A stretch of DNA of 64,000 bases, from the NCBI GenBank assembly GCA_050949565.1, contig JBMNFY010000001.1, positions 1 through 64,000 of the forward strand, read 5' to 3'. Below, in pieces: positions 1-64,000 of this stretch. The position numbers and the translations under genes are program-made. How positions within the stretch are numbered: position 1 is the stretch's first letter; the number at the start of each line of letters is the position of its first letter. The notes beneath the pieces are model-generated. The model was not told the DNA's origin, ran no database searches, and was given only the letters and a program-made list of their open reading frames with translations. This DNA is from Kiritimatiellia bacterium (GTDB lineage Bacteria; Verrucomicrobiota; Kiritimatiellia; RFP12; UBA1067).

Positions 1-525
1 ACGCTAGTCTCGACCGTCATCCCGCCAACATTTCACGGCAACAAGATCCCCACGGTTCGCGTATTCGATGAAAAGGGATCGCGGACGATAGGGAACGACA
101 CGCAACTGTATCTGTGCGCCACGTGGAACAGTTACGTCCTCGACTACCTCATTCGCATGCGGGTCACTACAACCCTGAACTTTTTCTACCTATATCAACT
201 CCCTGTCCCCCGCCTGACCGAGAAGGACGCGGCGTTCCGTCCGATTGTAGAGCGGGCGGTGCGCTTGATCTGCACGACGCCGGAGTTCGACGAACTGGCA
301 AAGGAGATCTTCGGCGAGCCGGCGACGGCTATGTCCGTCGGAGCGCCCGATCCGGCCGAGCGCGCAAAACTCCGCGCCGAACTCGACGGACTCGTCGCGC
401 ATCTCTACGGCCTGACCGAAGAGGAGTTCGCCCACATTCTCACCACCTTCCCGCTGGTTTCCGATGAGGTGAAGATCGCGGCTCACAACGCCTTCCGCAA
501 CGTCGAGAGAGGACTGGTCAAGTGA
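1..525 (+). CDS. C-terminal part of a type IIG (Eco57I-like) restriction-modification enzyme, 5'-truncated by the window
   Basis: Frame 1 is open from base 1: ...LCATWNSYVLDYLIRMRVTTTLNFFYLYQLPVP...RAELDGLVAHLYGLTEEEFAHILTTFP, the typical TRD/C-terminal tail of fused IIG RM proteins. Confidence 0.75.
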   Translation, partial: TLVSTVIPPTFHGNKIPTVRVFDEKGSRTIGNDTQLYLCATWNSYVLDYLIRMRVTTTLNFFYLYQLPVPRLTEKDAAFRPIVERAVRLICTTPEFDELAKEIFGEPATAMSVGAPDPAERAKLRAELDGLVAHLYGLTEEEFAHILTTFPLVSDEVKIAAHNAFRNVERGLVK

Positions 526-667
526 ATGAGGCCTTGCCATGAGTTTGAAATACCATCCCTCTGAATTATCTTATCTCAAAGACCGTATCGGCGCCCTGAT
601 GGCGCAGGGGAAGTAGACGAAGAGAGCGAACGGATGCGAACAATTACGGTGAATGGAGAAATGAATC

Positions 668-1249
668 ATGAACGAGAGCAACCCAGGCAACGTGTTGAGT
701 GGTTTCGAAATCCTTCTGGAGGAACTCGAGGCCGAGATTGAGATTTGCACGCGTAGCGGTGCCCGTGCCGTTGAGAATCGGGACTTTGGCAAGGCGGAAG
801 CTGCCATCGCCCGGGCGAAGATGGTCACTGAGTTTCGTGACAAGGTGGCCGACTTGCGCAAGCAGTGGGATGCCATCGGTGGCGCGGATTACGATCAGGA
901 TGAGGAGGCCAAAGTAGAGCGCCAGAATCTGGGCCGTCTGCGCAGGGGGCTGCGCACGTCGGAGACCGATTTTTATCTGCCGATTCTCAAGGCGCTCGAT
1001 GAGCTTGGTGGCAGTGCCAAGATGCAGAGCGTCCTTAGCAAGGTTCACAAGGCCATGAAGCCTGTCCTGAAGGACGTGGATTACGAGCCGCTTTCCAGCA
1101 ACCCCGACATGCCGCGCTGGCGCAATACGGCCCAGTGGGCACGCAACACCATGCGCCAAGAGGGGTTGCTCAAGGACGACTCACCGCACGGCACCTGGGA
1201 AATCTCGGACGCCGGCAGACTGCGACTCGCGCAAGGCAAGCGACCATGA
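668..1249 (+). CDS. Mrr N-terminal-type winged-helix domain protein with N-terminal coiled coil
   Basis: FYLPILKALDELGGSA...RWRNTAQWARNTMRQEGLL...GTWEISDAG matches the Mrr_N pattern; no nuclease domain is visible. Confidence 0.7.
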   Translation: MNESNPGNVLSGFEILLEELEAEIEICTRSGARAVENRDFGKAEAAIARAKMVTEFRDKVADLRKQWDAIGGADYDQDEEAKVERQNLGRLRRGLRTSETDFYLPILKALDELGGSAKMQSVLSKVHKAMKPVLKDVDYEPLSSNPDMPRWRNTAQWARNTMRQEGLLKDDSPHGTWEISDAGRLRLAQGKRP

Positions 1250-2310
1250 GCACCGATCCAAATAACAACCCCATGCCCAATTCCAGCATTATCCTCTACC
1301 AGACTGAGGATGGGCGGAGCCGGATTGAGGTCCGGCTGGAGAACGAGACTGTCTGGCTGACGCAACAGCTTATGGCGGAGTTGTTCCAGACGACGAAACA
1401 GAACATAGGCCAGCATCTCAAAAAAATCTTTGCTGAGGGCGAGTTGCAACAGGATTCAGTTGTAAAGAAATCCTTTATAACTGCCGCCGATGGAAAACAG
1501 TACGAGACTCTTTTATACAACCTTGATGCAATCATCTCGGTGGGTTACCGGGTCAACAGCATTAGAGGCACGCAGTTCCGTATCTGGGCGACCCAGCGGC
1601 TTCGCGAGTACATCGTAAAAGGATTCACGCTCGACGACGAACGGTTGAAGGGCAGGGATCGAATGGTTGACTACTTCGACGAACTGCTTGCCCGCATTCG
1701 TGAAATCCGCGCCAGCGAGAAACGGGTGTATCAGCGTGTCCGCGAGATATTCGCCTTGGCCACCGATTACCGGGAAGGCGAGCAGGAGACGCAGGTCTTC
1801 TTTGCCACCATGCAAAATAAGATGCACTTCGCCGCCACCGGCATGACGGCAGCGGAGATCGTGCGGCGGCGTGCCGATGCCATGCAGACCAACATGGGAC
1901 TAACCACATGGGCTGGCGGGAGAGTCCTGAAGCGCGACGTTCTGACAGCAAAGAATTATTTGGGCGAGCAAGAAATCGATGTGCTTAACCGCATTGTGGT
2001 CATGTTCCTCGATCAGGCAGAGTTCCGCGCCCAGCGCCGGACCGACATCAAGATGCGCGACTGGACCGCGTTTCTTGACAAGTTCCTTCGCGACACCGAA
2101 CTGCCAGTCCTAGGAGGCCCGGGAACAGTCGGCCAGGAAGAAGCCCGGACATGGGCCGAGTCCCAATACGATGCCTTCGCCGAGCGTCGTCGTCTGCAAG
2201 CGGAAGAGGCCGCTGAAAAGCAGTACATCGAGGATTTGAAGTCTGCAGCCAAGGCATTGGAGGCGACGAGGAAGAAGCCTTCTTCTAAACGCAAAGGTGG
2301 AAAGGCATGA
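1246..2310 (+). CDS. Virulence RhuM family protein
   Basis: IILYQTEDG..IEVRLENETVWLTQQLMAELFQ, YNLDAIISVGYRVNSIRGTQFRIWAT, LLARIREIRASEK; ATGA overlap with the upstream stop. Confidence 0.88.
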   Translation: MSTDPNNNPMPNSSIILYQTEDGRSRIEVRLENETVWLTQQLMAELFQTTKQNIGQHLKKIFAEGELQQDSVVKKSFITAADGKQYETLLYNLDAIISVGYRVNSIRGTQFRIWATQRLREYIVKGFTLDDERLKGRDRMVDYFDELLARIREIRASEKRVYQRVREIFALATDYREGEQETQVFFATMQNKMHFAATGMTAAEIVRRRADAMQTNMGLTTWAGGRVLKRDVLTAKNYLGEQEIDVLNRIVVMFLDQAEFRAQRRTDIKMRDWTAFLDKFLRDTELPVLGGPGTVGQEEARTWAESQYDAFAERRRLQAEEAAEKQYIEDLKSAAKALEATRKKPSSKRKGGKA

Positions 2311-2897
2311 AACAGGCCGACATTCAGGTCTATGGAGGTGCCGAAATTCCCGATCATCCCATGGTCGCGCTGTTGTGCTCGGAAAAGTGTCCCGGCAAGC
2401 TCATCCTCGACACCTACGACCTCGCCAAGCTGTTCCGCAAGCAGGGCGTCACCGTCATCAGCGGCTTCCATTCGCCGATGGAGGAGGAGTGCCTGCGCAT
2501 CTTGCTCCGATCTCCCCATCCAGTTGTCTGGTGTCTGGCCCGAGGCCTGTTCAAGCGCATCCCCACGCAACCGGTTGACTGCCGTCCCGCCATCGATGAA
2601 GGCCGGTTGCTGATCATCTCCCCGTTCAAGGCCAGCCTCAGCCGCGCCACCCAAAAAACGGCCATGATACGCAACCGCGTCATCGCCGATCTGGCCGCCG
2701 CCGTGGTCGTGGCGCATGCCGACCCTGACAGCGACAGCAAAGTCGGGGCGCTTGCCTGTGATCTTCTGGCGGCGGGCAAGCCCGTCTACACCTTCGACCA
2801 CCCCGCGAACGCCGCTATTCTCGACCGCGGCGCGCAAGATGTCAGCCAGCTTGACTTGACGCCGTTTATTTCCTCCACCGCCACCGAAAGCAGTTGA
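2307..2897 (+). CDS. Short DprA/SMF-like SLOG-fold protein
   Basis: VALLCSEKCPG, VISGFHSPMEEECL, RNRVIADLA..VVVAHA; ATGA overlap with rhuM. Confidence 0.7.
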   Translation: MKQADIQVYGGAEIPDHPMVALLCSEKCPGKLILDTYDLAKLFRKQGVTVISGFHSPMEEECLRILLRSPHPVVWCLARGLFKRIPTQPVDCRPAIDEGRLLIISPFKASLSRATQKTAMIRNRVIADLAAAVVVAHADPDSDSKVGALACDLLAAGKPVYTFDHPANAAILDRGAQDVSQLDLTPFISSTATESS

Positions 2898-2924
2898 AAG
2901 TTCGATGCTTTGGTTTCAGGGCTC

Positions 2925-3445
2925 GGGGTTATTTAACGCAGAGACGCAGAGACGCAGAGTTTTTTTGGGGGGCAGGGCTTGGGTTTTTGGAACCACAAAG
3001 GGCACGAAGGTTTTTTGGGGCAAGCCGCAAGTCGCAAGTCGCGGGTCAACCTCTCTTTCTGCTGTGCGGAAGGATGGGTTCTCAGGTTTCACTGCGGAGC
3101 ATCGGTAGGGGCGAGTGTCCCCGCGAGCCGCCTTCCGCGCGTGGCGCGGAAGGCGGCTCGCGGGGACACTCGCCCTCCAGTGCTACGGTCTGGGCTCGCG
3201 GAGCGCTGGGAGGGGCAAGCGTCTGCTTGCCCGAGGACGAGCGACGCTCGTCCCTTCCTACGGCGGTTACGCAGCCATCCCCAAAAAATCTCTGCGCCGC
3301 TGCGTCTCTGCGTTAAAAAACGTTCAACTCTCAACGTTCAACTCTCAACTCTCAACCTTCTGCGGGCGGGGACGCCTACGCTCCCGACTGCGCACACGCA
3401 AACCACGCACTAAACTCGCGCATCCCTGTCACTAACCGATTGCAG
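2925..3445. repeat. Mosaic intergenic REP-like repeat cluster
   Basis: TTTAACGCAGAGACGCAGAGACGCAGAG at ~2931 with an inverted copy at ~3283-3320; long hairpin 3108-3175 (GGGCGAGTGTCCCCGCGAGCCGCCTTCCGC...); CAACTCT/CAACGTT 7-mers; modules recur elsewhere in the window. Confidence 0.85.
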
Positions 3446-3516
3446 CCCAAGCACTGTCTGCGCTTGCGGAGAGAGCCGGGTCAAGCTATACTGTGCCTAC
3501 GTTTTTTGGAGTCTTT

Positions 3517-4725
3517 ATGATGCATCGATTTTGTTTGGCGATTTTGTTTTTCGCGGCGGTCGGGGTGATGCCGGCGGCATTCGCGCAGTCGGCGGCGCAA
3601 CCGCCGCTGATCTCGGTGGTCAAGAAGGGGGCGGATAAAAATACCGTCTCTTTGTCCGGTTTGCAGGCATCGGGACCGTATGGACAACTTTTCGTAAAAA
3701 CTTTAACGCGTGACCTGGAGCTTTCTGGCTGGTTTAAGGTTGCTCCGTCGGGCGCGGTGACCGTGAAGGGTTCGGTGGCGGATGCGGGTTCGGGCGTGCA
3801 AAGCGCTTGCCGCGTGGAGTGGCCCGGCAAGGCCTTCAACTGGGCGCGTACCTCGCTAGGACAGGCCGAGGTGAGGCGTCAAGCGCACCAGCTCGCGGAC
3901 GAGATGGTCAAGCTGATCGCCGGCGAGGTCGGCATCGCTCAGACGCGTATCGTCTTTGTCAACCGTCGTGGCCGCAACAACGCGGATCTTTACGTCTGCG
4001 ACGCTGACGGCCAAAATGTCATGCAGGTCACCCATGACAACGTGGCGGTTGTCGGCCCGCGTTGGGCACCGAACGGGCGTGACATCTACTACACCAGTTT
4101 CCTGAAGGGGTATCCGGCGGTCTACCGCATGGCGGTGGGCGCGGAGCGCAAGGCGCTGGCGGCGTTCAAAGGGCTGAACACCGGCGCGGCGATTTCGCCG
4201 GACGGTTCGCGCGCCGCGATCATCCTTTCCTATCAAGGCAATCCGGAGTTGTACGTGCTGACGCTCTCTGGCGGCAACCTGACGCGGCTGACCCAGACGC
4301 CCCACGGTTCCGAGGCCAGTCCCTGCTGGTCGCCCGACGGACGCAGTATCGTTTATGTGAGTGACGTTGACCGCACGCCGCAACTCTATCTGGTGGATGT
4401 GGCGACGCGCCGTTCGCGCCGGTTGACTTACAAAGGTTCTGAAAATGTCAATCCTGACTGGCACGCCAAGGGCGGGATTGTCTATGCCACTAAGCGCAGC
4501 GGAGGCTATCAGATCGCGGTGCTCAACCCGCAGGAGGGTGAGCGGTCAGCGACGATGGTGACGCAGCCCGGCACTTACGAGCACCCCTCTTGGGCGGCGA
4601 ACGGGCGGCATGTGGTCTGTTCGAATAGGGGCGCGCTCTACATTCTTGACACTCTGGGGGATCCTGCGGTACGTTTAATCAACATTGCCGGGAATTGGAT
4701 GTCTCCAGATTGGTCTGAGCGCTAA
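3517..4725 (+). CDS. tolB: Tol-Pal beta-propeller protein TolB
   Basis: Signal peptide, PD40 repeats (PRWAPNG, AISPDG, PCWSPDG, PSWAANG); directly upstream of pal. Confidence 0.88.
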   Translation: MMHRFCLAILFFAAVGVMPAAFAQSAAQPPLISVVKKGADKNTVSLSGLQASGPYGQLFVKTLTRDLELSGWFKVAPSGAVTVKGSVADAGSGVQSACRVEWPGKAFNWARTSLGQAEVRRQAHQLADEMVKLIAGEVGIAQTRIVFVNRRGRNNADLYVCDADGQNVMQVTHDNVAVVGPRWAPNGRDIYYTSFLKGYPAVYRMAVGAERKALAAFKGLNTGAAISPDGSRAAIILSYQGNPELYVLTLSGGNLTRLTQTPHGSEASPCWSPDGRSIVYVSDVDRTPQLYLVDVATRRSRRLTYKGSENVNPDWHAKGGIVYATKRSGGYQIAVLNPQEGERSATMVTQPGTYEHPSWAANGRHVVCSNRGALYILDTLGDPAVRLINIAGNWMSPDWSER

Positions 4726-4753
4726 TAACGGTTCACGAGTGAGGAGTTCACGT

Positions 4754-5329
4754 ATGCATATTCGTTCGGTCGTCTTTGTCAATGTCGCAATGGCCAGCCT
4801 GCTTCTTCTTGCAGCGGGTTGCCGTATGCCGTGGTCTAAAAGGGGTGGCGCGGGCGGCGCTGGTGCCGGTGGCGGCTTGGGGTTGGATGACCCGACGCTT
4901 CTGGAAACCACGGATATTCCCTCGGTTTATGATAATATGGGTGGTCTCGTTAGCGGTGCGCGTTTCGAAGACACGCTCGCGCCTGTGCAGGGTGTGACCT
5001 TTGCGCCGGTCTACTTCGCGTTCGACAGCTATGCGCTGGCTCCTTCCGAAGTCGCCAAGATCGAGCAGGTCGCCATGCATCTCCAACAGAACGCGAACCA
5101 CGTGTTGGTGGTCGAAGGACACTGCGACGAGCGCGGCAGCAATGAGTACAACCTGTCGCTGGGCGAGAACCGCGCCATTTCGGTGCGCACGCGTCTGGTG
5201 GAACTGGGCGTGCTGGGTGATCGCATTCAGACCCGCAGCTATGGCGAAGAGAAGCCCGCTGTGATGGGTTCCGGCGAAGAGGTGTGGCGCCTGAACCGTC
5301 GCGGCGAGTTTGCGCTGTTCCAGAAGTAA
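4754..5329 (+). CDS. pal: Peptidoglycan-associated lipoprotein (OmpA-like)
   Basis: Lipobox LAAGC; VYFAFDS, EGHCDERGSNEYNLSLGENRA, SYGEEKP, NRRGEF. Confidence 0.92.
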   Translation: MHIRSVVFVNVAMASLLLLAAGCRMPWSKRGGAGGAGAGGGLGLDDPTLLETTDIPSVYDNMGGLVSGARFEDTLAPVQGVTFAPVYFAFDSYALAPSEVAKIEQVAMHLQQNANHVLVVEGHCDERGSNEYNLSLGENRAISVRTRLVELGVLGDRIQTRSYGEEKPAVMGSGEEVWRLNRRGEFALFQK

Positions 5330-5353
5330 GTGGGCGCGCAGGGGCTTCCGGGC

Positions 5354-5836
5354 ATGTTTTATTTTCCCATCTTAGCGTTCCTCGGCGGCTCCGTGGGCGC
5401 GGGCGAATGGGTGGTGCTGTTTGCGGTCATCCTGATTGTGGTTGGCCCCAAACGCCTGCCCGAGATTGCCCGCAAACTGGGCCGCACGATGGAGATGTTC
5501 CGTCGTGCGGCTGACGAGTTCAAGGATCAATTGATGAACATGGACCAGCCGTCGTCGTCCGAGTCGTCATCTGAATCGTATTCGTCACACCCGGACACGT
5601 CGTATGATGGCGATGGCGTGCCGTCTGATCCCGCCGAGTCGTACGGCTACGACAATCCTTATCCCGATACCGCGGACTACCCCGGCAATGAGGATCATGT
5701 CGCCGAGTGGTCGGCAGGATCTTCAGATGAGTCGGGTACTCCACAGGACGCGACGGAGGAGGTGGTGTCCGAGACGACGCCTGAAACTCCGGTGACATCT
5801 GAAGCTTCCGAGATGCCCACGGAGCACACCACATGA
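5354..5836 (+). CDS. tatB: Twin-arginine translocase TatA/B subunit
   Basis: GEWVVLFAVILIVVGPKRLPEIARKLGR; acidic tail; upstream of tatC. Confidence 0.8.
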   Translation: MFYFPILAFLGGSVGAGEWVVLFAVILIVVGPKRLPEIARKLGRTMEMFRRAADEFKDQLMNMDQPSSSESSSESYSSHPDTSYDGDGVPSDPAESYGYDNPYPDTADYPGNEDHVAEWSAGSSDESGTPQDATEEVVSETTPETPVTSEASEMPTEHTT

Positions 5837-6657
5837 AGGTCGGGCGATTCTTGATCAAGAGAGACGAAACAGACGATGGTTACAACGATCCGCCGCGTCC
5901 GTTCATCGAACATCTGATCGATCTGCGCGACTGCCTGTTGCACTGCGTGATCGCTTGGGTCCTCTGCGAAATCATTATCATCCCGTTCGCGCCGAAGATC
6001 ACGGAGTGGATTATCGCCCCCGCCGGGCTCTCAACGGACAAGGTGCAGGGCCTTGGCTGGACGGCGGGCTTCAGCATCCTGATCAAGATCATGCTGTGGG
6101 GGGGCACGGCGCTCAGCATGCCGTTCCTGCTCTTCTTCATCATGCGTTTCGTTTTTCCCGGATTGAAACGCACCGAGCGCTCAATCATTGTCTTTTGCCT
6201 GTTCGCTTCGACGTTTCTTTTTGGTATCGGCGTTTGGATGGCCTATGCGGCGACCCTTGAGATCGCCATCGATGTCCTGCAGAAAATCAATTCGTGGGTG
6301 GGTATCAAGGTCGATATCGTACGGCTTGATGAACACGTCGATATCGTCATCAAAACGATCATCGCCTTTGGACTGGCCTTTCAGCTTCCGCTGCTGTTGT
6401 TGGCGCTGGGCTGGATCGGTGTGGTTCCGTCCGAAGCACTTCGTTCGCGTCGCCGCATTGCTATCGTGATCATTTTCGTGATCGCGATGGTCCTGACCCC
6501 GCCCGATCCGGTCTCGCAGACCTTGATGGCGCTGCCGATGTGCGCGCTGTATGAGGCCTGCATCTGGATCATCCGCCTGCGTGAATTAGCGCGGGGCGAC
6601 AAGAAAAAAGAAGAAGACGATGATGAACCCCCCGCGCCGGATGACGGCGCGGACTGA
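5833..6657 (+). CDS. tatC: Twin-arginine translocase subunit TatC
   Basis: PFIEHLIDLR, FGLAFQLP, LTPPDPVSQ..MALPMCALYE. Confidence 0.93.
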   Translation: MKVGRFLIKRDETDDGYNDPPRPFIEHLIDLRDCLLHCVIAWVLCEIIIIPFAPKITEWIIAPAGLSTDKVQGLGWTAGFSILIKIMLWGGTALSMPFLLFFIMRFVFPGLKRTERSIIVFCLFASTFLFGIGVWMAYAATLEIAIDVLQKINSWVGIKVDIVRLDEHVDIVIKTIIAFGLAFQLPLLLLALGWIGVVPSEALRSRRRIAIVIIFVIAMVLTPPDPVSQTLMALPMCALYEACIWIIRLRELARGDKKKEEDDDEPPAPDDGAD

Positions 6658-6671
6658 GAGGGAGGTACGCC

Positions 6672-7262
6672 ATGGCACGTACGGCGACACGCACACGCAC
6701 CACACGCGAAACAGACATCGCGGTGACGCTCAATCTAGACGGCAGCGGCGTCAGCCGCATTGAAACCGGTATTGGCTTTTTCGACCACATGCTGGAACTT
6801 TTCGCGCGGCACGCGCTCGTGGATCTTGAGGTGCGTGCCAAGGGCGATGTGCATGTGGATTACCACCACACCGTGGAAGACGTGGGGCTGGTGCTCGGCG
6901 CTTGTCTCAACGAGGCGCTCGGCGAGCGTCGTGGTATCCGGCGTTACGGATTTTTCCTGTTGCCGATGGACGAGGCGCTTTGCGAGGTGGCGATTGATCT
7001 GGGCGGACGTCCGTTTCTGGTCTTCGTCAGCGCGATGAAGCATCACAAGGTGCGCGATTTTGAGGTGAAGTTGCTGGAAGAGTTCTTCCGTGCGCTGTCG
7101 GTCGAGGCGCGCCTCAACCTGCATGTACGGCAGGTGTACGGCGACGAGGCGCACCATGTGTGTGAGGCCATGCTCAAAGGATTTGCGCGCACGTTGCGCA
7201 TGGCAGTCGAGCCCGATCCGCGTGAGACCGGCATTCCCTCGAGCAAGGGGACGATCGGATGA
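6672..7262 (+). CDS. hisB: Imidazoleglycerol-phosphate dehydratase
   Basis: TGIGFFDHML, DYHHTVED, PMDEAL, HHVCEA, PSSKG. Confidence 0.96.
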   Translation: MARTATRTRTTRETDIAVTLNLDGSGVSRIETGIGFFDHMLELFARHALVDLEVRAKGDVHVDYHHTVEDVGLVLGACLNEALGERRGIRRYGFFLLPMDEALCEVAIDLGGRPFLVFVSAMKHHKVRDFEVKLLEEFFRALSVEARLNLHVRQVYGDEAHHVCEAMLKGFARTLRMAVEPDPRETGIPSSKGTIG

Positions 7263-7990
7263 TTATTCTGCCCGCGATTGATTTGAAGGATGGTCACTGC
7301 GTACGGCTACGGCAAGGCCGGGCGGACGACGTGACCGTGTATGCCGATGATCCTGTGGCGCAGGCGCTCGACTGGCGCGATCAGGGCGCGGAGCAGTTGC
7401 ATGTGGTGGATCTGGACGGTGCCTTCCAAGGGGCGCCGCAGCATACGGCGGTGATCGAGCGCATCGTGCAGGCGGTCGGCATTCCGGTCGAGGTGGGCGG
7501 CGGTCTGCGCAGCGATGCGCATGTCGAGCAGCTTTTGGCGGCTGGCGTGGCGCGTGCAATTATCGGCACGCGCGCGTTGGAAAACATCGATGCCCTGGCC
7601 GCCCTTGTGCAGCGTTTCGGCGATGCCATCGCGGTCGGCATTGACGCGCGTGATGGCTTTGTGCAGGTCAAGGGGTGGGTCGAGACCACCGATACGCGCG
7701 CCACTGCCTTGGCGCGTCAGGTGGTGGAGGTCGGTGTGCGCACGATCATCTACACCGACACCGCGACGGACGGCATGCTGGGCGGCCCCAACCTGACAGC
7801 CATGCGCGAAATCTGTCAGGCGGTTCCCGCTTGCAGTGTCATCGCCTCGGGTGGCGTCAGTGCACCGGAACACGTGACCGCTCTCAAGGCGCTGGGATGT
7901 CCCAATCTGTTCGGCGCGATCGTCGGCAAAGCGCTCTACGACGGCAAGACGACCCTGGCCGCAATGCTGGCGGCAGCCGCAGCCGGTTGA
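7259..7990 (+). CDS. hisA: ProFAR isomerase
   Basis: ILPAIDLKDG.CVRLRQG, LHVVDLDGA, EVGGGLR, TDGMLGGPN, IASGG, GKALY. Confidence 0.95.
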   Translation: MIILPAIDLKDGHCVRLRQGRADDVTVYADDPVAQALDWRDQGAEQLHVVDLDGAFQGAPQHTAVIERIVQAVGIPVEVGGGLRSDAHVEQLLAAGVARAIIGTRALENIDALAALVQRFGDAIAVGIDARDGFVQVKGWVETTDTRATALARQVVEVGVRTIIYTDTATDGMLGGPNLTAMREICQAVPACSVIASGGVSAPEHVTALKALGCPNLFGAIVGKALYDGKTTLAAMLAAAAAG

Positions 7991-8015
7991 GCGTCTGCCA
8001 CGAGGAATGATTGTG

Positions 8016-8111
8016 GAGGCTCTTGCAAAACCCTTTGCTTGCAGGTGTGGCACGGGCATCTTGCCCGTGTTTCATGGGCGAGACGCCCATGTCACGAGGG
8101 TTTTTGCAAGA
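8016..8111. mobile_element. MITE-like element with terminal inverted repeats and REP core
   Basis: GAGGCTCTTGCAAAACCCT ... AGGGTTTTTGCAAGA around GTGGCACGGGCATCTTGCCCGTG / CATGGGCGAGACGCCCATG; a related copy lies at 59541-59651. Confidence 0.7.
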
Positions 8112-8130
8112 ATGATTGCGGAGTTTCCCT

Positions 8131-9414
8131 ATGCTTGATCATGTCGAGGTTACGGTTTTGAAAAACGGCGCCACGGTGGTGTCGTCGCTGATCCCCGACT
8201 CGGAAAGCATTTCCGTCGGCGTTTGGGTGGGGGCGGGCGGCCGCCACGAAGCGCCCCGCGTGGCCGGTGTCAGCCACTTTCTTGAACACATGCTTTTCAA
8301 AGGCACGCCGACGCGTTCGGCGCTGGCGATTTCACAGGCGATCGAGGGACGCGGCGGTTATCTGAACGCCTACACGCAAGAGGAGAGCACCTGTTACTAC
8401 GCGCGTCTGCCGCACGAGTATCTGGAGCAAGCTTTCGATGTGTTGGCTGACATGTATCTCAACGCTGTGATCGGCGAGGAGGATTTCAACCGCGAGCGTG
8501 ACGTCATCCTCGAAGAGATCAAGATGTATCAGGATTTACCGCAGCAGGTGGCGCAGGAGAAGTTGCAAGAGGTCATGTTCAAGGGCCATCCGCTCGGGGC
8601 GCCGCTCGCCGGCGATGAAACCGCGTTGCGCCGCATGACCCGCGAGACGCTGCTGCGCTACAAGGCGCGTACCTACACGCCGTCCGCCTCGATTTTTGTA
8701 TTTGCCGGACGGCTCGACCATGCCGCTTGCGTGGCGTGCGTCGAACGGGCAGTCGGCTCGCGGCGCGCGGCCAGACGGGTACACGCCAAGCGCGTCGACA
8801 ACACGGTGGCGCAAGAGCGTCTGGTGTGCGTGCGCAAGGAGATTGCGCAGGTTCACGCTGTGGTCGGTTTCCGCATTTTTGGACGACATGACGATCGTCG
8901 TTATGCGCTGCGTGTCCTGAATGGACTGCTCGGGGAGAACATGAGTTCGCGTCTCTTCCAAAGTGTGCGCGAGCGGCACGGCCTCTGTTATTCGATCCAA
9001 TCCAGCTTCCAGTTGTTTGAAGAGACCGGCCTCTTCACCATCAGCGGCGGCTTTGACGAGCAACGCGCGTGTGCCGCGCTCAAGTTGACGGCCAAGGAGA
9101 TCCGCCGTCTGCTCCGCACGAATGTCGGCGCGGCGGAGTTGGCGCGTACCAAGGAATATTTGCTGGGTGCTTTCCGCTTGGGACTCGAAGGGGCCAGTAA
9201 CCAGATGACCTACCTCGGCGAGTGCGTGCAGAACTACGGGCGTTTCATCCATCCGGATGAGACGATCAAGGCGATTAAGGCGGTGACCGCCGCTGACGTG
9301 CGCCGCGTGGCGGAGGACATCTTCGATCCTGCGCACATGACGCTTTCGCTGGTTGTTCCCAATACGCACCCGATGAGCGACGATGAATGGATCGCTTGCA
9401 TGGACGTGCGATGA
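8131..9414 (+). CDS. M16 family zinc peptidase (pitrilysin-like)
   Basis: Inverted zinc motif HFLEHMLFKGT, NAYT, SSRLFQ.VRE..GLCY. Confidence 0.93.
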   Translation: MLDHVEVTVLKNGATVVSSLIPDSESISVGVWVGAGGRHEAPRVAGVSHFLEHMLFKGTPTRSALAISQAIEGRGGYLNAYTQEESTCYYARLPHEYLEQAFDVLADMYLNAVIGEEDFNRERDVILEEIKMYQDLPQQVAQEKLQEVMFKGHPLGAPLAGDETALRRMTRETLLRYKARTYTPSASIFVFAGRLDHAACVACVERAVGSRRAARRVHAKRVDNTVAQERLVCVRKEIAQVHAVVGFRIFGRHDDRRYALRVLNGLLGENMSSRLFQSVRERHGLCYSIQSSFQLFEETGLFTISGGFDEQRACAALKLTAKEIRRLLRTNVGAAELARTKEYLLGAFRLGLEGASNQMTYLGECVQNYGRFIHPDETIKAIKAVTAADVRRVAEDIFDPAHMTLSLVVPNTHPMSDDEWIACMDVR

Positions 9415-10172
9415 ACCGCATTCTCTTTGAGCCCGACGAACTGCTTGCGGACGGGACGGTGCTGCTGACCGATGCGCGTGCCGAACATCTTCGTCAGGTG
9501 TTGCGTGTCGAACCCGGCCAGATCGTCGCGACCGGTACGCTGAACGGTTTGGCGGGCGTCTCGCGTGTGCTGTCGATCGGTCCGGACGGTGTCCGCTTAT
9601 CTCCCTCGCATGATGTCGCGCTGCCGGAACCGTGGCTCGACCTGTTGCTGGCCGTGCCGCGTCCCAAAGTGCTGAAGCGCCTCTGGCCGCAGCTCGCGGC
9701 ACTGGGGGTCGGACGTGTGGTCTTGCTCAACGCCGCCAAGGTCGAGAAGTGTTACTTCAGCAGTCGGTGGGTGGAGCCTTCTTCTTACCGTCCGTTGCTG
9801 ATCGAGGGGTTGATGCAGGCGGGGCTCACGCGTCTGCCCGAGGTAACGGTTGCGCCACGCTTCAAACCGTTTGTTGAGGATGATCTGGAACGGCTTTTTC
9901 CCGAGACCGTGCGCTTGCTCGCGCATCCGGGAGCGCCCACCGGCCTGCCGCCTTGCGACAGCGTGCGCCGCATGCGGCCGCTGTTAGCCGTCGGTCCCGA
10001 GGGGGGCTGGACCGACTATGAGACCGAACACCTGCTCGCGCGCGGCTTCCATCTCTTTTCATTGGGCGAGCGTGTCCTGCGATCCGACACCGCCTGCATC
10101 GCGCTGATTGCCGTGCTGGAGTGGTGTAAACGCAGAATACAGAACGTCGAACGCCCAACATCGAACCACTAG
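9411..10172 (+). CDS. rsmE: 16S rRNA m3U1498 methyltransferase
   Basis: HLRQVLR, AVGPEGGW, SLGERVLRSDTA (SPOUT motifs). Confidence 0.9.
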   Translation: MNRILFEPDELLADGTVLLTDARAEHLRQVLRVEPGQIVATGTLNGLAGVSRVLSIGPDGVRLSPSHDVALPEPWLDLLLAVPRPKVLKRLWPQLAALGVGRVVLLNAAKVEKCYFSSRWVEPSSYRPLLIEGLMQAGLTRLPEVTVAPRFKPFVEDDLERLFPETVRLLAHPGAPTGLPPCDSVRRMRPLLAVGPEGGWTDYETEHLLARGFHLFSLGERVLRSDTACIALIAVLEWCKRRIQNVERPTSNH

Positions 10173-10243
10173 TCCCTGCTTTTGTGCATGTGCGGAGGAT
10201 GGTTTCATGCTTCTGTTTTGTTCCTTTCGTACGCAAAACACAG

Positions 10244-10273
10244 TTGACACGTCCTCCTGATAAGGCGTATGCT
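10244..10273 (+). promoter_or_regulatory. Putative sigma70 promoter for locus A
   Basis: TTGACA (10244-10249), 18 bp spacer, TATGCT (10268-10273). Confidence 0.5.
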
Positions 10274-10299
10274 GGCCTTACGTTTTACGTAGGAAGAGG

Positions 10300-10530
10300 T
10301 GTGTTCTCAACGGTGTGTCGGTTTTCCCGCGCTGACAGCAGGGGGAAGCCGGCCGTTGTTTGAGAGACACGCCCGCATATTTTGATTTTGCGCTTACGCG
10401 CATTAACGCTTCCCCAGAAGAAACCGCCAGTTTTCGTAGCGAAGCGAGATGCTCGGAGGTGCGCCGCTACGGCGCGCCTCCAGTCTCGTGTTTCGCTACG
10501 GGCGCCTGGCGGTTGCCTTCTGGGAGGCAC
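10300..10530 (+). other. Highly structured leader with two long imperfect hairpins
   Basis: Hairpin 1 ~10301-10370 (GTGT-TCTCAA-CGG..CGGTTTTCCC / GGGAAGCCG..CCG..TTGAGA-ACAC); hairpin 2 ~10412-10527 (CCAGAAG, AACCGCCAG, CGTAGCGAA, GGAGGTGCGCCG-CTA-CGGCGCGCCTCC and their complements). Confidence 0.6.
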
Positions 10531-10650
10531 GGGCTGGAGTCCGCGCCCTTTTTTGCGCGGGGCACTTAGAGGCGGATTTCAAAGGAGGTTGCGGATGGAA
10601 CGGGGAAAGGCTCGGATGTGGAATTTGACTGATGATTTTGCGCTTGGGGG

Positions 10651-13377
10651 GTGGCTGTGAGCGCGCCCGGCATGCATTGGCAGACACTCCTCGTGCTGGC
10701 TTTCTGCGTCGCGTGGATTGCCGCCGTTTGTCACGAACGCCAGACCTTCAAGCGTCTCGCATCTGCCATTGCGGGCGTGTGGGCGTCTTGGCCGCCCGTG
10801 TTGCGCGCTCTTGCCGCCGCTTTCCTGGTATGCTGCACGCTGGACGCGCAGAAGTCGGGCGGCACGAACCAGACGGCAGGGGCCAGCGCCGGCGGTGCGG
10901 CGGGAGCCCCGGCTGCCGCGCCGTCGGCCCCGTCGAACCAAACGTCTGGCGGCGCTGCCGCCATGCCTGCGGAGGCAGGCGCGCCCGCTCCCGCGCTTCC
11001 GACGCTGGCGGACGGCACCAACTGCTGGTGGATCGCCGAGGGGCGCAGCCCGGCGGACACGGACATGGACGGCATGCCCGACGCTTGGGAGCGCGTCTTC
11101 GGGCTTGACCCGCTCGATCCTTCCGATGCCGCCAGCGACCATGACCGCGACGGGCTGACCGCGCTGGAAGAGTTCCTGAACAGAACACACCCGCGACGGC
11201 GGGACACAGACGGCGACGGCATGCCCGACGCCTGGGAGGCGGCGCACCGGCCCTTCCTCTGTCCCTGGCTGCCGGACGACGCCCTGGACGCGGATGAGGA
11301 CGGGCTGGACAACTTCCACGAGTACGCGCTGGGCTGCGATCCGGGCGACCCAGACTCCAATGATGACGGGCGGCCCGACGGCGAGGAGGCGGACGCGGGC
11401 GTGAACCCCCTCCTTGCGCAGGCGGACTGGGCGGCCTACGGCACGGCCCTGTTCTCCGTGCGGGTTGACGGGCTGCGCGCCGCGCGCCGCGCGGGCGTGT
11501 CTGTCGGGCATATCACGCACTCGGGGGTGTCTAAACGGACGTACGCGCTCGCCGCCGGGGAAAGCTATACGGTCACCGTCACGGACCTCGACCCGGACAA
11601 CACCAACGCCTGCTCGGGCACGGTGACCCTGTGGTTCGACGGCGCGACGGACATCTCCGGCCTCACGAACGCCGCGCCCGGATCGGCGCAATCCTTCGGC
11701 CCCGGCTTTACGGTCACCTTCCCGATCGGGTTCCCACTGCCGCCGGACGGGGGCGGCGGGAGCGGTGGCGGGGGCGGCGGGCAGTCGACCTCCGGGACGG
11801 TCACGTTCGTCGGGATCGATCTCGACGCGCCGTACACCATCTGCTGTCCGGTCCACGCGGGCGACTCGTTCACCGCGACGGCCCGCATCCATCCCGAAGG
11901 CGCGCAGATTCCGGGATGGCCCTCCTGGTCGTTCAGCTCCGGGCACGTCTCTCCGTCGGCGGGGGCGATGTCGGTGACCGTGGTGTTCGACGAATCCTTC
12001 ACGGACTGCGGGGTCGGCGCCACCGCCATTTCGCTCGGCACCCTCTCCTGCCAGATCGGCGACCGGACCGTCTCGCGCGACATCTCCTCCTGCGACATCG
12101 ACGACCCGGAGGAGGAGCCGGACTGGGACGGGCAGAGGTTCATCGCGCACCTGGAGGAAGACATCTATCCCGCGGAGCTCACCTACGCGCTCGCGCACAG
12201 CACCAACACCGTGCCGTTCGTCTGGCACGGGCCATCCCGCGACCGGGTGCTTTCCTGGGAGATCAGCGGCAGCGCGCGTTTCCTCGAGGACGGCCAGGAG
12301 AAGACCCGGGTCAAGAACGCGGACTCGGTCGCCGTCCTGCCGAAGGGCGCGGTCGGGCAGTCGCGCATCACCGCGAAGGTCAGGATCGGCGACCGCCAGA
12401 CCGTCACCGACACCGTCCTGTTCGGAACCGTCTCCCTGCGGGCCGAGCCGGTCCACAGTTTCTCGATCGGCCCCAACATCAACCCGTGCGGGCTCTTTGT
12501 CGGCGATACGGCGGTCCTTTACCTTGGGGCGGACGGCGTGGATCCGGCGCACATCCGCTGGAGCACTCGTTCCGGCGCGGTCGCGCTCGGGGCGAACTCG
12601 GCAGGTTCCCTCATCATCGAGCAGACCATCTCCGGGGCCGGCCCCGGCGCGGACACGGTCTCCGCGAACATCGACTATCTGTGGGGCGCGGGCCCGCCGC
12701 AGTACAACCTGACGGTGTACGCGCCGGAGCCCCCCATCCCCGTGCATTTCATGTTCATCTGCGACGACAACGGCAATCACGTCGGATCGGCGTCCGACAT
12801 CCCCTCCCTCATTGCGGACGTCAACTACATCTACCGCCAGGCCGGCATCCGCTTTGTGCGGGCCTCCGTCGCGTACACGAACAATAATTTCTGGTATCAG
12901 CATTCGTACAGCAATCAGGTTCAAGAGGCTATCGTTGATCTCCGCACAGGTACGGACGGGCTGGAGGTCTACATTGTCCCGGACATCGCGACAAACGTTC
13001 CCGGGAGAAATTATCCTGATAAAGGCATCTTGATGACGGGCACCGGCTCTGCCCGCACCCTCGCGCATGAGATCGGGCATGAGTGCGGGTGGGGGGACAT
13101 CTACACTTCCGCGCCCGGCCAGCCGCAAATGACGACGGTGCTTTCACCGGATCATTTGACGCCTGCCGACTGGAACAACGGGCCGGGGCCGCAGGAATAC
13201 TATCCGCGCGGGTTGCCGCTGGCGGCCGTGATCAAGCGGTGCCTGATGTTCGGGTACACATCGGGCGGCCACGACCTGCCCATGGGTTCGGTCAAGGGGT
13301 ATGATAGGGACGGGATATTTGGTTTCGTCCAGGTCGGGACATACTGGATGGATCGAAGACCGGCTCACAGTGAATAG
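10651..13377 (+). CDS. Large exported protein: membrane leader, DxDxDG Ca-binding repeats, C-terminal metzincin metallopeptidase (putative polymorphic effector A)
   Basis: Leader ends CCTLDAQK; DTDMDGMPDAWE/DHDRDG/DTDGDGMPDAWE/DADEDG repeats; TLAHEIGHECGWGD plus CLMFG Met-turn; alternative start at ATG 10672. Confidence 0.75.
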   Translation: MAVSAPGMHWQTLLVLAFCVAWIAAVCHERQTFKRLASAIAGVWASWPPVLRALAAAFLVCCTLDAQKSGGTNQTAGASAGGAAGAPAAAPSAPSNQTSGGAAAMPAEAGAPAPALPTLADGTNCWWIAEGRSPADTDMDGMPDAWERVFGLDPLDPSDAASDHDRDGLTALEEFLNRTHPRRRDTDGDGMPDAWEAAHRPFLCPWLPDDALDADEDGLDNFHEYALGCDPGDPDSNDDGRPDGEEADAGVNPLLAQADWAAYGTALFSVRVDGLRAARRAGVSVGHITHSGVSKRTYALAAGESYTVTVTDLDPDNTNACSGTVTLWFDGATDISGLTNAAPGSAQSFGPGFTVTFPIGFPLPPDGGGGSGGGGGGQSTSGTVTFVGIDLDAPYTICCPVHAGDSFTATARIHPEGAQIPGWPSWSFSSGHVSPSAGAMSVTVVFDESFTDCGVGATAISLGTLSCQIGDRTVSRDISSCDIDDPEEEPDWDGQRFIAHLEEDIYPAELTYALAHSTNTVPFVWHGPSRDRVLSWEISGSARFLEDGQEKTRVKNADSVAVLPKGAVGQSRITAKVRIGDRQTVTDTVLFGTVSLRAEPVHSFSIGPNINPCGLFVGDTAVLYLGADGVDPAHIRWSTRSGAVALGANSAGSLIIEQTISGAGPGADTVSANIDYLWGAGPPQYNLTVYAPEPPIPVHFMFICDDNGNHVGSASDIPSLIADVNYIYRQAGIRFVRASVAYTNNNFWYQHSYSNQVQEAIVDLRTGTDGLEVYIVPDIATNVPGRNYPDKGILMTGTGSARTLAHEIGHECGWGDIYTSAPGQPQMTTVLSPDHLTPADWNNGPGPQEYYPRGLPLAAVIKRCLMFGYTSGGHDLPMGSVKGYDRDGIFGFVQVGTYWMDRRPAHSE

Positions 13378-13407
13378 TCCGACGTGATAAAGGCAAAGGA
13401 GGAAGCA

Positions 13408-14709
13408 ATGATAACAAGGTGTATTTTTTTGACCGCGTTGATATTCGGCATGTGTTGGGTTTCTTTTGGGCAATACACAAGCCCGACAGATTCCGGCACG
13501 CGTATCCATAAGGTGGCCCCGACGACGAGGCCGTGGTATGAACCGGACGGCTCGCTGGAGTCGCTGAATGCGGGGTGCAACCTTGGGAACTCGGCCGGGA
13601 TGATCCGGATCATGAAAGAGGGGCTGGTCGGAGAACAGTGCCCGCTTGCGTCAACCCTTCCGGGTACCAAGAAATATATCACGAGAATTTCCGAAGCGCT
13701 TCACCGGAGCGGAGATTCCCCGGAGATCACCAACACCCTGCATCGGGCACTGCTCACGCCGAAGAACCTCTACCTCGATATCATCCTGCACGCCTACATC
13801 ATGGCCTCGCCCGTGCCGATGACGTTTCTTGCGGAAACGGTGGTCAAGGAGTTCCCCGCAGGACAGCGGAAAGCGTGGTACGCCGCAGCCGGGGAGAAGG
13901 CCCTGTACGGGAATTCCTGGGAGGACAGCCTCCTCGACCGCCCGTCACGGGAGGTGCTGCGGTATTCGCACTTCCTGAACCGGGCCAAGGCCCTTGAAAC
14001 AGACCCCGAGTGTCTGCGGGTCATCGGGAATCCCTTCGATCCCGGGCGGGAGGCTTTCCCGACGCCGGCGCCGGGCGGCGGGAAGGAGGGAGGGGAGAGG
14101 CGCGTCGCGCCCAACGGAGCCGCGCAGTTTATTTCCTGGGTCGCCCCGACAGCGCGGCCGTGGTACGAGGCGGACGACTCGCTGCGAACCGTCAACGCGA
14201 GGCTGGCGCACGGCAGGGACGGGGGGATGATCGGCCTGATCGGGGCAGAACTCCTGTCGCGGGATACGCCGCTCGCGCGGACGTCCGAGGGGACGTCGGA
14301 ATATGTCGCGGAGCTTCTCGGCATCCTCTGGCGGAACGGGGACTCGCCGGAGATCACCAACATCCTGCATCAGGCCTTGCTCGCGCCGACCAACCATTAC
14401 CGCGAGGCCACGTTCCGCGCCTACGTGATGGCCTCGCCCGTGCCGATGACGGTTCTCGCAGAGACCGTGGTCAAGAGTTTCCCCCTTGAAGAGAGGAAGG
14501 CGTGGTATGCCAGATCCGGATCGAAAAAATTGAAAACACATAGCTGGATAGACCGTTCCATCGACCGCCCGTCCCGCGAGTCGCTGCGGTATTCGCACTT
14601 CCTCAACCGCGTCAAGGTTCTCGAGACCGACCCCGATTGTCTGCGGATCATCGGCGACATCGTTGATCCAAAGTGGGAGTGTCAACAAGAGAGGAAGGAT
14701 GAAAAATGA
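13408..14709 (+). CDS. Secreted protein with two tandem ~180-aa repeats (putative partner/immunity protein)
   Basis: RBS AAGGAGG, signal peptide; duplicated VAPTxRPWYE...GDSPEITN...MASPVPMT..AETVVK.FP...DRPSRE.LRYSHFLNR.K.LETDP.CLR. Confidence 0.7.
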   Translation: MITRCIFLTALIFGMCWVSFGQYTSPTDSGTRIHKVAPTTRPWYEPDGSLESLNAGCNLGNSAGMIRIMKEGLVGEQCPLASTLPGTKKYITRISEALHRSGDSPEITNTLHRALLTPKNLYLDIILHAYIMASPVPMTFLAETVVKEFPAGQRKAWYAAAGEKALYGNSWEDSLLDRPSREVLRYSHFLNRAKALETDPECLRVIGNPFDPGREAFPTPAPGGGKEGGERRVAPNGAAQFISWVAPTARPWYEADDSLRTVNARLAHGRDGGMIGLIGAELLSRDTPLARTSEGTSEYVAELLGILWRNGDSPEITNILHQALLAPTNHYREATFRAYVMASPVPMTVLAETVVKSFPLEERKAWYARSGSKKLKTHSWIDRSIDRPSRESLRYSHFLNRVKVLETDPDCLRIIGDIVDPKWECQQERKDEK

Positions 14710-15458
14710 TGACGATGCTGATGGGTGTTTTGCTGTGCTTTTTAGGCGCTTTTCATGCGTCTGCCGCCGTGGTGTCGCAATGCGAGGCTGTCGCGGACAG
14801 GGTGCTCGTGAATGCGGACGGTTGTGTGCTGTCATGGATATCTTTGCGCGAAGGGGCGGCATGGAGCCCGGCCATCGCGGGGGCGACGTCTTGGGGATTG
14901 CCCGCGTTGGAAACGGAGGGGATCACGTTCGATACGCCGGGCGCCCCGGCCTCGCCGTTCTGCTCCAGCACCATTTCGGTTTCGACGCTCTTCATCGTAG
15001 CGTGTCCGGCAGAATCATCCAACCACTTTGCCGCACTTGTCGAGGCCCCCGGGGCGTCTGTGACAGTGGCTGCCCGTGCTTTGCCGCTGACCTACGACCC
15101 CGAGGATGCCGGAGGGCTTTCCGTACGCGTCAACGGCCAACCGGTGTGGACGTTTCCCGACGGGCGGCATATCGTGGAGGTTGATTTCGCGCAGGCCGTG
15201 CCCGGCTGCGACCTTCGGATAGGCGGGGTCTCGGCATGCGCTTCATGGCGGCAGTCATGGCGCGGCCATATATCGGAGGTTGTCGCGTTTGACACGTCGC
15301 CCGATGAGGCTGTCCGCCGGACTGTCCGAAGCTACCTCGCCCGCCGCCACGGTGTCGCGGGATACTTCCCGCCGCCCGGACCCGAGGCCGTTCTGCAGGC
15401 CATGTCGCTCGGCCTGTATACGCATTCTCTTTTCTCTACGTGGCTATTCATGCGATAA
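14706..15458 (+). CDS. Secreted LamG-like accessory protein, paralogue of 51926-52903
   Basis: Signal peptide; AALVEAP, VEVDF, WRGHISEVVAFD...VRSYLARRHG; ends STWLFMR. Confidence 0.65.
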   Translation: MMTMLMGVLLCFLGAFHASAAVVSQCEAVADRVLVNADGCVLSWISLREGAAWSPAIAGATSWGLPALETEGITFDTPGAPASPFCSSTISVSTLFIVACPAESSNHFAALVEAPGASVTVAARALPLTYDPEDAGGLSVRVNGQPVWTFPDGRHIVEVDFAQAVPGCDLRIGGVSACASWRQSWRGHISEVVAFDTSPDEAVRRTVRSYLARRHGVAGYFPPPGPEAVLQAMSLGLYTHSLFSTWLFMR

Positions 15459-15589
15459 GTCACGTATGCCACGTACTGTTTTTTGTCTTATGCGCCCGAG
15501 AAGCGGGAAATCGTGTCAACCGTGTCTGAAAATCGCTGTCCACTTTTTCAGAAACGCAAAATCTTCATACGTCTCTGTTGCCAACCGGA

Positions 15590-17242
15590 TTACCGTCGCG
15601 ATCTGTCCGCGCCGTACAGGTAGAGTGCGCCGTAGCTCCATGTGGGCGGCTTGACTCCAGTGAAGTTGGCGCGGTCCATCGTCAGCAGCACGTACCGGTG
15701 GGGATAGCCTTCGGGCAACGGCACGATGCCAGCCCAGACACGTCCGGCGGGCTTGGGCCAATGGGGCTGGAAATCCATGCTGATTTCGCCGAGTTCCTTG
15801 AGCGACGGATAGGCGTGGGCGCGCAGGTTGCCGTGTCCGCCCATCAGGGCGTAGACCGTGCCGCCGATACGTGAGAGGGTGGTGCCGGTGGCGTTCGCGC
15901 CGATGGGCGGCGTGATCGTCGTGAATGCGCCGTCCCATGTGTCGGCCTCGTGCAGGCTGGCGGTGATGTTGCCTTTGCCGTTGACCCGTGTGAAGGTGCT
16001 GGTGAGCAGACGCCACTTGCCAGCGGCCGCGTCGTAAAAAATGCTGGGGTCTTCGTGGCGTCCGGCCAACTGCGTGTTGGGGATCAGCGCGGCACGCATC
16101 ACCGAAAAGCCACGGCGCGGATCCTTGGTGGAGCGCGCCCGGAAGAGTTGGCTTTCGGCGCGTCCTTCACGGTTCGAACTGCCGCCGAAGTCACTTGAGA
16201 AAGCCCGCCATTCAGCGGCAGAACGATCGTAAAACAGATGCGAGGCCACTGCGTTGCGCAACAATCCGTCGTCAAAATCAAAAGCGATGACACCCTCGAA
16301 GCGCAAGTCGAACACGGAGGGGTCGAGGCTGAAGACACCTTGCGACGGATGCGGCAGGGCAATTCCGCGCATGGAGAAGGTGAACCAGAGGCGTCCGTCC
16401 TCTAGGAAGGGTGTCAGGTCTTCGTAGGTGACGGCGCGGATGTCGGCCTGTCCCATGCCGGCGGAGAGGCAGGCGCGTGCGCTGCGGATTACGGCGCGGC
16501 CTTGTCCGTTGAAAAGCAGGTTGAAGGTGCTGTGCCGGGCAGTTTCGCGGCGGCGGAAATCCAGGACATCGCCGAAGTGTTGCCTGCCAGCTTTTTCATG
16601 CGACGCCGAGTCATCGGTATGGCCGTGGTAGGCGGTCACGCCATCCTTTTCGGTGAAGAGCGCGATGTTGCGTCCGGAAAGTTGCGCCCTGAGGACAAAC
16701 GGACAGGCCGGGAGTTTTGAAGCAAAGCGGATCTCGCGGACTTGGCGTCCCGCCTGCCAGACACGCAGGAACAGACCGGCTTCCGCGCCGGCGCGGGCAA
16801 CAGCTTGGATGCGGTCACGCAGACCGTGGCGCGCAAGGTCGATCGCCACTTCGGTCGAGGCACCCTCGGCGGGTGCCGTGAGTTCGTCGATCGCAACATC
16901 GTAGGTCGCGAACGGGTTGACCGCCCCGACGTAGATGCACACAGGGGTGCCGGCAGGCGTGCCGCTCAGTTCGAGACGCCCGCGGCTGCGGGTCGGGACG
17001 AAGGCGGTATCACACACAGGCGTGTCGTTTGAAGAGACGAGGAAGGCCGGGTGTATGGAGGTGAAGTCCACCGTCTCGGCCGGCGCGAGTTCAGCGAGCG
17101 GGATGTGTTGCGAGAAGACGAAACGGCGTGCGGCCAGGCGTTGGAATTGCAGGGCCAGCACATCGTCTGCTGCGTCGGCCGTCAGCGCGCATGCGACGAC
17201 TCCAACGACACCTATTTTCCAGCATTCAAGGATTCTTTTCAT
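15590..17242 (-). CDS. Secreted hypothetical protein with probable five-bladed beta-propeller glycoside hydrolase C-terminal domain
   Basis: Signal peptide MKRILECW..ACALTADA; QADIR, HEDPSIFYD...KWRLL blade motifs. Confidence 0.55.
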   Translation of the reverse strand: MKRILECWKIGVVGVVACALTADAADDVLALQFQRLAARRFVFSQHIPLAELAPAETVDFTSIHPAFLVSSNDTPVCDTAFVPTRSRGRLELSGTPAGTPVCIYVGAVNPFATYDVAIDELTAPAEGASTEVAIDLARHGLRDRIQAVARAGAEAGLFLRVWQAGRQVREIRFASKLPACPFVLRAQLSGRNIALFTEKDGVTAYHGHTDDSASHEKAGRQHFGDVLDFRRRETARHSTFNLLFNGQGRAVIRSARACLSAGMGQADIRAVTYEDLTPFLEDGRLWFTFSMRGIALPHPSQGVFSLDPSVFDLRFEGVIAFDFDDGLLRNAVASHLFYDRSAAEWRAFSSDFGGSSNREGRAESQLFRARSTKDPRRGFSVMRAALIPNTQLAGRHEDPSIFYDAAAGKWRLLTSTFTRVNGKGNITASLHEADTWDGAFTTITPPIGANATGTTLSRIGGTVYALMGGHGNLRAHAYPSLKELGEISMDFQPHWPKPAGRVWAGIVPLPEGYPHRYVLLTMDRANFTGVKPPTWSYGALYLYGADRSRR

Positions 17243-17894
17243 TGGGTTCCATCTCCGGTGGGATTGTGAGTGGCGGCAGCGGCCGTTCTGGCGCGGGGAG
17301 CGATTGAAACGCACACTGACCGATCGGCAAACCTTGGTTACGAAAGATATATTCGAACTCGGTCTGTTCATGCGGGGCGCGCTCCATCGCAGAAATTTCA
17401 CAGAAGCGCGAGTCGGCAGTGAGCCGCGCTCTGATTGTGGAAAAATAATCGAGGTGGTCGGTTGCGATCTGCACGGTGCCGCCGATCTCAAGACGGGTCC
17501 AGAGCGCGTCGATAAAAAGCGGCGAGAAGAGACGGCGATTGTGGTGGTGGCGCTTGGGCCAGGGGTCTGGGAAAAACACGTAGACGGTACGTATGCGGTG
17601 GGCCGGTAGCAGGTAGTAAAACGTGTAGAACGCTTCGAGGCGGAGAATGCGGAGGTTGTCGAGTTTCAGGCGTGTGGCCTTCTTGTCCAATCTGGTCACG
17701 CGCGACAGCATGCGTTCGATGCCGAGGTACTGGACATCAGGATTCTGTGCCGCACGCGCGGTGAGGAAACGCCCCTTGCCGCAGCCGATCTCGACCTCAA
17801 GCGGCCGCGCGGGATCGAACAGCGTGTCGATCGGCAGGGGCTCGGTCAGGCTGGTCACCGGGATGACGTGGGAGAGACGGGGAGGTACAGACAT
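17226..17894 (-). CDS. trmB: tRNA (guanine-N7)-methyltransferase
   Basis: EVEIGCGKGRFL, FFPDPWPKRHH..RR, ATDH..YF, TEFE. Confidence 0.94.
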   Translation of the reverse strand: MSVPPRLSHVIPVTSLTEPLPIDTLFDPARPLEVEIGCGKGRFLTARAAQNPDVQYLGIERMLSRVTRLDKKATRLKLDNLRILRLEAFYTFYYLLPAHRIRTVYVFFPDPWPKRHHHNRRLFSPLFIDALWTRLEIGGTVQIATDHLDYFSTIRARLTADSRFCEISAMERAPHEQTEFEYIFRNQGLPIGQCAFQSLPAPERPLPPLTIPPEMEPNEKNP

Positions 17895-17936
17895 AAACGC
17901 AGAGACAATGATGGTGAGTGTGAGAAGGGTAGCGAC

Positions 17937-18371
17937 TCATTGGGGCGGCGCGTCGGCTGGCGCGGCCAGACATCCGAGCGCGGCGAGGAAGGTCTGGGAA
18001 GGACGGACCGGGCGCAGGGTCTTACTGTCAACATGGGCGTGGACCGTGTAGCCCTCGGCGAGCAGGTGCCCGTCGCGCCGCACTTCGCAGGCGATCTTAA
18101 GTCGAACGCCCTTGAAGGAATCGATCCAGGCGACAATCTCCAAGAGGTCATCATAGGTGGCGGGCGTGTGGTAGCGCACATACGCCTCCAGCACCGGCAG
18201 GGCGTGCCCGGCGGCCTCCAGCTCGCGGTAGGTGAAGCCGCAGGCACGCATCAACTCGTTGCGGCCGCGCTCGAAAAGGGTCAGATAGTTGGCGTAGTAG
18301 ACCACATGCATCTGATCGGTGTCGGCATACGGCACACGGTAGGGGATGGTGACGCGTTTCGGTTCAGACAT
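17937..18371 (-). CDS. Acyl-CoA thioesterase (YbgC/4HBT family)
   Basis: RVPYADTDQMHVVYYANYLTLFERGR; divergent from tolQRA. Confidence 0.9.
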   Translation of the reverse strand: MSEPKRVTIPYRVPYADTDQMHVVYYANYLTLFERGRNELMRACGFTYRELEAAGHALPVLEAYVRYHTPATYDDLLEIVAWIDSFKGVRLKIACEVRRDGHLLAEGYTVHAHVDSKTLRPVRPSQTFLAALGCLAAPADAPPQ

Positions 18372-18588
18372 CTACGGGCTCCTTTATTTGATCCAGGGCA
18401 AGTGTAAGGGGCGCGGTTGGGAAAAGCAACTCCCGATATAAAGCCCCCAAGCATCGCAAGTGAAAACGCATTGTAAAAAGTAATCGGTTGGTGACGGGGG
18501 GGATGAAGTTCGTGCGTTTCTGGTTTCATTACGAACCGCTGTTGTGTGTGTGGCTAGTGTTTTTCGACGTTAAAGGCCAAACTCCAGA

Positions 18589-18614
18589 GGGTCACATATT
18601 CGAATATGTGACCC
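18589..18614. repeat. Perfect 26-bp palindrome
   Basis: GGGTCACATATTCGAATATGTGACCC is its own reverse complement. Confidence 0.85.
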
Positions 18615-18867
18615 AGGGGTGTGCAAGGGGTTCGCCGTGGGCGTCGCCTGTGCCCCGTCGATACGGCATCTGGTTTGCGGGGTACGGGAAAACGCTCAAC
18701 TCCCGACGTTCAAGAAAATGCGCACGCACAAAACATGCGCTTGACTCGCGTGCCTCCTGCCACTGATCGATTACTTTTTCGACAACGCAGGATTGACATC
18801 CGGCGCGGCGTGGCGCATGCTACAGATGTCCCTTTATCTTATCCCTTTGGCTAAGGAGGCCACGCGA

Positions 18868-19614
18868 ATGGTTGGTTCATTTCTGCTGCCGGCGGGTTTG
18901 CCGCTGGCTTCTTTGATTGATGGTTTTCTGATATCGAACTTGATGGGAAAAAGCATCGTTCTGATTCAGCTTGCCAGCTCAATCGTGGCTGCCGCGATCA
19001 TCATCGGCAAGAACAAGGAGTTGAACGGCATTATGCGCAACAACAAGCGTTTCCAGCGTGAGTTTCTGCGCGGCCATGATGTGCTTGATTACTATCTGAT
19101 GCGTAAAAAGGGTGTGACGGTCTCGCTCGAATTGATCTATGACCGCACCTGCGAGCGTATGGTTAAGTTGCTTGATCCTGACATGCGGCGATCGGTCATC
19201 GGACGCCAGAGCGATGCCAGTCAAGCGGCACTTTCGGCTCGCGAGATCGAGCTGGTGCGCAGCACCTGCGAGCACACCGTGCAGGAAGAGGAGATCCGTA
19301 TTGAGCATGGCATGCCTCTGCTGGCGACGATCGTGACCGCCTCGCCGATGCTCGGTCTGCTCGGGACGGTGTGGGGCGTGCTGGATGCCTTCGCCGACAT
19401 GGGCACCAAGGGTACGGTGTTGCTGTCGGAGATTGCCCCTGCGATTTCGTCGGCGCTGGTCACTACCGTCGTGGGGTTGCTGGTGGCGATCCCCAGCGCG
19501 ATCTTTTACAACACGCTCGCTACCAAAGTTCGGCAGCTTTCATCCGACATGGTCGGGTTTGCCGATGAACTATTGGGACGGATCGCCTGTGAGTTTCAAG
19601 GGAGGAGTGACTGA
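18868..19614 (+). CDS. tolQ: MotA/TolQ/ExbB proton channel protein
   Basis: LATIVTASPMLGLLGTVWG, IAPAISSALVTTVVGLLVAIP; RBS AAGGAGG before ATG 18868. Confidence 0.85.
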   Translation: MVGSFLLPAGLPLASLIDGFLISNLMGKSIVLIQLASSIVAAAIIIGKNKELNGIMRNNKRFQREFLRGHDVLDYYLMRKKGVTVSLELIYDRTCERMVKLLDPDMRRSVIGRQSDASQAALSAREIELVRSTCEHTVQEEEIRIEHGMPLLATIVTASPMLGLLGTVWGVLDAFADMGTKGTVLLSEIAPAISSALVTTVVGLLVAIPSAIFYNTLATKVRQLSSDMVGFADELLGRIACEFQGRSD

Positions 19615-20024
19615 TGGGGCTGCGACGTCTGGCTCGCAAGAAGGATTCGAAGGTCATCAACAACATCGATATGACGTCGTTGATCGACTTGACCTTTCTT
19701 TTGCTGATTACCTTTATCATCACGATGCCCGCGATTGAACAGGGCATCTCGGTGAAGTTGCCGCAGGGCAAAACGGACACGCTGCCGACCAAGAAGTCGA
19801 ACGTCGTTACGCTTGATGTTGAAGGGAGGACCTATCTCAACAACCGCGAGATCACGCTGGAGGATTTAGAGCGCACGCTGGGCAACCTCGCGGCGGAAGA
19901 TCCGGAGGTCGCGGTGCTCGTGCGCGGCGATGAGCGCCTGGAATACGGCAAGGTGGTTCGAGTGATGAAGATTCTCTACAAAGTTCGGATCACGCGCATG
20001 GCGCTGGTTACTCAATCGGACTGA
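19614..20024 (+). CDS. tolR: ExbD/TolR family protein
   Basis: IDMTSLIDLTFLLLITFIIT, VRGDE...YGKVV.VM. Confidence 0.85.
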   Translation: MGLRRLARKKDSKVINNIDMTSLIDLTFLLLITFIITMPAIEQGISVKLPQGKTDTLPTKKSNVVTLDVEGRTYLNNREITLEDLERTLGNLAAEDPEVAVLVRGDERLEYGKVVRVMKILYKVRITRMALVTQSD

Positions 20025-20031
20025 AAGGCGC

Positions 20032-20919
20032 ATGAAGACGGGACCGGTTAATTCCTACTCGCTCAAGTGGTCGATGGTGCTGCACGGCTTGCTGTTGGTG
20101 ACAGCGGTTGTGGTGCCATTGATCCCGGGGTGCCGTCCCAAGGAACTCACGATCCCGGTCGATTTCACGGTGGTGCTTGAAGAGAACCTCGTGGAGCCGA
20201 ATGTGCCGGACGACGTGCCGGAACCAGAGCCGACTCCCGATCCGCCCAAGCCCGAGCCTCTGCCAGATCCGCCTAAGCCCGAGCCATTGCCAGATCCGCC
20301 GAAACCCCAACCGCTGCCCGACCCGCCCAAGGATGTGGTGGCCACCGAAAAGAAGCCCGACCCGCCCAAGAAAAAGCCTGATCCGCCCAAAAAGCAACCC
20401 GAGAAGAAACCGACTCCCCCTAAACCCAAACCGCCGCCGAAAAAGCAGGAGTTCCAGAAAGGGAAGCGGGTGGAGGCCGCCAAGCCCAAGCAGCCGCGCT
20501 TTGAAGATTTGTACAAGCCGTACGATCCAAGCAAGCCCACCAGCACCAAGCCGGTGACCGATAAAAAACTGTCACGGGCAGAGATTGAAAAGGCGTTGCG
20601 CGCCGGTGCGCGCCCGGGTACGCGCAACATCATCCCCGAAGATGAAATCGCGCGTTGCGTGCTGTTGGTGCGGCGCGCGCTTTATGACGCTTGGTCGCAA
20701 CCGGGCTCCGCCGATGCCGGCCCGCGCCCGGCTTTGCTGGACATCCGTCTGGACGGCGCGGGTCGGATCGTCAGCTATCGCATCCGGCAATCCTCCGGTA
20801 GCGCTTACTTCGACCAGACCGTGCTCAAGGCGGCCGCCAACGCGCAGCCCATTCGCGGACTCTCTAGTAACTTCCTCAAGCAGTACGAAAATCTGACGGT
20901 CGAATTCAAGCTGGAGTGA
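20032..20919 (+). CDS. TolA/TonB-like energy transducer
   Basis: N-terminal TM with SxxLH, PDPPKPEP-rich linker, C-terminal QSSGS..FDQ.VL.A domain. Confidence 0.8.
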   Translation: MKTGPVNSYSLKWSMVLHGLLLVTAVVVPLIPGCRPKELTIPVDFTVVLEENLVEPNVPDDVPEPEPTPDPPKPEPLPDPPKPEPLPDPPKPQPLPDPPKDVVATEKKPDPPKKKPDPPKKQPEKKPTPPKPKPPPKKQEFQKGKRVEAAKPKQPRFEDLYKPYDPSKPTSTKPVTDKKLSRAEIEKALRAGARPGTRNIIPEDEIARCVLLVRRALYDAWSQPGSADAGPRPALLDIRLDGAGRIVSYRIRQSSGSAYFDQTVLKAAANAQPIRGLSSNFLKQYENLTVEFKLE

Positions 20920-21013
20920 TTCGGCGCCCCAAACCTTGACATGGCGGCTTGGACGTGCTAATTGTGCGGGCAATCAAAGGTCGATGGTCAGTTAGGAGAA
21001 CGAAGGAGGGGAG

Positions 21014-22156
21014 ATGAAACGTCTTGGATGTATGCTGGTCGCGGTTGCTGGCTTTCAAGCCCTGTTTACGGGATGCAAGTGCGGCTTTGAAGCGAAGAGG
21101 GGGATGGAGTGCAAGCCGGATGTGCTCGCGGTGCTGCCTGCATATTGTCCGACCCCTGACGGGATGGCGATTGATGCGAAGGGCAACCTCATTGTGGCCT
21201 GCCCGAACTTTGTCGATCAGTCGCAGCCTGCTTGCCTGATAAAGATCGACAAGAAGACTCTGAAGGTAGAGCGGTGGGTGATGGTGCCGCCGCTTAAAGA
21301 GACGGGCGTGGCGTGTCCTATGGGTATCGCCTTCGGACCGGACGGCGATTTGTATGTCTGCGACAATCAAGGCTGGAAAGGCACGCCGCAGGGACAGTTC
21401 AAGGGGCGCGTGCTTCGCTTGCGGATCCGCGATGGCCGCGCCGCAGTGACGGTTGTCGCGGAGGGGATGGAGCATCCCAACGGTGTGCGCGTGCGCGATG
21501 GGTTCATCTATGTGACGCAGAGTCTGATGTCCAAGGTCAAACACGCGGACGGGTACATGGTGAGCGCGGTGTACCGTTTCAAGTTGGACGATGTCGGCGT
21601 GAAGGTCAACAATACGCTCAGTGATCCAAACATCCTTGCGTCTTTTACTACCGAAAACCGTTTCTGCCCATACGGTGTGGACGGATTGGTTTTCGATAGC
21701 AAGGGGAATCTGTTTGTCGGTAACTTTGGCGATGGGAAACTGCATAAAATCACGTTCGACGCCGCAGGCAATGTCCGCAGTAACACGGTGGTTGCGGAGA
21801 CAGATTTTGATCGTGCGCTTGACCCCAAGAAACCTGGATTTCTTGAGCGTGCCACGCGCGCCAAAATGCGGACGATCGACGGCATCTGTGTTGATGGCGA
21901 AGACAACATTTACGTGGCCGATTTCTCGAACAACGCTATCGCCCGCGTGACGCCTGCGGGCGTGATCAGCGTGCTCTGGCAGAACGGCGATACGGATGGA
22001 CGTGACGGGGGATTGGACCAGCCGGGCGAGCCGATCCTGTGGAACGGCAGACTGGTCGTCTCTAACTTTGACGCAGTCTACGGGCCTGACAATCCCGACA
22101 AGGTCAACACCAAAAACGATCAGCCGGCCACGCTGTCCGTACTGCCCCTGCGTTGA
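21014..22156 (+). CDS. SMP-30/gluconolactonase-like beta-propeller lipoprotein
   Basis: Lipobox-like FTGC; PDGMAIDAKGNL, PMGIAFGPDG, PNGV, DGLVFDSKGNL, DGICVDGEDNIYVAD. Confidence 0.75.
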   Translation: MKRLGCMLVAVAGFQALFTGCKCGFEAKRGMECKPDVLAVLPAYCPTPDGMAIDAKGNLIVACPNFVDQSQPACLIKIDKKTLKVERWVMVPPLKETGVACPMGIAFGPDGDLYVCDNQGWKGTPQGQFKGRVLRLRIRDGRAAVTVVAEGMEHPNGVRVRDGFIYVTQSLMSKVKHADGYMVSAVYRFKLDDVGVKVNNTLSDPNILASFTTENRFCPYGVDGLVFDSKGNLFVGNFGDGKLHKITFDAAGNVRSNTVVAETDFDRALDPKKPGFLERATRAKMRTIDGICVDGEDNIYVADFSNNAIARVTPAGVISVLWQNGDTDGRDGGLDQPGEPILWNGRLVVSNFDAVYGPDNPDKVNTKNDQPATLSVLPLR

Positions 22157-22214
22157 CAATGGGGTGTGGTTAGTGCCTTGTCGGCCGATAAGGGCAATAA
22201 AAACACAAGTTGTC

Positions 22215-22410
22215 TCACCACGAAGGCACGGAGCGCACAGAGGTTTTTTGGGGGCATGGTTCGGCTGTTTATTTAACGCAGAGGCGCAGAGACGCAGAGG
22301 TTTTTGGGGGGAAGATGAAACCGAGGGAATCGAGAGAATCGAGAGAATCGACGGAATCGATGGAATCGAATCACTCGAATCATTCGAATCTTTCGATTCC
22401 CTCGACAACT
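22215..22410. repeat. Mosaic repeat cluster (ACGCAGAG module plus 9-mer GAATCGAGA array with inverted half)
   Basis: TTTAACGCAGAGGCGCAGAGACGCAGAGG at ~22272; GAATCGAGA/GAATCGACG/GAATCGATG followed by TCGAATC/TCGATTCC. Confidence 0.8.
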
Positions 22411-22434
22411 TCTTACCTCCACGCTTCACAGCGC

Positions 22435-25400
22435 CTAGGGCGCAGTGAAGCTGGCTGCCACCTTGAAGAAGCGGCGCGGTGCCGTCGGGTCGCGGGGGAT
22501 CGTGAAAACGACTTGGTTGCCTGTCGCTTGGATGCTGCTGCCGACCTTCGTCCAGTTTGTCTGGGTGAGATCGTCCGTCGCATAGACCGTGTACCAGGCA
22601 CCGATTTCGGCATTGTCGATTTTGATGGAGGCATTCCCGTCGCAAACGACGAATCCCGTGCCGTCCGTGGCGAACGTCGGCGTTGTGGGGTTGTTTAACA
22701 CGTAGTAGTACGTGGTGCCGATCTGCGGGTCGTCGGTGAAACTGCCGCTGGTGTCGGCGAGCATGCCGGCGTTCCAATTCGGCGCTTCCACTGCGTCGTT
22801 CGGGATACTCCACGATATTCCCGGTCCCCCGGTGTTCAGTTTTATGCCTGTGCAGCTTTGGAACATGTAGGCGTAGCAGGAGGCGGCCAGATTCGTGGCC
22901 GGGAGCGATGGCGCGCTGTTGAGCGCTGTGCAGTCCCTGAAGAGGTGCGCGAAACAGTAGGAACCCATCGGCGGATGTTCGCCGTTGGTCGCCTGGGCGT
23001 AGTCGAGCAGGGTCTCGATGTTGCCGGAGCAGGCGACTGAACCGGAGGCGTCAAGCGTCCATCGGTTCAGATAGTCGCCGGCAATGCGGGTGTTGCCCGC
23101 CCCGCAGATGTAGAGCTTGTACTCGCCGTTGCCATTGTCCACCGCAGTCGCGCCGGCAGTGGTGAATTCCACCCAGTTCGTCGTGTCGGTGGAGGTGTAG
23201 AGCATCCCGTTCCACGAGGGCTGCTGCGGCGTGATGGTGAAGGGCTTTTTGCTTGAGAAGGTGATGTAGGGGTTTTCCTCCGGCGGGGACGATGGCGGCG
23301 CGTGGTAGTACACGGTGCCGATTGCCGGGTTGCCGGTGAAGGCGCCGCCCGTGTTGGCGAACATGCTGTTGTTCCAGCCCATTGCGCCCGTCGCTCCGGA
23401 CGGGATGCTCCACGGCGCTCCGGGGCCTGCGGTTTTGAGCTTGATGCCCGTGCAGCCCTGGAACATGGCGCTGTAGCAATTGTCGGCCAGATTTGTCGCT
23501 GCCAGCACCGGCACGCGTGTCAACCCCGTGCAATCCTTAAACATGGCGCTGTAGCAACCGCTGACCAGCGTTGCGGCCGGCAGTTCCGGTGCGCTGCGGA
23601 GTTTTGCGCAGCCCTCGAAGAGGCTGGCGAAGCAGTAGGCAATCATCGGCGGATGCAAGCCGCCGGTCGCTTTCGCATGGTCGAGCAGGGTCTCGATGTT
23701 GCCGGAGCAGCCGACTGTCTGGGAGGCGGCGATCTGCCAGGGTCTGGTGAGTGTGGGGGTGCTGCCGCTCACGCGGGAGTTTCCCACCCCGCAGATATAG
23801 AGCTTGTGATTCCAGAGGCCGATGCGGCCCGAGGTCGCGCCTGCCTCAGTGAATTCCTGCCAAGTCGTCGTGTTGGTGGAGCAGTAGAGCCGCCCGTTCC
23901 ATATCGCCATCTGCGGCGTGATGGTGAAGGAGGCTGCGCTTGAGAAGGCGAGGTAGGCGCCCGACCCCGGCGCCGGCATCCGCACGTAGTAGTAGGTGGT
24001 GCCGCGCGCCGGGTTGCCGGTGCAGGTGCCGCTTGTGCCTTCGAACATGCCGGCGTTCCAGCCCGCCGGATTCGCCGCGCCGGCCGGGATGTTCCACGCC
24101 GTTCCGGGGCTTGTGGTGTACAGCTTGATGCCCGCGCAGTTTTTGAACATGCGCTGGTAGCAGGAGTCGGCCAGCGTCGTCGCCGGCAGTTCCGGCACGC
24201 TCATCAGGCTTGTGCAGCCGTAGAACATGTAGCCGTAGCAGTTGAGCGCCAGCGTGGTGGCGGGCAGCGTCGGCGCATTCATCAGGCTCGTACAGAAGCA
24301 GAACATGCCGTCGTAGCAACTGGGCGCCAGCGTGGTGGCCGGCAGCGCCGGAGCAGTCGTCAGCCCCGTGCCTTCGAACATGCAGAAGTAGCAGTTGTCG
24401 GCCAGGTTCGTGGCGGGGAGCGACGGTGCGGTTGTCAGCGCCGCGCAGTTTTTGAAGAGGAGCGCGAGGCAGTAGGCGTCCATCGGCGGATGTTCGCCGT
24501 AGGCCACTTGGGCATAGTCGAGCAGCGTCTCGATGTTGCCGGAGCAGGCGACCGGCCGGGTGGCGGCAATGCTCCAGGGGGTTGCCGTGCGGCTGCCGGT
24601 GATCTTGCGGTTGCCCGTCCCCCGGAAGTGGAGCCGGAACTCGCCGTCGGCGCCGGCCGCCGGGATTGCGCCTGCGGCGGTGATCTCGTGCCAGTCCGTC
24701 TTGTTGGTGGAGCTGTACAGCTTCGAAGTCCACGATTTGGAGGGCACCGTGACCGTGAAGGCCTCCGCACTCGAGAAGGTGATGTACGTCGGCGGCGGCA
24801 CCACCGCCCGAACGTCCTTGTCGGCGACGTTCGCCAGATAGTCTTCGCCGTCCGCCGTGAAGTTGTAAATGCCGTTCGGCAGCCAAAGGTAGAGCTTGCC
24901 GTTTTCGCCGGCGACGAGGCCGGTGACGCCGTAGGGATCGAGGTCGGTGACGGCGATCGGCGCACCGGGCGTAAGATCCGGCACCGTCACGCACCAGACG
25001 CGCGCCGTGCCGTTGCTGGGCGCGGGGGCGATGCTGTTGTCCGCGAGGCGGATCGAGCCGCCGGTGAAGGTGTTCGCGCCGGAGCCTGTGCCATTGTGTC
25101 CGGGCCCGATGTCCGCGCCGTATTCGCCGCCGTTGGCCGTGACCGTGCCGCCGTGGATGGTCACCGCGCCGCCGTTGCCGCTATCGCCGCCTCCGCCGAT
25201 GCCCGCGCCGCCGTCGAGGCCTTCGGCCGTGACGGTGCCGCCGTTGATGACCACCGTGCCGCCGTTGCCGTAGCTGCCTCCGCCGATGCCCGCGCCGCCG
25301 TCGAGGCCTTCGGCCGTGACGGTGCCGCCGTTGATGACCACCGTGCCGCCGTTGCCGTAGCTGCCTCCGCCGATGCCCGCACACCGGTGGCCGCCCGTCG

Positions 25401-25911
25401 CCGTCAGCGCGCCCGCCGCATCGCCGGGCGCGTTCGTGATGGAGAGCGTCCGCCCCGCCGCGACCTCAAGACCAGCGCGGAGCATGCCTGAGGCGAGCGA
25501 GTTCGCTCCCCTCAGGGAAAGGGAGACGTTGACATTCTCTCCCAGTGCAAAGGCGCACCGGTTACTGCCAGACACCGCGAGCGTCAGGTTTGAGAACGTG
25601 ACCGTACACGTCACATTCGACGAGACGACGACTTGCACCGCGCCCGCCTCGTTGGTACCGGAAAGCGTAAAGGGCCCCGCCCCGGAGAGCGTGAGCGCGG
25701 GCGGGGCATACGACCAGCCCGTGCCGCTGGACGGGACGGCATCGTCGAGGGCGGTGCCGTTGACCGTCACCCCGGCAGGGGCGGCGCCGGCGGTTATCGC
25801 GAACAGACCCGCGCAGGCGAGCGCGAGCATGGACCGTTTAACGCAGAAACGCGCAGAGGTCGGTTTCTGGTTTCTGGTTTCAAGTTTCATCCGCAGGGCG
25901 GTGTTGTTCAT
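22435..25911 (-). CDS. Large surface protein with GIGGG beta-helix repeats and three modules of LPATxLAxxCY leucine-rich repeats
   Basis: Signal peptide; AGIGGG repeats incl. an exact 87-bp tandem duplication (~25191-25379); three YITFSS..ACSGNIETLLD..LPAT..GTTYY modules; C-terminal RRFFKV. Confidence 0.8.
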   Translation of the reverse strand: MNNTALRMKLETRNQKPTSARFCVKRSMLALACAGLFAITAGAAPAGVTVNGTALDDAVPSSGTGWSYAPPALTLSGAGPFTLSGTNEAGAVQVVVSSNVTCTVTFSNLTLAVSGSNRCAFALGENVNVSLSLRGANSLASGMLRAGLEVAAGRTLSITNAPGDAAGALTATGGHRCAGIGGGSYGNGGTVVINGGTVTAEGLDGGAGIGGGSYGNGGTVVINGGTVTAEGLDGGAGIGGGGDSGNGGAVTIHGGTVTANGGEYGADIGPGHNGTGSGANTFTGGSIRLADNSIAPAPSNGTARVWCVTVPDLTPGAPIAVTDLDPYGVTGLVAGENGKLYLWLPNGIYNFTADGEDYLANVADKDVRAVVPPPTYITFSSAEAFTVTVPSKSWTSKLYSSTNKTDWHEITAAGAIPAAGADGEFRLHFRGTGNRKITGSRTATPWSIAATRPVACSGNIETLLDYAQVAYGEHPPMDAYCLALLFKNCAALTTAPSLPATNLADNCYFCMFEGTGLTTAPALPATTLAPSCYDGMFCFCTSLMNAPTLPATTLALNCYGYMFYGCTSLMSVPELPATTLADSCYQRMFKNCAGIKLYTTSPGTAWNIPAGAANPAGWNAGMFEGTSGTCTGNPARGTTYYYVRMPAPGSGAYLAFSSAASFTITPQMAIWNGRLYCSTNTTTWQEFTEAGATSGRIGLWNHKLYICGVGNSRVSGSTPTLTRPWQIAASQTVGCSGNIETLLDHAKATGGLHPPMIAYCFASLFEGCAKLRSAPELPAATLVSGCYSAMFKDCTGLTRVPVLAATNLADNCYSAMFQGCTGIKLKTAGPGAPWSIPSGATGAMGWNNSMFANTGGAFTGNPAIGTVYYHAPPSSPPEENPYITFSSKKPFTITPQQPSWNGMLYTSTDTTNWVEFTTAGATAVDNGNGEYKLYICGAGNTRIAGDYLNRWTLDASGSVACSGNIETLLDYAQATNGEHPPMGSYCFAHLFRDCTALNSAPSLPATNLAASCYAYMFQSCTGIKLNTGGPGISWSIPNDAVEAPNWNAGMLADTSGSFTDDPQIGTTYYYVLNNPTTPTFATDGTGFVVCDGNASIKIDNAEIGAWYTVYATDDLTQTNWTKVGSSIQATGNQVVFTIPRDPTAPRRFFKVAASFTAP

Positions 25912-26012
25912 GGCTGACCTTTTTGCTGGATTGAATGCGGCATAAACATCATCCGAGAACCGTTATGGGGATATGATGAAGGAAGGGGGATGATGCAAGG
26001 GGAAAACACGAT

Positions 26013-26108
26013 GTAATCGGTTAGTGACAGGGGGCGCAATGGAACCCTGAAACGCATGATCTTCGCACACCCCCGTCACTAGCCGATTACCCAACCGATT
26101 ACGATTAC
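26013..26108. repeat. Inverted pair of GTAATCGGTTRGTGAC module
   Basis: GTAATCGGTTAGTGACAGGGGG ... CCCCCGTCACTAGCCGATTAC; related copies at ~3424-3441 and ~18480-18520. Confidence 0.75.
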
Positions 26109-26211
26109 ACTTGCTAAGTACACGCACAAACAATACCATGAAAACGGTTGGGGATGGAGGTGATGGTGGGGTCGGAGGTTATGGGTCGGAGATGGAAAGC
26201 AGGGGGGTGTT

Positions 26212-26679
26212 ATGGGGAAAAAAGGTTGGGAGTCGAGGCGTAGCCGACATGTTTCAACGTTTATCGGCGGGGCGATTGTCGGGTCTCTGGCTTTCGGCAT
26301 TTGGCCGGAGATGTGGAAAAGCTACGGCATTTTAGGCGGCTTTTTCACTGCGGTGGCCGTGATCGGCATCATGTGGTATATGAACCATTGGCTGGGTGTG
26401 ATCGAGAACCGACCGGGAACGCTGTGGATCGATCAAGGACTGCCGATCGCGGGGGCGGGCGTCGCCTGGGGCGTCGTCCGGTTTTATCCGAATTCGCATT
26501 GGGAACAGATTTTCCCAACCCTGATCTGTTGCGTGATCGGCGGATTGCTCGGCGGTTGGGCTGCGCACCACGTCAAAAAGATCGCGCCGGGATGGCGGCA
26601 GTCTGATCAAGATCAGGAGGCAGCATCATGGTCGCTTGGCTCTCTACATACAACGCCGCGCTCGGCATGCCGCCGGTGA
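26212..26679 (+). CDS. Lin0368-family small membrane transporter subunit
   Basis: FIGGAIVG...GILGGF...WYMNHWLG.I.N....WIDQG...PTL.CC.IGG.LGG pattern. Confidence 0.65.
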   Translation: MGKKGWESRRSRHVSTFIGGAIVGSLAFGIWPEMWKSYGILGGFFTAVAVIGIMWYMNHWLGVIENRPGTLWIDQGLPIAGAGVAWGVVRFYPNSHWEQIFPTLICCVIGGLLGGWAAHHVKKIAPGWRQSDQDQEAASWSLGSLHTTPRSACRR

Positions 26680-26777
26680 GTGTGCCGCGCGCGTTGTTCG
26701 CGCTGGCGGGCGGTATCTTCGGCGGCGCGGTCACAGGGCTCGTTGGCTGGACCGGGGCGAATCTGTTCGGTTACTGA
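26628..26777 (+). CDS. Small hydrophobic ORF (49 aa), possible remnant of a second transporter subunit
   Basis: AGGAGG RBS then MVAWLSTYNAALGMPPVSVPRALFALAGGIFGGAVTGLVGWTGANLFGY*; fills the gap before the kinase. Confidence 0.4.
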   Translation: MVAWLSTYNAALGMPPVSVPRALFALAGGIFGGAVTGLVGWTGANLFGY

Positions 26778-26787
26778 GAGGAGCATC

Positions 26788-28323
26788 ATGCGATATATCC
26801 TTGCGCACGATCTTGGGACCAGTGGCAACAAGGCTACGCTCTATTCCGAAGAGGGCGCCATGCTGGCCAGCGCCACGGTTGCGTATGCTATGCACTGTTT
26901 CAACGGGTCATGGGCTGAGCAGGATCCCGAGGAGTGGTGGCAGGCGGTCTGCGACTCCACGCGTGCGCTGCTGGCCAAGGTGTCGATCGATCCCGCTGAC
27001 ATCGCGGTTGTGGCGTTGAGCGGACAGATGATGGGATGCACGCCTGTGGACATCAACGGGCGTGCTTTGCGACCGTCGCTTCTTTATTGCGACCAGCGCG
27101 CCACACGCGAAGCCGAGGCACTGCTCTCACGCATCTCGATGGAAGAGTTCTACGGGATTTGCGGGCATCGCGTGAGCGCATCCTACGCGCTCGAAAAACT
27201 GATGTGGCTGCGCGACAATGAACCCAAGGTCTTCCGCCAGACCCACATGACGCTCTGCGCCAAGGACTATGTCAACTATCGCCTGACCGGCGTTTTTGCA
27301 ACGGATCACTCCGACGCTTCCGGCACCAATGCGTTTGACGTGAATGACTTTTCATGGTCGGAACACGTGCTCGCGCTCGCGGACATCGACGTCTGCATGT
27401 TCCCCAAGGCTGTGAATGCCGCCACGCTCATCGGCGAAATCACCGATGCGGCGGCTCGCGCCACCGGACTCGTCGCCGGAACGCCGGTGGCGGCTGGCGC
27501 TGGCGACGGAAGCGCGGCGGGAGTCGGTGCGGGGAGCGTGCGTCCCGGCTCGGCCTATCTGTGCCTCGGGTCGTCCGCCTGGATCGGGTTGACGGTCGAA
27601 AAGCCGATTGTCGACGCTGGGATGAGCACGATGAACTGGGCACATGCCGTGCCTGGGTATCTGCACCCGACCGGTACGACGCAGACGGCGGGATCCAGCT
27701 TCAAGTGGATGGCAGAGCAGATCTGCGCTGTGGAGGCATTGCTGGGGAAGACATCGGGGAAGTCCGTTTACGCGCAGATCGATGAGGTCGTCGCCGCTGT
27801 GCCGCCGGGCGCCCGCGGTGTGCTCTTTCTGCCCTATCTGCTGGGCGAGCGTACGCCGTGGTGGAATCCCGACGCGCGCGGTGCGTTCATCGGGATGAAT
27901 CTCGCTTCCACGCGGGCCGACATGATGCGCGCGGTGATGGAGGGTGTCGCTATGAGCCTGGGCCTGATCGCCGACATTTTCCGCGCCCATGTGCCGATCG
28001 ACAAACTGACCGCGATCGGCGGGGGCGCGCGCAGTGCCGTGTGGCGTCAGATTCTGGCGGACGCCTGCGGTTGTCCTGTCCAGACGCTTACGTCACGCGC
28101 CGAGGCGACCTCAATGGGGGCGGCGGTGATCGGCGGCGTGGCATGCGGATTGTTTAAGGATTTTGAAGCCGTGAACCGTTTTGTCGTTGCCGATGAGACC
28201 GTGCAGCCGTGCGCGGAACGCGTATCGCTCTACCGTGCCCGTCGCGCCCTGATGGAGCGTGCCTACCACGGCCTCGTCGATGTTTACGCAGAACTGGCTG
28301 AAGCGTGCCGCCGCACGCTCTAA
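26788..28323 (+). CDS. FGGY-family carbohydrate kinase (xylulokinase-like)
   Basis: LAHDLGTSGNKA, SGQM, DQRA, KDY, SDASGT, GAGD, FLPYLLGERTP, GGGARS. Confidence 0.9.
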   Translation: MRYILAHDLGTSGNKATLYSEEGAMLASATVAYAMHCFNGSWAEQDPEEWWQAVCDSTRALLAKVSIDPADIAVVALSGQMMGCTPVDINGRALRPSLLYCDQRATREAEALLSRISMEEFYGICGHRVSASYALEKLMWLRDNEPKVFRQTHMTLCAKDYVNYRLTGVFATDHSDASGTNAFDVNDFSWSEHVLALADIDVCMFPKAVNAATLIGEITDAAARATGLVAGTPVAAGAGDGSAAGVGAGSVRPGSAYLCLGSSAWIGLTVEKPIVDAGMSTMNWAHAVPGYLHPTGTTQTAGSSFKWMAEQICAVEALLGKTSGKSVYAQIDEVVAAVPPGARGVLFLPYLLGERTPWWNPDARGAFIGMNLASTRADMMRAVMEGVAMSLGLIADIFRAHVPIDKLTAIGGGARSAVWRQILADACGCPVQTLTSRAEATSMGAAVIGGVACGLFKDFEAVNRFVVADETVQPCAERVSLYRARRALMERAYHGLVDVYAELAEACRRTL

Positions 28324-28343
28324 TATCTCAAAAGGAGACGCTC

Positions 28344-29375
28344 ATGCGCGCTGTGCTCGTAACAAACCCCGGCGATCTGGTTGTCGCCGACATCGCCAGA
28401 CCCACCCCAGGGCCGTACCAAGCGCTCGTCAAAACCGAGGTCGCGGCGCTTTGCAACTCGACCGACAGTAAATTGATCGACGGACACTTCCCCGGCCTTG
28501 ACCGCTATCCGCTGGTGCTGGGGCACGAGAATGCCGGCATCGTTTGCGAGGTCGGCCCGAAGGTCCGGTCGTTCAAGCCCGGCGACCGTGTCATCGGCGC
28601 GATGGTCTTTAACTTCGAGGAACCTGAACTGGCTTCGGGGTGGGGCGGTTTCTGTGAATACACGCTGGTCCATGATCATGACGCGATGGTGGCGGACGGA
28701 GTGGCGGATGCCGAGCACGGTTGGTTTGAGTCGTTTGAAATCCAACGCCGTGTGGACGCTGACATTCCGCCCGAAGAGGCGGCGTTGCTCTGCACATGGC
28801 GCGAAGTATATGGCGGGATCGGCGACTTCAACCTGACGCCCAAGGACAAGGTTTTGATCTTCGGCGCGGGGCCGGTGGGGCTGAGTTTTGTCCGGTTCTG
28901 CAAGCTGTTGGGGATGCGCTGGGTGGGGCTGGTTGATCCGTTGCAACACAAACGTGAGCGCGCACGGGCGATGGGGGCGGATGCGGTGTTCGCTCCGGAC
29001 GAATTTAAGGCCGAGGCCGCGAAACTGGCCGGTTCGCTCGACGCTGTCATCGATGCCGTGGGGAACGAGGAGATCATCAATGGCGCGCTCCCGTTGATCC
29101 GGTTGGGCGGTACGATCGGCGTTTACGGTGTGCTCGCCGCGCCGGCCTTGACGCTGTGCAAAGCCAGCGGCCCCTACAATTTCAATCTGATCGTGCATCA
29201 GTGGCCGACCCGCTGGCGTGAACGCGAAGCTCAGGAGCCGTTGTGCCGATGGATACGCGAGGGACAACTCAAGGCCTCGCAGTTTGTCACCCATACCTTC
29301 CCGGTGGAACAGATCCGCGAGGCGTTCGAGGCGGTCCGCTCGGGTGAGGTCGTCAAGTGCCTGATCACTTTTTAA
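28344..29375 (+). CDS. Zinc-binding (MDR) sugar/polyol dehydrogenase
   Basis: ALCNSTD, VLGHE, GAGPVG; RBS AAGGAG. Confidence 0.85.
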   Translation: MRAVLVTNPGDLVVADIARPTPGPYQALVKTEVAALCNSTDSKLIDGHFPGLDRYPLVLGHENAGIVCEVGPKVRSFKPGDRVIGAMVFNFEEPELASGWGGFCEYTLVHDHDAMVADGVADAEHGWFESFEIQRRVDADIPPEEAALLCTWREVYGGIGDFNLTPKDKVLIFGAGPVGLSFVRFCKLLGMRWVGLVDPLQHKRERARAMGADAVFAPDEFKAEAAKLAGSLDAVIDAVGNEEIINGALPLIRLGGTIGVYGVLAAPALTLCKASGPYNFNLIVHQWPTRWREREAQEPLCRWIREGQLKASQFVTHTFPVEQIREAFEAVRSGEVVKCLITF

Positions 29376-29392
29376 CGGGACACGAGAGCGAT

Positions 29393-30154
29393 ATGCGAGA
29401 TACGAACAACATGCAAGAGGCGGCAGGATGTGCCCCCATCACGGTGGATGCACTGACACCGGAAACCTTCGCCGCCATGATCGACCACACGTTTCTAAAG
29501 CCGTTCGGCAAACCTGCCGACATCGAGCGCCTGTGCGACGAGGCGAGGCGCTACGGTTTCGCGATGGTTGCCGTCAACCCGGCCGAGACGGCACGTTGCG
29601 TCGACCTGTTGCGCGGCTCGGGAGTGCGTACGGGCGCGGCGATCGGGTTCCCCTTGGGACAGAACACCAGCGAGACCAAAGCTTTTGAAATACGCGATGC
29701 AATCGCCAAGGGCGCGGGGGAAATCGACATGGTGATCAATCTCCGTGCGTTGCAAAGCGGCGACTATGAACTTGTGCAGGCCGAACTCGATGATCTTGCG
29801 GCTGTATGCCGTGCTTCGGGCGTGATCTCCAAGGTGATTCTGGAGACCTGCTACCTGAACGATGACGAGAAGCGGAGTGTCTGCCGCATGGCGTGCGCGG
29901 CGGGGGTGGACTTTGTCAAGACCTCGACCGGCTTCGGCACGGGCGGCGCGACGGTTGCGGATATCCTGCTGATGCGTGAGGCCGTGGGGCCGGCGATGGG
30001 TATCAAGGCCTCCGGTGGTGTGCGGACATTGAATGCCGCGCTGTCGATGATCCGTGCCGGAGCGACGCGCATCGGGACAAGTAGCGGCGTCGCGCTTGTG
30101 GAAGAGTTGCGAACAAGGCTGGCCGGAGAAGGTGCTGAAGCACTTTCTCTGTGA
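29393..30154 (+). CDS. deoC: Deoxyribose-phosphate aldolase
   Basis: IDHTFLKP, IGFPLG, EIDMVIN, KVILET, FVKTSTGF, IKASGG, RIGTS. Confidence 0.93.
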   Translation: MRDTNNMQEAAGCAPITVDALTPETFAAMIDHTFLKPFGKPADIERLCDEARRYGFAMVAVNPAETARCVDLLRGSGVRTGAAIGFPLGQNTSETKAFEIRDAIAKGAGEIDMVINLRALQSGDYELVQAELDDLAAVCRASGVISKVILETCYLNDDEKRSVCRMACAAGVDFVKTSTGFGTGGATVADILLMREAVGPAMGIKASGGVRTLNAALSMIRAGATRIGTSSGVALVEELRTRLAGEGAEALSL

Positions 30155-30240
30155 CAGTCGCCCAGCGGACAAAGAAGGTCCGGCTGTCCAGAAGCGGGCT
30201 TGTGTTGTGGCTGGAGTAACGGGTGCGCAAAATGATCGGG

Positions 30241-33200
30241 ATGTCGGGAAAACGGTGGTGGTTCGCAAGAATCGGTCGGGCAGGGGGCATGGCGTTCGCT
30301 GTGCTCGCCGCCGTCGGGATGGTTGCAGTTCAGACGGCGCGAGCGGAACCCGGCCCCTCCGCCGTCTTTCACGGACGCACCGATGCGCGCGTGCGCTTCA
30401 CGGGCGACTGGATGCCCGTGGTTGCGCCTGACAAGACGCTCGGACGATACGCCGAACGTAGCGATGCGAAGGGCGCGTCGGTGGAACTGGACTTCTGTGG
30501 CACGACGGTAGGTCTTGTTCATCAGGCTGGCGGCTTGGGGTGGGAGTGGGGCGTCATCTTGCCCGAGACCGGTCGCGCGTTGGGACTTGCGGAGGTGCGG
30601 ATCGATGGTGGGGCGCCCGTTGTGATCGACACCAGTCGCGGTGGTCGCACGCTGCTGGCCAAGGGGTTGCCCGCAGGCCGGCATCGCGTCACCGTGACCA
30701 ACCTGGGCGCTTCGCGTGATCCCGGCGGCAGCGGAACGATTGTGGTGAAAGGCTTTTGGGTCGATGCCGAAGAGATTCCCGACGACACCGTTCGGCGCGC
30801 GTGGCTCGTGGCGGATGCCGTTCGCGGGGGCGAAGGCTGGCGCGCGCGTGCGGCTGAATTGGCCGCGGCTGTGAAAACAGCGGACGACCTCAAGCGTCTG
30901 GAAGGTCTCGCCGCTGCGTCGCGCGAGATGGAGGCGGCGGCAGAAAAGCTGCGGCGGCTGACGGCTGAACCGCCGATGTCGCCCATGGTCGAACGTGAAC
31001 GCCGCTACTGGACGCCGAACCGCGACACCCAAGCCTATCTGGCGCGTCTGGCGGCGTTGCGCAAGGAGGCCGACGCGCCGCTGGCGAAGGCGGATGCCTT
31101 CCGGTATGACGAGGCGAACCGCGCGGCATTTACCGACGTGATGACGGAGCTGCAGCGCTGCGCCGAGCGGATCGACGCCTTCTTTCAGAAGGAGGTCCGC
31201 CAGTTGCCGCCCATCCTCTTCTTCACCGGCGCGCCTCTCAGGTCCGGCGCGGCACCCAACCACATCTGGCAGAGCCAGCCGCTGAACAACGCGTGGGGGT
31301 GCAGCATTCGCACGTGGGAGCCCGCGCATCCCGACCGGCCGGCCAAAGTCCTCTTCGAAGAAGCCAACTCGGCAATCTTCGACTTGAACCTTTCGTACGA
31401 CGCTCGGACGGTGTTCTTCTCCATGCGCCGCGACCGGGCGCAGTGCTGGCAGATCTACGAGATGAACGTAGACGGTACGGGGTTGCGTCAGATTACCTCC
31501 GGCCCGCATTACAACGTCTCGCCCGTGCCCCTGCCGGATGGGCGCTTGGCCTTCATCTCCAGCCGTACGCCGGGAACCCACACGGTCTGTCAGTCCGGCC
31601 CCTCAACCCATGTGTATGTGATGAACCGCGACGGGGCGGACGTGCGGAGACTCAGTGCCAACACGCTTTCGGATTTCGGTCTGGATATCATGGCGGATGG
31701 GCGCCTGCTTTTCACGCGTTGGGAGTATGTGGATGTCACCCTCACCTACAGGCAGAGCCTGTGGACTCAGCGGCCGGACGGGTGTCAGCTCCTGCTCTGG
31801 TTCGGCAACACCATTCTCGATCCGGCCACGTTTTGGCAGGCGCGGGAGATACCGGGGCGCTATGCGGCGGTCTGTACCTTCACCTCGCACCATCACACGC
31901 CCCACGGTGCGATCGGGCTGGTCTCCAATCGCAACGGACCGGAGGCGCCGCGCGGCACGGGCTTCCGCTGGATCACGCGGGAGTTTCCGGCGAACCTTGA
32001 TCTGGACACCTTCTGGGCCTACCGCGATCCGTACCCGGTTTACGAGAACCGTTATCTGATCTCCTATGGCGGCGGTGGCCCTCAGCGTTTCCGTATCTAT
32101 CTGCTCGATGATATGGATAACCAAGCCCCGATCTATGAAGACCCCGCCACGAGCTGCTTCGCCCCGCAGCCGTTGCGTCCCCGGCCGGTGCCGACGAGGC
32201 TGGAGACGACCTACGCCGCGAACCCCGCCGTTTTCCCGCTGCCGGCTGCGCCGCCCGGCCAGCCCACAGCGACGAACGTACCGCTCGGGCGGCTCATGCT
32301 CACGGATGTTTACCAAGGTATGGGGCCGGAAGTCGCGCGCGGGCAGGTGACTTCCATCCGCATCATGGAGCAGATGCCCAAGACTGTGGATCGGACGTGG
32401 AACTTCGTCATGGATCAAGGGCCGCTGATGAGCGCCTCGACCTACTACGCCAAACGCGTGTGGGGATATGCTCCGGTGGAGGCCGACGGCTCCGCGTACT
32501 TTGAGGCGCCGGCGCTGAAAGAACTCTACTTGCAGGCGTGCGACGCCGAAGGACGCGAAGTGCGGCGCATGACCTCGGTGCTGCAACTCATGCCCGGCGA
32601 AACGCTGAGCTGCGTCGGGTGCCACGAGAGCCGTCAGTCTGTCGCCGCGGCATCCAACACCGTGCCGCTGGCGACTCAGCGCGCCCCCACGCCGCTCACG
32701 CTGCCCGAGTGGGGCAATGCCGGCGTGCTGGATTACAACCGCGTGGTGCAGCCCGTGCTGGATCGCCACTGCGTGAAGTGCCACCAAGGGACCGACCCGC
32801 CCAAGGGCGTGTTGCTGACCGGCGATTTCACACGCTTTTTCAACATGTCCTACGACCATCTGGTGACCCGCACTCGTTCCGAAGAGGCTTCCCGCGCTCA
32901 CTACACCGGACGCGCCGCAGAGAAACCGATGGTGCAGAGCCTCCATTTGCTGTACGGCATCGTCAAGCCCTTCGCACCCTTCGGCAGCGGTTCCTTCGTC
33001 AGCCGCCTGCCGGAGTTTCTGCAGAAGGCGCACTGCCAGACCAATATTCCGGCTGCGGATCGCCGCCGGATTTATGAGTGGATCGACGCGATGATCCCTT
33101 ACTACCCCACCTCCGACTACGCCCGCATGGAAGCCAAGTCCAATCGCGACAAATGGGCGCATCCCGACCGTAAGGAACTGCTGCCCTGGTTCACGGAGCG

Positions 33201-33972
33201 CTTTGCGCCGGTCTACAACCGCCGCTGCGCCGCCTGCCACGGCGAAGCGAAAGGCGATCTGGGGCTTGCGAACCCGCAACAGTGGTCATGGCTCAATCTG
33301 ACCCGGCCCGCATGGAGTCCGGCACTCAACGCGCATCTCGCCAAGAGCGCGGGCGGACGCGGCATCTCCGCAAAGGATTTCATGTTTCGCGATTCGAACG
33401 ATCCCGACTATCAGGCAATGCTCGCCGCGATCACAGAGGGCGGTAAAAAGGCCTACGAAGTTCCCGAAGCGGACATGCCCGGTTTCATCAACCGCTCACA
33501 ACACCGCGCCTTCGTCTACCGGCCGGTCGCCGTAAAGCTGGACACCCTTGCCGGGCGCGGACGGAAAACCGCCTCGCATTGCTGCGGCAGCGACAGTGTG
33601 GAAGCGATGACCGACGGTATTGTTCCGGCGAAGTCCTGCGACAATCTCCCCCGTTTTTCATGGTATCCCCGCAAGGGCAGTGTCGAGTGGGTACAGGTCG
33701 ATTTCCCGGCTCCCGCGCCCGTGTCCAAGGTAAGCGTGTTCTGGTTTTCCGATCGTCCCACAGGCGGCGGGTGCGACACGCCGCAATCCTGGCGACTGCT
33801 TTACCGTCACGATAACGAGTGGCGTCCGGTTGAGCAGCCTTCCGGTTTCGATGTGGCGTCCGACCGTTTCAATGACGGCATCTTCACGCGCGTCACCACC
33901 ACCGCCCTCCGCATCGAAGCCCAGCTTAAAAAAGACTGGTCCGGCGGCATCAGCGAATGGCGCGTGGAATAA
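30241..33972 (+). CDS. Secreted HZS-alpha-like beta-propeller protein with three CxxCH motifs and C-terminal discoidin (F5/8) domain
   Basis: LSYDA..VFFS, DGRLAFISSR, RWEYVD, VEADGSAYF.APA...Y.Q..D, GE..SCVGCHE, CVKCH, CAACH, EWVQVDF...TTALR. Confidence 0.8.
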   Translation: MSGKRWWFARIGRAGGMAFAVLAAVGMVAVQTARAEPGPSAVFHGRTDARVRFTGDWMPVVAPDKTLGRYAERSDAKGASVELDFCGTTVGLVHQAGGLGWEWGVILPETGRALGLAEVRIDGGAPVVIDTSRGGRTLLAKGLPAGRHRVTVTNLGASRDPGGSGTIVVKGFWVDAEEIPDDTVRRAWLVADAVRGGEGWRARAAELAAAVKTADDLKRLEGLAAASREMEAAAEKLRRLTAEPPMSPMVERERRYWTPNRDTQAYLARLAALRKEADAPLAKADAFRYDEANRAAFTDVMTELQRCAERIDAFFQKEVRQLPPILFFTGAPLRSGAAPNHIWQSQPLNNAWGCSIRTWEPAHPDRPAKVLFEEANSAIFDLNLSYDARTVFFSMRRDRAQCWQIYEMNVDGTGLRQITSGPHYNVSPVPLPDGRLAFISSRTPGTHTVCQSGPSTHVYVMNRDGADVRRLSANTLSDFGLDIMADGRLLFTRWEYVDVTLTYRQSLWTQRPDGCQLLLWFGNTILDPATFWQAREIPGRYAAVCTFTSHHHTPHGAIGLVSNRNGPEAPRGTGFRWITREFPANLDLDTFWAYRDPYPVYENRYLISYGGGGPQRFRIYLLDDMDNQAPIYEDPATSCFAPQPLRPRPVPTRLETTYAANPAVFPLPAAPPGQPTATNVPLGRLMLTDVYQGMGPEVARGQVTSIRIMEQMPKTVDRTWNFVMDQGPLMSASTYYAKRVWGYAPVEADGSAYFEAPALKELYLQACDAEGREVRRMTSVLQLMPGETLSCVGCHESRQSVAAASNTVPLATQRAPTPLTLPEWGNAGVLDYNRVVQPVLDRHCVKCHQGTDPPKGVLLTGDFTRFFNMSYDHLVTRTRSEEASRAHYTGRAAEKPMVQSLHLLYGIVKPFAPFGSGSFVSRLPEFLQKAHCQTNIPAADRRRIYEWIDAMIPYYPTSDYARMEAKSNRDKWAHPDRKELLPWFTERFAPVYNRRCAACHGEAKGDLGLANPQQWSWLNLTRPAWSPALNAHLAKSAGGRGISAKDFMFRDSNDPDYQAMLAAITEGGKKAYEVPEADMPGFINRSQHRAFVYRPVAVKLDTLAGRGRKTASHCCGSDSVEAMTDGIVPAKSCDNLPRFSWYPRKGSVEWVQVDFPAPAPVSKVSVFWFSDRPTGGGCDTPQSWRLLYRHDNEWRPVEQPSGFDVASDRFNDGIFTRVTTTALRIEAQLKKDWSGGISEWRVE

Positions 33973-35105
33973 GCGCGCTTGGGGTTCTGGTCGCAAGTTT
34001 CATTCTTTAACGCAGAGGCGCAGAGACGCAGAGGTTTTTTTGAGGGCAGGGCTGGCCGCAAGTCGCGGGTCACGAGTCAACCTCTCTTGTTGCGACCACG
34101 CAGTGGTTCGCAACCGTGAGAGTAAAAACGGCGCCGTGCCTTTTCGAGTGTTTGTTTTCGTGGTCGCAACATTCGATCCCGATAGCGATCCCGATTTGGA
34201 TGAAACCGTGAAACCTTGAAACCAAAGAGAGTTGAAGGCTCAACTGCTTTTTTTTAGGATCAAGGGTTGTGAAACGTTTTCGCAGTGTGGTAATGTGTTG
34301 CCGTGGCAAGGCAACCGAGGCAGCAACGGAAGGATGGCGGTTCGGCTGAAAACCAACGGGCCTTGTATCGGACGACGGCGCGCGTATTGAGGTTGCTGGG
34401 AAAACGAAATGTCTAATGTCAAACTACGACCCCGATAACACGCCGCAATCCTGGCGACTGCTTTACCGTCACGATAACGAGTGGCGTCCGGTTGAGCAGC
34501 CTTCCGGTTTCGATGTGGCGTCCGACCGTTTCAATGACGGCATCTTCACGCGCGTCACCACCACCGCCCTCCGCATCGAAGCCCAGCTTAAAAAAGACTG
34601 GTCCGGCGGCATCAGCGAATGGCGCGTGGAATAAGCGCGCTTGGGGTTCTGGTCGCAAGTTTCATTCTTTAACGCAGAGGCGCAGAGACGCAGAGGTTTT
34701 TTTGAGGGCAGGGCTGGCCGCAAGTCGCGGGTCACGAGTCAACCTCTCTTGTTGCGACCACGCAGTGGTTCGCAACCGTGAGAGTAAAAACGGCGCCGTG
34801 CCTTTTCGAGTGTTTGTTTTCGTGGTCGCAACATTCGATCCCGATAGCGATCCCGATTTGGATGAAACCGTGAAACCTTGAAACCAAAGAGAGTTGAAGG
34901 CTCAACTGCTTTTTTTTAGGATCAAGGGTTGTGAAACGTTTTCGCAGTGTGGTAATGTGTTGCCGTGGCAAGGCAACCGAGGCAGCAACGGAAGGATGGC
35001 GGTTCGGCTGAAAACCAACGGGCCTTGTATCGGACGACGGCGCGCGTATTGAGGTTGCTGGGAAAACGAAATGTCTAATGTCAAACTACGACCCCGATAA
35101 CACGC
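33776..35105 (+). repeat. Exact 662-bp tandem duplication
   Basis: 33776-34437 is repeated from 34438; ORF pairs are offset by 662 (33830/34492, 34070/34732); ACACGC junction microhomology. Confidence 0.92.
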
Positions 35106-35167
35106 GCGTATTGAGGTTGCTGGGAAAACGAAATGTCTAATGTCAAACTACGACCCCGATAACACGC
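35041..35167 (+). repeat. Exact 62-bp tandem duplication
   Basis: CGCGCGTATTGAGGTTGCTGGG...CGACCCCGATAACA at 35041 and 35103. Confidence 0.9.
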
Positions 35168-35419
35168 AAGAAAACCAAGAAATGATGATAACTGGGGCAA
35201 CCATCATGTCCTTCTGTATCTCATTAGTTTAGCATCAATCGCTTTTTTAGTTACGCATTTTGTCCGCGATATGCGCGCTTTCTTTTCTGGTCGGGATGTC
35301 AATTTCTACGACTATTTTAGTGCTTTCTGTATAGGGTCTTCAATAATGTGCGGACGACTCCTGCGGTTGCGTCGAAACCGCTTTAAGGATCAACGCAAGG
35401 CAACTGAGACCTATGAAAT

Positions 35420-35764
35420 TTAAGGGTTGGTCCGCCCGTTATCAGTGCTTCCCTTGTTTGGTTCCAGCAATCCCAGATAGTCTCTTCTCGCGTACAGAAT
35501 ACGGATAACAACGATCTCCTTCCCCTCCATGCGATAGAAAACGAGATAGTTCTTGCACTGGATGAAGCGGTAGCCCTTCAGCACAGGGATGTCGGTTCGC
35601 AAGCGTGCACCCGTCTGTGGCATGGAGGCGAGTGTGCCAAGCTTCTCAAAGACAAGCGCGACAAGATCTGTTGCGGCTTGCGGATTGAACAGGTCTTCGG
35701 AAATGTACCGCTTAATCTCCTTCAAATCCGAAATCGCCTGTGGAGAGAACCGAACGTCGGACAT
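35420..35764 (-). CDS. RelE/ParE family type II toxin
   Basis: VRFSPQAISDLKEIKRYI...P..GA...GYR...NYLVFYR...VVIRILYARRDY. Confidence 0.9.
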   Translation of the reverse strand: MSDVRFSPQAISDLKEIKRYISEDLFNPQAATDLVALVFEKLGTLASMPQTGARLRTDIPVLKGYRFIQCKNYLVFYRMEGKEIVVIRILYARRDYLGLLEPNKGSTDNGRTNP

Positions 35765-35766
35765 GG

Positions 35767-36012
35767 CTAGCCCTCAAGTTCCTCCATTGCGGAATCCATC
35801 GAAACCCATCCATGTTTCCGAGCGGATTCCTCGCCTTCCGCCAGAGCCGACATGAGTTCCAGTTCGGCACGCAACCGTTCGTATGCACGAATATCAACGA
35901 TCGCAAAACGCCCGTGCCCGTTCTTTGTTAAGAAAACCGGTTTATCCGCCGTCACTTCACGTAAAACGTTGTTGTAATTTCTGAGTTCGGAAACTGGCTT
36001 TATGGTCGGCAT
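35767..36012 (-). CDS. Phd/YefM family antitoxin
   Basis: MPTIKPVSELRNYNNVL...PVFLTKNG.G; RBS GAGGAGGGG; directly upstream of the toxin. Confidence 0.9.
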   Translation of the reverse strand: MPTIKPVSELRNYNNVLREVTADKPVFLTKNGHGRFAIVDIRAYERLRAELELMSALAEGEESARKHGWVSMDSAMEELEG

Positions 36013-36409
36013 GACACCCCTCCTCTCTTCTTGAAACAGACTGTAGCATAATTCTTCGAGGAATACAACGGCGGAGTATCGTCCGGCGTGTTTTGACATG
36101 AGGCAATCAAGGGTTGTGAAAATTTTGGCGGTGACAAGAGTCGCGCTGTGCGCGGGTCGCGGCACCGCTTTTGCATGCCGCCTTGCCGCCGCAGCCATGC
36201 TCAAAAAGCGGCGTCGCGCGGAATACCGCTTGCCGCCGTCTCCAGATCTGTTTGCCAGGCTTGTGAGTGAAGCATTTCAACCCCCCGTGGCATGGGCGTC
36301 CCGCCCATGAAACACGGGCAAGATGCCCGTGCCACACCCTTTGTGACGGGCAACGCGGCTCATGTTAGGAACAGAAGAAACCGTTCAACAATTTGTTAGG
36401 TGGCAAAAG

Positions 36410-37027
36410 ATGAAAACGGAATTTCACACATTTTTGATCGCGATGTTGTTACTTACATGTGGCTGCTTCGAGCAGGCAGAAGTCACAACTGGACAAACTG
36501 ACAGCGACCGCATTGCTGATATCAACCATGTCGCGTCAATTATGGAGGAATATAAAGGGCTGTATGGCAAGTATCCCCTTTATGAGGCATGGGAAAATGG
36601 TCGGTATCAGCCCACCGTCTATATCCGCATAACCGATCACGCTCTTTCAGATGATGAACGATTTATGCCCGGAGTAACTTGTACGAGTCTGACGAAAGCG
36701 TTCTTTGAGGACTATTTGTCAAAGCATTTACACCGAACGATCAAATTGCCCGTTGATGAAAGGCCCTTGAATGTGTCAGAAGGATATCAATTTGTTTTTG
36801 ACGGGAAAGATTATTTCATCTCATGCACCCTCGAAAAGGCTACCGACAGAACTCGCCGACTTGCGCATGGCGTTCACAAATATCAACTGTCATCCACGTC
36901 GATTCCTGATCGGAAAATATTCAAAATCAAAAAGAAAACTAACCAAGCATTGTGCTCGCGAGGATACTCACCCCCCAAAAAACCTCTGCGTCTCCGCGCA
37001 CATCCCCGTCACTTGCCTACAACTTGA
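36410..37027 (+). CDS. Low-GC hypothetical lipoprotein, probable integron gene cassette remnant
   Basis: Lipobox-like LTCGC; visibly AT-rich; GTTAGGT 9 nt before the ATG and AACTAAC-CAAGC near the 3' end. Confidence 0.55.
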   Translation: MKTEFHTFLIAMLLLTCGCFEQAEVTTGQTDSDRIADINHVASIMEEYKGLYGKYPLYEAWENGRYQPTVYIRITDHALSDDERFMPGVTCTSLTKAFFEDYLSKHLHRTIKLPVDERPLNVSEGYQFVFDGKDYFISCTLEKATDRTRRLAHGVHKYQLSSTSIPDRKIFKIKKKTNQALCSRGYSPPKKPLRLRAHPRHLPTT

Positions 37028-37790
37028 GCGTTAAACCTAAAAAGAGCAGTTGAACCTTCAACTCTCTTTGGTTTCTGGTTTCATGGTTTCATGGTTTCAT
37101 GGTTTCATCCAAATCGGGATCGGGATCGCTATCGGGATCGATTGTTTAACCACGGAACACACCGAACACACGGAAAGGCATGGCTCTGTTTCCGTGTATT
37201 TAGTGTGTTCCGTGGTTCCAATCAGAAATTGCGTTCTGCACCAAATAGGTGCGGCGCGAATCTCAACGAAAGCCAATGTTTACGGGGCTTTGCTCAAAAT
37301 CTGCATGCTCAACTGCTCTTTTTAAAAGTTGGGCGTTGAGCGTTAAACGCTCGGATTTTTTATCCACAGATGGACGCAGATTTTTTGGGGGACAGGGATT
37401 TCCAAATCGCTATCGGGATCGCTATCGAATCAAAATCGAAATCGCCCGTCGCAAGTCGCGGGTCGCGAGTCAACTCTTATTGCGACCACACAGTGGGCGC
37501 AATGATGAGTGTAAAAGCATTGCTCTGTTGTTTCACGCGAAGGTTGGAGGGCGAGTGTCCCCACGAGCCGCCTTCCGCTGTGCGGAAGGATGGGAGGGAC
37601 GAGCGTCGCTCGTCTGCGGGCAAGCAGACGCTTGTCCCTCCCGGCGCTTCGCAAGCCCGATGGCAAGAGCTGGAGGGCGGCATCGGGGTGGCGCACAAAG
37701 ACGGAAAACTTTGTGGCCTTCGTGGCCTTTGTGTGAGATTTAATTGGCCCGCATTACCTCTTACCTCTTACCCATTACCTATTACTTGAT
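36965..37790. repeat. Large mosaic repeat cluster
   Basis: CATGGTTT x3, ATCGGG hexamers, ACCACGGAACACAC hairpin, GTCGCAAGTCGCGGGTC, GGGCGAGTGTCCCCACGAGCC, GGGCAAGCAGACGCTTGTCCC, TTACCTC 7-mers. Confidence 0.85.
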
Positions 37791-38694
37791 TCAGATAGGC
37801 ATTCTCAAGGTTGTCGCCGCGTGTGATGGTGGAGACATCGCATTGGGCGAGTAGCGCGGGGAGCAGGATGCGGTTGATGGCCTCGGCGGTGAAACGGCGC
37901 GAGTCGTAACGGCAGGTTAGATCGGAAGTCTCCGCATTGAACGAGAAGGTGGCATCCGACACGGCGGCGGTAAGCGCGGCGTAGTCGGCGGGTTCGCGTG
38001 TGACGCGGTAGACGAGTGTACTGTTCTTGCCGACCACTTCCTCCAGCGTGGTGTTGCGTACGGTGCGTCCCTTTTCGATAAATGCCACGCGGTCACACAT
38101 GGCTTCGATGTCGTTCAGGTTGTGCGAACTGATCACAAGCGTCTGACGTCCGCGTCGGCGCGTGAGGAAGGTGCGCATGTGGGCGGCTTCGCGCGGGTCG
38201 AGTCCGCTGAGCGGTTCGTCGAGCAGCACGAGTTCTGGGGAACCGATGAAGCACTGGGCGATCATGACCCGTTTGCGCATACCGTGCGAGAGCGATCGCA
38301 CGGTGGCGGTCAGGCGGTCTCCCAGATGCACCTCGCGCAGCATCTCGGTCGCGGCACGTTTGGCTTCGCGGCGTGTGAGCCGCTGCAACAGGCCATAGTG
38401 CGTGAGCAGATCGATCGGCCGACTCTCCAGAGGCAGTTCGGAATCTTGCGGTAACAGCGTGATGCGCCCGCTGTGAAGAGCGGGATCGAAGGGGCCGCAG
38501 CCCAGCAGATTGATGGTGCCACTGTGCAGGTGAAGCAGCCCGGCGATGGACATCATCCATGTCGTTTTGCCTGCGCCGTTGGGGCCGATCAATCCCAGCA
38601 CGGCGTAACGTGGCACGGCAAGGGTCAGGCCGTCCAGTGCGCGGCGCGCGCCATACCGTTTGACCAATTCGGTTGATTCAATCGCGTAGTCCAT
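37768..38694 (-). CDS. ABC transporter ATP-binding protein
   Basis: Start MDYAIEST; GPNGAGKT, LSHGMRKR, LLDEP, SSH. Confidence 0.92.
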   Translation of the reverse strand: MDYAIESTELVKRYGARRALDGLTLAVPRYAVLGLIGPNGAGKTTWMMSIAGLLHLHSGTINLLGCGPFDPALHSGRITLLPQDSELPLESRPIDLLTHYGLLQRLTRREAKRAATEMLREVHLGDRLTATVRSLSHGMRKRVMIAQCFIGSPELVLLDEPLSGLDPREAAHMRTFLTRRRGRQTLVISSHNLNDIEAMCDRVAFIEKGRTVRNTTLEEVVGKNSTLVYRVTREPADYAALTAAVSDATFSFNAETSDLTCRYDSRRFTAEAINRILLPALLAQCDVSTITRGDNLENAYLNQVIGNG

Positions 38695-38696
38695 GA

Positions 38697-39602
38697 TTAA
38701 ACGTCGCGGGTGCGGAAAAAGGCATAGCCGGTGAACAGATAACAGAATCCAAGGGTGATGAGGGTGGCCGAGCCCGCAATCAACGGGGCGGGAGCGTTCC
38801 GCCACAGCAACATCTTGTGTGCGTCGGGCAGCAGTTGGCCGAGGTGCGGCAGGTAGGCACGCCAGCCGGTGTCGGTGGTGAAGTGGCGGATCAGGATGGA
38901 GAGGACGAAACAGGCCGTGATGGCGAGAATGCCCATCACCGTCGCCTTGCTGGATGAGCGCGTAAGGTGCGACAATCCCATAGCCAAGCCTAAGTAGGGG
39001 ATGGAGTAAACCCACGCGCGCAACGACCACTGAACCATGTTGAAGAAGAGGTCGGGCGTGCCGGAACCGGCCAATCGGATCTTGGCGACGATATAGGCAC
39101 TGGTTCCACTTAGGAGAAGTGCCAGGCCGATCATGAACATTTGTCCGATGAATTTGCCGATCGACCAACTGGCGCGCGACGTGCGGAAAAACACGTAGCG
39201 CACCGAGCCTGACCCGATCTCCTCTGCGATACGGTTGCTGGCGACCAGCACAACCAACAATGGCGTGTAAAAAAAGGCGAACCAAGCGTAGATTAACTCT
39301 ATCGGATGTTTGCCGGTGATGTCGCGCAGAACCAGATCGTTCCGCGTCATCTGTTTCATCATGCGCTGGAACGGTTTGGATTTCCAGAGGGCGGTTGACA
39401 CCACGCCAGCCTGTTCCGAGGCCGGAAGCTTCAAGGCTGTGGCAAGTTCGGATTCCAGCCTGTGCAGCAGATTGATCGACCAGTGCATGTTGCAGACGGC
39501 GGCCGCCAGATAGAGCAGCAAGACCACCAAGGCGCGTCGGCTGCGCAGGGCGTCGAACCACTCGTAACAAGCAATATGCCACGTTTGGACCAGCGTACTC
39601 AA
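38697..39602 (-). CDS. ABC-2 type permease
   Basis: Multiple TM helices; IAEEIGSGSVRY...SR....GK motif. Confidence 0.85.
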   Translation of the reverse strand: MSTLVQTWHIACYEWFDALRSRRALVVLLLYLAAAVCNMHWSINLLHRLESELATALKLPASEQAGVVSTALWKSKPFQRMMKQMTRNDLVLRDITGKHPIELIYAWFAFFYTPLLVVLVASNRIAEEIGSGSVRYVFFRTSRASWSIGKFIGQMFMIGLALLLSGTSAYIVAKIRLAGSGTPDLFFNMVQWSLRAWVYSIPYLGLAMGLSHLTRSSSKATVMGILAITACFVLSILIRHFTTDTGWRAYLPHLGQLLPDAHKMLLWRNAPAPLIAGSATLITLGFCYLFTGYAFFRTRDV

Positions 39603-40402
39603 CGAGGCCCCCTTGAGTAACGGCGGCGACCGCTGGAGCCGGGCGCGTTTTCGAGTTTGTGTTGGACTGCGATCAAAGGTTCGGCTACAGCCGGATCGAT
39701 GAAGTCCGTGATTTCGAGTTGGGACGCCTCGCCGCGCAACTCGTCCGGCACGATCACGGCGAGGTCGTCATAGGTACGCACGAGCGAGGTGGTCATCTCA
39801 TTGAAAAACCGGACACCGAGTTCCGGCGTCATCTCTTCGCCCAAGGCCAGGGTGTCGGCAAGTCCTTGCATGGTAGCCTGCAACTCTGCGTTCATGGCGT
39901 CGATCGAAGCATCGAACAGTGCCGTGGCCTCCGCATCCAGCTTGAGGCGGTTGAGCCATTGTGAGCGCGCGATCTGCACGCGGGTGGCCCACAGTTCCTT
40001 GGCCTCCTCAATGCGTGCTTGCAGATCTTCCGGCGACGTCCTGCGAATCTCTTCGTTTTCCGCGTCTGGAGGCGGAGGCGTATTCGTGGCGGTCGCAGGG
40101 GTGGGGGTATCCGTTGTTGCCTGCGCGACGTGCGTTGTTGGTGCGGATGTCGTCACATCCGTGTCGCGGACGGCTGGTGCCGGTTTACGGTCGGGGCCGG
40201 GAACATGGGTAGCCCGTTCGGGGATTTGAACCATGCGGGTGATCGCGTCGAAGCGAGAATCCTTCTCACGGCTCGATGTTTTCGTTTTGAGGTCATCCAT
40301 CTCCCGCCGGAGCATCCGCAGTTCCTCTCGCGGCGCCCACCCGCCGATCAGGATGCCGATCAACACGGCGAAAGGCAACAGCAGAAAAGATTTCATGATC
40401 AT
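39599..40402 (-). CDS. Membrane-anchored hypothetical protein, first gene of the ABC operon
   Basis: N-terminal TM, T/P-rich linker, helical C-terminus; overlaps the permease start; start codon uncertain. Confidence 0.65.
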   Translation of the reverse strand: MIMKSFLLLPFAVLIGILIGGWAPREELRMLRREMDDLKTKTSSREKDSRFDAITRMVQIPERATHVPGPDRKPAPAVRDTDVTTSAPTTHVAQATTDTPTPATATNTPPPPDAENEEIRRTSPEDLQARIEEAKELWATRVQIARSQWLNRLKLDAEATALFDASIDAMNAELQATMQGLADTLALGEEMTPELGVRFFNEMTTSLVRTYDDLAVIVPDELRGEASQLEITDFIDPAVAEPLIAVQHKLENAPGSSGRRRYSRGPR

Positions 40403-40524
40403 GAAGCATATCACGCGGCGGTTTGCAACGACGAGTGTAAAAGCGGTTGGAATGTCATTTTTGGAGGGCGAGTGTCCTCACGAGCCGCCTTCCGCTGTGC
40501 GGAAGGATGGTCTCAGGTTTCATT

Positions 40525-41471
40525 GCGGAGCGCCGGGAGGGACGAGCGTCGCTCGTCCGGGCGGCGTTTTACGCCGCCACACGGGCAAGATGCCCGTGCC
40601 ACATCTAGTCACCCGTCTCGCGGAGCACTGGGAGGGGCAAGCGTCTGCTTGCCCGCGGACGAGCAGACGCTCGTCCCTCCCCAGCGGCGGTCACGCCGCC
40701 ACCCCGTAAAAAAATCTCTGCGCCTCCGCGTCTCTGCGTTAAAAAACCGACGAAGTGTAGGGACAAAGTGTTGCTCTGCTTTTTCGCCGCTGCATAAGCC
40801 ATTCATCCGTCTCGCGGAGCGCCGGGAGGGACGAGCGTTGCTCGTCCGGGCGGCGTTTTACGCCGCCACACGGGCAAGATGCCCGTGCCACATCTAGTCA
40901 CCCGTCTCGCGGAGCACTGGGAGGGGCAAGCGTCTGCTTGCCCGCGGACGAGCAGACGCTCGTCCCTCCCCAGCGGCGGTCACGCCGCCACCCCGTAAAA
41001 AAATCTCTGCGCCTCCGCGTCTCTGCGTTAAAAAACCGACGAAGTGTAGGGACAAAGTGTTGCTCTGCTTTTTCGCCGCTGCATAAGCCATTCATCCGTC
41101 TCGCGGAGCGCCGGGAGGGACGAGCGTTGCTCGTCCGGGCGGCGTTTTACGCCGCCACACGGGCAAGATGCCCGTGCCACATCTAGTCACCCGTCTCGCG
41201 GAGCACTGGGAGGGGCAAGCGTCTGCTTGCCCGCGGACGAGCAGACGCTCGTCCCTCCCCAGCGGCGGTCACGCCGCCACCCCGTAAAAAAATCTCTGCG
41301 CCTCCGCGTCTCTGCGTTAAAAAACCGACGAAGTGTAGGGACAAAGTGTTGCTCTGCTTTTTCGCCGCTGCATAAGCCATTCATCCGTCTCGCGGAGCGC
41401 CGGGAGGGACGAGCGTTGCTCGTCCGGGCGGCGTTTTACGCCGCCATCACGGGCAAGATGCCCGTGCCACA
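40525..41471 (+). repeat. Near-exact 289-bp tandem repeat (~3.3 copies) made of REP modules
   Basis: Units start at 40525, 40814, 41103, 41392; identical ORFs offset by 289. Confidence 0.93.
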
Positions 41472-41826
41472 CAGCCCGGTACCGGTCTTGTGCAACAAAG
41501 GGACAGGTATTTAGACGATTCAAAGTCAATCAGGATTTTGACGGGACGGTGATCTTAAACCAATCGATCCCGATAGCGATCCCGATCCCGGTTTGGATGA
41601 AATCTTGAAACCAAAGAGAGCTGAAGGTTCAACTGCTTTTAGATTCAAGTGTGCGAACGCCGATATGCAACCCGAAACCAGAAACCAGAAACCGTGCCCG
41701 CTGTCAGCGGGCTTCAAAGTTTGGTGGCGGTTGGGGGGCTGTCATGCTAAACTGGCGCGCAAATGAAGAGGCAGAGTTGACTTGCCTGTTTTGTTCCGGA
41801 GAAGCCCCCTGAAATCAGAGATCACA

Positions 41827-43458
41827 ATGCTGTCGGGTGAGCGCACGGGTGAGAAGCGTGACGGCCTGACGGATGTACTGGCCGGTGGGCCGACGTTGCA
41901 AGTGCCGCACGACCCGGCGCGGCGGCGTCAGCTCGCTGATGCCGCCGCGACCTACGCGGATCGCGAACGGCTTGAGCCACCGCTGACGGCTGAGGAACTG
42001 GCGGCGCATGCGCGCTGCCTTGGCGCGGCAATCGCCGCATGCGATGACGAACTCCCCTTTGTGGCGCTGTTGCTCAATAACATGCTGTGGCGTGAGGTCA
42101 TTGCCGGGATTCCCTTTGATCGGCGGTTGCTGCTGTTGCCGCAGTGCCTTGCCCATGCGGAGGTCTGTCGCGCCGACCGTGACGGGCTCGGTTTGCTCTG
42201 TGCGCAGTGCGGCGCGTGTGCGATCGGTGCGTTGCAGGCGGAGGCGGACCGGCTGGGATATGTGACGTTGATTGCGGAAGGCACCACCGTGGTCAGCAAG
42301 TTGCTGATGAGCGGCAAGGTCGATGCCGTGATCGGGGTGGGGTGCATGGAATCTCTGCGCCGCATCTTTCCAGTCATGAACACGCACGCCATCCCCGGAC
42401 AGGGCATCCCGTTGCTCACCGATGGCTGCGTGCGGACAACGCTGGATATCGATTGGGCGCTGGAATCGCTCCGCATCCGCAGGGCTGAAGCCAAGAATGG
42501 CGCGACCGATCTGGATGCGGTCGCCGCAGTCGTTCGTCAGTGGTTTGAGCCGGAATCGTTAGCCGTCCTGATGGGGCGTCCCGAAACCGAGGCGCAGCGT
42601 GTGGGGCAGGCGTGGCTGGCGACGGGCGGCAAACGCTGGCGGCCGCTGCTGACGGCGGCGGTCTATGAGGCTGCGGGCGGTGACATCGAACGGATCAAGG
42701 CGGCGGCGGTGGCGGTCGAGTGCTTCCACAAAGCGTCGTTGGTGCATGACGACATCGAGGATGGTGACGTTGAACGCTATGGCGAACCGACCGTCCATGC
42801 GCAGGTCGGCGTGCCGGCCGCGATCAATGTCGGCGACTATCTGATCGGCGAGGGCTACCGCTTGCTGGCGTCGTCTGAGTTTGATGGCGCGGTGTGCGCG
42901 GAGATGCTGCTGGCTGCGGCCAACGGTCACCGCGAACTCTGCCTAGGGCAAGGCGAGGAACTGGCTTTTTGCCGTAAGCCGGCACCGGTTACCGAGGCCG
43001 AGGTGTTGCGCATCTATGCGCAGAAGACTGCGGCGGCGTTCGAGGTCGCCGTGCAGGTCGGCGCAACAGCGGCTGGTGTCGGCGCGGAGACGCGCGCGCT
43101 GCTTTCGGCGTTCAGCCAGGCGGTCGGAACCGCTTATCAGATCCAGGATGACATCGCGGATTTCCACTCGGTGCGCGGACGGGCCGCCGACATGCTGGCC
43201 ATGCGGCCGACGCTCTTTCTGGCTGCGGCCTGCACCAGCGAGCACCCTGCCGTGCGCGAAGCGTTGAAGGCGGTCTGGCAGGGTGATGCCGCCGGTCGTG
43301 AACGCCTGATTGACGCGATTACCGAGGCGGGCCTGCGTACGCGCGTTGATTTGCTCTATGCCCATTACAAACACGAGACCACGCGCGTGCTCTCCGACAT
43401 TCCGCACAGTGGACTTAAACGGCTGTTGCGCCGGATCATGAAACGCATGCTGCGCTAG
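41827..43458 (+). CDS. DUF116-polyprenyl synthetase fusion
   Basis: RRLLLLPQCL...C....CAQCGAC (DUF116); GGKRWRP, LVHDDIED, GQ, KT, YQIQDD. Confidence 0.85.
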   Translation: MLSGERTGEKRDGLTDVLAGGPTLQVPHDPARRRQLADAAATYADRERLEPPLTAEELAAHARCLGAAIAACDDELPFVALLLNNMLWREVIAGIPFDRRLLLLPQCLAHAEVCRADRDGLGLLCAQCGACAIGALQAEADRLGYVTLIAEGTTVVSKLLMSGKVDAVIGVGCMESLRRIFPVMNTHAIPGQGIPLLTDGCVRTTLDIDWALESLRIRRAEAKNGATDLDAVAAVVRQWFEPESLAVLMGRPETEAQRVGQAWLATGGKRWRPLLTAAVYEAAGGDIERIKAAAVAVECFHKASLVHDDIEDGDVERYGEPTVHAQVGVPAAINVGDYLIGEGYRLLASSEFDGAVCAEMLLAAANGHRELCLGQGEELAFCRKPAPVTEAEVLRIYAQKTAAAFEVAVQVGATAAGVGAETRALLSAFSQAVGTAYQIQDDIADFHSVRGRAADMLAMRPTLFLAAACTSEHPAVREALKAVWQGDAAGRERLIDAITEAGLRTRVDLLYAHYKHETTRVLSDIPHSGLKRLLRRIMKRMLR

Positions 43459-43473
43459 GGGAGAGAACGTGCA

Positions 43474-44916
43474 GTGCGTCGAGTCTTGCCATATCTTGTG
43501 ACTGTCGTTGCGGCGGTACTGGCGGTGAGGAGCGTGCGCCATTGGCTGAGCCGTGAGGCGCCGACCGTTGTCGCGCTCCGTGAAGCCACAGCCGATGGAT
43601 CGTTGGCCGAAGCTGCGGCGGCTGCGACGTTCGGCGAAACCGATCTGGCGGGTTGCTTCATGATCGACCGCGATGTTTCGCCCGGTACAATTGCAGGCAC
43701 GTGGCCCGGCTTCAGAGGCCCCGCGCGCGATAACATCGCGACGCAGAGCGGCACGCTGGCGGAGACGTGGGGGAGCGACGGCCCGCGCGTGGTTTGGTCG
43801 ATCCCAGTGGGTGACGGACACGCCATGCCCGCATTGTCGGGCGGCAACCTCTATCTTCTCGATTATGACGAGGCGCGTGGCGGCGACTGTTTGCGCTGCC
43901 TCAACGCCGACACCGGCCAGCAGCGCTGGGAACATCTGTATGCGGTCAAGGCCAAGCGCAACCACGGTATTTCACGCACGGTAACGACCACCGATGGTGA
44001 TGCCGTGGTTTCGATCGGGCCGCAATGCCATGTGCTCTGCTTGGATGCGCGTAATGGGAGTTACCGCTGGGGCATCAGTCTGCCGCAGCGCTATGGTACC
44101 AAGGTTCCGCTCTGGTACGCCGGTCAATGCCCGCTGATTGATAACGGGCTGGCGATTTTGGCACCGGCCGGCACGAATACGCTACTTGTCGGCATTGATC
44201 TCAAGAGTGGCGCGACTGTTTTCGAAACGCCCAATCCCGGCGACCTCGCCATGTCACATTCTTCGATCATGGTACTGACGGCGGACGGGGTGCGTCAGTA
44301 TCTCTACGCGGCATTGGGCGGCATTGTGGGTGTAGCTGCGGATGGCGAGGCGCGCGGCCGCCTGCTGTGGCGTACCGAGGCCTTCAGTCCCAGTGTTATC
44401 GCGCCTTCGCCGGTGCCGCTGAGCGACGGTCGCTTTTTCATGACGGCGGGGTACGGCTCGGGCGGCGCGATGTTCCGGGTTTCGCGTGACGGCGATGCGT
44501 GGCGCGCTGACCTCCTCTTCAAGACCGACCGCAAGCAGTTCGCGAGCGAACAGCAAACACCTGTGTTTCATGACGGACGGCTCTACACGGTCCTGCCCAG
44601 CGACGGCGGCGGGGAGCGTCAGCAGCTTGTCTGCATGACGCCGGAGGGCGAACGTCTGTGGGCCAGCGGCCCGGAACACACCTTCGGGCTGGGGCCGTAT
44701 CTGCTGACGGCTGACGGACTCGCCGTACTGCTGGATGATGTCGGCACGCTCACGCTCGCGCGCGTCGGACAAGAGGGCTTCCGCGTGTTGGCGCAACATG
44801 CGGTGATGGGGCGCAAAGGCCGCGACGCATGGGGGCCGATGGTGTTGGTCAGCGGTCGCCTCTTCCTGCGCGACAGCACGCGGCTCTATTGCCTTGATCT
44901 CGGCGGGATTTTTTAA
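43474..44916 (+). CDS. PQQ-like beta-propeller repeat protein (BamB-like)
   Basis: WPGFRGPARD, CLNADTG...W, CLDARNG...W, SPV, GRLFLRD...LYCLDL. Confidence 0.85.
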   Translation: MRRVLPYLVTVVAAVLAVRSVRHWLSREAPTVVALREATADGSLAEAAAAATFGETDLAGCFMIDRDVSPGTIAGTWPGFRGPARDNIATQSGTLAETWGSDGPRVVWSIPVGDGHAMPALSGGNLYLLDYDEARGGDCLRCLNADTGQQRWEHLYAVKAKRNHGISRTVTTTDGDAVVSIGPQCHVLCLDARNGSYRWGISLPQRYGTKVPLWYAGQCPLIDNGLAILAPAGTNTLLVGIDLKSGATVFETPNPGDLAMSHSSIMVLTADGVRQYLYAALGGIVGVAADGEARGRLLWRTEAFSPSVIAPSPVPLSDGRFFMTAGYGSGGAMFRVSRDGDAWRADLLFKTDRKQFASEQQTPVFHDGRLYTVLPSDGGGERQQLVCMTPEGERLWASGPEHTFGLGPYLLTADGLAVLLDDVGTLTLARVGQEGFRVLAQHAVMGRKGRDAWGPMVLVSGRLFLRDSTRLYCLDLGGIF

Positions 44917-45000
44917 CGCAGAGGCGCAGAGACGCAGAGGTTTTTTGGGGGGTGATTATTGCGACCACGCAGTGGCTCGCAATGATGAGTGTAAAACGGG
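44908..45000. repeat. Mosaic repeat (ACGCAGAG module plus TTGCGACCAC..GTGG..CGCAA hairpin)
   Basis: Same modules as at ~34005-34112 and ~37480-37515. Confidence 0.8.
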
Positions 45001-45173
45001 CGGGAGGATGGGCGCTGGGCGCGCGTGGGGCATGCAATGGGTGCTCGCGCGAGGAGACAGCCCGGCAAAGAGCCCAAAATGCTGTGAATGGTCACGGGCG
45101 GGGCATGGCTGCGCGGTGCAAGGTTTTAACCTCGTCTTTGTGACCACTGGGTGGTCACAAAAAATGGGGGTGG

Positions 45174-47486
45174 TCAGAAAAGCTCTTGCTGGCGATAGGG
45201 CGTGTCTGGTGGATCGGCAGTCTTTTGTGCGGTGCGCGGCGTTTCCGGTGCGGGGGCGCTGCTGGGTGTGGCTGTGCCTGTGAGCAGGGCGAGCAGGCCG
45301 GCCTCGTCGATGACTGTCGTTCCCAGTGCGCGCGCTTTGTTGGTTTTGGTCGCGCCGACGTTGCCACCTGCCACCAAGTAGCGCGTCTGTTTGGTGACCG
45401 CATCCTGTACGGTGCCACCGGCGGCTTTGATCTGCTCGGCTATCTGTGTGCGCGGTTGGGAGAGGGTGCCGGTCAGCACAAACGTCACACCCGCGAGCGG
45501 TGCATCGGCGGGTACCGGCAATCGGGCTTTGGCCTGCGGGTCGATGCCCAGTTCGCGCAACCGCGCCAAGTAACGCTGGCCGTAGTCGCTGGCAAAATAG
45601 GCCAACACCGAACGTGCGGCTTCGGTCTTGATCACGCTGCTGTAGAGCGGCGGCAGAGTGGAGCCCGGGGTTTTGGTGGCGACGCCAGCCGCGACAAGCT
45701 CATCGCCGGTCACGCCGATTTCGCCGCACAGGCGGTTGAAACGCGCTTGGCGTTCTTCACGCTCCTCATCGTTTTGGGGGCGGTTGAGCGTTGAGCGCGG
45801 ATTGACCGCAGCGGCCTCGGCGTATAGCTCGGCCAGCCGCACCACCGCTTGCAGGATCGGCGACGCATCGAGGTCGGAGAAGCGTGCGTGTGCGGCGGCG
45901 ATCTGTTCGGCCACCGTCACGCCGATGCCCGGGATGCCGGTCGCAAAGAGCCAGCGATCCAGCGGCAGGGTGCGCGCCGCGTCCAAGGCGTCCAGCGCGG
46001 TTTGCGCGTTCTTGCCGAAGCGGCGCGTGCCGGAGGCTTCGTCGCCGATGCGGAAGGCTTCGAGTTGCGGCAACGTAAGTGAAAAGAGATCGAGCGGATC
46101 GCGCACCAGTTCCTGCGCCACGAGTGCTTCGGCGACCTTGCCGCCGATGGCGCGGATGTCGAGCGCGTCGCGCGAGGCGAAATGCTCCAGCCGACCGACG
46201 CGTTGCGCGGGGCAGGCCGGATTGACGCAGCGGTGGGCGACCTCATCTTCGCGGCGCACCACGGGACTGTCGCATTCGGGGCAGGTCTCGGGCATGGAGA
46301 AGACACGCTCTTCGCCGGTACGCTTCTCGGTCAGCACGCTTTCAATCGCGGGGATCACGTCGCCGGCTTTGACGACCCAGACGCGGTCGCCCACGCGGAT
46401 ATCCTTGCGCGCGATTTCATCGGCGTTGTGCAGCGTGGCGCGCGCGATTTCGGAACCGGCCAGCAAGACAGGGTCTAGTTCGGCGACCGGCGTGAGCACA
46501 CCGGTGCGACCGACCTGTACCGTGATCTGCCAGATGCGGGTTTCGGCGCGTTCGGGTTCGTATTTGAAGGCGCGCGCCCAACGCGGCGATTTGGCGGTGC
46601 TGCCCAGTCGCTCATACAACTCGCGACGATTAACCTTCACAACCGCGCCGTCGATCTCAAAGGGGAAGGTGTGGCGCAGTGCTTCGAGTTCATCAATCGC
46701 AGTGAGCACGGCTTGGATGTCCACGCAGAGACGCAGCCACGGGGGCGTGCGGAAACCCCAATCGGCCAGCCGCTGCAAGAGGCCGCTGTGCGAGGGGAAC
46801 ACAGCACCTTTAATGGCACCGGTGGCGTAAAGCATGGCGTCCAGCGGGCGGCGTGCGACTTCGCGCGGGTCGAGCTGCTTGAGCGAACCGGCGGCGGCAT
46901 TACGGGGATTCATGAAGGGCTCGCGTCCCGCCTCCTCTTCACGCTGGTTGAGTTCAGCAAAGCCGTCGCGGCTCATGTAGACTTCACCGCGCACCTCAAG
47001 CAAGGGCGGCGCGTCCGCGAGGCGGAGCGGAATGGAGCGGATGGTCTTGATGTTGGCAGTGATGTCGTCGCCGACCTCGCCGTTGCCGCGCGTCGCGGCG
47101 CGTGTCAGCACGCCGTCTTCGTAGAGCAGTGAAAAGGCGACGCCATCGACTTTCGGTTCGACCACATAGTCCCAGATTTCATCTGGGAGCTGGCGGCGCA
47201 GGAAGGTGTCGAAATCCAAAAGATCGTCCCGCGAATGGGTCTTGTCCAAGCTCATCATCGGTGGGTTGTGGCGGACTTGACGGAAGGCGGCGAGTGGCGC
47301 GCCGCCGACGCGCTGCGTGGGCGAGTCGGGCGTGATCCACTCGGGATGGGCGCGTTCCAGCGCTTCCAGTTCGCGGTAGAGGGCGTCATAGTCGGCGTCG
47401 CCGATTTCAGGACGCGCCTCGACATAGTAGAGACGGTCGTGGCGTCGGATCGTCTCGCGCAGTTTGTTCAGGCGTTCAAGGGACAT
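45174..47486 (-). CDS. ligA: NAD-dependent DNA ligase
   Basis: YY...P.I.DA.YD, EPKVDG, TRGNG..G, EVRGE, NPRNAAAGS, CPEC..C...C zinc finger, BRCT. Confidence 0.96.
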   Translation of the reverse strand: MSLERLNKLRETIRRHDRLYYVEARPEIGDADYDALYRELEALERAHPEWITPDSPTQRVGGAPLAAFRQVRHNPPMMSLDKTHSRDDLLDFDTFLRRQLPDEIWDYVVEPKVDGVAFSLLYEDGVLTRAATRGNGEVGDDITANIKTIRSIPLRLADAPPLLEVRGEVYMSRDGFAELNQREEEAGREPFMNPRNAAAGSLKQLDPREVARRPLDAMLYATGAIKGAVFPSHSGLLQRLADWGFRTPPWLRLCVDIQAVLTAIDELEALRHTFPFEIDGAVVKVNRRELYERLGSTAKSPRWARAFKYEPERAETRIWQITVQVGRTGVLTPVAELDPVLLAGSEIARATLHNADEIARKDIRVGDRVWVVKAGDVIPAIESVLTEKRTGEERVFSMPETCPECDSPVVRREDEVAHRCVNPACPAQRVGRLEHFASRDALDIRAIGGKVAEALVAQELVRDPLDLFSLTLPQLEAFRIGDEASGTRRFGKNAQTALDALDAARTLPLDRWLFATGIPGIGVTVAEQIAAAHARFSDLDASPILQAVVRLAELYAEAAAVNPRSTLNRPQNDEEREERQARFNRLCGEIGVTGDELVAAGVATKTPGSTLPPLYSSVIKTEAARSVLAYFASDYGQRYLARLRELGIDPQAKARLPVPADAPLAGVTFVLTGTLSQPRTQIAEQIKAAGGTVQDAVTKQTRYLVAGGNVGATKTNKARALGTTVIDEAGLLALLTGTATPSSAPAPETPRTAQKTADPPDTPYRQQELF

Positions 47487-47512
47487 AGCGGCTCCGGGGT
47501 TGGAGTGGGGCA

Positions 47513-48481
47513 TCAAACGGCTTCGATCAAGGGCGTGAGGCGGGGCAGACATTCGTCAACCGCCGCGCGGCCGTCGGCGATGGCTTCAGGACCGCAGTGG
47601 AACTCAAGCGTCATGATGTCGCCCACCGCGGGTTGGATCAGGATGTCGGGTGGCGTCATCGCCAGCCCGTCGCGGGTGAGTTGGTTCTCAACCAGACGGA
47701 ACGAGCGGGTCAGTACATCGAAAATGGAGAGTGGGTCGGCCTCTTTCTTTTGCGGCGCATACCAGCGTTTGAACGTGGCTTCGATCGGCCCTTGAAGCTT
47801 TGGTATCGAAGCGCTGATGCGTTCGAGCAGCGGCGCCAATGAATCGGGAGGCTGCGTCGTATTGTGGGTATGCTTCGCTGTGTACGGTAGCGGTTTACGC
47901 GGTTGCTCGGGAGTGTGCAGGTTGATGTCCACGGCGATTACCGTATCCGCGCCCATCGCGCGGCAGGCCGAGACCGGCAGCGGATTGACGAGACCGCCGT
48001 CGATCAGGTTGCGTCCGCGCAGGCGTTGCGGCGTGAAGATACCCGGAATCGCGATGCTGGCGCGGATCGCGTCGAACAGGTTGCCGCTGCTGAAGACCAC
48101 CTCCTTTTCGCACAGCAGATCCGTGGCGACGATACGCAACGGCAGGGGAAGGTCGCTGAACTGGCGGGCGGGGATGATGTCCTTCAGCAGGCTCATGATG
48201 TTCTTGCCGCTGAGCAGGCCCGAGCGCGGCAGGTTGACTTCTAGGAAGAGGCGCGCCGCGTGCCGCCAGTCGAGCTGCGTCGCCAATTCATGCAGGGTGT
48301 CCAGTCTGCCCGTGGCGTAGACCGTGCCGACAATCGAGCCGATGCTGGTGCCGGCGACACAGTGGATCGGTACGCCGAGTTCACGCAGGCGCGACAGGAC
48401 GCCGACGTGCGCCCAACCGCGCGCGCCGCCGCTGCCCAGCGCCACGCCGATCATGCGGGGTTTGTCGTGCTGAGCGGACAT
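47513..48481 (-). CDS. Patatin-like phospholipase (RssA-like)
   Basis: ALGSGGARGWAHVG, GTSIG, DGG. Confidence 0.92.
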   Translation of the reverse strand: MSAQHDKPRMIGVALGSGGARGWAHVGVLSRLRELGVPIHCVAGTSIGSIVGTVYATGRLDTLHELATQLDWRHAARLFLEVNLPRSGLLSGKNIMSLLKDIIPARQFSDLPLPLRIVATDLLCEKEVVFSSGNLFDAIRASIAIPGIFTPQRLRGRNLIDGGLVNPLPVSACRAMGADTVIAVDINLHTPEQPRKPLPYTAKHTHNTTQPPDSLAPLLERISASIPKLQGPIEATFKRWYAPQKKEADPLSIFDVLTRSFRLVENQLTRDGLAMTPPDILIQPAVGDIMTLEFHCGPEAIADGRAAVDECLPRLTPLIEAV

Positions 48482-48482
48482 A

Positions 48483-48833
48483 TCATCTATTCCCTTGCGT
48501 GACAAACGAAGAGGCTTTGCGTTGTGTGACAAAGATCGTGCGCGTGTAGCCGCCGCGGAGCATCTCGGCGTAGATCTTCCCGCGCAGTGAGCGATCAAAG
48601 TTTTCCGGCACGAGGATGTTGATTTCCTGTTCTTGCGGAATACCCGCCTTACGGACTTTTCTGGCGAGGCTTTTCAACTCGACGCGCTCATCGCCAAAGG
48701 TGATGGCACCATAGGCATCCACGGTGATTTCCGGCACTCGCGTGTTTTCAACCACGCGCGAACTAACGCATGCTGTTCCGAGAATCAGAAAAGCAGCCAA
48801 ACCGATCCATGCAGTGAACGGATGTTTTTTCAT
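48483..48833 (-). CDS. Small lipoprotein, weakly ExbD-periplasmic-like
   Basis: Lipobox GTAC; co-oriented with patatin and ligA. Confidence 0.55.
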   Translation of the reverse strand: MKKHPFTAWIGLAAFLILGTACVSSRVVENTRVPEITVDAYGAITFGDERVELKSLARKVRKAGIPQEQEINILVPENFDRSLRGKIYAEMLRGGYTRTIFVTQRKASSFVTQGNR

Positions 48834-48982
48834 AGCAGTGGCAACATGGTAACACAGGTTCGGCTGGAGAGTGAATAACGAATAACGGGACGGGGAGAGG
48901 GAAGAAGTAAACGTTCAACGTTCAAGTATTCCTAATTCGATAGCGATCCCGATACCAACTCCTAAATTCTAAATTTTCCTTC

Positions 48983-49018
48983 GGGCGCGGGCCGGTTTGG
49001 CAAAACCGGCCCGCGCCC
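48983..49018. other. GC-rich hairpin (REP-like or terminator) in divergent intergenic region
   Basis: GGGCGCGGGCCGGTTT-GGCA-AAACCGGCCCGCGCCC. Confidence 0.55.
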
Positions 49019-49084
49019 GCCGCTTTTCCTCTCCCATTTTCGGGTAGGATACGCTAACCTGTTAACCGTCTTTGTAAAAAAACC

Positions 49085-50866
49085 ATGTATCTGTTTGCTT
49101 TCATTTTTTGTGCGTGTGCCGCGTTGCTGGCGCGGTCGGACGATGTGTATCCCAGACCGGAGTGGCGGGATGCGCCTGATCCGCTGGCCAGCCCGTACGC
49201 TGAACCGGGCGGCATGATCCGCTTTGCGGCGTTTCAGCCACCGAAAAGCCTGAATGCCTACATCGATAACAACACCTATACCCGTCAGGTGTTCGGCATG
49301 ATGTATGAGTCGCTGTTGGGTGTGGACTCGCTCACCACGGAGTTCGTGCCGTATCTCGCCAAGCGCTGGACGATCTCCGACGATAAGCTCACCTATACCT
49401 TTGAGCTTGATGAGGCCGCCGCATGGAGCGACGGCCGACCGGTCACGGCGGAGGATGTGAAGTGGACCTTCGACCAAGTGATGGATCCGCGTCACGCCAC
49501 TGGCCCATCGAAGGTGATGCTCGGGGTGTTCGAGTCGCCGCAGATTCTGGGGCCGCGCACGGTTCGCTTCCGCGCGAAGGAGAGCCACTGGCGCAATCTG
49601 AGCGCGCTCGGCCTCTTTGAGATCCTGCCCCGGCATGCGTTCGAGGGACAAGATTTTAACCGCCTCGATCTCGACCATCCGGTGGTTTCCGGCCCCTATG
49701 TGCTGAGTGCGGTCAAGGAGCAGATCGAAATCCGTCTGCGGCGGCGGCGCGATTGGTGGGCCGGCTCCAAGCCCTCGACGCGCAACACCATGAATTTCGA
49801 TACGGTTGTCTTCCGCTATTTTTCCAGCAACGAGAATGCCTTCGAAGCGTTTAAAAAAGGGCTGGTGGATGTCTATGCGGTCTATACGGCACGTATCTGG
49901 GCCAATGAGACGATCGGTGAAAAGTTCGATAAGAACTGGATCGTGAAGCGGCGCGTGAAAAACCATGACCCCATCGGTTTCCAAGGCTTCGCAATGAACA
50001 TGCGCCGCCCGCCCTTTGATGATCTGCGCGTGCGCAAAGCCATGGCTCATTTGGTGGATCGCGAGACGATGATCCGCACCATGATGTTCGGCGCTTATTT
50101 CCTGCACCGCTCCTATTTCGAAGACCTCTACGATGCCGATCATCCCTGCACCAACGAGGAGTTCCCCTTTGATATCGCCCGCGCCAAAGCCCTGCTGCGC
50201 GAGGCAGGCTACACGGCCAATCCGCAGACCGGCATTCTGGAAAAGCAGGGGAGGCCGCTGGCGTTCCGGTTTCTCACACGCGACGGGGGGAGCGACAAGT
50301 TCCTGGCGCTCTGCTCTGCGGCCTTCCGTGAGGTCGGCATTTCGATGACCATCGAGCGTAAGGATTTCGCCTCATGGATGCGCGACATGGATGCGTTCAA
50401 TTTCGACGTGACTTGGGCCGCGTGGGGCGGGTCGATTTTCCGCGATCCCGAGAGCATGTGGCTCTCGTCCGAGGCGGACCGTCCTTCCGGCAACAACATC
50501 ACCGGTTTCAAAGACCCGCAGGTGGATGCATTGATCGAGCGTCAGAAGACGATGTTCAGCATCACGGAGCGTAACGCGATCTGCCGCGAGATTGACAAAC
50601 GGATCGCCGCCGCAGTCCCGTATGTGCTCTTGTGGAATATCGATGCCACCCGGCTGCTCCATTGGGACACCTTCGGCATGCCGGACACCGTGCTGTCGAA
50701 GTATGGCGACGAGCGTTCGCTGCTCGGCTACTGGTGGTACGATCCCGATTCGGCATCGGAACTGCGTGCTGCGATGGCCGCGGGCGATGTTCTGCCGCGA
50801 CGTCCCATTCTTGTTGATTTCGACACTGTTTTCAACCCGCCGAGAGGTGCGCGGCCGCCGCCTTGA
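49085..50866 (+). CDS. ABC transporter substrate-binding protein, family 5 (YejA-like)
   Basis: YESLL...PYLA..W.IS.D...TF.L...A.WSDG.PVTAEDVKWTF, SGPY, FDDLRVRKAM. Confidence 0.9.
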   Translation: MYLFAFIFCACAALLARSDDVYPRPEWRDAPDPLASPYAEPGGMIRFAAFQPPKSLNAYIDNNTYTRQVFGMMYESLLGVDSLTTEFVPYLAKRWTISDDKLTYTFELDEAAAWSDGRPVTAEDVKWTFDQVMDPRHATGPSKVMLGVFESPQILGPRTVRFRAKESHWRNLSALGLFEILPRHAFEGQDFNRLDLDHPVVSGPYVLSAVKEQIEIRLRRRRDWWAGSKPSTRNTMNFDTVVFRYFSSNENAFEAFKKGLVDVYAVYTARIWANETIGEKFDKNWIVKRRVKNHDPIGFQGFAMNMRRPPFDDLRVRKAMAHLVDRETMIRTMMFGAYFLHRSYFEDLYDADHPCTNEEFPFDIARAKALLREAGYTANPQTGILEKQGRPLAFRFLTRDGGSDKFLALCSAAFREVGISMTIERKDFASWMRDMDAFNFDVTWAAWGGSIFRDPESMWLSSEADRPSGNNITGFKDPQVDALIERQKTMFSITERNAICREIDKRIAAAVPYVLLWNIDATRLLHWDTFGMPDTVLSKYGDERSLLGYWWYDPDSASELRAAMAAGDVLPRRPILVDFDTVFNPPRGARPPP

Positions 50867-50921
50867 GCGGTGTCGTGCCTCCCGAATTGACGCTTCACCC
50901 TTAACCTTAACTGCTATCATC

Positions 50922-51719
50922 ATGTTTCCGATTCAACTTGACCGACCCTTGATTGTGTTTGATATTGAAGCCACCGGCATCAGCCCGCGCGCGGACCGAA
51001 TCATCGAACTGGCCGCAATCCGGATCGAGCCGGATGGCACGCAGGTCAACGGCTACTGGCTGTTGAACCCCGGTGTTCCGATCCCGATCGAAACGACCGC
51101 CATTCACGGCATCACCGACGAGATCGTGGCCTCCCAGCCGACCTTTAAAGACAAGGCGCTGGAGATCCTGGCTTTCTTCGGCGAAGCAGACCTGGCAGGC
51201 TTTAACGCGGGTCGTTTCGACATTCCGATGCTGGCCGAAGAGTTCGCGCGCGCGGGCATCACGTTCGAGGCCGACCGTCGCAGGTTACTTGACGCACAAC
51301 GCATCTTCCACACGCGGGAACCGCGTGATCTTTCGGCCGCGCTGAGTTTCTACTGCGGCCGCGAGCATGTCGATGCGCACGGTGCCGAGGCGGACGTACG
51401 CGCGACGCTGGATGTGATTCTTGGTCAGTTCAAGAAATACGCTGATCTGCCGCGTGACATGGAGACGCTGGACCGCACCTTCAATCCGATTGATCCGTTT
51501 AACGCCGACCGTGCTGGTCGTCTGCGCTGGGTGGACGGCGAGTTGACCGTGAATTTCGGCAGGAAAAAGGGTGCCAAACTGAAAGATCTTGTCCGTGATG
51601 ATCCGAGTTTCGTGAAGTGGATCATCAAAAACGATTTTCCTCAGGATACGCGCGCGATTTGCGAGGACGCGCTCAAGGGTGTTTTTCCCGCGCCGCCGCG
51701 CCCCAAAGGTGATAAGTAG
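50922..51719 (+). CDS. DEDDh 3'-5' exonuclease (DnaQ-like)
   Basis: FDIEATG, IHGI, GFN..FD, H.A.AD; C-terminal FG.KKG. Confidence 0.9.
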   Translation: MFPIQLDRPLIVFDIEATGISPRADRIIELAAIRIEPDGTQVNGYWLLNPGVPIPIETTAIHGITDEIVASQPTFKDKALEILAFFGEADLAGFNAGRFDIPMLAEEFARAGITFEADRRRLLDAQRIFHTREPRDLSAALSFYCGREHVDAHGAEADVRATLDVILGQFKKYADLPRDMETLDRTFNPIDPFNADRAGRLRWVDGELTVNFGRKKGAKLKDLVRDDPSFVKWIIKNDFPQDTRAICEDALKGVFPAPPRPKGDK

Positions 51720-51925
51720 AATAAGCAGTAAGTTGAAATAGCAAGCAGAAACCGTGAAATCATATCCGACCGTTTTTCAGAAACCGCTTTCGGGTTGACT
51801 GATCGGCCCGTGATGTAGTAGAGTCCCTGTGTAATTGAATGTGGAGGTAGCGCAAGGGCGGGGGCAGTCGTCACCTTCTGGCCCAAGAAAGAGCCGCCCA
51901 GGGTCAGCTCTAACGTTATTTGGAT

Positions 51926-52903
51926 ATGCCAACTCCTTCATACCTTTATTGCGTGATCACGGTCAGCATCCTGTGGACGCTCTGGTTCATCGCCCTCGGT
52001 TTGGAGCGCGGGTGGTTCCGCGACGTATGGCAGGGTTGGGCAACCTTGCCGCCTTCCACGAAGGCCATCATGGCCGTGTTATGCGTGTATTGCACGGTGA
52101 TCGCGCAGAAGCCGACCAACGTGAACAACTCCGCCGCGTCGCCGCACACCGGACAGCCGGCGGGCGGCGCGGTCGCTCAGCAACAACAGGCGCAGCCCGC
52201 CTCGCCCTCAACGCCGCCGCCCTTGCCCGCGACGCAGGGCGGACCGTCCGGCGTCCAGTCCGAACCCTCCCGCATCGTGCTCCAGGCCACACTCGCCGCC
52301 GACCCCGGAGTCGCGGCCGCGTTCAGCGGCGAGCCGGGCTGGAGCCTGCCCGCCGCCGTGCCCGCCACGCCCAGGCTCAACGCGCTCTCGTTCGCGGGCA
52401 ACGCGACGAACCCCGTCTCCCCCGTCTGCTTCTCCAATATCGCGGCGGTCACGGTCCAGACCCTCATGCTCGTGACGCGCGGGGACGCCGCCGACCTCGC
52501 CACGCTCGTTGACGCGCCGGAGACGGCGCGCCTGCGGCTCGTTTCCGACGGCAGCCGCCAGACGGAGCCGGGGGCGGCGGAGCTGTCGCTGACCCGGCAA
52601 TTCATCCCGCAGCAGTGGCAGGTTGTCGCCGTCGACTTCGAAAGTCCCGCCGATCTCACCGAAATGTTTTTCGGCGGCACAGCCGGACGCCCCGCCTGGA
52701 ATCGCGGCTGGCGGGGGGAGATCGCGGAGATCTTGGGGTTCAACACGCCGCCGGGCGCGGATGTCCGGGCGGGCGTGGCCAACTATCTCTCGATCCGCTG
52801 GGGTCTTGCCCCGCACCCCGCCTCGCCGGAGCAGCGCCGGGCTGCAATCGACGCGGGACTCAGCTACGGGCTTGTGTGGGGGTCGGTGCTTCTCCTAAAA
52901 TGA
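51926..52903 (+). CDS. Membrane-leader plus LamG-like accessory protein (locus B)
   Basis: Leader ..ERGWF..VWQGWATLPP..KA...CVYCTVIAQK resembles the effector A N-terminus; C-terminal half resembles 14706-15458 (LATLVDAP, VAVDF, WRGEIAEILGF...VANYLSIRWG); ends GSVLLLK. Confidence 0.7.
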   Translation: MPTPSYLYCVITVSILWTLWFIALGLERGWFRDVWQGWATLPPSTKAIMAVLCVYCTVIAQKPTNVNNSAASPHTGQPAGGAVAQQQQAQPASPSTPPPLPATQGGPSGVQSEPSRIVLQATLAADPGVAAAFSGEPGWSLPAAVPATPRLNALSFAGNATNPVSPVCFSNIAAVTVQTLMLVTRGDAADLATLVDAPETARLRLVSDGSRQTEPGAAELSLTRQFIPQQWQVVAVDFESPADLTEMFFGGTAGRPAWNRGWRGEIAEILGFNTPPGADVRAGVANYLSIRWGLAPHPASPEQRRAAIDAGLSYGLVWGSVLLLK

Positions 52904-52913
52904 GTGCGATGAC

Positions 52914-55025
52914 GTGAAAACCATGCTTCCAATCTGTTGCGCAGCGGCCGGTTTGCTGGCCGCGGTCTTGCCGGGGCGGGCCGCCCTTCCCCAGTGGTAT
53001 CAGGACGCGGGGCTGCCCGCGGCGGACACCGACGGCGACGGCATCCCCGACGCCTGGGAGCGGAGGACGTTCAGCGACCCGGCCGTCGCGGACTCCCACC
53101 TCGACCGGGACGGCGACGGGCTGACCGACCTGGAGGAGTTTGCCTTCGGCTCCGACCCGCGCACCTTCTCGACCATGGGCGACGGCTGGTCGGACCTCGA
53201 GAAGCGCGGCGCGGGGCTGGACGCCGCCTTCCGGGTCGTGCCGACGGTCAGCCACGCCCAGTGGCTGGCGTGGCTGGGCTGGGACGCGCAGACGTGGCAG
53301 AGGCTGACCGCCACCGACACGGAGGGGTTTGTCGTGGTCTATGGGGGATTCGTCTACAACACGCCGCCCTACTCGGAAGAGGCGGGCACCGTGGACTTCT
53401 GGCTGGAGACGCGCACCGACCGGCCCGCGTGGCTCACGGTGGGCGACGCGCTCACGACCAACAGCTTCCCGGTCCGGGCCGGGACCGGCCGCGTGCGCCT
53501 CCGGGTTGTCTACGGCGGGCCGGTCACGCTCACGCTCGACCCCCTGCCCGGAACGCTCGCGGATCTCCCCGGCGCGACCAACGGGCTGTGGCTCTGCGAA
53601 ATGTCGGTCCTCCCGGCGCACGCCAACACCGTCGTCTTCACGGTCGGCCAGACGCCGCCGCCCCCGCCCGGCAACCCGGACAGCGTGAACGGCCTCCTCC
53701 TGCTCGCGCCGCCGCCCGTCGGTCCCGTCCGCCCTCTGGATACACCGGCCCCGTCCGTCACGGCCCAGCCCCTGCGCATGACGGACGGCACAGTGTTCCT
53801 GGGCGGGAGCGGCTGGTACTGCCTGCGCGATAACTCCGCGTGCGCCTGGCCGGATTACGCGATGCTCGGTTGCGATCCGGTCAGCATGGAGATGTGCGGC
53901 GTCTCGGGCGACACCCCGCTTATCTCCAGAGAGGACGCGCTGGAGATTTTCATGGCGCGGCAACCCAGCATCCAATGCACGATAACCCAGCCCGTGGTGA
54001 ATGTGACCTACCCCTTCCTGCACGGCAGGGTCATCTTCCGGGTCAGGCTGTGCGAGGCCGTCGGCGGGGTCTTCGGCGCGGAACAAACCGACGGGCACGA
54101 GCCGAGCTACGAAAGCCCGTCCCGCTGCACCGGGATCGGATGCGGCTGCAAGGACGGGCCGCGCTGGGACATCGGCTTCAGCCACTCCGCCGTCAACACC
54201 CGCAACATCTTTCCCCGCATCGGGCCCGACAAGACCGACTCCCCACCCACCGAGCACTGCCTCGGCGTGGTCTGGAGCCCCGGCGGAAAGATCAGCCTCT
54301 TCGGCCTGCTGCACTACGGCTACCTGTACCTGCCCGACACTAACGTGCTGAGCTTCACCTCCGACAACCTGACGGTCAACGGAAAAGGCGAACTGCTGTT
54401 CGGCGACAGGCCGGAAGACTTGAAGCCCGCCATTTCGCTGGTCAAGCTGCACTACAAGCCCGATTCCGAAACAGACGTTATTTTCGACAAACTCTGGGTG
54501 GTGGTCAATGCGCCAGAAACAAAAACGGAGTTCGATGGCTGGTATGCGCGAAACGCCGACATCAGTTGGACGACGAACCTGCCGCGCCCGTTCGCCAGCA
54601 TAGCCCTCGCGACGAATGCTGCGGGAAAAGTCATCGGCCCTGTCGATCCGGAGCCTGCCGCCCCGAACCGGTGGGGAAAGCCGCATCCCATCAATTCCTA
54701 TCTCCACCATGACGCGAAGTACGAGATGCGTTCAAGGCCATCCGGCAAGCATGGGCACCAGGCGATGTATGACGACCAAGGACAACTCATTACTGCTCCG
54801 ATCGCGGCAGGGACAGCCGACCTGTACGCACCATTCGATTCACTGGGGATACCCTCGTCAGCAAAAAGCCACAGAGATCAAGATGTTTATCCGTTCATCC
54901 GCGCTTTGCAACTTGATGGCAATCCGGTGCTGTCCACGGACATCAACCGCAATCTCAACCGCCCCTGCATTTACGTGGGGCCCAACACAGACAAGTACGT
55001 CAAAAGACGCCCTGTTCTGCCATAG
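52914..55025 (+). CDS. Secreted DxDxDG-repeat protein with C-terminal AMOP-like tip (putative polymorphic effector B)
   Basis: Signal peptide; DTDGDGIPDAWE, DRDGDGLTDLEEF; tip W..LP.P...YLHHDAKYEMRS..GHQAMYD..G.LIT...AGTAD...H...DVYPF...Y..RRP. Confidence 0.75.
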   Translation: MKTMLPICCAAAGLLAAVLPGRAALPQWYQDAGLPAADTDGDGIPDAWERRTFSDPAVADSHLDRDGDGLTDLEEFAFGSDPRTFSTMGDGWSDLEKRGAGLDAAFRVVPTVSHAQWLAWLGWDAQTWQRLTATDTEGFVVVYGGFVYNTPPYSEEAGTVDFWLETRTDRPAWLTVGDALTTNSFPVRAGTGRVRLRVVYGGPVTLTLDPLPGTLADLPGATNGLWLCEMSVLPAHANTVVFTVGQTPPPPPGNPDSVNGLLLLAPPPVGPVRPLDTPAPSVTAQPLRMTDGTVFLGGSGWYCLRDNSACAWPDYAMLGCDPVSMEMCGVSGDTPLISREDALEIFMARQPSIQCTITQPVVNVTYPFLHGRVIFRVRLCEAVGGVFGAEQTDGHEPSYESPSRCTGIGCGCKDGPRWDIGFSHSAVNTRNIFPRIGPDKTDSPPTEHCLGVVWSPGGKISLFGLLHYGYLYLPDTNVLSFTSDNLTVNGKGELLFGDRPEDLKPAISLVKLHYKPDSETDVIFDKLWVVVNAPETKTEFDGWYARNADISWTTNLPRPFASIALATNAAGKVIGPVDPEPAAPNRWGKPHPINSYLHHDAKYEMRSRPSGKHGHQAMYDDQGQLITAPIAAGTADLYAPFDSLGIPSSAKSHRDQDVYPFIRALQLDGNPVLSTDINRNLNRPCIYVGPNTDKYVKRRPVLP

Positions 55026-55037
55026 GGGAATACTGAC

Positions 55038-55781
55038 ATGAAAACGAAATTCGTTTTAATTACCGTTATGCTTTGTGCTTGCCATTGCGCCGGGCAGAGC
55101 AACGTCGTTTACTACGGGACGAACGCAAGCCCGATCAGTCTCGCGTTTGCTGACACCAATCTTTCCGAATCGGCTAAGTCGGCGATCACGGCTGATTTGC
55201 GGGTGTGTTTGAGCGAGTGGGGAAAGAAAAGCGAGTTGTATATGCGCAACAAAGGCGAATCCATTGGTTACTTATACAACTTCAAAAGCAGTCCTCATTA
55301 CCCGGAAGACATAGGTTTCCCTCGAGAAATCGTAAACGGCGCATCAGGTTTGGCTCTGCATATCCCCAAAAACCTCAGCGACGCCTACACCAACGCCTTC
55401 GCGTTCGCCGCCGCGAACTCCAACATCGTGGCTGCAGCCTATGAGTTCGTAGCGTTCGTCTCCTCAACCAATTTTTTAAGCGTCACCTCCAACCAAATAG
55501 CAAATTACTTCCTGTTCAACCAAGCCACACCGCAGTTATATCAGTTGGCGTTCCACGACCTGACAAATTCCGTTCATGGGTCATCCTACTATCCGCCGAG
55601 CGTTCTCGGCTTCCACTACAGTCCAGAAGGGCCGACGCCGACCAATCTGTGGCTCTACATCCCCTCGTCATCCCCTGTGTGCGGATATATCGAATGGGGG
55701 CCGGTCACCGCTATCTGGCATGACGGAAAGTGGAAATTCAGCATTTGGGAAAAGAATCCGCATTATGAGCTACCGCAATGA
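55038..55781 (+). CDS. Secreted partner/immunity protein, paralogue 1
   Basis: Signal peptide ending GQ; SNVVYYG, DLRVCLSEWG, LSDAYTNAFAFAAANSNIVAAAYEF, YYPPS, WHDGKW. Confidence 0.75.
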   Translation: MKTKFVLITVMLCACHCAGQSNVVYYGTNASPISLAFADTNLSESAKSAITADLRVCLSEWGKKSELYMRNKGESIGYLYNFKSSPHYPEDIGFPREIVNGASGLALHIPKNLSDAYTNAFAFAAANSNIVAAAYEFVAFVSSTNFLSVTSNQIANYFLFNQATPQLYQLAFHDLTNSVHGSSYYPPSVLGFHYSPEGPTPTNLWLYIPSSSPVCGYIEWGPVTAIWHDGKWKFSIWEKNPHYELPQ

Positions 55782-55787
55782 CTCAAG

Positions 55788-56138
55788 AGCACATATTTGC
55801 ACCATGACGCGAAGTACGAGATGCGCTCAAACCCCACGTCCGCCGGGCATGGTCATCAGGCGATGTACGATGTGCATGGCGTGCTGATTGAAACTCCCAT
55901 CGCGGCAGGAAGTGCCGACTTTTTTGCCCCTTTTAACTCAATTGGCACGGCTCGGTTGAGTAATAAGCATTTGAAACAAGATGTCCAACCGTTTCTTAGA
56001 GCGTTGCAACTCGATGGCAATCCGGTGCTTCCCAGAGACATCAACCGCAATCTCAACCGCCCCTGCATCTACATGGGGTCAAACACAGACAAGTACATCG
56101 AAAAACGCCCCGTTTTACCCACAGGAACACAGCCATGA
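55788..56138 (+). pseudogene. Orphan C-terminal tip allele 2 (no proper start, no secretion domain)
   Basis: STYLHHDAKYEMRS...RALQLDGNPVL..DINRNLNRPCIY; homologous to the last ~110 aa of 52914-55025; ATGA overlap with the next gene. Confidence 0.8.
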
Positions 56139-56908
56139 AAATCAAAAAAACAGTTCGTCCTTTGATCCTCTCTGCCTTCGTGTTATTGCAGGTTACGCTA
56201 TGTCGCGGACAGAGTAACGTCGTTTACTACGGGGCGCACTCGAACGCGATACACGTCTCATTCGTTGACACCAGCCTCTCCATGTCAGCGCAGGCTTCCA
56301 TTACGGCTGATCTACGGATGTGCCTGAGTGAATGGGGAAAAACATCGGAGTTTGATTTGGGCCCTTATGAGCTCGGAGTGATCGGATATTTATACAATCC
56401 AGATAAAAGCCCGCACTATCCAGAGAACATCAGGTTCCCTCGAAAACTTGTTACAAACGACGTATCAGACTTGACTCTGCAGATTCCCAAGGCACTCAGC
56501 GACGCCTACACCAACGCCTTCGCGTTCGCCGCCGCCAACTCTAACATCGTGGCCGCGGCCTATGAGTTTGTGGCATTCGTCTCGTCAACCAATTTCCCTG
56601 GCATTTCGTCAAACGCTTTGCCCAATTATATCATGTTTAAGAATGCCCTTCCGGATGCAAATGCTGAATCCAACGCGATCGTCAATCTTGCCCCGCAAAT
56701 CATACCGGACCTGTGTGACCAGACGTATTATCCGCCAAGCATTCTCGGGTTCACATACAGCTCCGATGGGCCAGCGGCCACCAATTTGTGGATGCAGGTC
56801 CCCAATTCAAGCCCATCGGCAGGAGGGGGTAAGGATTGGGGCAAGACCACGGTTCTCTGGCATGAAAACAAGTGGCGGTTCTGTGTCTGGCTTGATTGGG
56901 TGCCGTGA
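56135..56908 (+). CDS. Secreted partner/immunity protein, paralogue 2
   Basis: Same conserved blocks as paralogue 1 with divergent intervening segments. Confidence 0.75.
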   Translation: MKIKKTVRPLILSAFVLLQVTLCRGQSNVVYYGAHSNAIHVSFVDTSLSMSAQASITADLRMCLSEWGKTSEFDLGPYELGVIGYLYNPDKSPHYPENIRFPRKLVTNDVSDLTLQIPKALSDAYTNAFAFAAANSNIVAAAYEFVAFVSSTNFPGISSNALPNYIMFKNALPDANAESNAIVNLAPQIIPDLCDQTYYPPSILGFTYSSDGPAATNLWMQVPNSSPSAGGGKDWGKTTVLWHENKWRFCVWLDWVP

Positions 56909-56918
56909 TGATGAAGCC

Positions 56919-57673
56919 ATGAAAATCAAAAAAACCGTTAGTCCTTCCATCCTCTTCGTGTCCGTGTTGTTACTGGTCAATCAGTGTCACGGACAGAGCA
57001 ATGTCATTTACTATGGAGCGAACTCAAACGCACTAAGCCTTGCGTTTGCGGATACCAATCTTTCCGAATCGGCTAAATCGGCTATTACAGAGGATTTACG
57101 AGTGTGCTTGAGCGAGTGGGGGAAACAAAGCGAGTTGTATATGCGCAACAAAGGCGAATCCATTGGTTACTTGTACAACTTCAAAAGTAGCCCTCATTAC
57201 CCAGAAGATATCACATTCCCACGGGAAATCGTATCAAACGGCGTGTCAGGCTTGGCTCTGCAGATTCCCAAGGCACTTAGCGACGCTTACACCAACGCCT
57301 TCGCGTTCGCCGCCGCGAACTCAAACATCGTGGCTGCGGCTTATGAATTTGCAGCATATCTATCCTCAACAAACTTTTATACGATTACGTCCAATGAGAT
57401 TGTGAATGTCGTTCTCGTCAAAAACGCGACTCCCGACATGTATCTGCTGTCATTCGCTGACACGACAAATTCTCTGCGCAAGCAAACATATTATCCGCCC
57501 AGTCTGCTCAGCTTCAACTATAGCCCGAACGGTCCCGCTGTCTCCAATCTTTGGATGGAAATCCCCTGTTCAAACCCGGCCCCGCGGGGGGGAGCGTAAC
57601 GTGGAATGCCTTCCCATCCATCTGGCATGACAACAAATGGAAGATCGGCATCTGGGATAATTGGGGGCGGTGA
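56919..57673 (+). pseudogene. Partner/immunity paralogue 3, frameshifted at G7 tract 57586-57592
   Basis: ORF stops at 57599; the shifted frame continues VTWNAFPSIWHDNKWKIGIWDNWGR*, matching the paralogue C-termini. Confidence 0.8.
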
Positions 57674-57682
57674 GAACGCAAA

Positions 57683-58021
57683 AACTCTTTCCTCCATCAT
57701 AACGCGAAGTACGAGATGCGTTCAAGGCCATCCGGCAAGCACGGGCATCAGGCGATGTATGACGACCAAGGACAACTCATTACTGCTCCGATCGCAGCAG
57801 GGACAGCCGACCTGTACGCACCATACGATCCACGGGGGATACCCTCGTCAGCAAGAAATCACAGAGAACAAGATGTTTATCCGTTCATCCGCGCCTTGCA
57901 ACTTGACGGCAATCCGGTGCTCCCTCGAGACATCAACCGCAATCTCACCCGCCCCTGCATCTACGTGGGACCCAACACGGACAAGTACATCGAAAAACGC
58001 CCCGTTTTACCCAATTTATAG
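57683..58021 (+). pseudogene. Orphan C-terminal tip allele 3
   Basis: NSFLHHNAKYEMRSRPSGKHGHQAMYDDQG...; near-identical to tip 1 except the central variable block and the 3' part. Confidence 0.8.
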
Positions 58022-58128
58022 GCAAGGGTTTGTGATTTGCGATTTGGGAATTGGGAACTCGTCCTTGTCAACGCAAGGCATGATCGTTTAGAATGGCCCG
58101 CATTAAGGAAATAGGAAGGAATTCAGCT

Positions 58129-58812
58129 ATGAAGAAGCGCATTGTCACGTGTCCGGAGTGTGAGGTGAAGTTGTCGGTCTTTGACTTCGGCAAGCCCATC
58201 AACCAGAAGTGCCCCAAGTGTAGCAAAACCTTCGTCATCGAATCCGAAGAGAAAGATGAGACGGAGAAGGCCGATGACAAGGCCGACGCGGCTAAGCCCG
58301 CGGGCGATGACGAGAAAAAAGCTGAGACTTCGACTGACGACGCCACGAAGGCTGGTGCGACCGTGAAGGCTGCGGAGGACAAGGGCAAGGAAGACAAGAA
58401 AGAGGACAAGGCGTCTAAGGACAAGCCCGCCGACAAGTCGGAAAAGAAAGACGCCTCTGAGAAAAAATCAGACGAAGCCAAAACGTCGGATAAGGATAAA
58501 GCGTTAGACAAAGACAAGACGTCAGACAAGGCATCGGACAAAAAAGAACCCGCTGCCAAGGACAAAGAGATTACACCCAAGAAATCGGCTGCGCCTGCTG
58601 GCGGAATTGACAAGCCGGCAGCCTCATCGACGGATTTGGACGACGTGGAGTTGCATGCTGCCCCTGGACCGTCGCCGCTCTTCTCGATGATCATGCTCGG
58701 CGGTTTGATTCTGTTAATCGTGATGCAGGTCATGATGAAGACGCGTGCGGACAGGCAGTACAAGACGCTGATCGAGCACTTGCAGTACATCGAAAAGAAT
58801 TTGATTAAGTGA
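58129..58812 (+). CDS. Zinc-ribbon protein with K/D-rich linker and C-terminal TM helix
   Basis: CPEC...CPKC; low-complexity DK repeats; hydrophobic C-terminal segment. Confidence 0.7.
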   Translation: MKKRIVTCPECEVKLSVFDFGKPINQKCPKCSKTFVIESEEKDETEKADDKADAAKPAGDDEKKAETSTDDATKAGATVKAAEDKGKEDKKEDKASKDKPADKSEKKDASEKKSDEAKTSDKDKALDKDKTSDKASDKKEPAAKDKEITPKKSAAPAGGIDKPAASSTDLDDVELHAAPGPSPLFSMIMLGGLILLIVMQVMMKTRADRQYKTLIEHLQYIEKNLIK

Positions 58813-58846
58813 GAAACGCAGGCCAACACGAAGGGGGAACGTGCTG

Positions 58847-59104
58847 ATGGACACCGCGACGGTTGAGTCCAAACTTAAAGAGATGATTGTCGAGCGCCTG
58901 TTTCTGAATGTGGCGCCCGAGGCGATTGTGACAGACGCGTCGTTGATTGATGCGTACGGCGTGGATTCGGTCTGCCTGTTGGAGTTGGTTGTCGGCCTCG
59001 AAGAGGCGTTCGGCATTGTGATCGAAGACAGCGACTTTGACGTGCGGAACTTCATTTCGGTGGCCGCGCTGCGCGATTTCGTGCTGGCGCGTCTGCCGGC
59101 CTGA
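58847..59104 (+). CDS. Acyl/peptidyl carrier protein
   Basis: GVDSV..LELVVGLEEAFGI.I phosphopantetheine motif. Confidence 0.88.
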   Translation: MDTATVESKLKEMIVERLFLNVAPEAIVTDASLIDAYGVDSVCLLELVVGLEEAFGIVIEDSDFDVRNFISVAALRDFVLARLPA

Positions 59105-59124
59105 TTCGGCGGGGCAGGCCATCG

Positions 59125-59535
59125 ATGCGCCATCACCGTGTCGAAAAATGGGAAAGCCGGCTGGACGAACTTCTCAAGCAGGTTGACCACGCACTTGAGG
59201 ATGAGTATGGGCACCTGTTCGCCGTGCATCCCGCACGTCCGCAAAGGGGAGTGACCGCGAACCCTCAGCACGATGGACTGTTTCGTGTCACGGCCAGTTT
59301 CAGTCCCGGTTTCGGTTCGGAATTGGGTAGGGGGTATGTGTTGCAACTCGATCTGGTGACCCTTGAAAAGGTACCGCAGGCGAAGCTTGAACGCATACAG
59401 AAAAAGGCCGTCAGTTTGATCCAGGACGGCTTGGAGCGCGTGTTGCCCGGGCGCGGTTTGAAGGTGCAGCGCGATGGCAACGTGTGGAAGATCGTCGGCG
59501 ACCTGTCGCTCAAACCGATACGCGCCGAAAGTTGA
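59125..59535 (+). CDS. Hypothetical protein
   Basis: Host-like ORF in a co-oriented cluster; no recognisable motif. Confidence 0.6.
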   Translation: MRHHRVEKWESRLDELLKQVDHALEDEYGHLFAVHPARPQRGVTANPQHDGLFRVTASFSPGFGSELGRGYVLQLDLVTLEKVPQAKLERIQKKAVSLIQDGLERVLPGRGLKVQRDGNVWKIVGDLSLKPIRAES

Positions 59536-59540
59536 ATTGA

Positions 59541-59651
59541 GAGGCTCTTGCAAAATTCCTTGGTTGCAGATGTGGCACGGGCATCTTGCCCGTGGTGTTT
59601 CATGGGCGGGACGCCCATGTCACGAATGAGTCGTAAACCTGTTTTGCGAGA
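59541..59651. mobile_element. MITE-like element, second copy
   Basis: GAGGCTCTTGCAAAA ... TTTTGCGAGA with the same REP core as 8016-8111. Confidence 0.7.
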
Positions 59652-59657
59652 TTTGAT

Positions 59658-61157
59658 ATGGATGCTGAAACGGCGGTCACCTTATCACAATCGGTCGGTT
59701 ACGGAACTCTAGTCCATGCGGTGCTGTGGCTAGCGGTTTGTCTGCACCTGCTGCTGAAGCCCCGCGATGCGCGCACATCGCTGCTCTGGATCCTCTTTAC
59801 CAGTATCTTCCCGATTTTCGGGGCGATTGCGTATGTCATGTTCGGGATCAATACGGTGCCGAGCAAGAGCTGGCAGAAGCAGCATTCGGACACGAAGTTC
59901 CAGAGACGCCAACGTCTCGGCGGTAGTACGCATCCGCTGGCTTCGATGTACGCCCGGCGCAACGCATCGCGCGCGACGCTGGACGACCGTGTGCTGGCGC
60001 CGTTCAATAACATACTCGACTACCTGTGCGCCAACCATCCGCTGTTGGGCGACAATGACATCCAGTTGTTGGAGCCCGCTGAACTGGCGTTGGAGGCGAT
60101 GTTTCTGTCCATCCGCGAGGCGCGCCACCACATCCATATTTCGACCTACATCTTCAATGACGATGCGGTTGGAAAACGGTTGATGGATCTGTTGGTTGAA
60201 AAAGCGCGGGAGGGCGTTCAGGTCCGTGTGTTGTATGATGCGTTCGGATCCGCCGGCGCGAACCTCCGGCGGTTTTTCTGGCGTTATCGCCGTGAGCCCA
60301 ATCTGGAGATTGTCGGCTTTTCACAGGCCAATGTGCTGAAGCGCAAATTCCAGATCAGCCTGCGCAGCCATCGCAAGATTCTGGTGGTCGACGGTACCGT
60401 CGCCTACACGGGCGGCATCAATTTCCATGATTCCTATCTTGCAAAGGGCGACCGTCCCGGCATACTTGACTATCACTTCCGCGTTCTGGGACCGGCTGTG
60501 CTCGAATTGCAGTACACCTTCATGCGTGACTGGTTTTACATGACCGAGCAGTCTGCCGAGCGGTTGTTGTCGGAATGTTATTTCCCAGAGCCGGCGGTGG
60601 CGGGTAAGATGGCTGTGCGTCTGCTGAACAGCGGCCCCACACGCGGAGAGTCTGCGGCGGCCATGAACGCCTTTTTCGCGGCGATCAATCTGGCGCGCCA
60701 TCAGGTGATGATCCTGTCGCCCTATTTTGTTCCTCCCGAAGCGCTGGTTCTCGCGTTGCGTCAGGCCGCTTTTCGCGGGGTCGATGTCAAGGTTCTGGTG
60801 CCGTCTGTCAACAACCATCCGACCGTGCAGTTTGCATCACAGGCGCTGTACGCGGAACTGCTGGTTGCCGGTGTGCGGATTTTCGAGCGGGCACCGCCCT
60901 TCATCCATGCGAAAGCCGCCGTTATCGACGACACCGTATCGATCATCGGTAGTGCGAACTTCGATCCGCGCAGCCTGTACCTCAACTACGAAACCAATCT
61001 CGTCGTCTGCGACGACGCCTGTGCCGCGCACGTCAAGGCCGCCATCCTTCGAGATTTGTCGCAGTCGGTTGAGATCTACCACGCCGATTGGCGGCGCCGG
61101 CCCGTGTGGCGCAAGTTCCTCGAGAACTTCTTCAACCTGTTCCATCCGATCGCTTAG
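59658..61157 (+). CDS. cls: Cardiolipin synthase
   Basis: Two N-terminal TMs; two HKD motifs (HRKILVVD, HAKAAVID), SPYF, GSANFD.RS. Confidence 0.92.
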   Translation: MDAETAVTLSQSVGYGTLVHAVLWLAVCLHLLLKPRDARTSLLWILFTSIFPIFGAIAYVMFGINTVPSKSWQKQHSDTKFQRRQRLGGSTHPLASMYARRNASRATLDDRVLAPFNNILDYLCANHPLLGDNDIQLLEPAELALEAMFLSIREARHHIHISTYIFNDDAVGKRLMDLLVEKAREGVQVRVLYDAFGSAGANLRRFFWRYRREPNLEIVGFSQANVLKRKFQISLRSHRKILVVDGTVAYTGGINFHDSYLAKGDRPGILDYHFRVLGPAVLELQYTFMRDWFYMTEQSAERLLSECYFPEPAVAGKMAVRLLNSGPTRGESAAAMNAFFAAINLARHQVMILSPYFVPPEALVLALRQAAFRGVDVKVLVPSVNNHPTVQFASQALYAELLVAGVRIFERAPPFIHAKAAVIDDTVSIIGSANFDPRSLYLNYETNLVVCDDACAAHVKAAILRDLSQSVEIYHADWRRRPVWRKFLENFFNLFHPIA

Positions 61158-61231
61158 CGAGGATGTGATGTCATTGCTTCCCTCAAATACGACGTGTATA
61201 ATGGGGTACGCTTAGAGAGGAGAGGGTCAAG

Positions 61232-63118
61232 GTGAGAAAATGGGTGCTGAGGTGTGTGGGGCTGCTGGCTGTTGCGAGTAGCGCATTTGCAGAGGAGAGT
61301 TGGCTGGCGCGGGACGGGCGGGCGGTTGCCCAGATCGTCATACCCGAAGCCGCCACATCCGTCGAACGAACGGCGGCGCAGGAGCTACGCCAACACCTTG
61401 ATGCGGTGACCGGCGCGGCTTTTGCACTTGTGACCGAAGCGGCACCCAAGAACGGGCCGCGTCTGCTGGTCGGCAACACCGAGGCGTCGCGCAAGTTGGT
61501 GCCGGGTTTCCTTGCGGCGCAGGCCGCGTACGACAGCATTCTGCTCAAAACTGTCGGCGACGAGGTGATCCTGGCCGGGCATCCGCAGCGCGGCGCGCTC
61601 TATGCGGTCTACACGTTTCTCGAAGATGAAGTGGGCGTGCGCTGGTGGACCTCAGACGAGACCTTCATTCCCCGACGGACAGACCTGCCGCTACCGAAAC
61701 TCGATGTGCGCTATACGCCGAAACTACGTTTCCGCGAATCGTACTATTTGGATGCGTTCAACGCGCTGTTCAAAACGCGCCTGAAAGGCAATCTCAGTTC
61801 CCGTACTCGCTACATGTTGGCACCGATGGAGATGATCCCGGAGGCCTACGGCGGCAACCACCGGCTCATCTATTTCAAGGGACGCGGCTCGGCCTATCAT
61901 TCGTTCTACGAACTCATACCACCAAAGGTCTACTTCGACCAACACCCCGAGTGGTTCAGCGAAATCAAGGGCAAGCGCACCCACAAGAAAGCCCAGCTCT
62001 GCCTGACCAATGATGAGATGCGCCGCGAACTCACCAAAAATGCACTCGCTCTGCTGCGCGAAGACCCGGGCGCCGACATCATTCAGATCAGCCAAAATGA
62101 TCACGCCGGTCGCTGCACATGCAAAGCGTGCCTGGCGATCGAGCAAGAGGAGGGCGGCATCGGCACTGCTTCCGGGCCGCTGTTGCGTTTCGTCAATCAA
62201 GTTGCCGAGGATATCGAGAAGGAGTTCCCCCGTGTTTTTGTGGAGACCTTCGCCTACCAGTATACGCGCAAAGCGCCTGCAAAGGTCCGTCCGCGCGCCA
62301 ACGTGTTGATCCGCCTCTGTTCCATTGAGTGCTCCTTCCTACAGCCGCTTGAGGGCAGTAAAGAAAACACCGCCTTCGTTAACGATCTGGCCGCTTGGAG
62401 CCAGGTCGCAGGTGGCAATCTTTTCGGGTGGGATTACGTCACCAGTTTTAGTTCCTACATGCTGCCGCATCCCAACCTGCGTGTCCTTGGCCCGAATATC
62501 CGCACCTTTGTAAAATACGGCGCGACGGGGCTCTTCGAACAGGGCGACGCGCTCTGTGCGGCAGGCGATTTTGTGCGGTTGCGCCACTGGGTTCTTTCGC
62601 ACCTGCTCTGGAATCCGGATTTGGACGAGGGGCGGTTGATCGACACATTTCTCAACGGCTATTACGGCGAAAAGACGGGGGCTGCCCTCAAGCGCTACCT
62701 CGACTTTATCCACGACCGCGCGGAACGTTCCGGCGTGTACCTCGGCTGTTATCAGCAAAACGTAACGAAGTGGCTGGATGCCGAAGGCATTTTCGAGGCC
62801 GCTCGGTTGATGACAACTGCGCTGGAAACGGCGCGCGCTGAAGAGGTGGCCGATCCGGTCGGTCGGAAAGGCCTCACCGATAAAGTGCTGCGTGAGAAGC
62901 TGTCGATCGACCACGTTCTGCTGATCAATGATACGATGCTGCGGCAACATGCGCTGGACACCGGAAAGCCGTTCCCGGGCGCGTCCGATTTTCCGACTGC
63001 GGTACGTGAGTGGATCGCGACATGCGAGCGCTTCAATGTGAAAGCGTATCGCGAGACCACGACCGAAGAGACTTTTGCCACATACAAAAAAACGCTGATT
63101 GAAAGGAGTCAGAAATGA
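61232..63118 (+). CDS. Secreted DUF4838-type protein (GH67/GH20-like N-terminal domain)
   Basis: AAQEL..HL...TG, GALYAVY.FLE..VGVRWW, HPEWF, QLCLTN, SQND..C.C..C, AYQYT..P. Confidence 0.75.
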   Translation: MRKWVLRCVGLLAVASSAFAEESWLARDGRAVAQIVIPEAATSVERTAAQELRQHLDAVTGAAFALVTEAAPKNGPRLLVGNTEASRKLVPGFLAAQAAYDSILLKTVGDEVILAGHPQRGALYAVYTFLEDEVGVRWWTSDETFIPRRTDLPLPKLDVRYTPKLRFRESYYLDAFNALFKTRLKGNLSSRTRYMLAPMEMIPEAYGGNHRLIYFKGRGSAYHSFYELIPPKVYFDQHPEWFSEIKGKRTHKKAQLCLTNDEMRRELTKNALALLREDPGADIIQISQNDHAGRCTCKACLAIEQEEGGIGTASGPLLRFVNQVAEDIEKEFPRVFVETFAYQYTRKAPAKVRPRANVLIRLCSIECSFLQPLEGSKENTAFVNDLAAWSQVAGGNLFGWDYVTSFSSYMLPHPNLRVLGPNIRTFVKYGATGLFEQGDALCAAGDFVRLRHWVLSHLLWNPDLDEGRLIDTFLNGYYGEKTGAALKRYLDFIHDRAERSGVYLGCYQQNVTKWLDAEGIFEAARLMTTALETARAEEVADPVGRKGLTDKVLREKLSIDHVLLINDTMLRQHALDTGKPFPGASDFPTAVREWIATCERFNVKAYRETTTEETFATYKKTLIERSQK

Positions 63119-64000
63119 CGGACTTGAAACTGTTCCGCGTCACGCTTTTTGTCGTCGCACTGTTGGCGGTTACTGGTGGTTGGGCACAGCAATCTGCGCC
63201 GACACCGCGCGACGAAGCGTTGCACTTTATCCGCAACGAAACGCAGTTCCATCTGGGGTATCTGCCGACCGAGCAGTCGCACCCCAAAACACGCGGACTG
63301 TCGCAGGCGTTGCAGACGGACACAGCCGCAGGTTTGCGGATGCTCTTCAGCGTGGATGACGATATTCCGCCTGTCGCGCGGCGCGCGATCGCGTCACCCG
63401 AGTTCGCCCGCCTGCGTTTGGCGATCAAAGACGCGCTGGACAACAACCGCCGGGTCTTCTTCAGCGGTTGCGGCGCAACTGGTCGCTTGGCGATCCTGCT
63501 GGATGCCGCGAATCGGCGTTTCTGGCGCGAGGCGTTCGAGCGGCAACCGGCGCTCAAGGAGACCTGCGGCGAGATGGGCGAGAGCACCCGTGCCGTGATG
63601 ACAGGCGGCGACTTTGCGCTGATCCGCTCGGTCGAGAGCTTCGAGGATTACATCAGCTTCGGCTACCACCAGATGGAGCAGGCGGGCGTGCGCGAGGGCG
63701 ATGTGGTCGTGGCCATTTCGGAAGGCGGCGAGACGTCATCGGTGATCGGCACGGTGTTGCGCGGTGTGGACGCAAAGGCCAAGGTCTTCTTCCTTTTCAA
63801 TAACCCGGCGGAGCTATTGGCCGCGAAGCTGGAGCGTTGCCGCCGTGTGATCGAGAATCCGGCGGTGACGACGATCGTGCTCTGTACCGGCCCGATGGGG
63901 GTGGCGGGTTCGACGCGCATGCAGGCCACGACCATCGAAATGCTGGTTGCGGGTGCCGCCTTCGAGGCAGGGCTGACAGAGCATCTCAAAGGCCGGCTCT
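63115..64000 (+). CDS. SIS-domain sugar-phosphate protein (MurQ/GKRP-like), 3'-truncated by the window
   Basis: Not in the ORF track; ATGA overlap; LPTEQSHP, FFSGCGATGRLA, GGDFALIRSVESFED, GSTRMQATT. Confidence 0.8.
   Translation, partial: MTDLKLFRVTLFVVALLAVTGGWAQQSAPTPRDEALHFIRNETQFHLGYLPTEQSHPKTRGLSQALQTDTAAGLRMLFSVDDDIPPVARRAIASPEFARLRLAIKDALDNNRRVFFSGCGATGRLAILLDAANRRFWREAFERQPALKETCGEMGESTRAVMTGGDFALIRSVESFEDYISFGYHQMEQAGVREGDVVVAISEGGETSSVIGTVLRGVDAKAKVFFLFNNPAELLAAKLERCRRVIENPAVTTIVLCTGPMGVAGSTRMQATTIEMLVAGAAFEAGLTEHLKGRL

Follow-up and report, generated by a model that had tools for sequence, protein, structure and literature searches.

Gene organisation of the two loci

Within the window, by which we mean the whole 64,000-nucleotide stretch of Kiritimatiellia DNA that was analysed, two loci carry related sets of genes: locus A encodes an effector (effA), a signal-peptide protein (mid) and an accessory protein (accA), and locus B encodes an accessory protein (accB) and an effector (effB), followed by partner genes that are interspersed with orphan copies of the effector tip. 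The genes effA, mid, accA, accB and effB are open reading frames at the positions given in the preliminary description. The features of locus A are:

10363-10650, +: region upstream of locus A, of which 10363-10563 is common to the C17 paralogue (C17:101301-101098, 84.7% identity, blastn)
10651-13377, +: effA, effector
10651-10854, +: effA leader, aa 1-68, ending CCTLDAQK
10855-11016, +: effA spacer rich in Ala, Pro and Gly, aa 69-122, from sequence
11017-11418, +: effA TSP3 calcium-binding stalk, aa ~123-256, beginning at a conserved WW
11419-12699, +: effA variable beta-rich middle, aa 257-683, 22-55% identical to paralogues
12700-13377, +: effA tip A, aa 684-908, putative zinc protease domain with AHEIGHECGWGDIY
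13384-14709, +: mid, signal-peptide protein with two ~210-aa repeats (internal repeat 13705-14027 / 14332-14654, blastn), start probably at residue 9
14706-15458, +: accA, with signal peptide, predicted ConA/LamG-like jelly roll and C-terminal helices

Those of locus B are:

51720-58036, strand not applicable: extent of the locus-B island, from RNA-library contigs joining the flanks
51920/51926-52903, +: accB, accessory protein
51920-52111, +: accB leader, aa 1-64, ATG at 51926, ending CTVIAQK
52112-52267, +: accB spacer rich in Pro, Gln and Ala, from sequence
52268-52903, +: accB accessory domain, homologous to accA
52914-55025, +: effB, effector
52914-53228, +: effB ordinary signal peptide (aa 1-23) and TSP3 stalk (aa 24-105)
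53229-54695, +: effB middle, common to C17:743219-745858, where the N-terminus is different
54696-55025, +: effB tip B, the last ~108 aa from LHHDAKYEMRS; repeat family D1
55038-55781, +: partner 1, 247 aa, signal peptide, no Pfam family
55797-56138, +: orphan tip B copy 1, 113 aa, with homology to effB that begins exactly at the tip boundary
56135-56908, +: partner 2, 257 aa, signal peptide
56916-57673, +: partner 3, frame broken near the 3' end (~57535-57620); repeat families D6/D7
57692-58021, +: orphan tip B copy 2, DNA 91.8% identical to 54702-55016

Between the two loci, a search of 33000-42000 found no Rfam family.

The stalks of the two effectors align with one another (BLASTP, E 9e-13 and 2e-11), and the TSP3 repeats that had been read in both proteins are borne out: effB reaches 34.1 bits against Pfam TSP3_bac (PF18884, cut-off 25 bits), and effA, sub-threshold at 21.3 bits, contains three strict DxDxDGxx[DN]xxE motifs, a motif found in 31 open reading frames of at least 200 amino acids in this genome. 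Comparison of the copies indicates that the TSP3 stalk is the constant region of the cassette family. A sequence search of the PDB returned nothing for effA and only TSP3-region or chance matches for effB, and in the ESM Atlas effB 270-703 (score 0.82) and mid (0.81) stayed below the useful level. Membership of effA in the Amuc_1099 family of pilus-like system proteins (NCBIfam NF042425) was rejected, the weak match, which spans one TSP3 repeat (21.4 bits, E 1.5e-4), lying far under the 50-bit cut-off.

The accessory protein and its predicted complex with the stalk

The two accessory proteins had been proposed to be related, and accA and accB do align, with 28% identity over 204 columns (E 9e-16); accA also has a conserved hydrophobic tail with a basic residue at its end. 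The preliminary description had called the accessory protein LamG-like, which stands for the predicted fold and falls for the sequence profile: neither accA nor accB matched any Pfam family at E<=0.1, so that there is no Laminin_G membership by sequence, whilst the structural model (pLDDT 81, pTM 0.84) superposes on the lectin-like domain of a phage tailspike (VIA Z 13.8, rmsd 3.0, 173 aligned) and on the lectin domain of a trans-sialidase (VIA Z 12.0, rmsd 3.2, 163 aligned). Foldseek by itself gave weak matches to the model (best E 1.2e-3). By this modelling the accessory protein is classed as a ConA/LamG-like jelly-roll beta-sandwich.

Prediction of a complex between accA 21-250 and effA 97-690 gave a median ipSAE of 0.65 against 0.00 for the best of three controls, with runs sharing at least 73% of their contacts and a partner pLDDT of at least 83. 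This mark is reached by 58 of 80 solved complexes and by 2 of 110 mismatched pairs, a calibration that holds only roughly here because alignments made within this analysis were used for the prediction; these were shallow (14 and 20 rows). The predicted interface lies on effA stalk residues 126-208 plus 275-294, and the accessory residues within it were not enriched in conservation (12 of 29, compared with 83 of 230 for the rest). Docking of the accessory protein on the TSP3 stalk of the effector is thereby supported in silico, in line with the earlier suggestion of a complex. Proteins of ~1,300 amino acids with a ~250-aa domain between leader and TSP3 repeats were considered as carriers of a fused accessory; this was rejected (hhalign probability 0.4%).

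A leader found on either subunit

The effA leader runs from a hydrophobic helix through an ER..F..W..WPP..R loop and a short hydrophobic segment to CCTLDAQK. Alignment of the leaders from loci A and B, which the preliminary description had read by eye, is significant both directly (effA residues 6-113 against accB residues 6-110, 27% identity, BLASTP E 3e-4) and via an orthologue (accB leader against the L002 effector, 40% identity over 62 aa, E 3e-7). In the genome, C[TS]xxAQK occurs near the N-terminus of 4 out of 25,522 open reading frames, all within these cassettes. A census with a profile built from 8 leaders matched 10 of 1,835,955,588 representative proteins at E<=1e-3, always N-terminally and in two architectures only, on a TSP3 effector or on an accessory protein; against Pfam and NCBIfam the leader gave no family at E<=0.09.

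As first described, the leader is on the effector in locus A and on the accessory protein in locus B, the other subunit (accA and effB, respectively) having an ordinary signal peptide as read from its sequence. The further proposal that it can sit on either subunit is supported by other genomes: G041 has a plain-signal-peptide accessory protein followed by a leader-bearing effector with tip B, whereas G000 and G356 have a leader-bearing accessory protein followed by a plain-signal-peptide effector with tip B. Tip B and the type of partner being the same, this shows directly that the leader moves from one subunit to the other.

In each accessory/effector pair the leader is always on the first gene, and its second hydrophobic segment spans 11-14 residues, follows a loop with positive charges and leads into A|Q, A|D or G|T, positions -1 and -3 being occupied by small residues. 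This is what would be expected if the leader were merely a long cleaved export signal spread by recombination with no need of a complex: the second segment would be the Sec h-region, with cleavage behind the small residue that precedes (Q/D/T)K, the first helix an extension, and its placement on effector or accessory protein a mere reflection of which gene leads the operon. The leader is itself swapped between paralogues, that of the window effA being 28-32% identical to theirs and the stalks 92-100% identical, and this also fits such a signal; however, a ~50-aa spacer rich in Ala, Pro and Gln accompanies every leader and is absent from the plain-signal-peptide forms, the first helix and the ER..F..W..P loop are kept across genomes, and the complex prediction points to an accessory-stalk binding that is independent of the leader. 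We consider a cleaved signal of this kind unlikely as the full explanation; the leader may be a putative tether or a long cleaved signal, and its ~50-aa spacer suggests the tether.

Two other readings of this region were rejected. A lipoprotein lipobox ([LVI][ASTVI][GAS]C) does not fit, as C, Y or T precedes the invariant Cys in the 8 leaders that were aligned, and a twin-arginine reading of the loop fits the ERRWF of a single orthologue, L019, but not ERG.F, the form found in the others. The effectors of G362, G293, G041 and G314 and the ~1,300-aa TSP3/metzincin proteins of the genome scored at most 12.7 bits against the narrow leader profile, marginal matches whose E-values were computed with Z=1; their two-helix leaders have the same layout and we do not claim homology.

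Copies, mosaicism and distribution

The genome assembly (21 contigs, 92% complete) contains eight accessory genes, in five type-A and three type-B cassettes. When the effA of the window is compared with its paralogues, identity is 18-50% in the leader, 92-100% in the stalk, 22-55% in the middle and 56-88% in the tip, and the C10a and C17 effectors are 92-100% identical up to about residue 566 and 22-50% identical beyond. These identities indicate that the cassettes are recombination mosaics with constant stalks, in which leader, middle and tip have been swapped.

Among 401 genomes sampled from the phylum, the accessory protein was found in 7, all of one order, in keeping with the single lineage-restricted family that had been proposed. 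The co-occurrence of accessory genes with TSP3 effectors elsewhere, on which that proposal had been made to depend, was observed in 7 of 8 loci of other genomes, counting contigs that reach the side in question. The same gene sets are present in independent assemblies of other genera, and cassette genes occur in public runs from 19 studies, the source habitat being bioreactor or digester communities. Taken together, the comparisons indicate that one rare, Kiritimatiellia-restricted, multi-copy cassette family is present in two architectural types, represented by loci A and B. The 21-contig assembly, and a type-B copy at a contig end that is 99.3% identical to that of the window (C7), might raise the suspicion that the likeness of the two loci is chance, low-complexity resemblance or a metagenome assembly artefact; its probability is close to negligible, as the significant pairwise and profile statistics together with the independent assemblies and runs already refute it.

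Contigs assembled from RNA libraries cover accB and effB in four of four libraries, and in three of the four there are contigs in which the island is missing, 51719 being joined to 58037 through 67 other letters. These contigs show an empty site lacking locus B in related populations. No terminal direct or inverted repeats bounding the island were found. Parts of locus B that lack RNA-contig cover (e.g. 56721-56947 and 57402-57855) are uninformative, since contigs rather than depth were available, and joints that go back from 55868 to 54779 in three of four RNA runs may be chimeric tips or paralogue reads.

Tips, candidate protectors and orphan tips

The description of tip A as a metzincin agrees with both its zinc motif and its predicted adamalysin-like fold. 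The AHExxHxCGxxDIY site is invariant in 11 of 11 aligned paralogues, and the model gave 61 Foldseek matches in the PDB at E<=1e-3, with ADAM-8 and snake-venom adamalysins at the top of the list, TM scores of only 0.36-0.50 and a model of moderate confidence (pLDDT 66.7); an invariant RxxM is a candidate Met-turn only. The Pfam profiles Reprolysin_3 (best E 1.1e-3) and Reprolysin_5 (best E 0.013) stayed sub-threshold and touched only the zinc site, and we rejected membership of MEROPS M12B or the Pfam Reprolysin families, there being no profile match above the gathering score. A search of PDB sequences with a tip A profile gave no meaningful match. The tip A junction lies at effA residue ~590-610.

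The protein encoded directly after tip A, mid, is a candidate protector or inhibitor of it. The C17 type-A cassette has the order effector (tip X), divergent mid, orphan tip, two standard mids, accessory gene: tip X is 32% identical to the neighbouring orphan tip, which in turn is 54% identical to the tip A of the window, and the divergent mid is 30-35% identical to the standard mids, such that a divergent tip goes with a divergent mid. In the truncated C10b cassette the C-terminal half of the tip is different, and the mid after it shows no relation to the standard ones.

Tip B is a ~108-aa His-rich domain that no BLASTP alignment links to tip A, as had been stated. Its earlier description as AMOP-like found no support: effB gave no Pfam match at E<=0.1 beyond TSP3 and the orphan tip none at E<=0.01, and the ESM Atlas offered no informative match for the tip B region. 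The locus in the window has one full tip, two orphan tips and three partners, that of C17 one full tip, two orphan tips and six partners, and the orthologous locus of G356 likewise has one orphan tip. In the window, LHHDAKYEMRS marks the boundary from which both orphan tips begin. A further context for tip B and the effB middle is C17:743219-745858, where they stand behind a different, repeat-rich N-terminus and a partner follows; this gene has neither a TSP3 stalk nor an adjoining accessory gene. All mids and partners start with signal-peptide-like sequences, and in Pfam they match no immunity family; neither tip A nor tip B matched a curated toxin family. The tip B copies are mutually 66-98% identical, and the identities of tips and partners are weakly related (rho 0.39, p 0.15, 15 non-independent pairs), rising jointly only for the cluster T1/T4/T6, which is equally explained by co-duplication of whole modules. 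The preliminary description had missed that the cassettes are multi-copy mosaics with orphan tips and arrays of signal-peptide partners.

These arrays bear on what the cassettes are for. They may encode surface-displayed or secreted digestive or adhesive proteins, i.e. extracellular proteases or binders for polymer breakdown in anaerobic digesters, with the accessory protein targeting glycans, the partners being periplasmic self-inhibitors or folding helpers, the copies and mosaicism reflecting substrate diversification or surface antigen variation, and the orphan tips serving as silent gene-conversion cassettes. The inhibitors that are encoded alongside serralysin-type proteases would be a model for such partners, and proteases and their periplasmic inhibitors also occur in nutritional secretion systems. 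The predicted tip A fold is that of broad-specificity extracellular metzincins, the accessory fold is typical of carbohydrate-binding modules and lectin domains, and the habitat, the commonness of TSP3 repeats in the genome, the only moderate divergence of tip B and the weak co-variation of tip and partner are all compatible with digestion or adhesion. Yet orphan tips alternate with intact signal-peptide partners (6:3 partners to tips in C17), a pattern of immunity arrays and not of silent antigen cassettes; moreover, a divergent mid follows a divergent tip, and the island is missing at the same site in related populations. We regard a digestive or adhesive role as quite unlikely: orphan tips together with signal-peptide partner arrays make a diversifying effector/protector system, rather than plain surface display, the likeliest function.

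Proposed mechanism and relation to known systems

On balance, we hold it probable that the cassettes encode a system of polymorphic effectors and protectors that is exported by Sec, is restricted to Kiritimatiellia and has a lectin-like subunit that binds the stalk. The effector would be a Sec-exported modular protein in which a constant TSP3 stalk is combined with a variable, beta-rich middle and a C-terminal tip that can be exchanged. The mids and partners directly after the tip would protect against it in the periplasm as its cognate immunity proteins or inhibitors, on the pattern of polymorphic toxin loci, and they are duplicated along with spare tip fragments that have no promoter. The ~65-aa leader (hydrophobic helix, basic/aromatic loop, short hydrophobic segment, small-x-K(P)) and its Ala/Pro spacer would stand in for the ordinary signal peptide on one, and only one, of the two subunits that interact. 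Both of these subunits bear Sec-type signals, and in the proposed sequence of events both would cross the cytoplasmic membrane via Sec; the leader-bearing one would stay tethered by leader and spacer, or be cut at A|QK; the accessory protein would bind the stalk; the complex would be displayed or released, possibly via one of the secretin pathways of the genome (six secretin matches, five above the family cut-off); the tip would act on an envelope or extracellular target; and the partner would neutralise it in the producer. The parts of this scheme that we infer are the toxicity of the tips and the immunity against them, the tethering, and the way through the outer membrane. Counting against it, a tether in the cytoplasmic membrane is difficult to square with a target outside a diderm cell, and tip B is far less diverse than the tips of classic polymorphic toxins. 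Delivery by a type VI secretion system of effectors with N-terminal transmembrane helices was rejected, as TssC gave no match in the 92%-complete genome and the partner subunit has a plain signal peptide.

A more far-reaching version can be entertained tentatively, namely an unrecognised route of Sec-dependent polymorphic effector delivery in one Kiritimatiellia order, with a split thrombospondin-like head, a tethering leader and orphan-tip/immunity arrays. The calcium-binding TSP3 wire of the effector would here be clasped by a separately encoded lectin-like beta-sandwich, the portable two-helix leader and spacer would tether whichever subunit bears the leader, and the orphan-tip and periplasmic immunity arrays would diversify the weapon by recombination at fixed junctions.

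Orphan modules of CdiA-CT/CdiI and Rhs-CT systems are promoterless tip fragments that start from a fixed junction motif, each with a small partner. Here, too, tip fragments and partners are arrayed downstream of a full-length gene; unlike in those systems, no two-partner-secretion or T6SS parts were seen, and the tip B junction is LHHDAKYEMRS. In the signature domain of thrombospondin, a type-3 calcium-binding wire is wrapped around a lectin-like beta-sandwich; the DxDxDG repeats are similarly predicted to pack against a ConA-like jelly roll, although stalk and jelly roll are here encoded separately, by adjacent genes. The 50 best structural matches listed included no thrombospondin chain, and hence we do not claim homology to thrombospondin. 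The extended signal peptides of autotransporters (ESPR) likewise place an N-terminal extension ahead of a signal-peptide-like hydrophobic segment; the leader differs in having no sequence relation to them, in its extension being a ~20-residue hydrophobic helix and in the long spacer that follows.

Features of polymorphic toxin-immunity systems are recognisable in the cassettes, i.e. a constant part with divergent C-termini, and orphan cassettes with adjacent partners downstream. In the sections of Zhang et al. (2012, PMC3482391) drawn on here, which concern polymorphic toxins of the general secretory route, laminin-G domains are found at the N-termini of toxins delivered by the type II secretion system (T2SS) and are proposed to anchor the toxin to the surface of the producer. 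The systems treated in these sections share with the cassettes a modular exported protein whose N-terminal part is constant and whose C-terminal domains can be exchanged, a protector gene immediately after it, and stand-alone tip cassettes with their own protector genes. They differ in that the lectin-like domain is here a protein of its own and does not form an N-terminus, a TSP3 stalk takes the place of RHS or filamentous-haemagglutinin repeats as the constant part, the tips and partners match none of the described Tox or Imm families, and both tip types pair with signal-peptide partners, with low diversity of tip B. As far as the excerpted account of outer-membrane exchange in Myxococcus goes (PMC12045341), its SitA lipoprotein toxins and TSP3-bearing TraB offer a parallel of membrane-tethered polymorphic toxins with a TSP3-repeat protein in the delivery apparatus; unlike SitA, the leaders here have no lipobox.

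Kiritimatiellota degrade polymers and are abundant in digesters, guts and sediments; our literature searches found no paper on their antagonism or protein-display systems. The cassette family would be a source of new tip and protector families, and its leader is new to curated libraries (10 of 1.84 billion representative proteins). If the pairing of accessory protein and stalk is true, it would be a split bacterial counterpart of the TSP3-wire-plus-lectin arrangement of animal thrombospondin, and the same membrane leader on either of two interacting subunits would amount to a natural experiment on the assembly of a two-part exported complex.

Two related loci with an exchanged leader

The open reading frames claimed for the two distant loci of the window, A and B, were borne out and are arranged as follows:

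Locus A
10651-13377, effA, effector (908 aa)
13384-14709, mid, signal-peptide protein (441 aa)
14706-15458, accA, accessory protein (250 aa)
Locus B
51920/51926-52903, accB, accessory protein (327 aa)
52914-55025, effB, effector (703 aa), with a repeated array downstream

Pairwise alignment confirmed the proposed homology of accA and accB (28% identity, 204 columns, E 9e-16), as well as the likeness of the leaders of effA and accB, both in direct alignment (27% identity, E 3e-4) and via the orthologous effector L002, which belongs to a different assembly (40% identity over 62 residues, E 3e-7). The two effectors also have a TSP3-type calcium-binding DxDxDG stalk in common (E 9e-13), with the Pfam model TSP3_bac scoring 34.1 bits on effB (above the cut-off of 25) and 21.3 bits, slightly under it, on effA. 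Chance or artefact as the source of the similarity between the loci is excluded. As the preliminary description had held, the leaderless component of each locus (accA and effB) carries an ordinary signal peptide, and the C-terminal tips of effA and effB are joined by no alignment. Housekeeping genes lie upstream of locus A (hisA-type, M16 peptidase, RNA methyltransferase) and of locus B (ligase, patatin, solute-binding protein), with no secretion machinery adjoining either; genes for ExbB, ExbD and a TonB-C-terminal protein lie at 18793-20919, 3.3 kb 3' of locus A, a neighbourhood that we treated as coincidental.

As a module, the leader is genuine and very rare. The motif C[TS]xxAQK occurs near the N-terminus of only 4 of the 25,522 ORFs in the genome, and a profile built from 8 leaders (alignment A2) retrieved 7 ORFs at E<=1e-26, followed by a truncated copy at 7e-6, whilst the Pfam and NCBIfam models gave no match (best E 0.098 across either library). 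The proposed wider census of the leader returned 10 proteins among 1,835,955,588 representatives at E<=1e-3, with every match N-terminal and only two architectures: leader-spacer-TSP3 effector (P0024-P0026, and probably the fragment P0033) and leader-spacer-accessory (P0027-P0032). Each leader begins with an acidic or neutral N-terminus and a hydrophobic helix of ~20 residues; the positive charges are borne by the loop ER..F..W..(W/L)PP..(R/K), and a second segment of 11-14 hydrophobic residues with an invariant Cys is followed by small-x-K(P/S) and a spacer of ~50 Ala/Pro/Gln/Gly residues. Since the mature form of plain-signal-peptide effectors opens at the stalk (directly with LPQWYQD... in case of effB), leader and spacer together constitute a portable substitute for a signal peptide.

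That the leader can sit on either subunit, as had been suggested, holds with tip and partner type unchanged. In genome G041 (L014), a plain-signal-peptide accessory is followed by an effector with two-helix leader, TSP3 repeats and tip B (E 3.4e-24) and by two partner-B-like genes (E 6e-6); in the genome under study and in G356 (L019), which share this tip and partner type, the leader is found on the accessory and the plain signal peptide on the effector. In two further genomes, G362 and G293, the accessory has a plain signal peptide and precedes an effector that combines a two-helix leader with a third type of tip, bearing HExxH; signal-peptide partners follow. The leader might also be no more than a long signal that is cleaved off and goes with whichever gene stands first in the pair, as it does in both window loci; we hold this to be somewhat unlikely, and it would be compatible with an effector/protector system in any case.

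Multiple cassettes, recombination mosaics and orphan tips

The genome contains five cassettes resembling locus A (type A) and three resembling locus B (type B), by contig:

Type A, C1 (the window)
Type A, C10:46358-52635
Type A, C13:5528-11815
Type A, C17:92595-101136
Type A, C10:254749-259341 (truncated)
Type B, C1 (the window)
Type B, C7 (contig end)
Type B, C17:1056647-1065188

The patchwork of identities marks the cassettes as recombination mosaics. Between the window effA and its paralogues, the stalk (residues 97-296) is 92-100% identical, against 18-50% for the leader, 22-55% for the middle and 56-88% for the tip; two other effA paralogues agree with each other at 92-100% identity as far as about residue 566 and at 22-50% beyond it. 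In the C17 type-A cassette, the expressed tip is divergent and so is the mid behind it (30-35% identity to standard mids); next are an orphan fragment starting from the last middle domain, with a tip 54% identical to that of the window, two standard mids and finally the accessory. Locus B of the window has the order effB, partner 1, orphan tip, partner 2, partner 3, orphan tip, and both of its stand-alone tips open at LHHDAKYEMRS, the tip boundary; its C17 copy has one full tip, two orphan tips and six partners, and an orphan tip is also present in G356. Every mid and partner has a signal-peptide-like N-terminus. The organisation of tips, orphan tips and partners is that of polymorphic toxin-immunity loci; as a rival reading, surface enzymes of a digestive or adhesive kind, with self-inhibitors in the periplasm, seem unlikely to us.

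Partner 3 (56916-57673) has its frame broken between ~57535 and 57620, with the conserved C-terminal WHD.KW motif resuming in another frame, and is either a pseudogene or an assembly error. In the truncated type-A cassette (L009), the first ~25 leader residues are fused straight to the middle region, second helix, spacer and stalk being deleted; the C-terminal half of the tip differs, the mid is an unrelated 449-aa signal-peptide protein, and remnants of the standard tip end and mid start precede the accessory.

Folds of the accessory and of tip A

The accessory is modelled as a ConA/LamG-like jelly roll (pLDDT 81, pTM 0.84). Foldseek alone gave weak matches and the Pfam LamG models none; with VIA, the folds matched included the lectin-like domain of a cyanophage tailspike (Z 13.8, rmsd 3.0, 173 residues) and a trypanosomal sialidase lectin domain (Z 12.0), followed at Z 9-11 by an arabinanase binding domain, jelly-roll domains of clostridial neurotoxin and NTNH, and the lectin module of a streptococcal minor pilin. 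In tip A, AHExxHxCGxxDIY and RxxM are invariant in all 11 paralogues. Pfam returned only sub-threshold matches to Reprolysin, and comparing the model (pLDDT 66.7) with the PDB gave 61 matches at E<=1e-3, with ADAM-8, snake-venom adamalysins, pappalysin and fragilysin at the top. Tip A is predicted to be a metzincin-like protease outside any curated family.

Predicted binding of the accessory to the stalk

Variation in leader, middle or tip is not matched by variation in the accessory, and the constant stalk is therefore its expected binding site; the C17 accessory region retains 99% DNA identity to that of the window despite differing effectors. The complex prediction called for by the preliminary description, run with accA 21-250 and effA 97-690, gave ipSAE values of 0.47, 0.65 and 0.67 (median 0.65) against a best value of 0.00 for controls; among solved complexes, 58 of 80 come up to that ipSAE mark, as do 2 of 110 mismatched pairs, counts that are approximate as self-made alignments were used. 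At least 73% of contacts agree between runs, with partner pLDDT of at least 83. The confident interface comprises effA stalk residues 126-208 (WW motif, WERVFG, RTHPRRRDTDGDG) and 275-294 together with accessory loops 57-63, 106-134 and 169-181, and conservation at its residues does not exceed that of the remaining protein. These models support a predicted binding of the accessory to the TSP3 stalk. Every accessory also has a conserved C-terminal tail, short and hydrophobic, with a basic residue in last place (for example ...LFSTWLFMR, ...VWGSVLLLK, ...LFTPVFVVR), modelled as a terminal helix of lower confidence outside the predicted stalk interface.

The reading towards which we lean, with modest confidence, is a recombining effector/protector system: effector and accessory would be exported by Sec, the lectin-like accessory would clasp the TSP3 stalk, and leader plus spacer would be carried by one of these two subunits; the tip would then act on an envelope or extracellular target, from which the signal-peptide partner would shield the producer. 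TssC was not found in the 92%-complete genome, which has five secretin matches above the family cut-off.

Polymorphic toxin systems are the closest known kind. A passage in Zhang et al. (2012, PMC3482391) on T2SS-delivered toxins describes N-terminal laminin-G domains as presumed surface anchors. What is new by comparison is the lectin-like part as a separate subunit, a leader that moves between subunits, the TSP3 stalk as constant recombination handle and predicted docking site, as well as tip and partner families, so far uncharacterised, from an unstudied phylum; the open-access literature searched yielded no such system in Kiritimatiellota. Thrombospondin combines a TSP3 wire with a lectin domain, an arrangement to which stalk and accessory may be likened by analogy.

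Distribution and populations

Loci related to A and B come from Kiritimatiellia metagenome-assembled genomes. The accessory family comprises 18 proteins in a search of 5.8 billion sequences and, in a sample of 401 genomes from across the phylum, is present in 7 (the window's genome counted), all from one order; leaving that genome out, these are 1 of 17, 1 of 1 and 4 of 6 genomes in families f1, f4 and f5. The predicted co-occurrence of accessory and TSP3 effector was recovered in other genomes: they adjoin in seven of the eight loci whose contig reaches that side (L002, L004, L014, L015, L017, L019, L021; contigs of L001, L003, L005=L020 and L018, outside this count, end on the effector side), the exception, L016, having only a 119-aa stub (leader and stalk start), partner and accessory. 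Because TSP3 repeats are common in the genome under study (strict motif in 31 ORFs of at least 200 aa), it is accessory adjacency, not the repeat, that is the specific feature.

Locus B was found in bioreactor and digester metagenomes and 6 RNA libraries (19 studies). Contigs cover accB and effB in all four RNA libraries examined, one 2.2-kb contig spanning both, with neither transcription provable nor a paralogue assignable from such contigs. In three of the four, 51719 is joined to 58037 via 67 other letters, which is the site without the 6.3-kb locus-B island. The contigs do show the island to be a presence/absence polymorphism. No terminal repeats bounding it were found.

Tips on other scaffolds

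Tip A also terminates a second family of ~1,300-aa TSP3 proteins in the genome (loci L022-L025), which have a different two-helix leader ending in GGSK, a P/A/Q spacer, a ~250-aa domain and a tip-A-like metzincin end:

C17:1937018-1940866, ~1,300-aa TSP3 protein
C17:1943964-1947812, ~1,300-aa TSP3 protein
C17:1106586-1110509, ~1,300-aa TSP3 protein
C17:1085355-1089389, ~1,300-aa TSP3 protein
C2:49489-53370, ~1,300-aa TSP3 protein
C17:1102257, 1103705, 1105276; C14:44719; C15:79926, 121208, nearby orphan-sized tip fragments

A further locus (L012, C19:17262-21922), with a GGSK-type leader ORF followed by TSP3-bearing ORFs in shifting frames, looks like a broken copy of this long family or the product of assembly errors. 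A search of the wider database recovered tip A from 27 proteins of greater length, for 10 of which a Pfam hit to TSP3 is on record, and tip B from 43 proteins, mainly ~700-aa TSP3 proteins, from assemblies labelled Kiritimatiellia or Lentisphaerae. At L013 (C17:743219-746598), an 879-aa protein (C17:743219-745858) has the effB middle and tip B behind a signal peptide and repeat-rich N-terminus without TSP3 stalk; a partner gene lies downstream and no accessory adjoins, as would be expected if the accessory serves the stalk.

Repeats elsewhere in the window

A ~290-nt element at 37030-37324, present in more than 40 copies across the genome contigs (~88-98% identity) and containing a fivefold TGGTTTCA microrepeat at 37069-37108, matched no Rfam family and looks like a miniature mobile or repetitive element. 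A tandem repeat at 40525-41471 has 3.3 copies of a 289-nt unit (99% identity) that recurs in repeated form in contig C6 (54263-55457). A perfect 668-nt direct duplication (33776-34443 = 34438-35105) occupies 33776-35105, overlapping the end of a 1,249-aa ORF (30223-33972) and extending past it.
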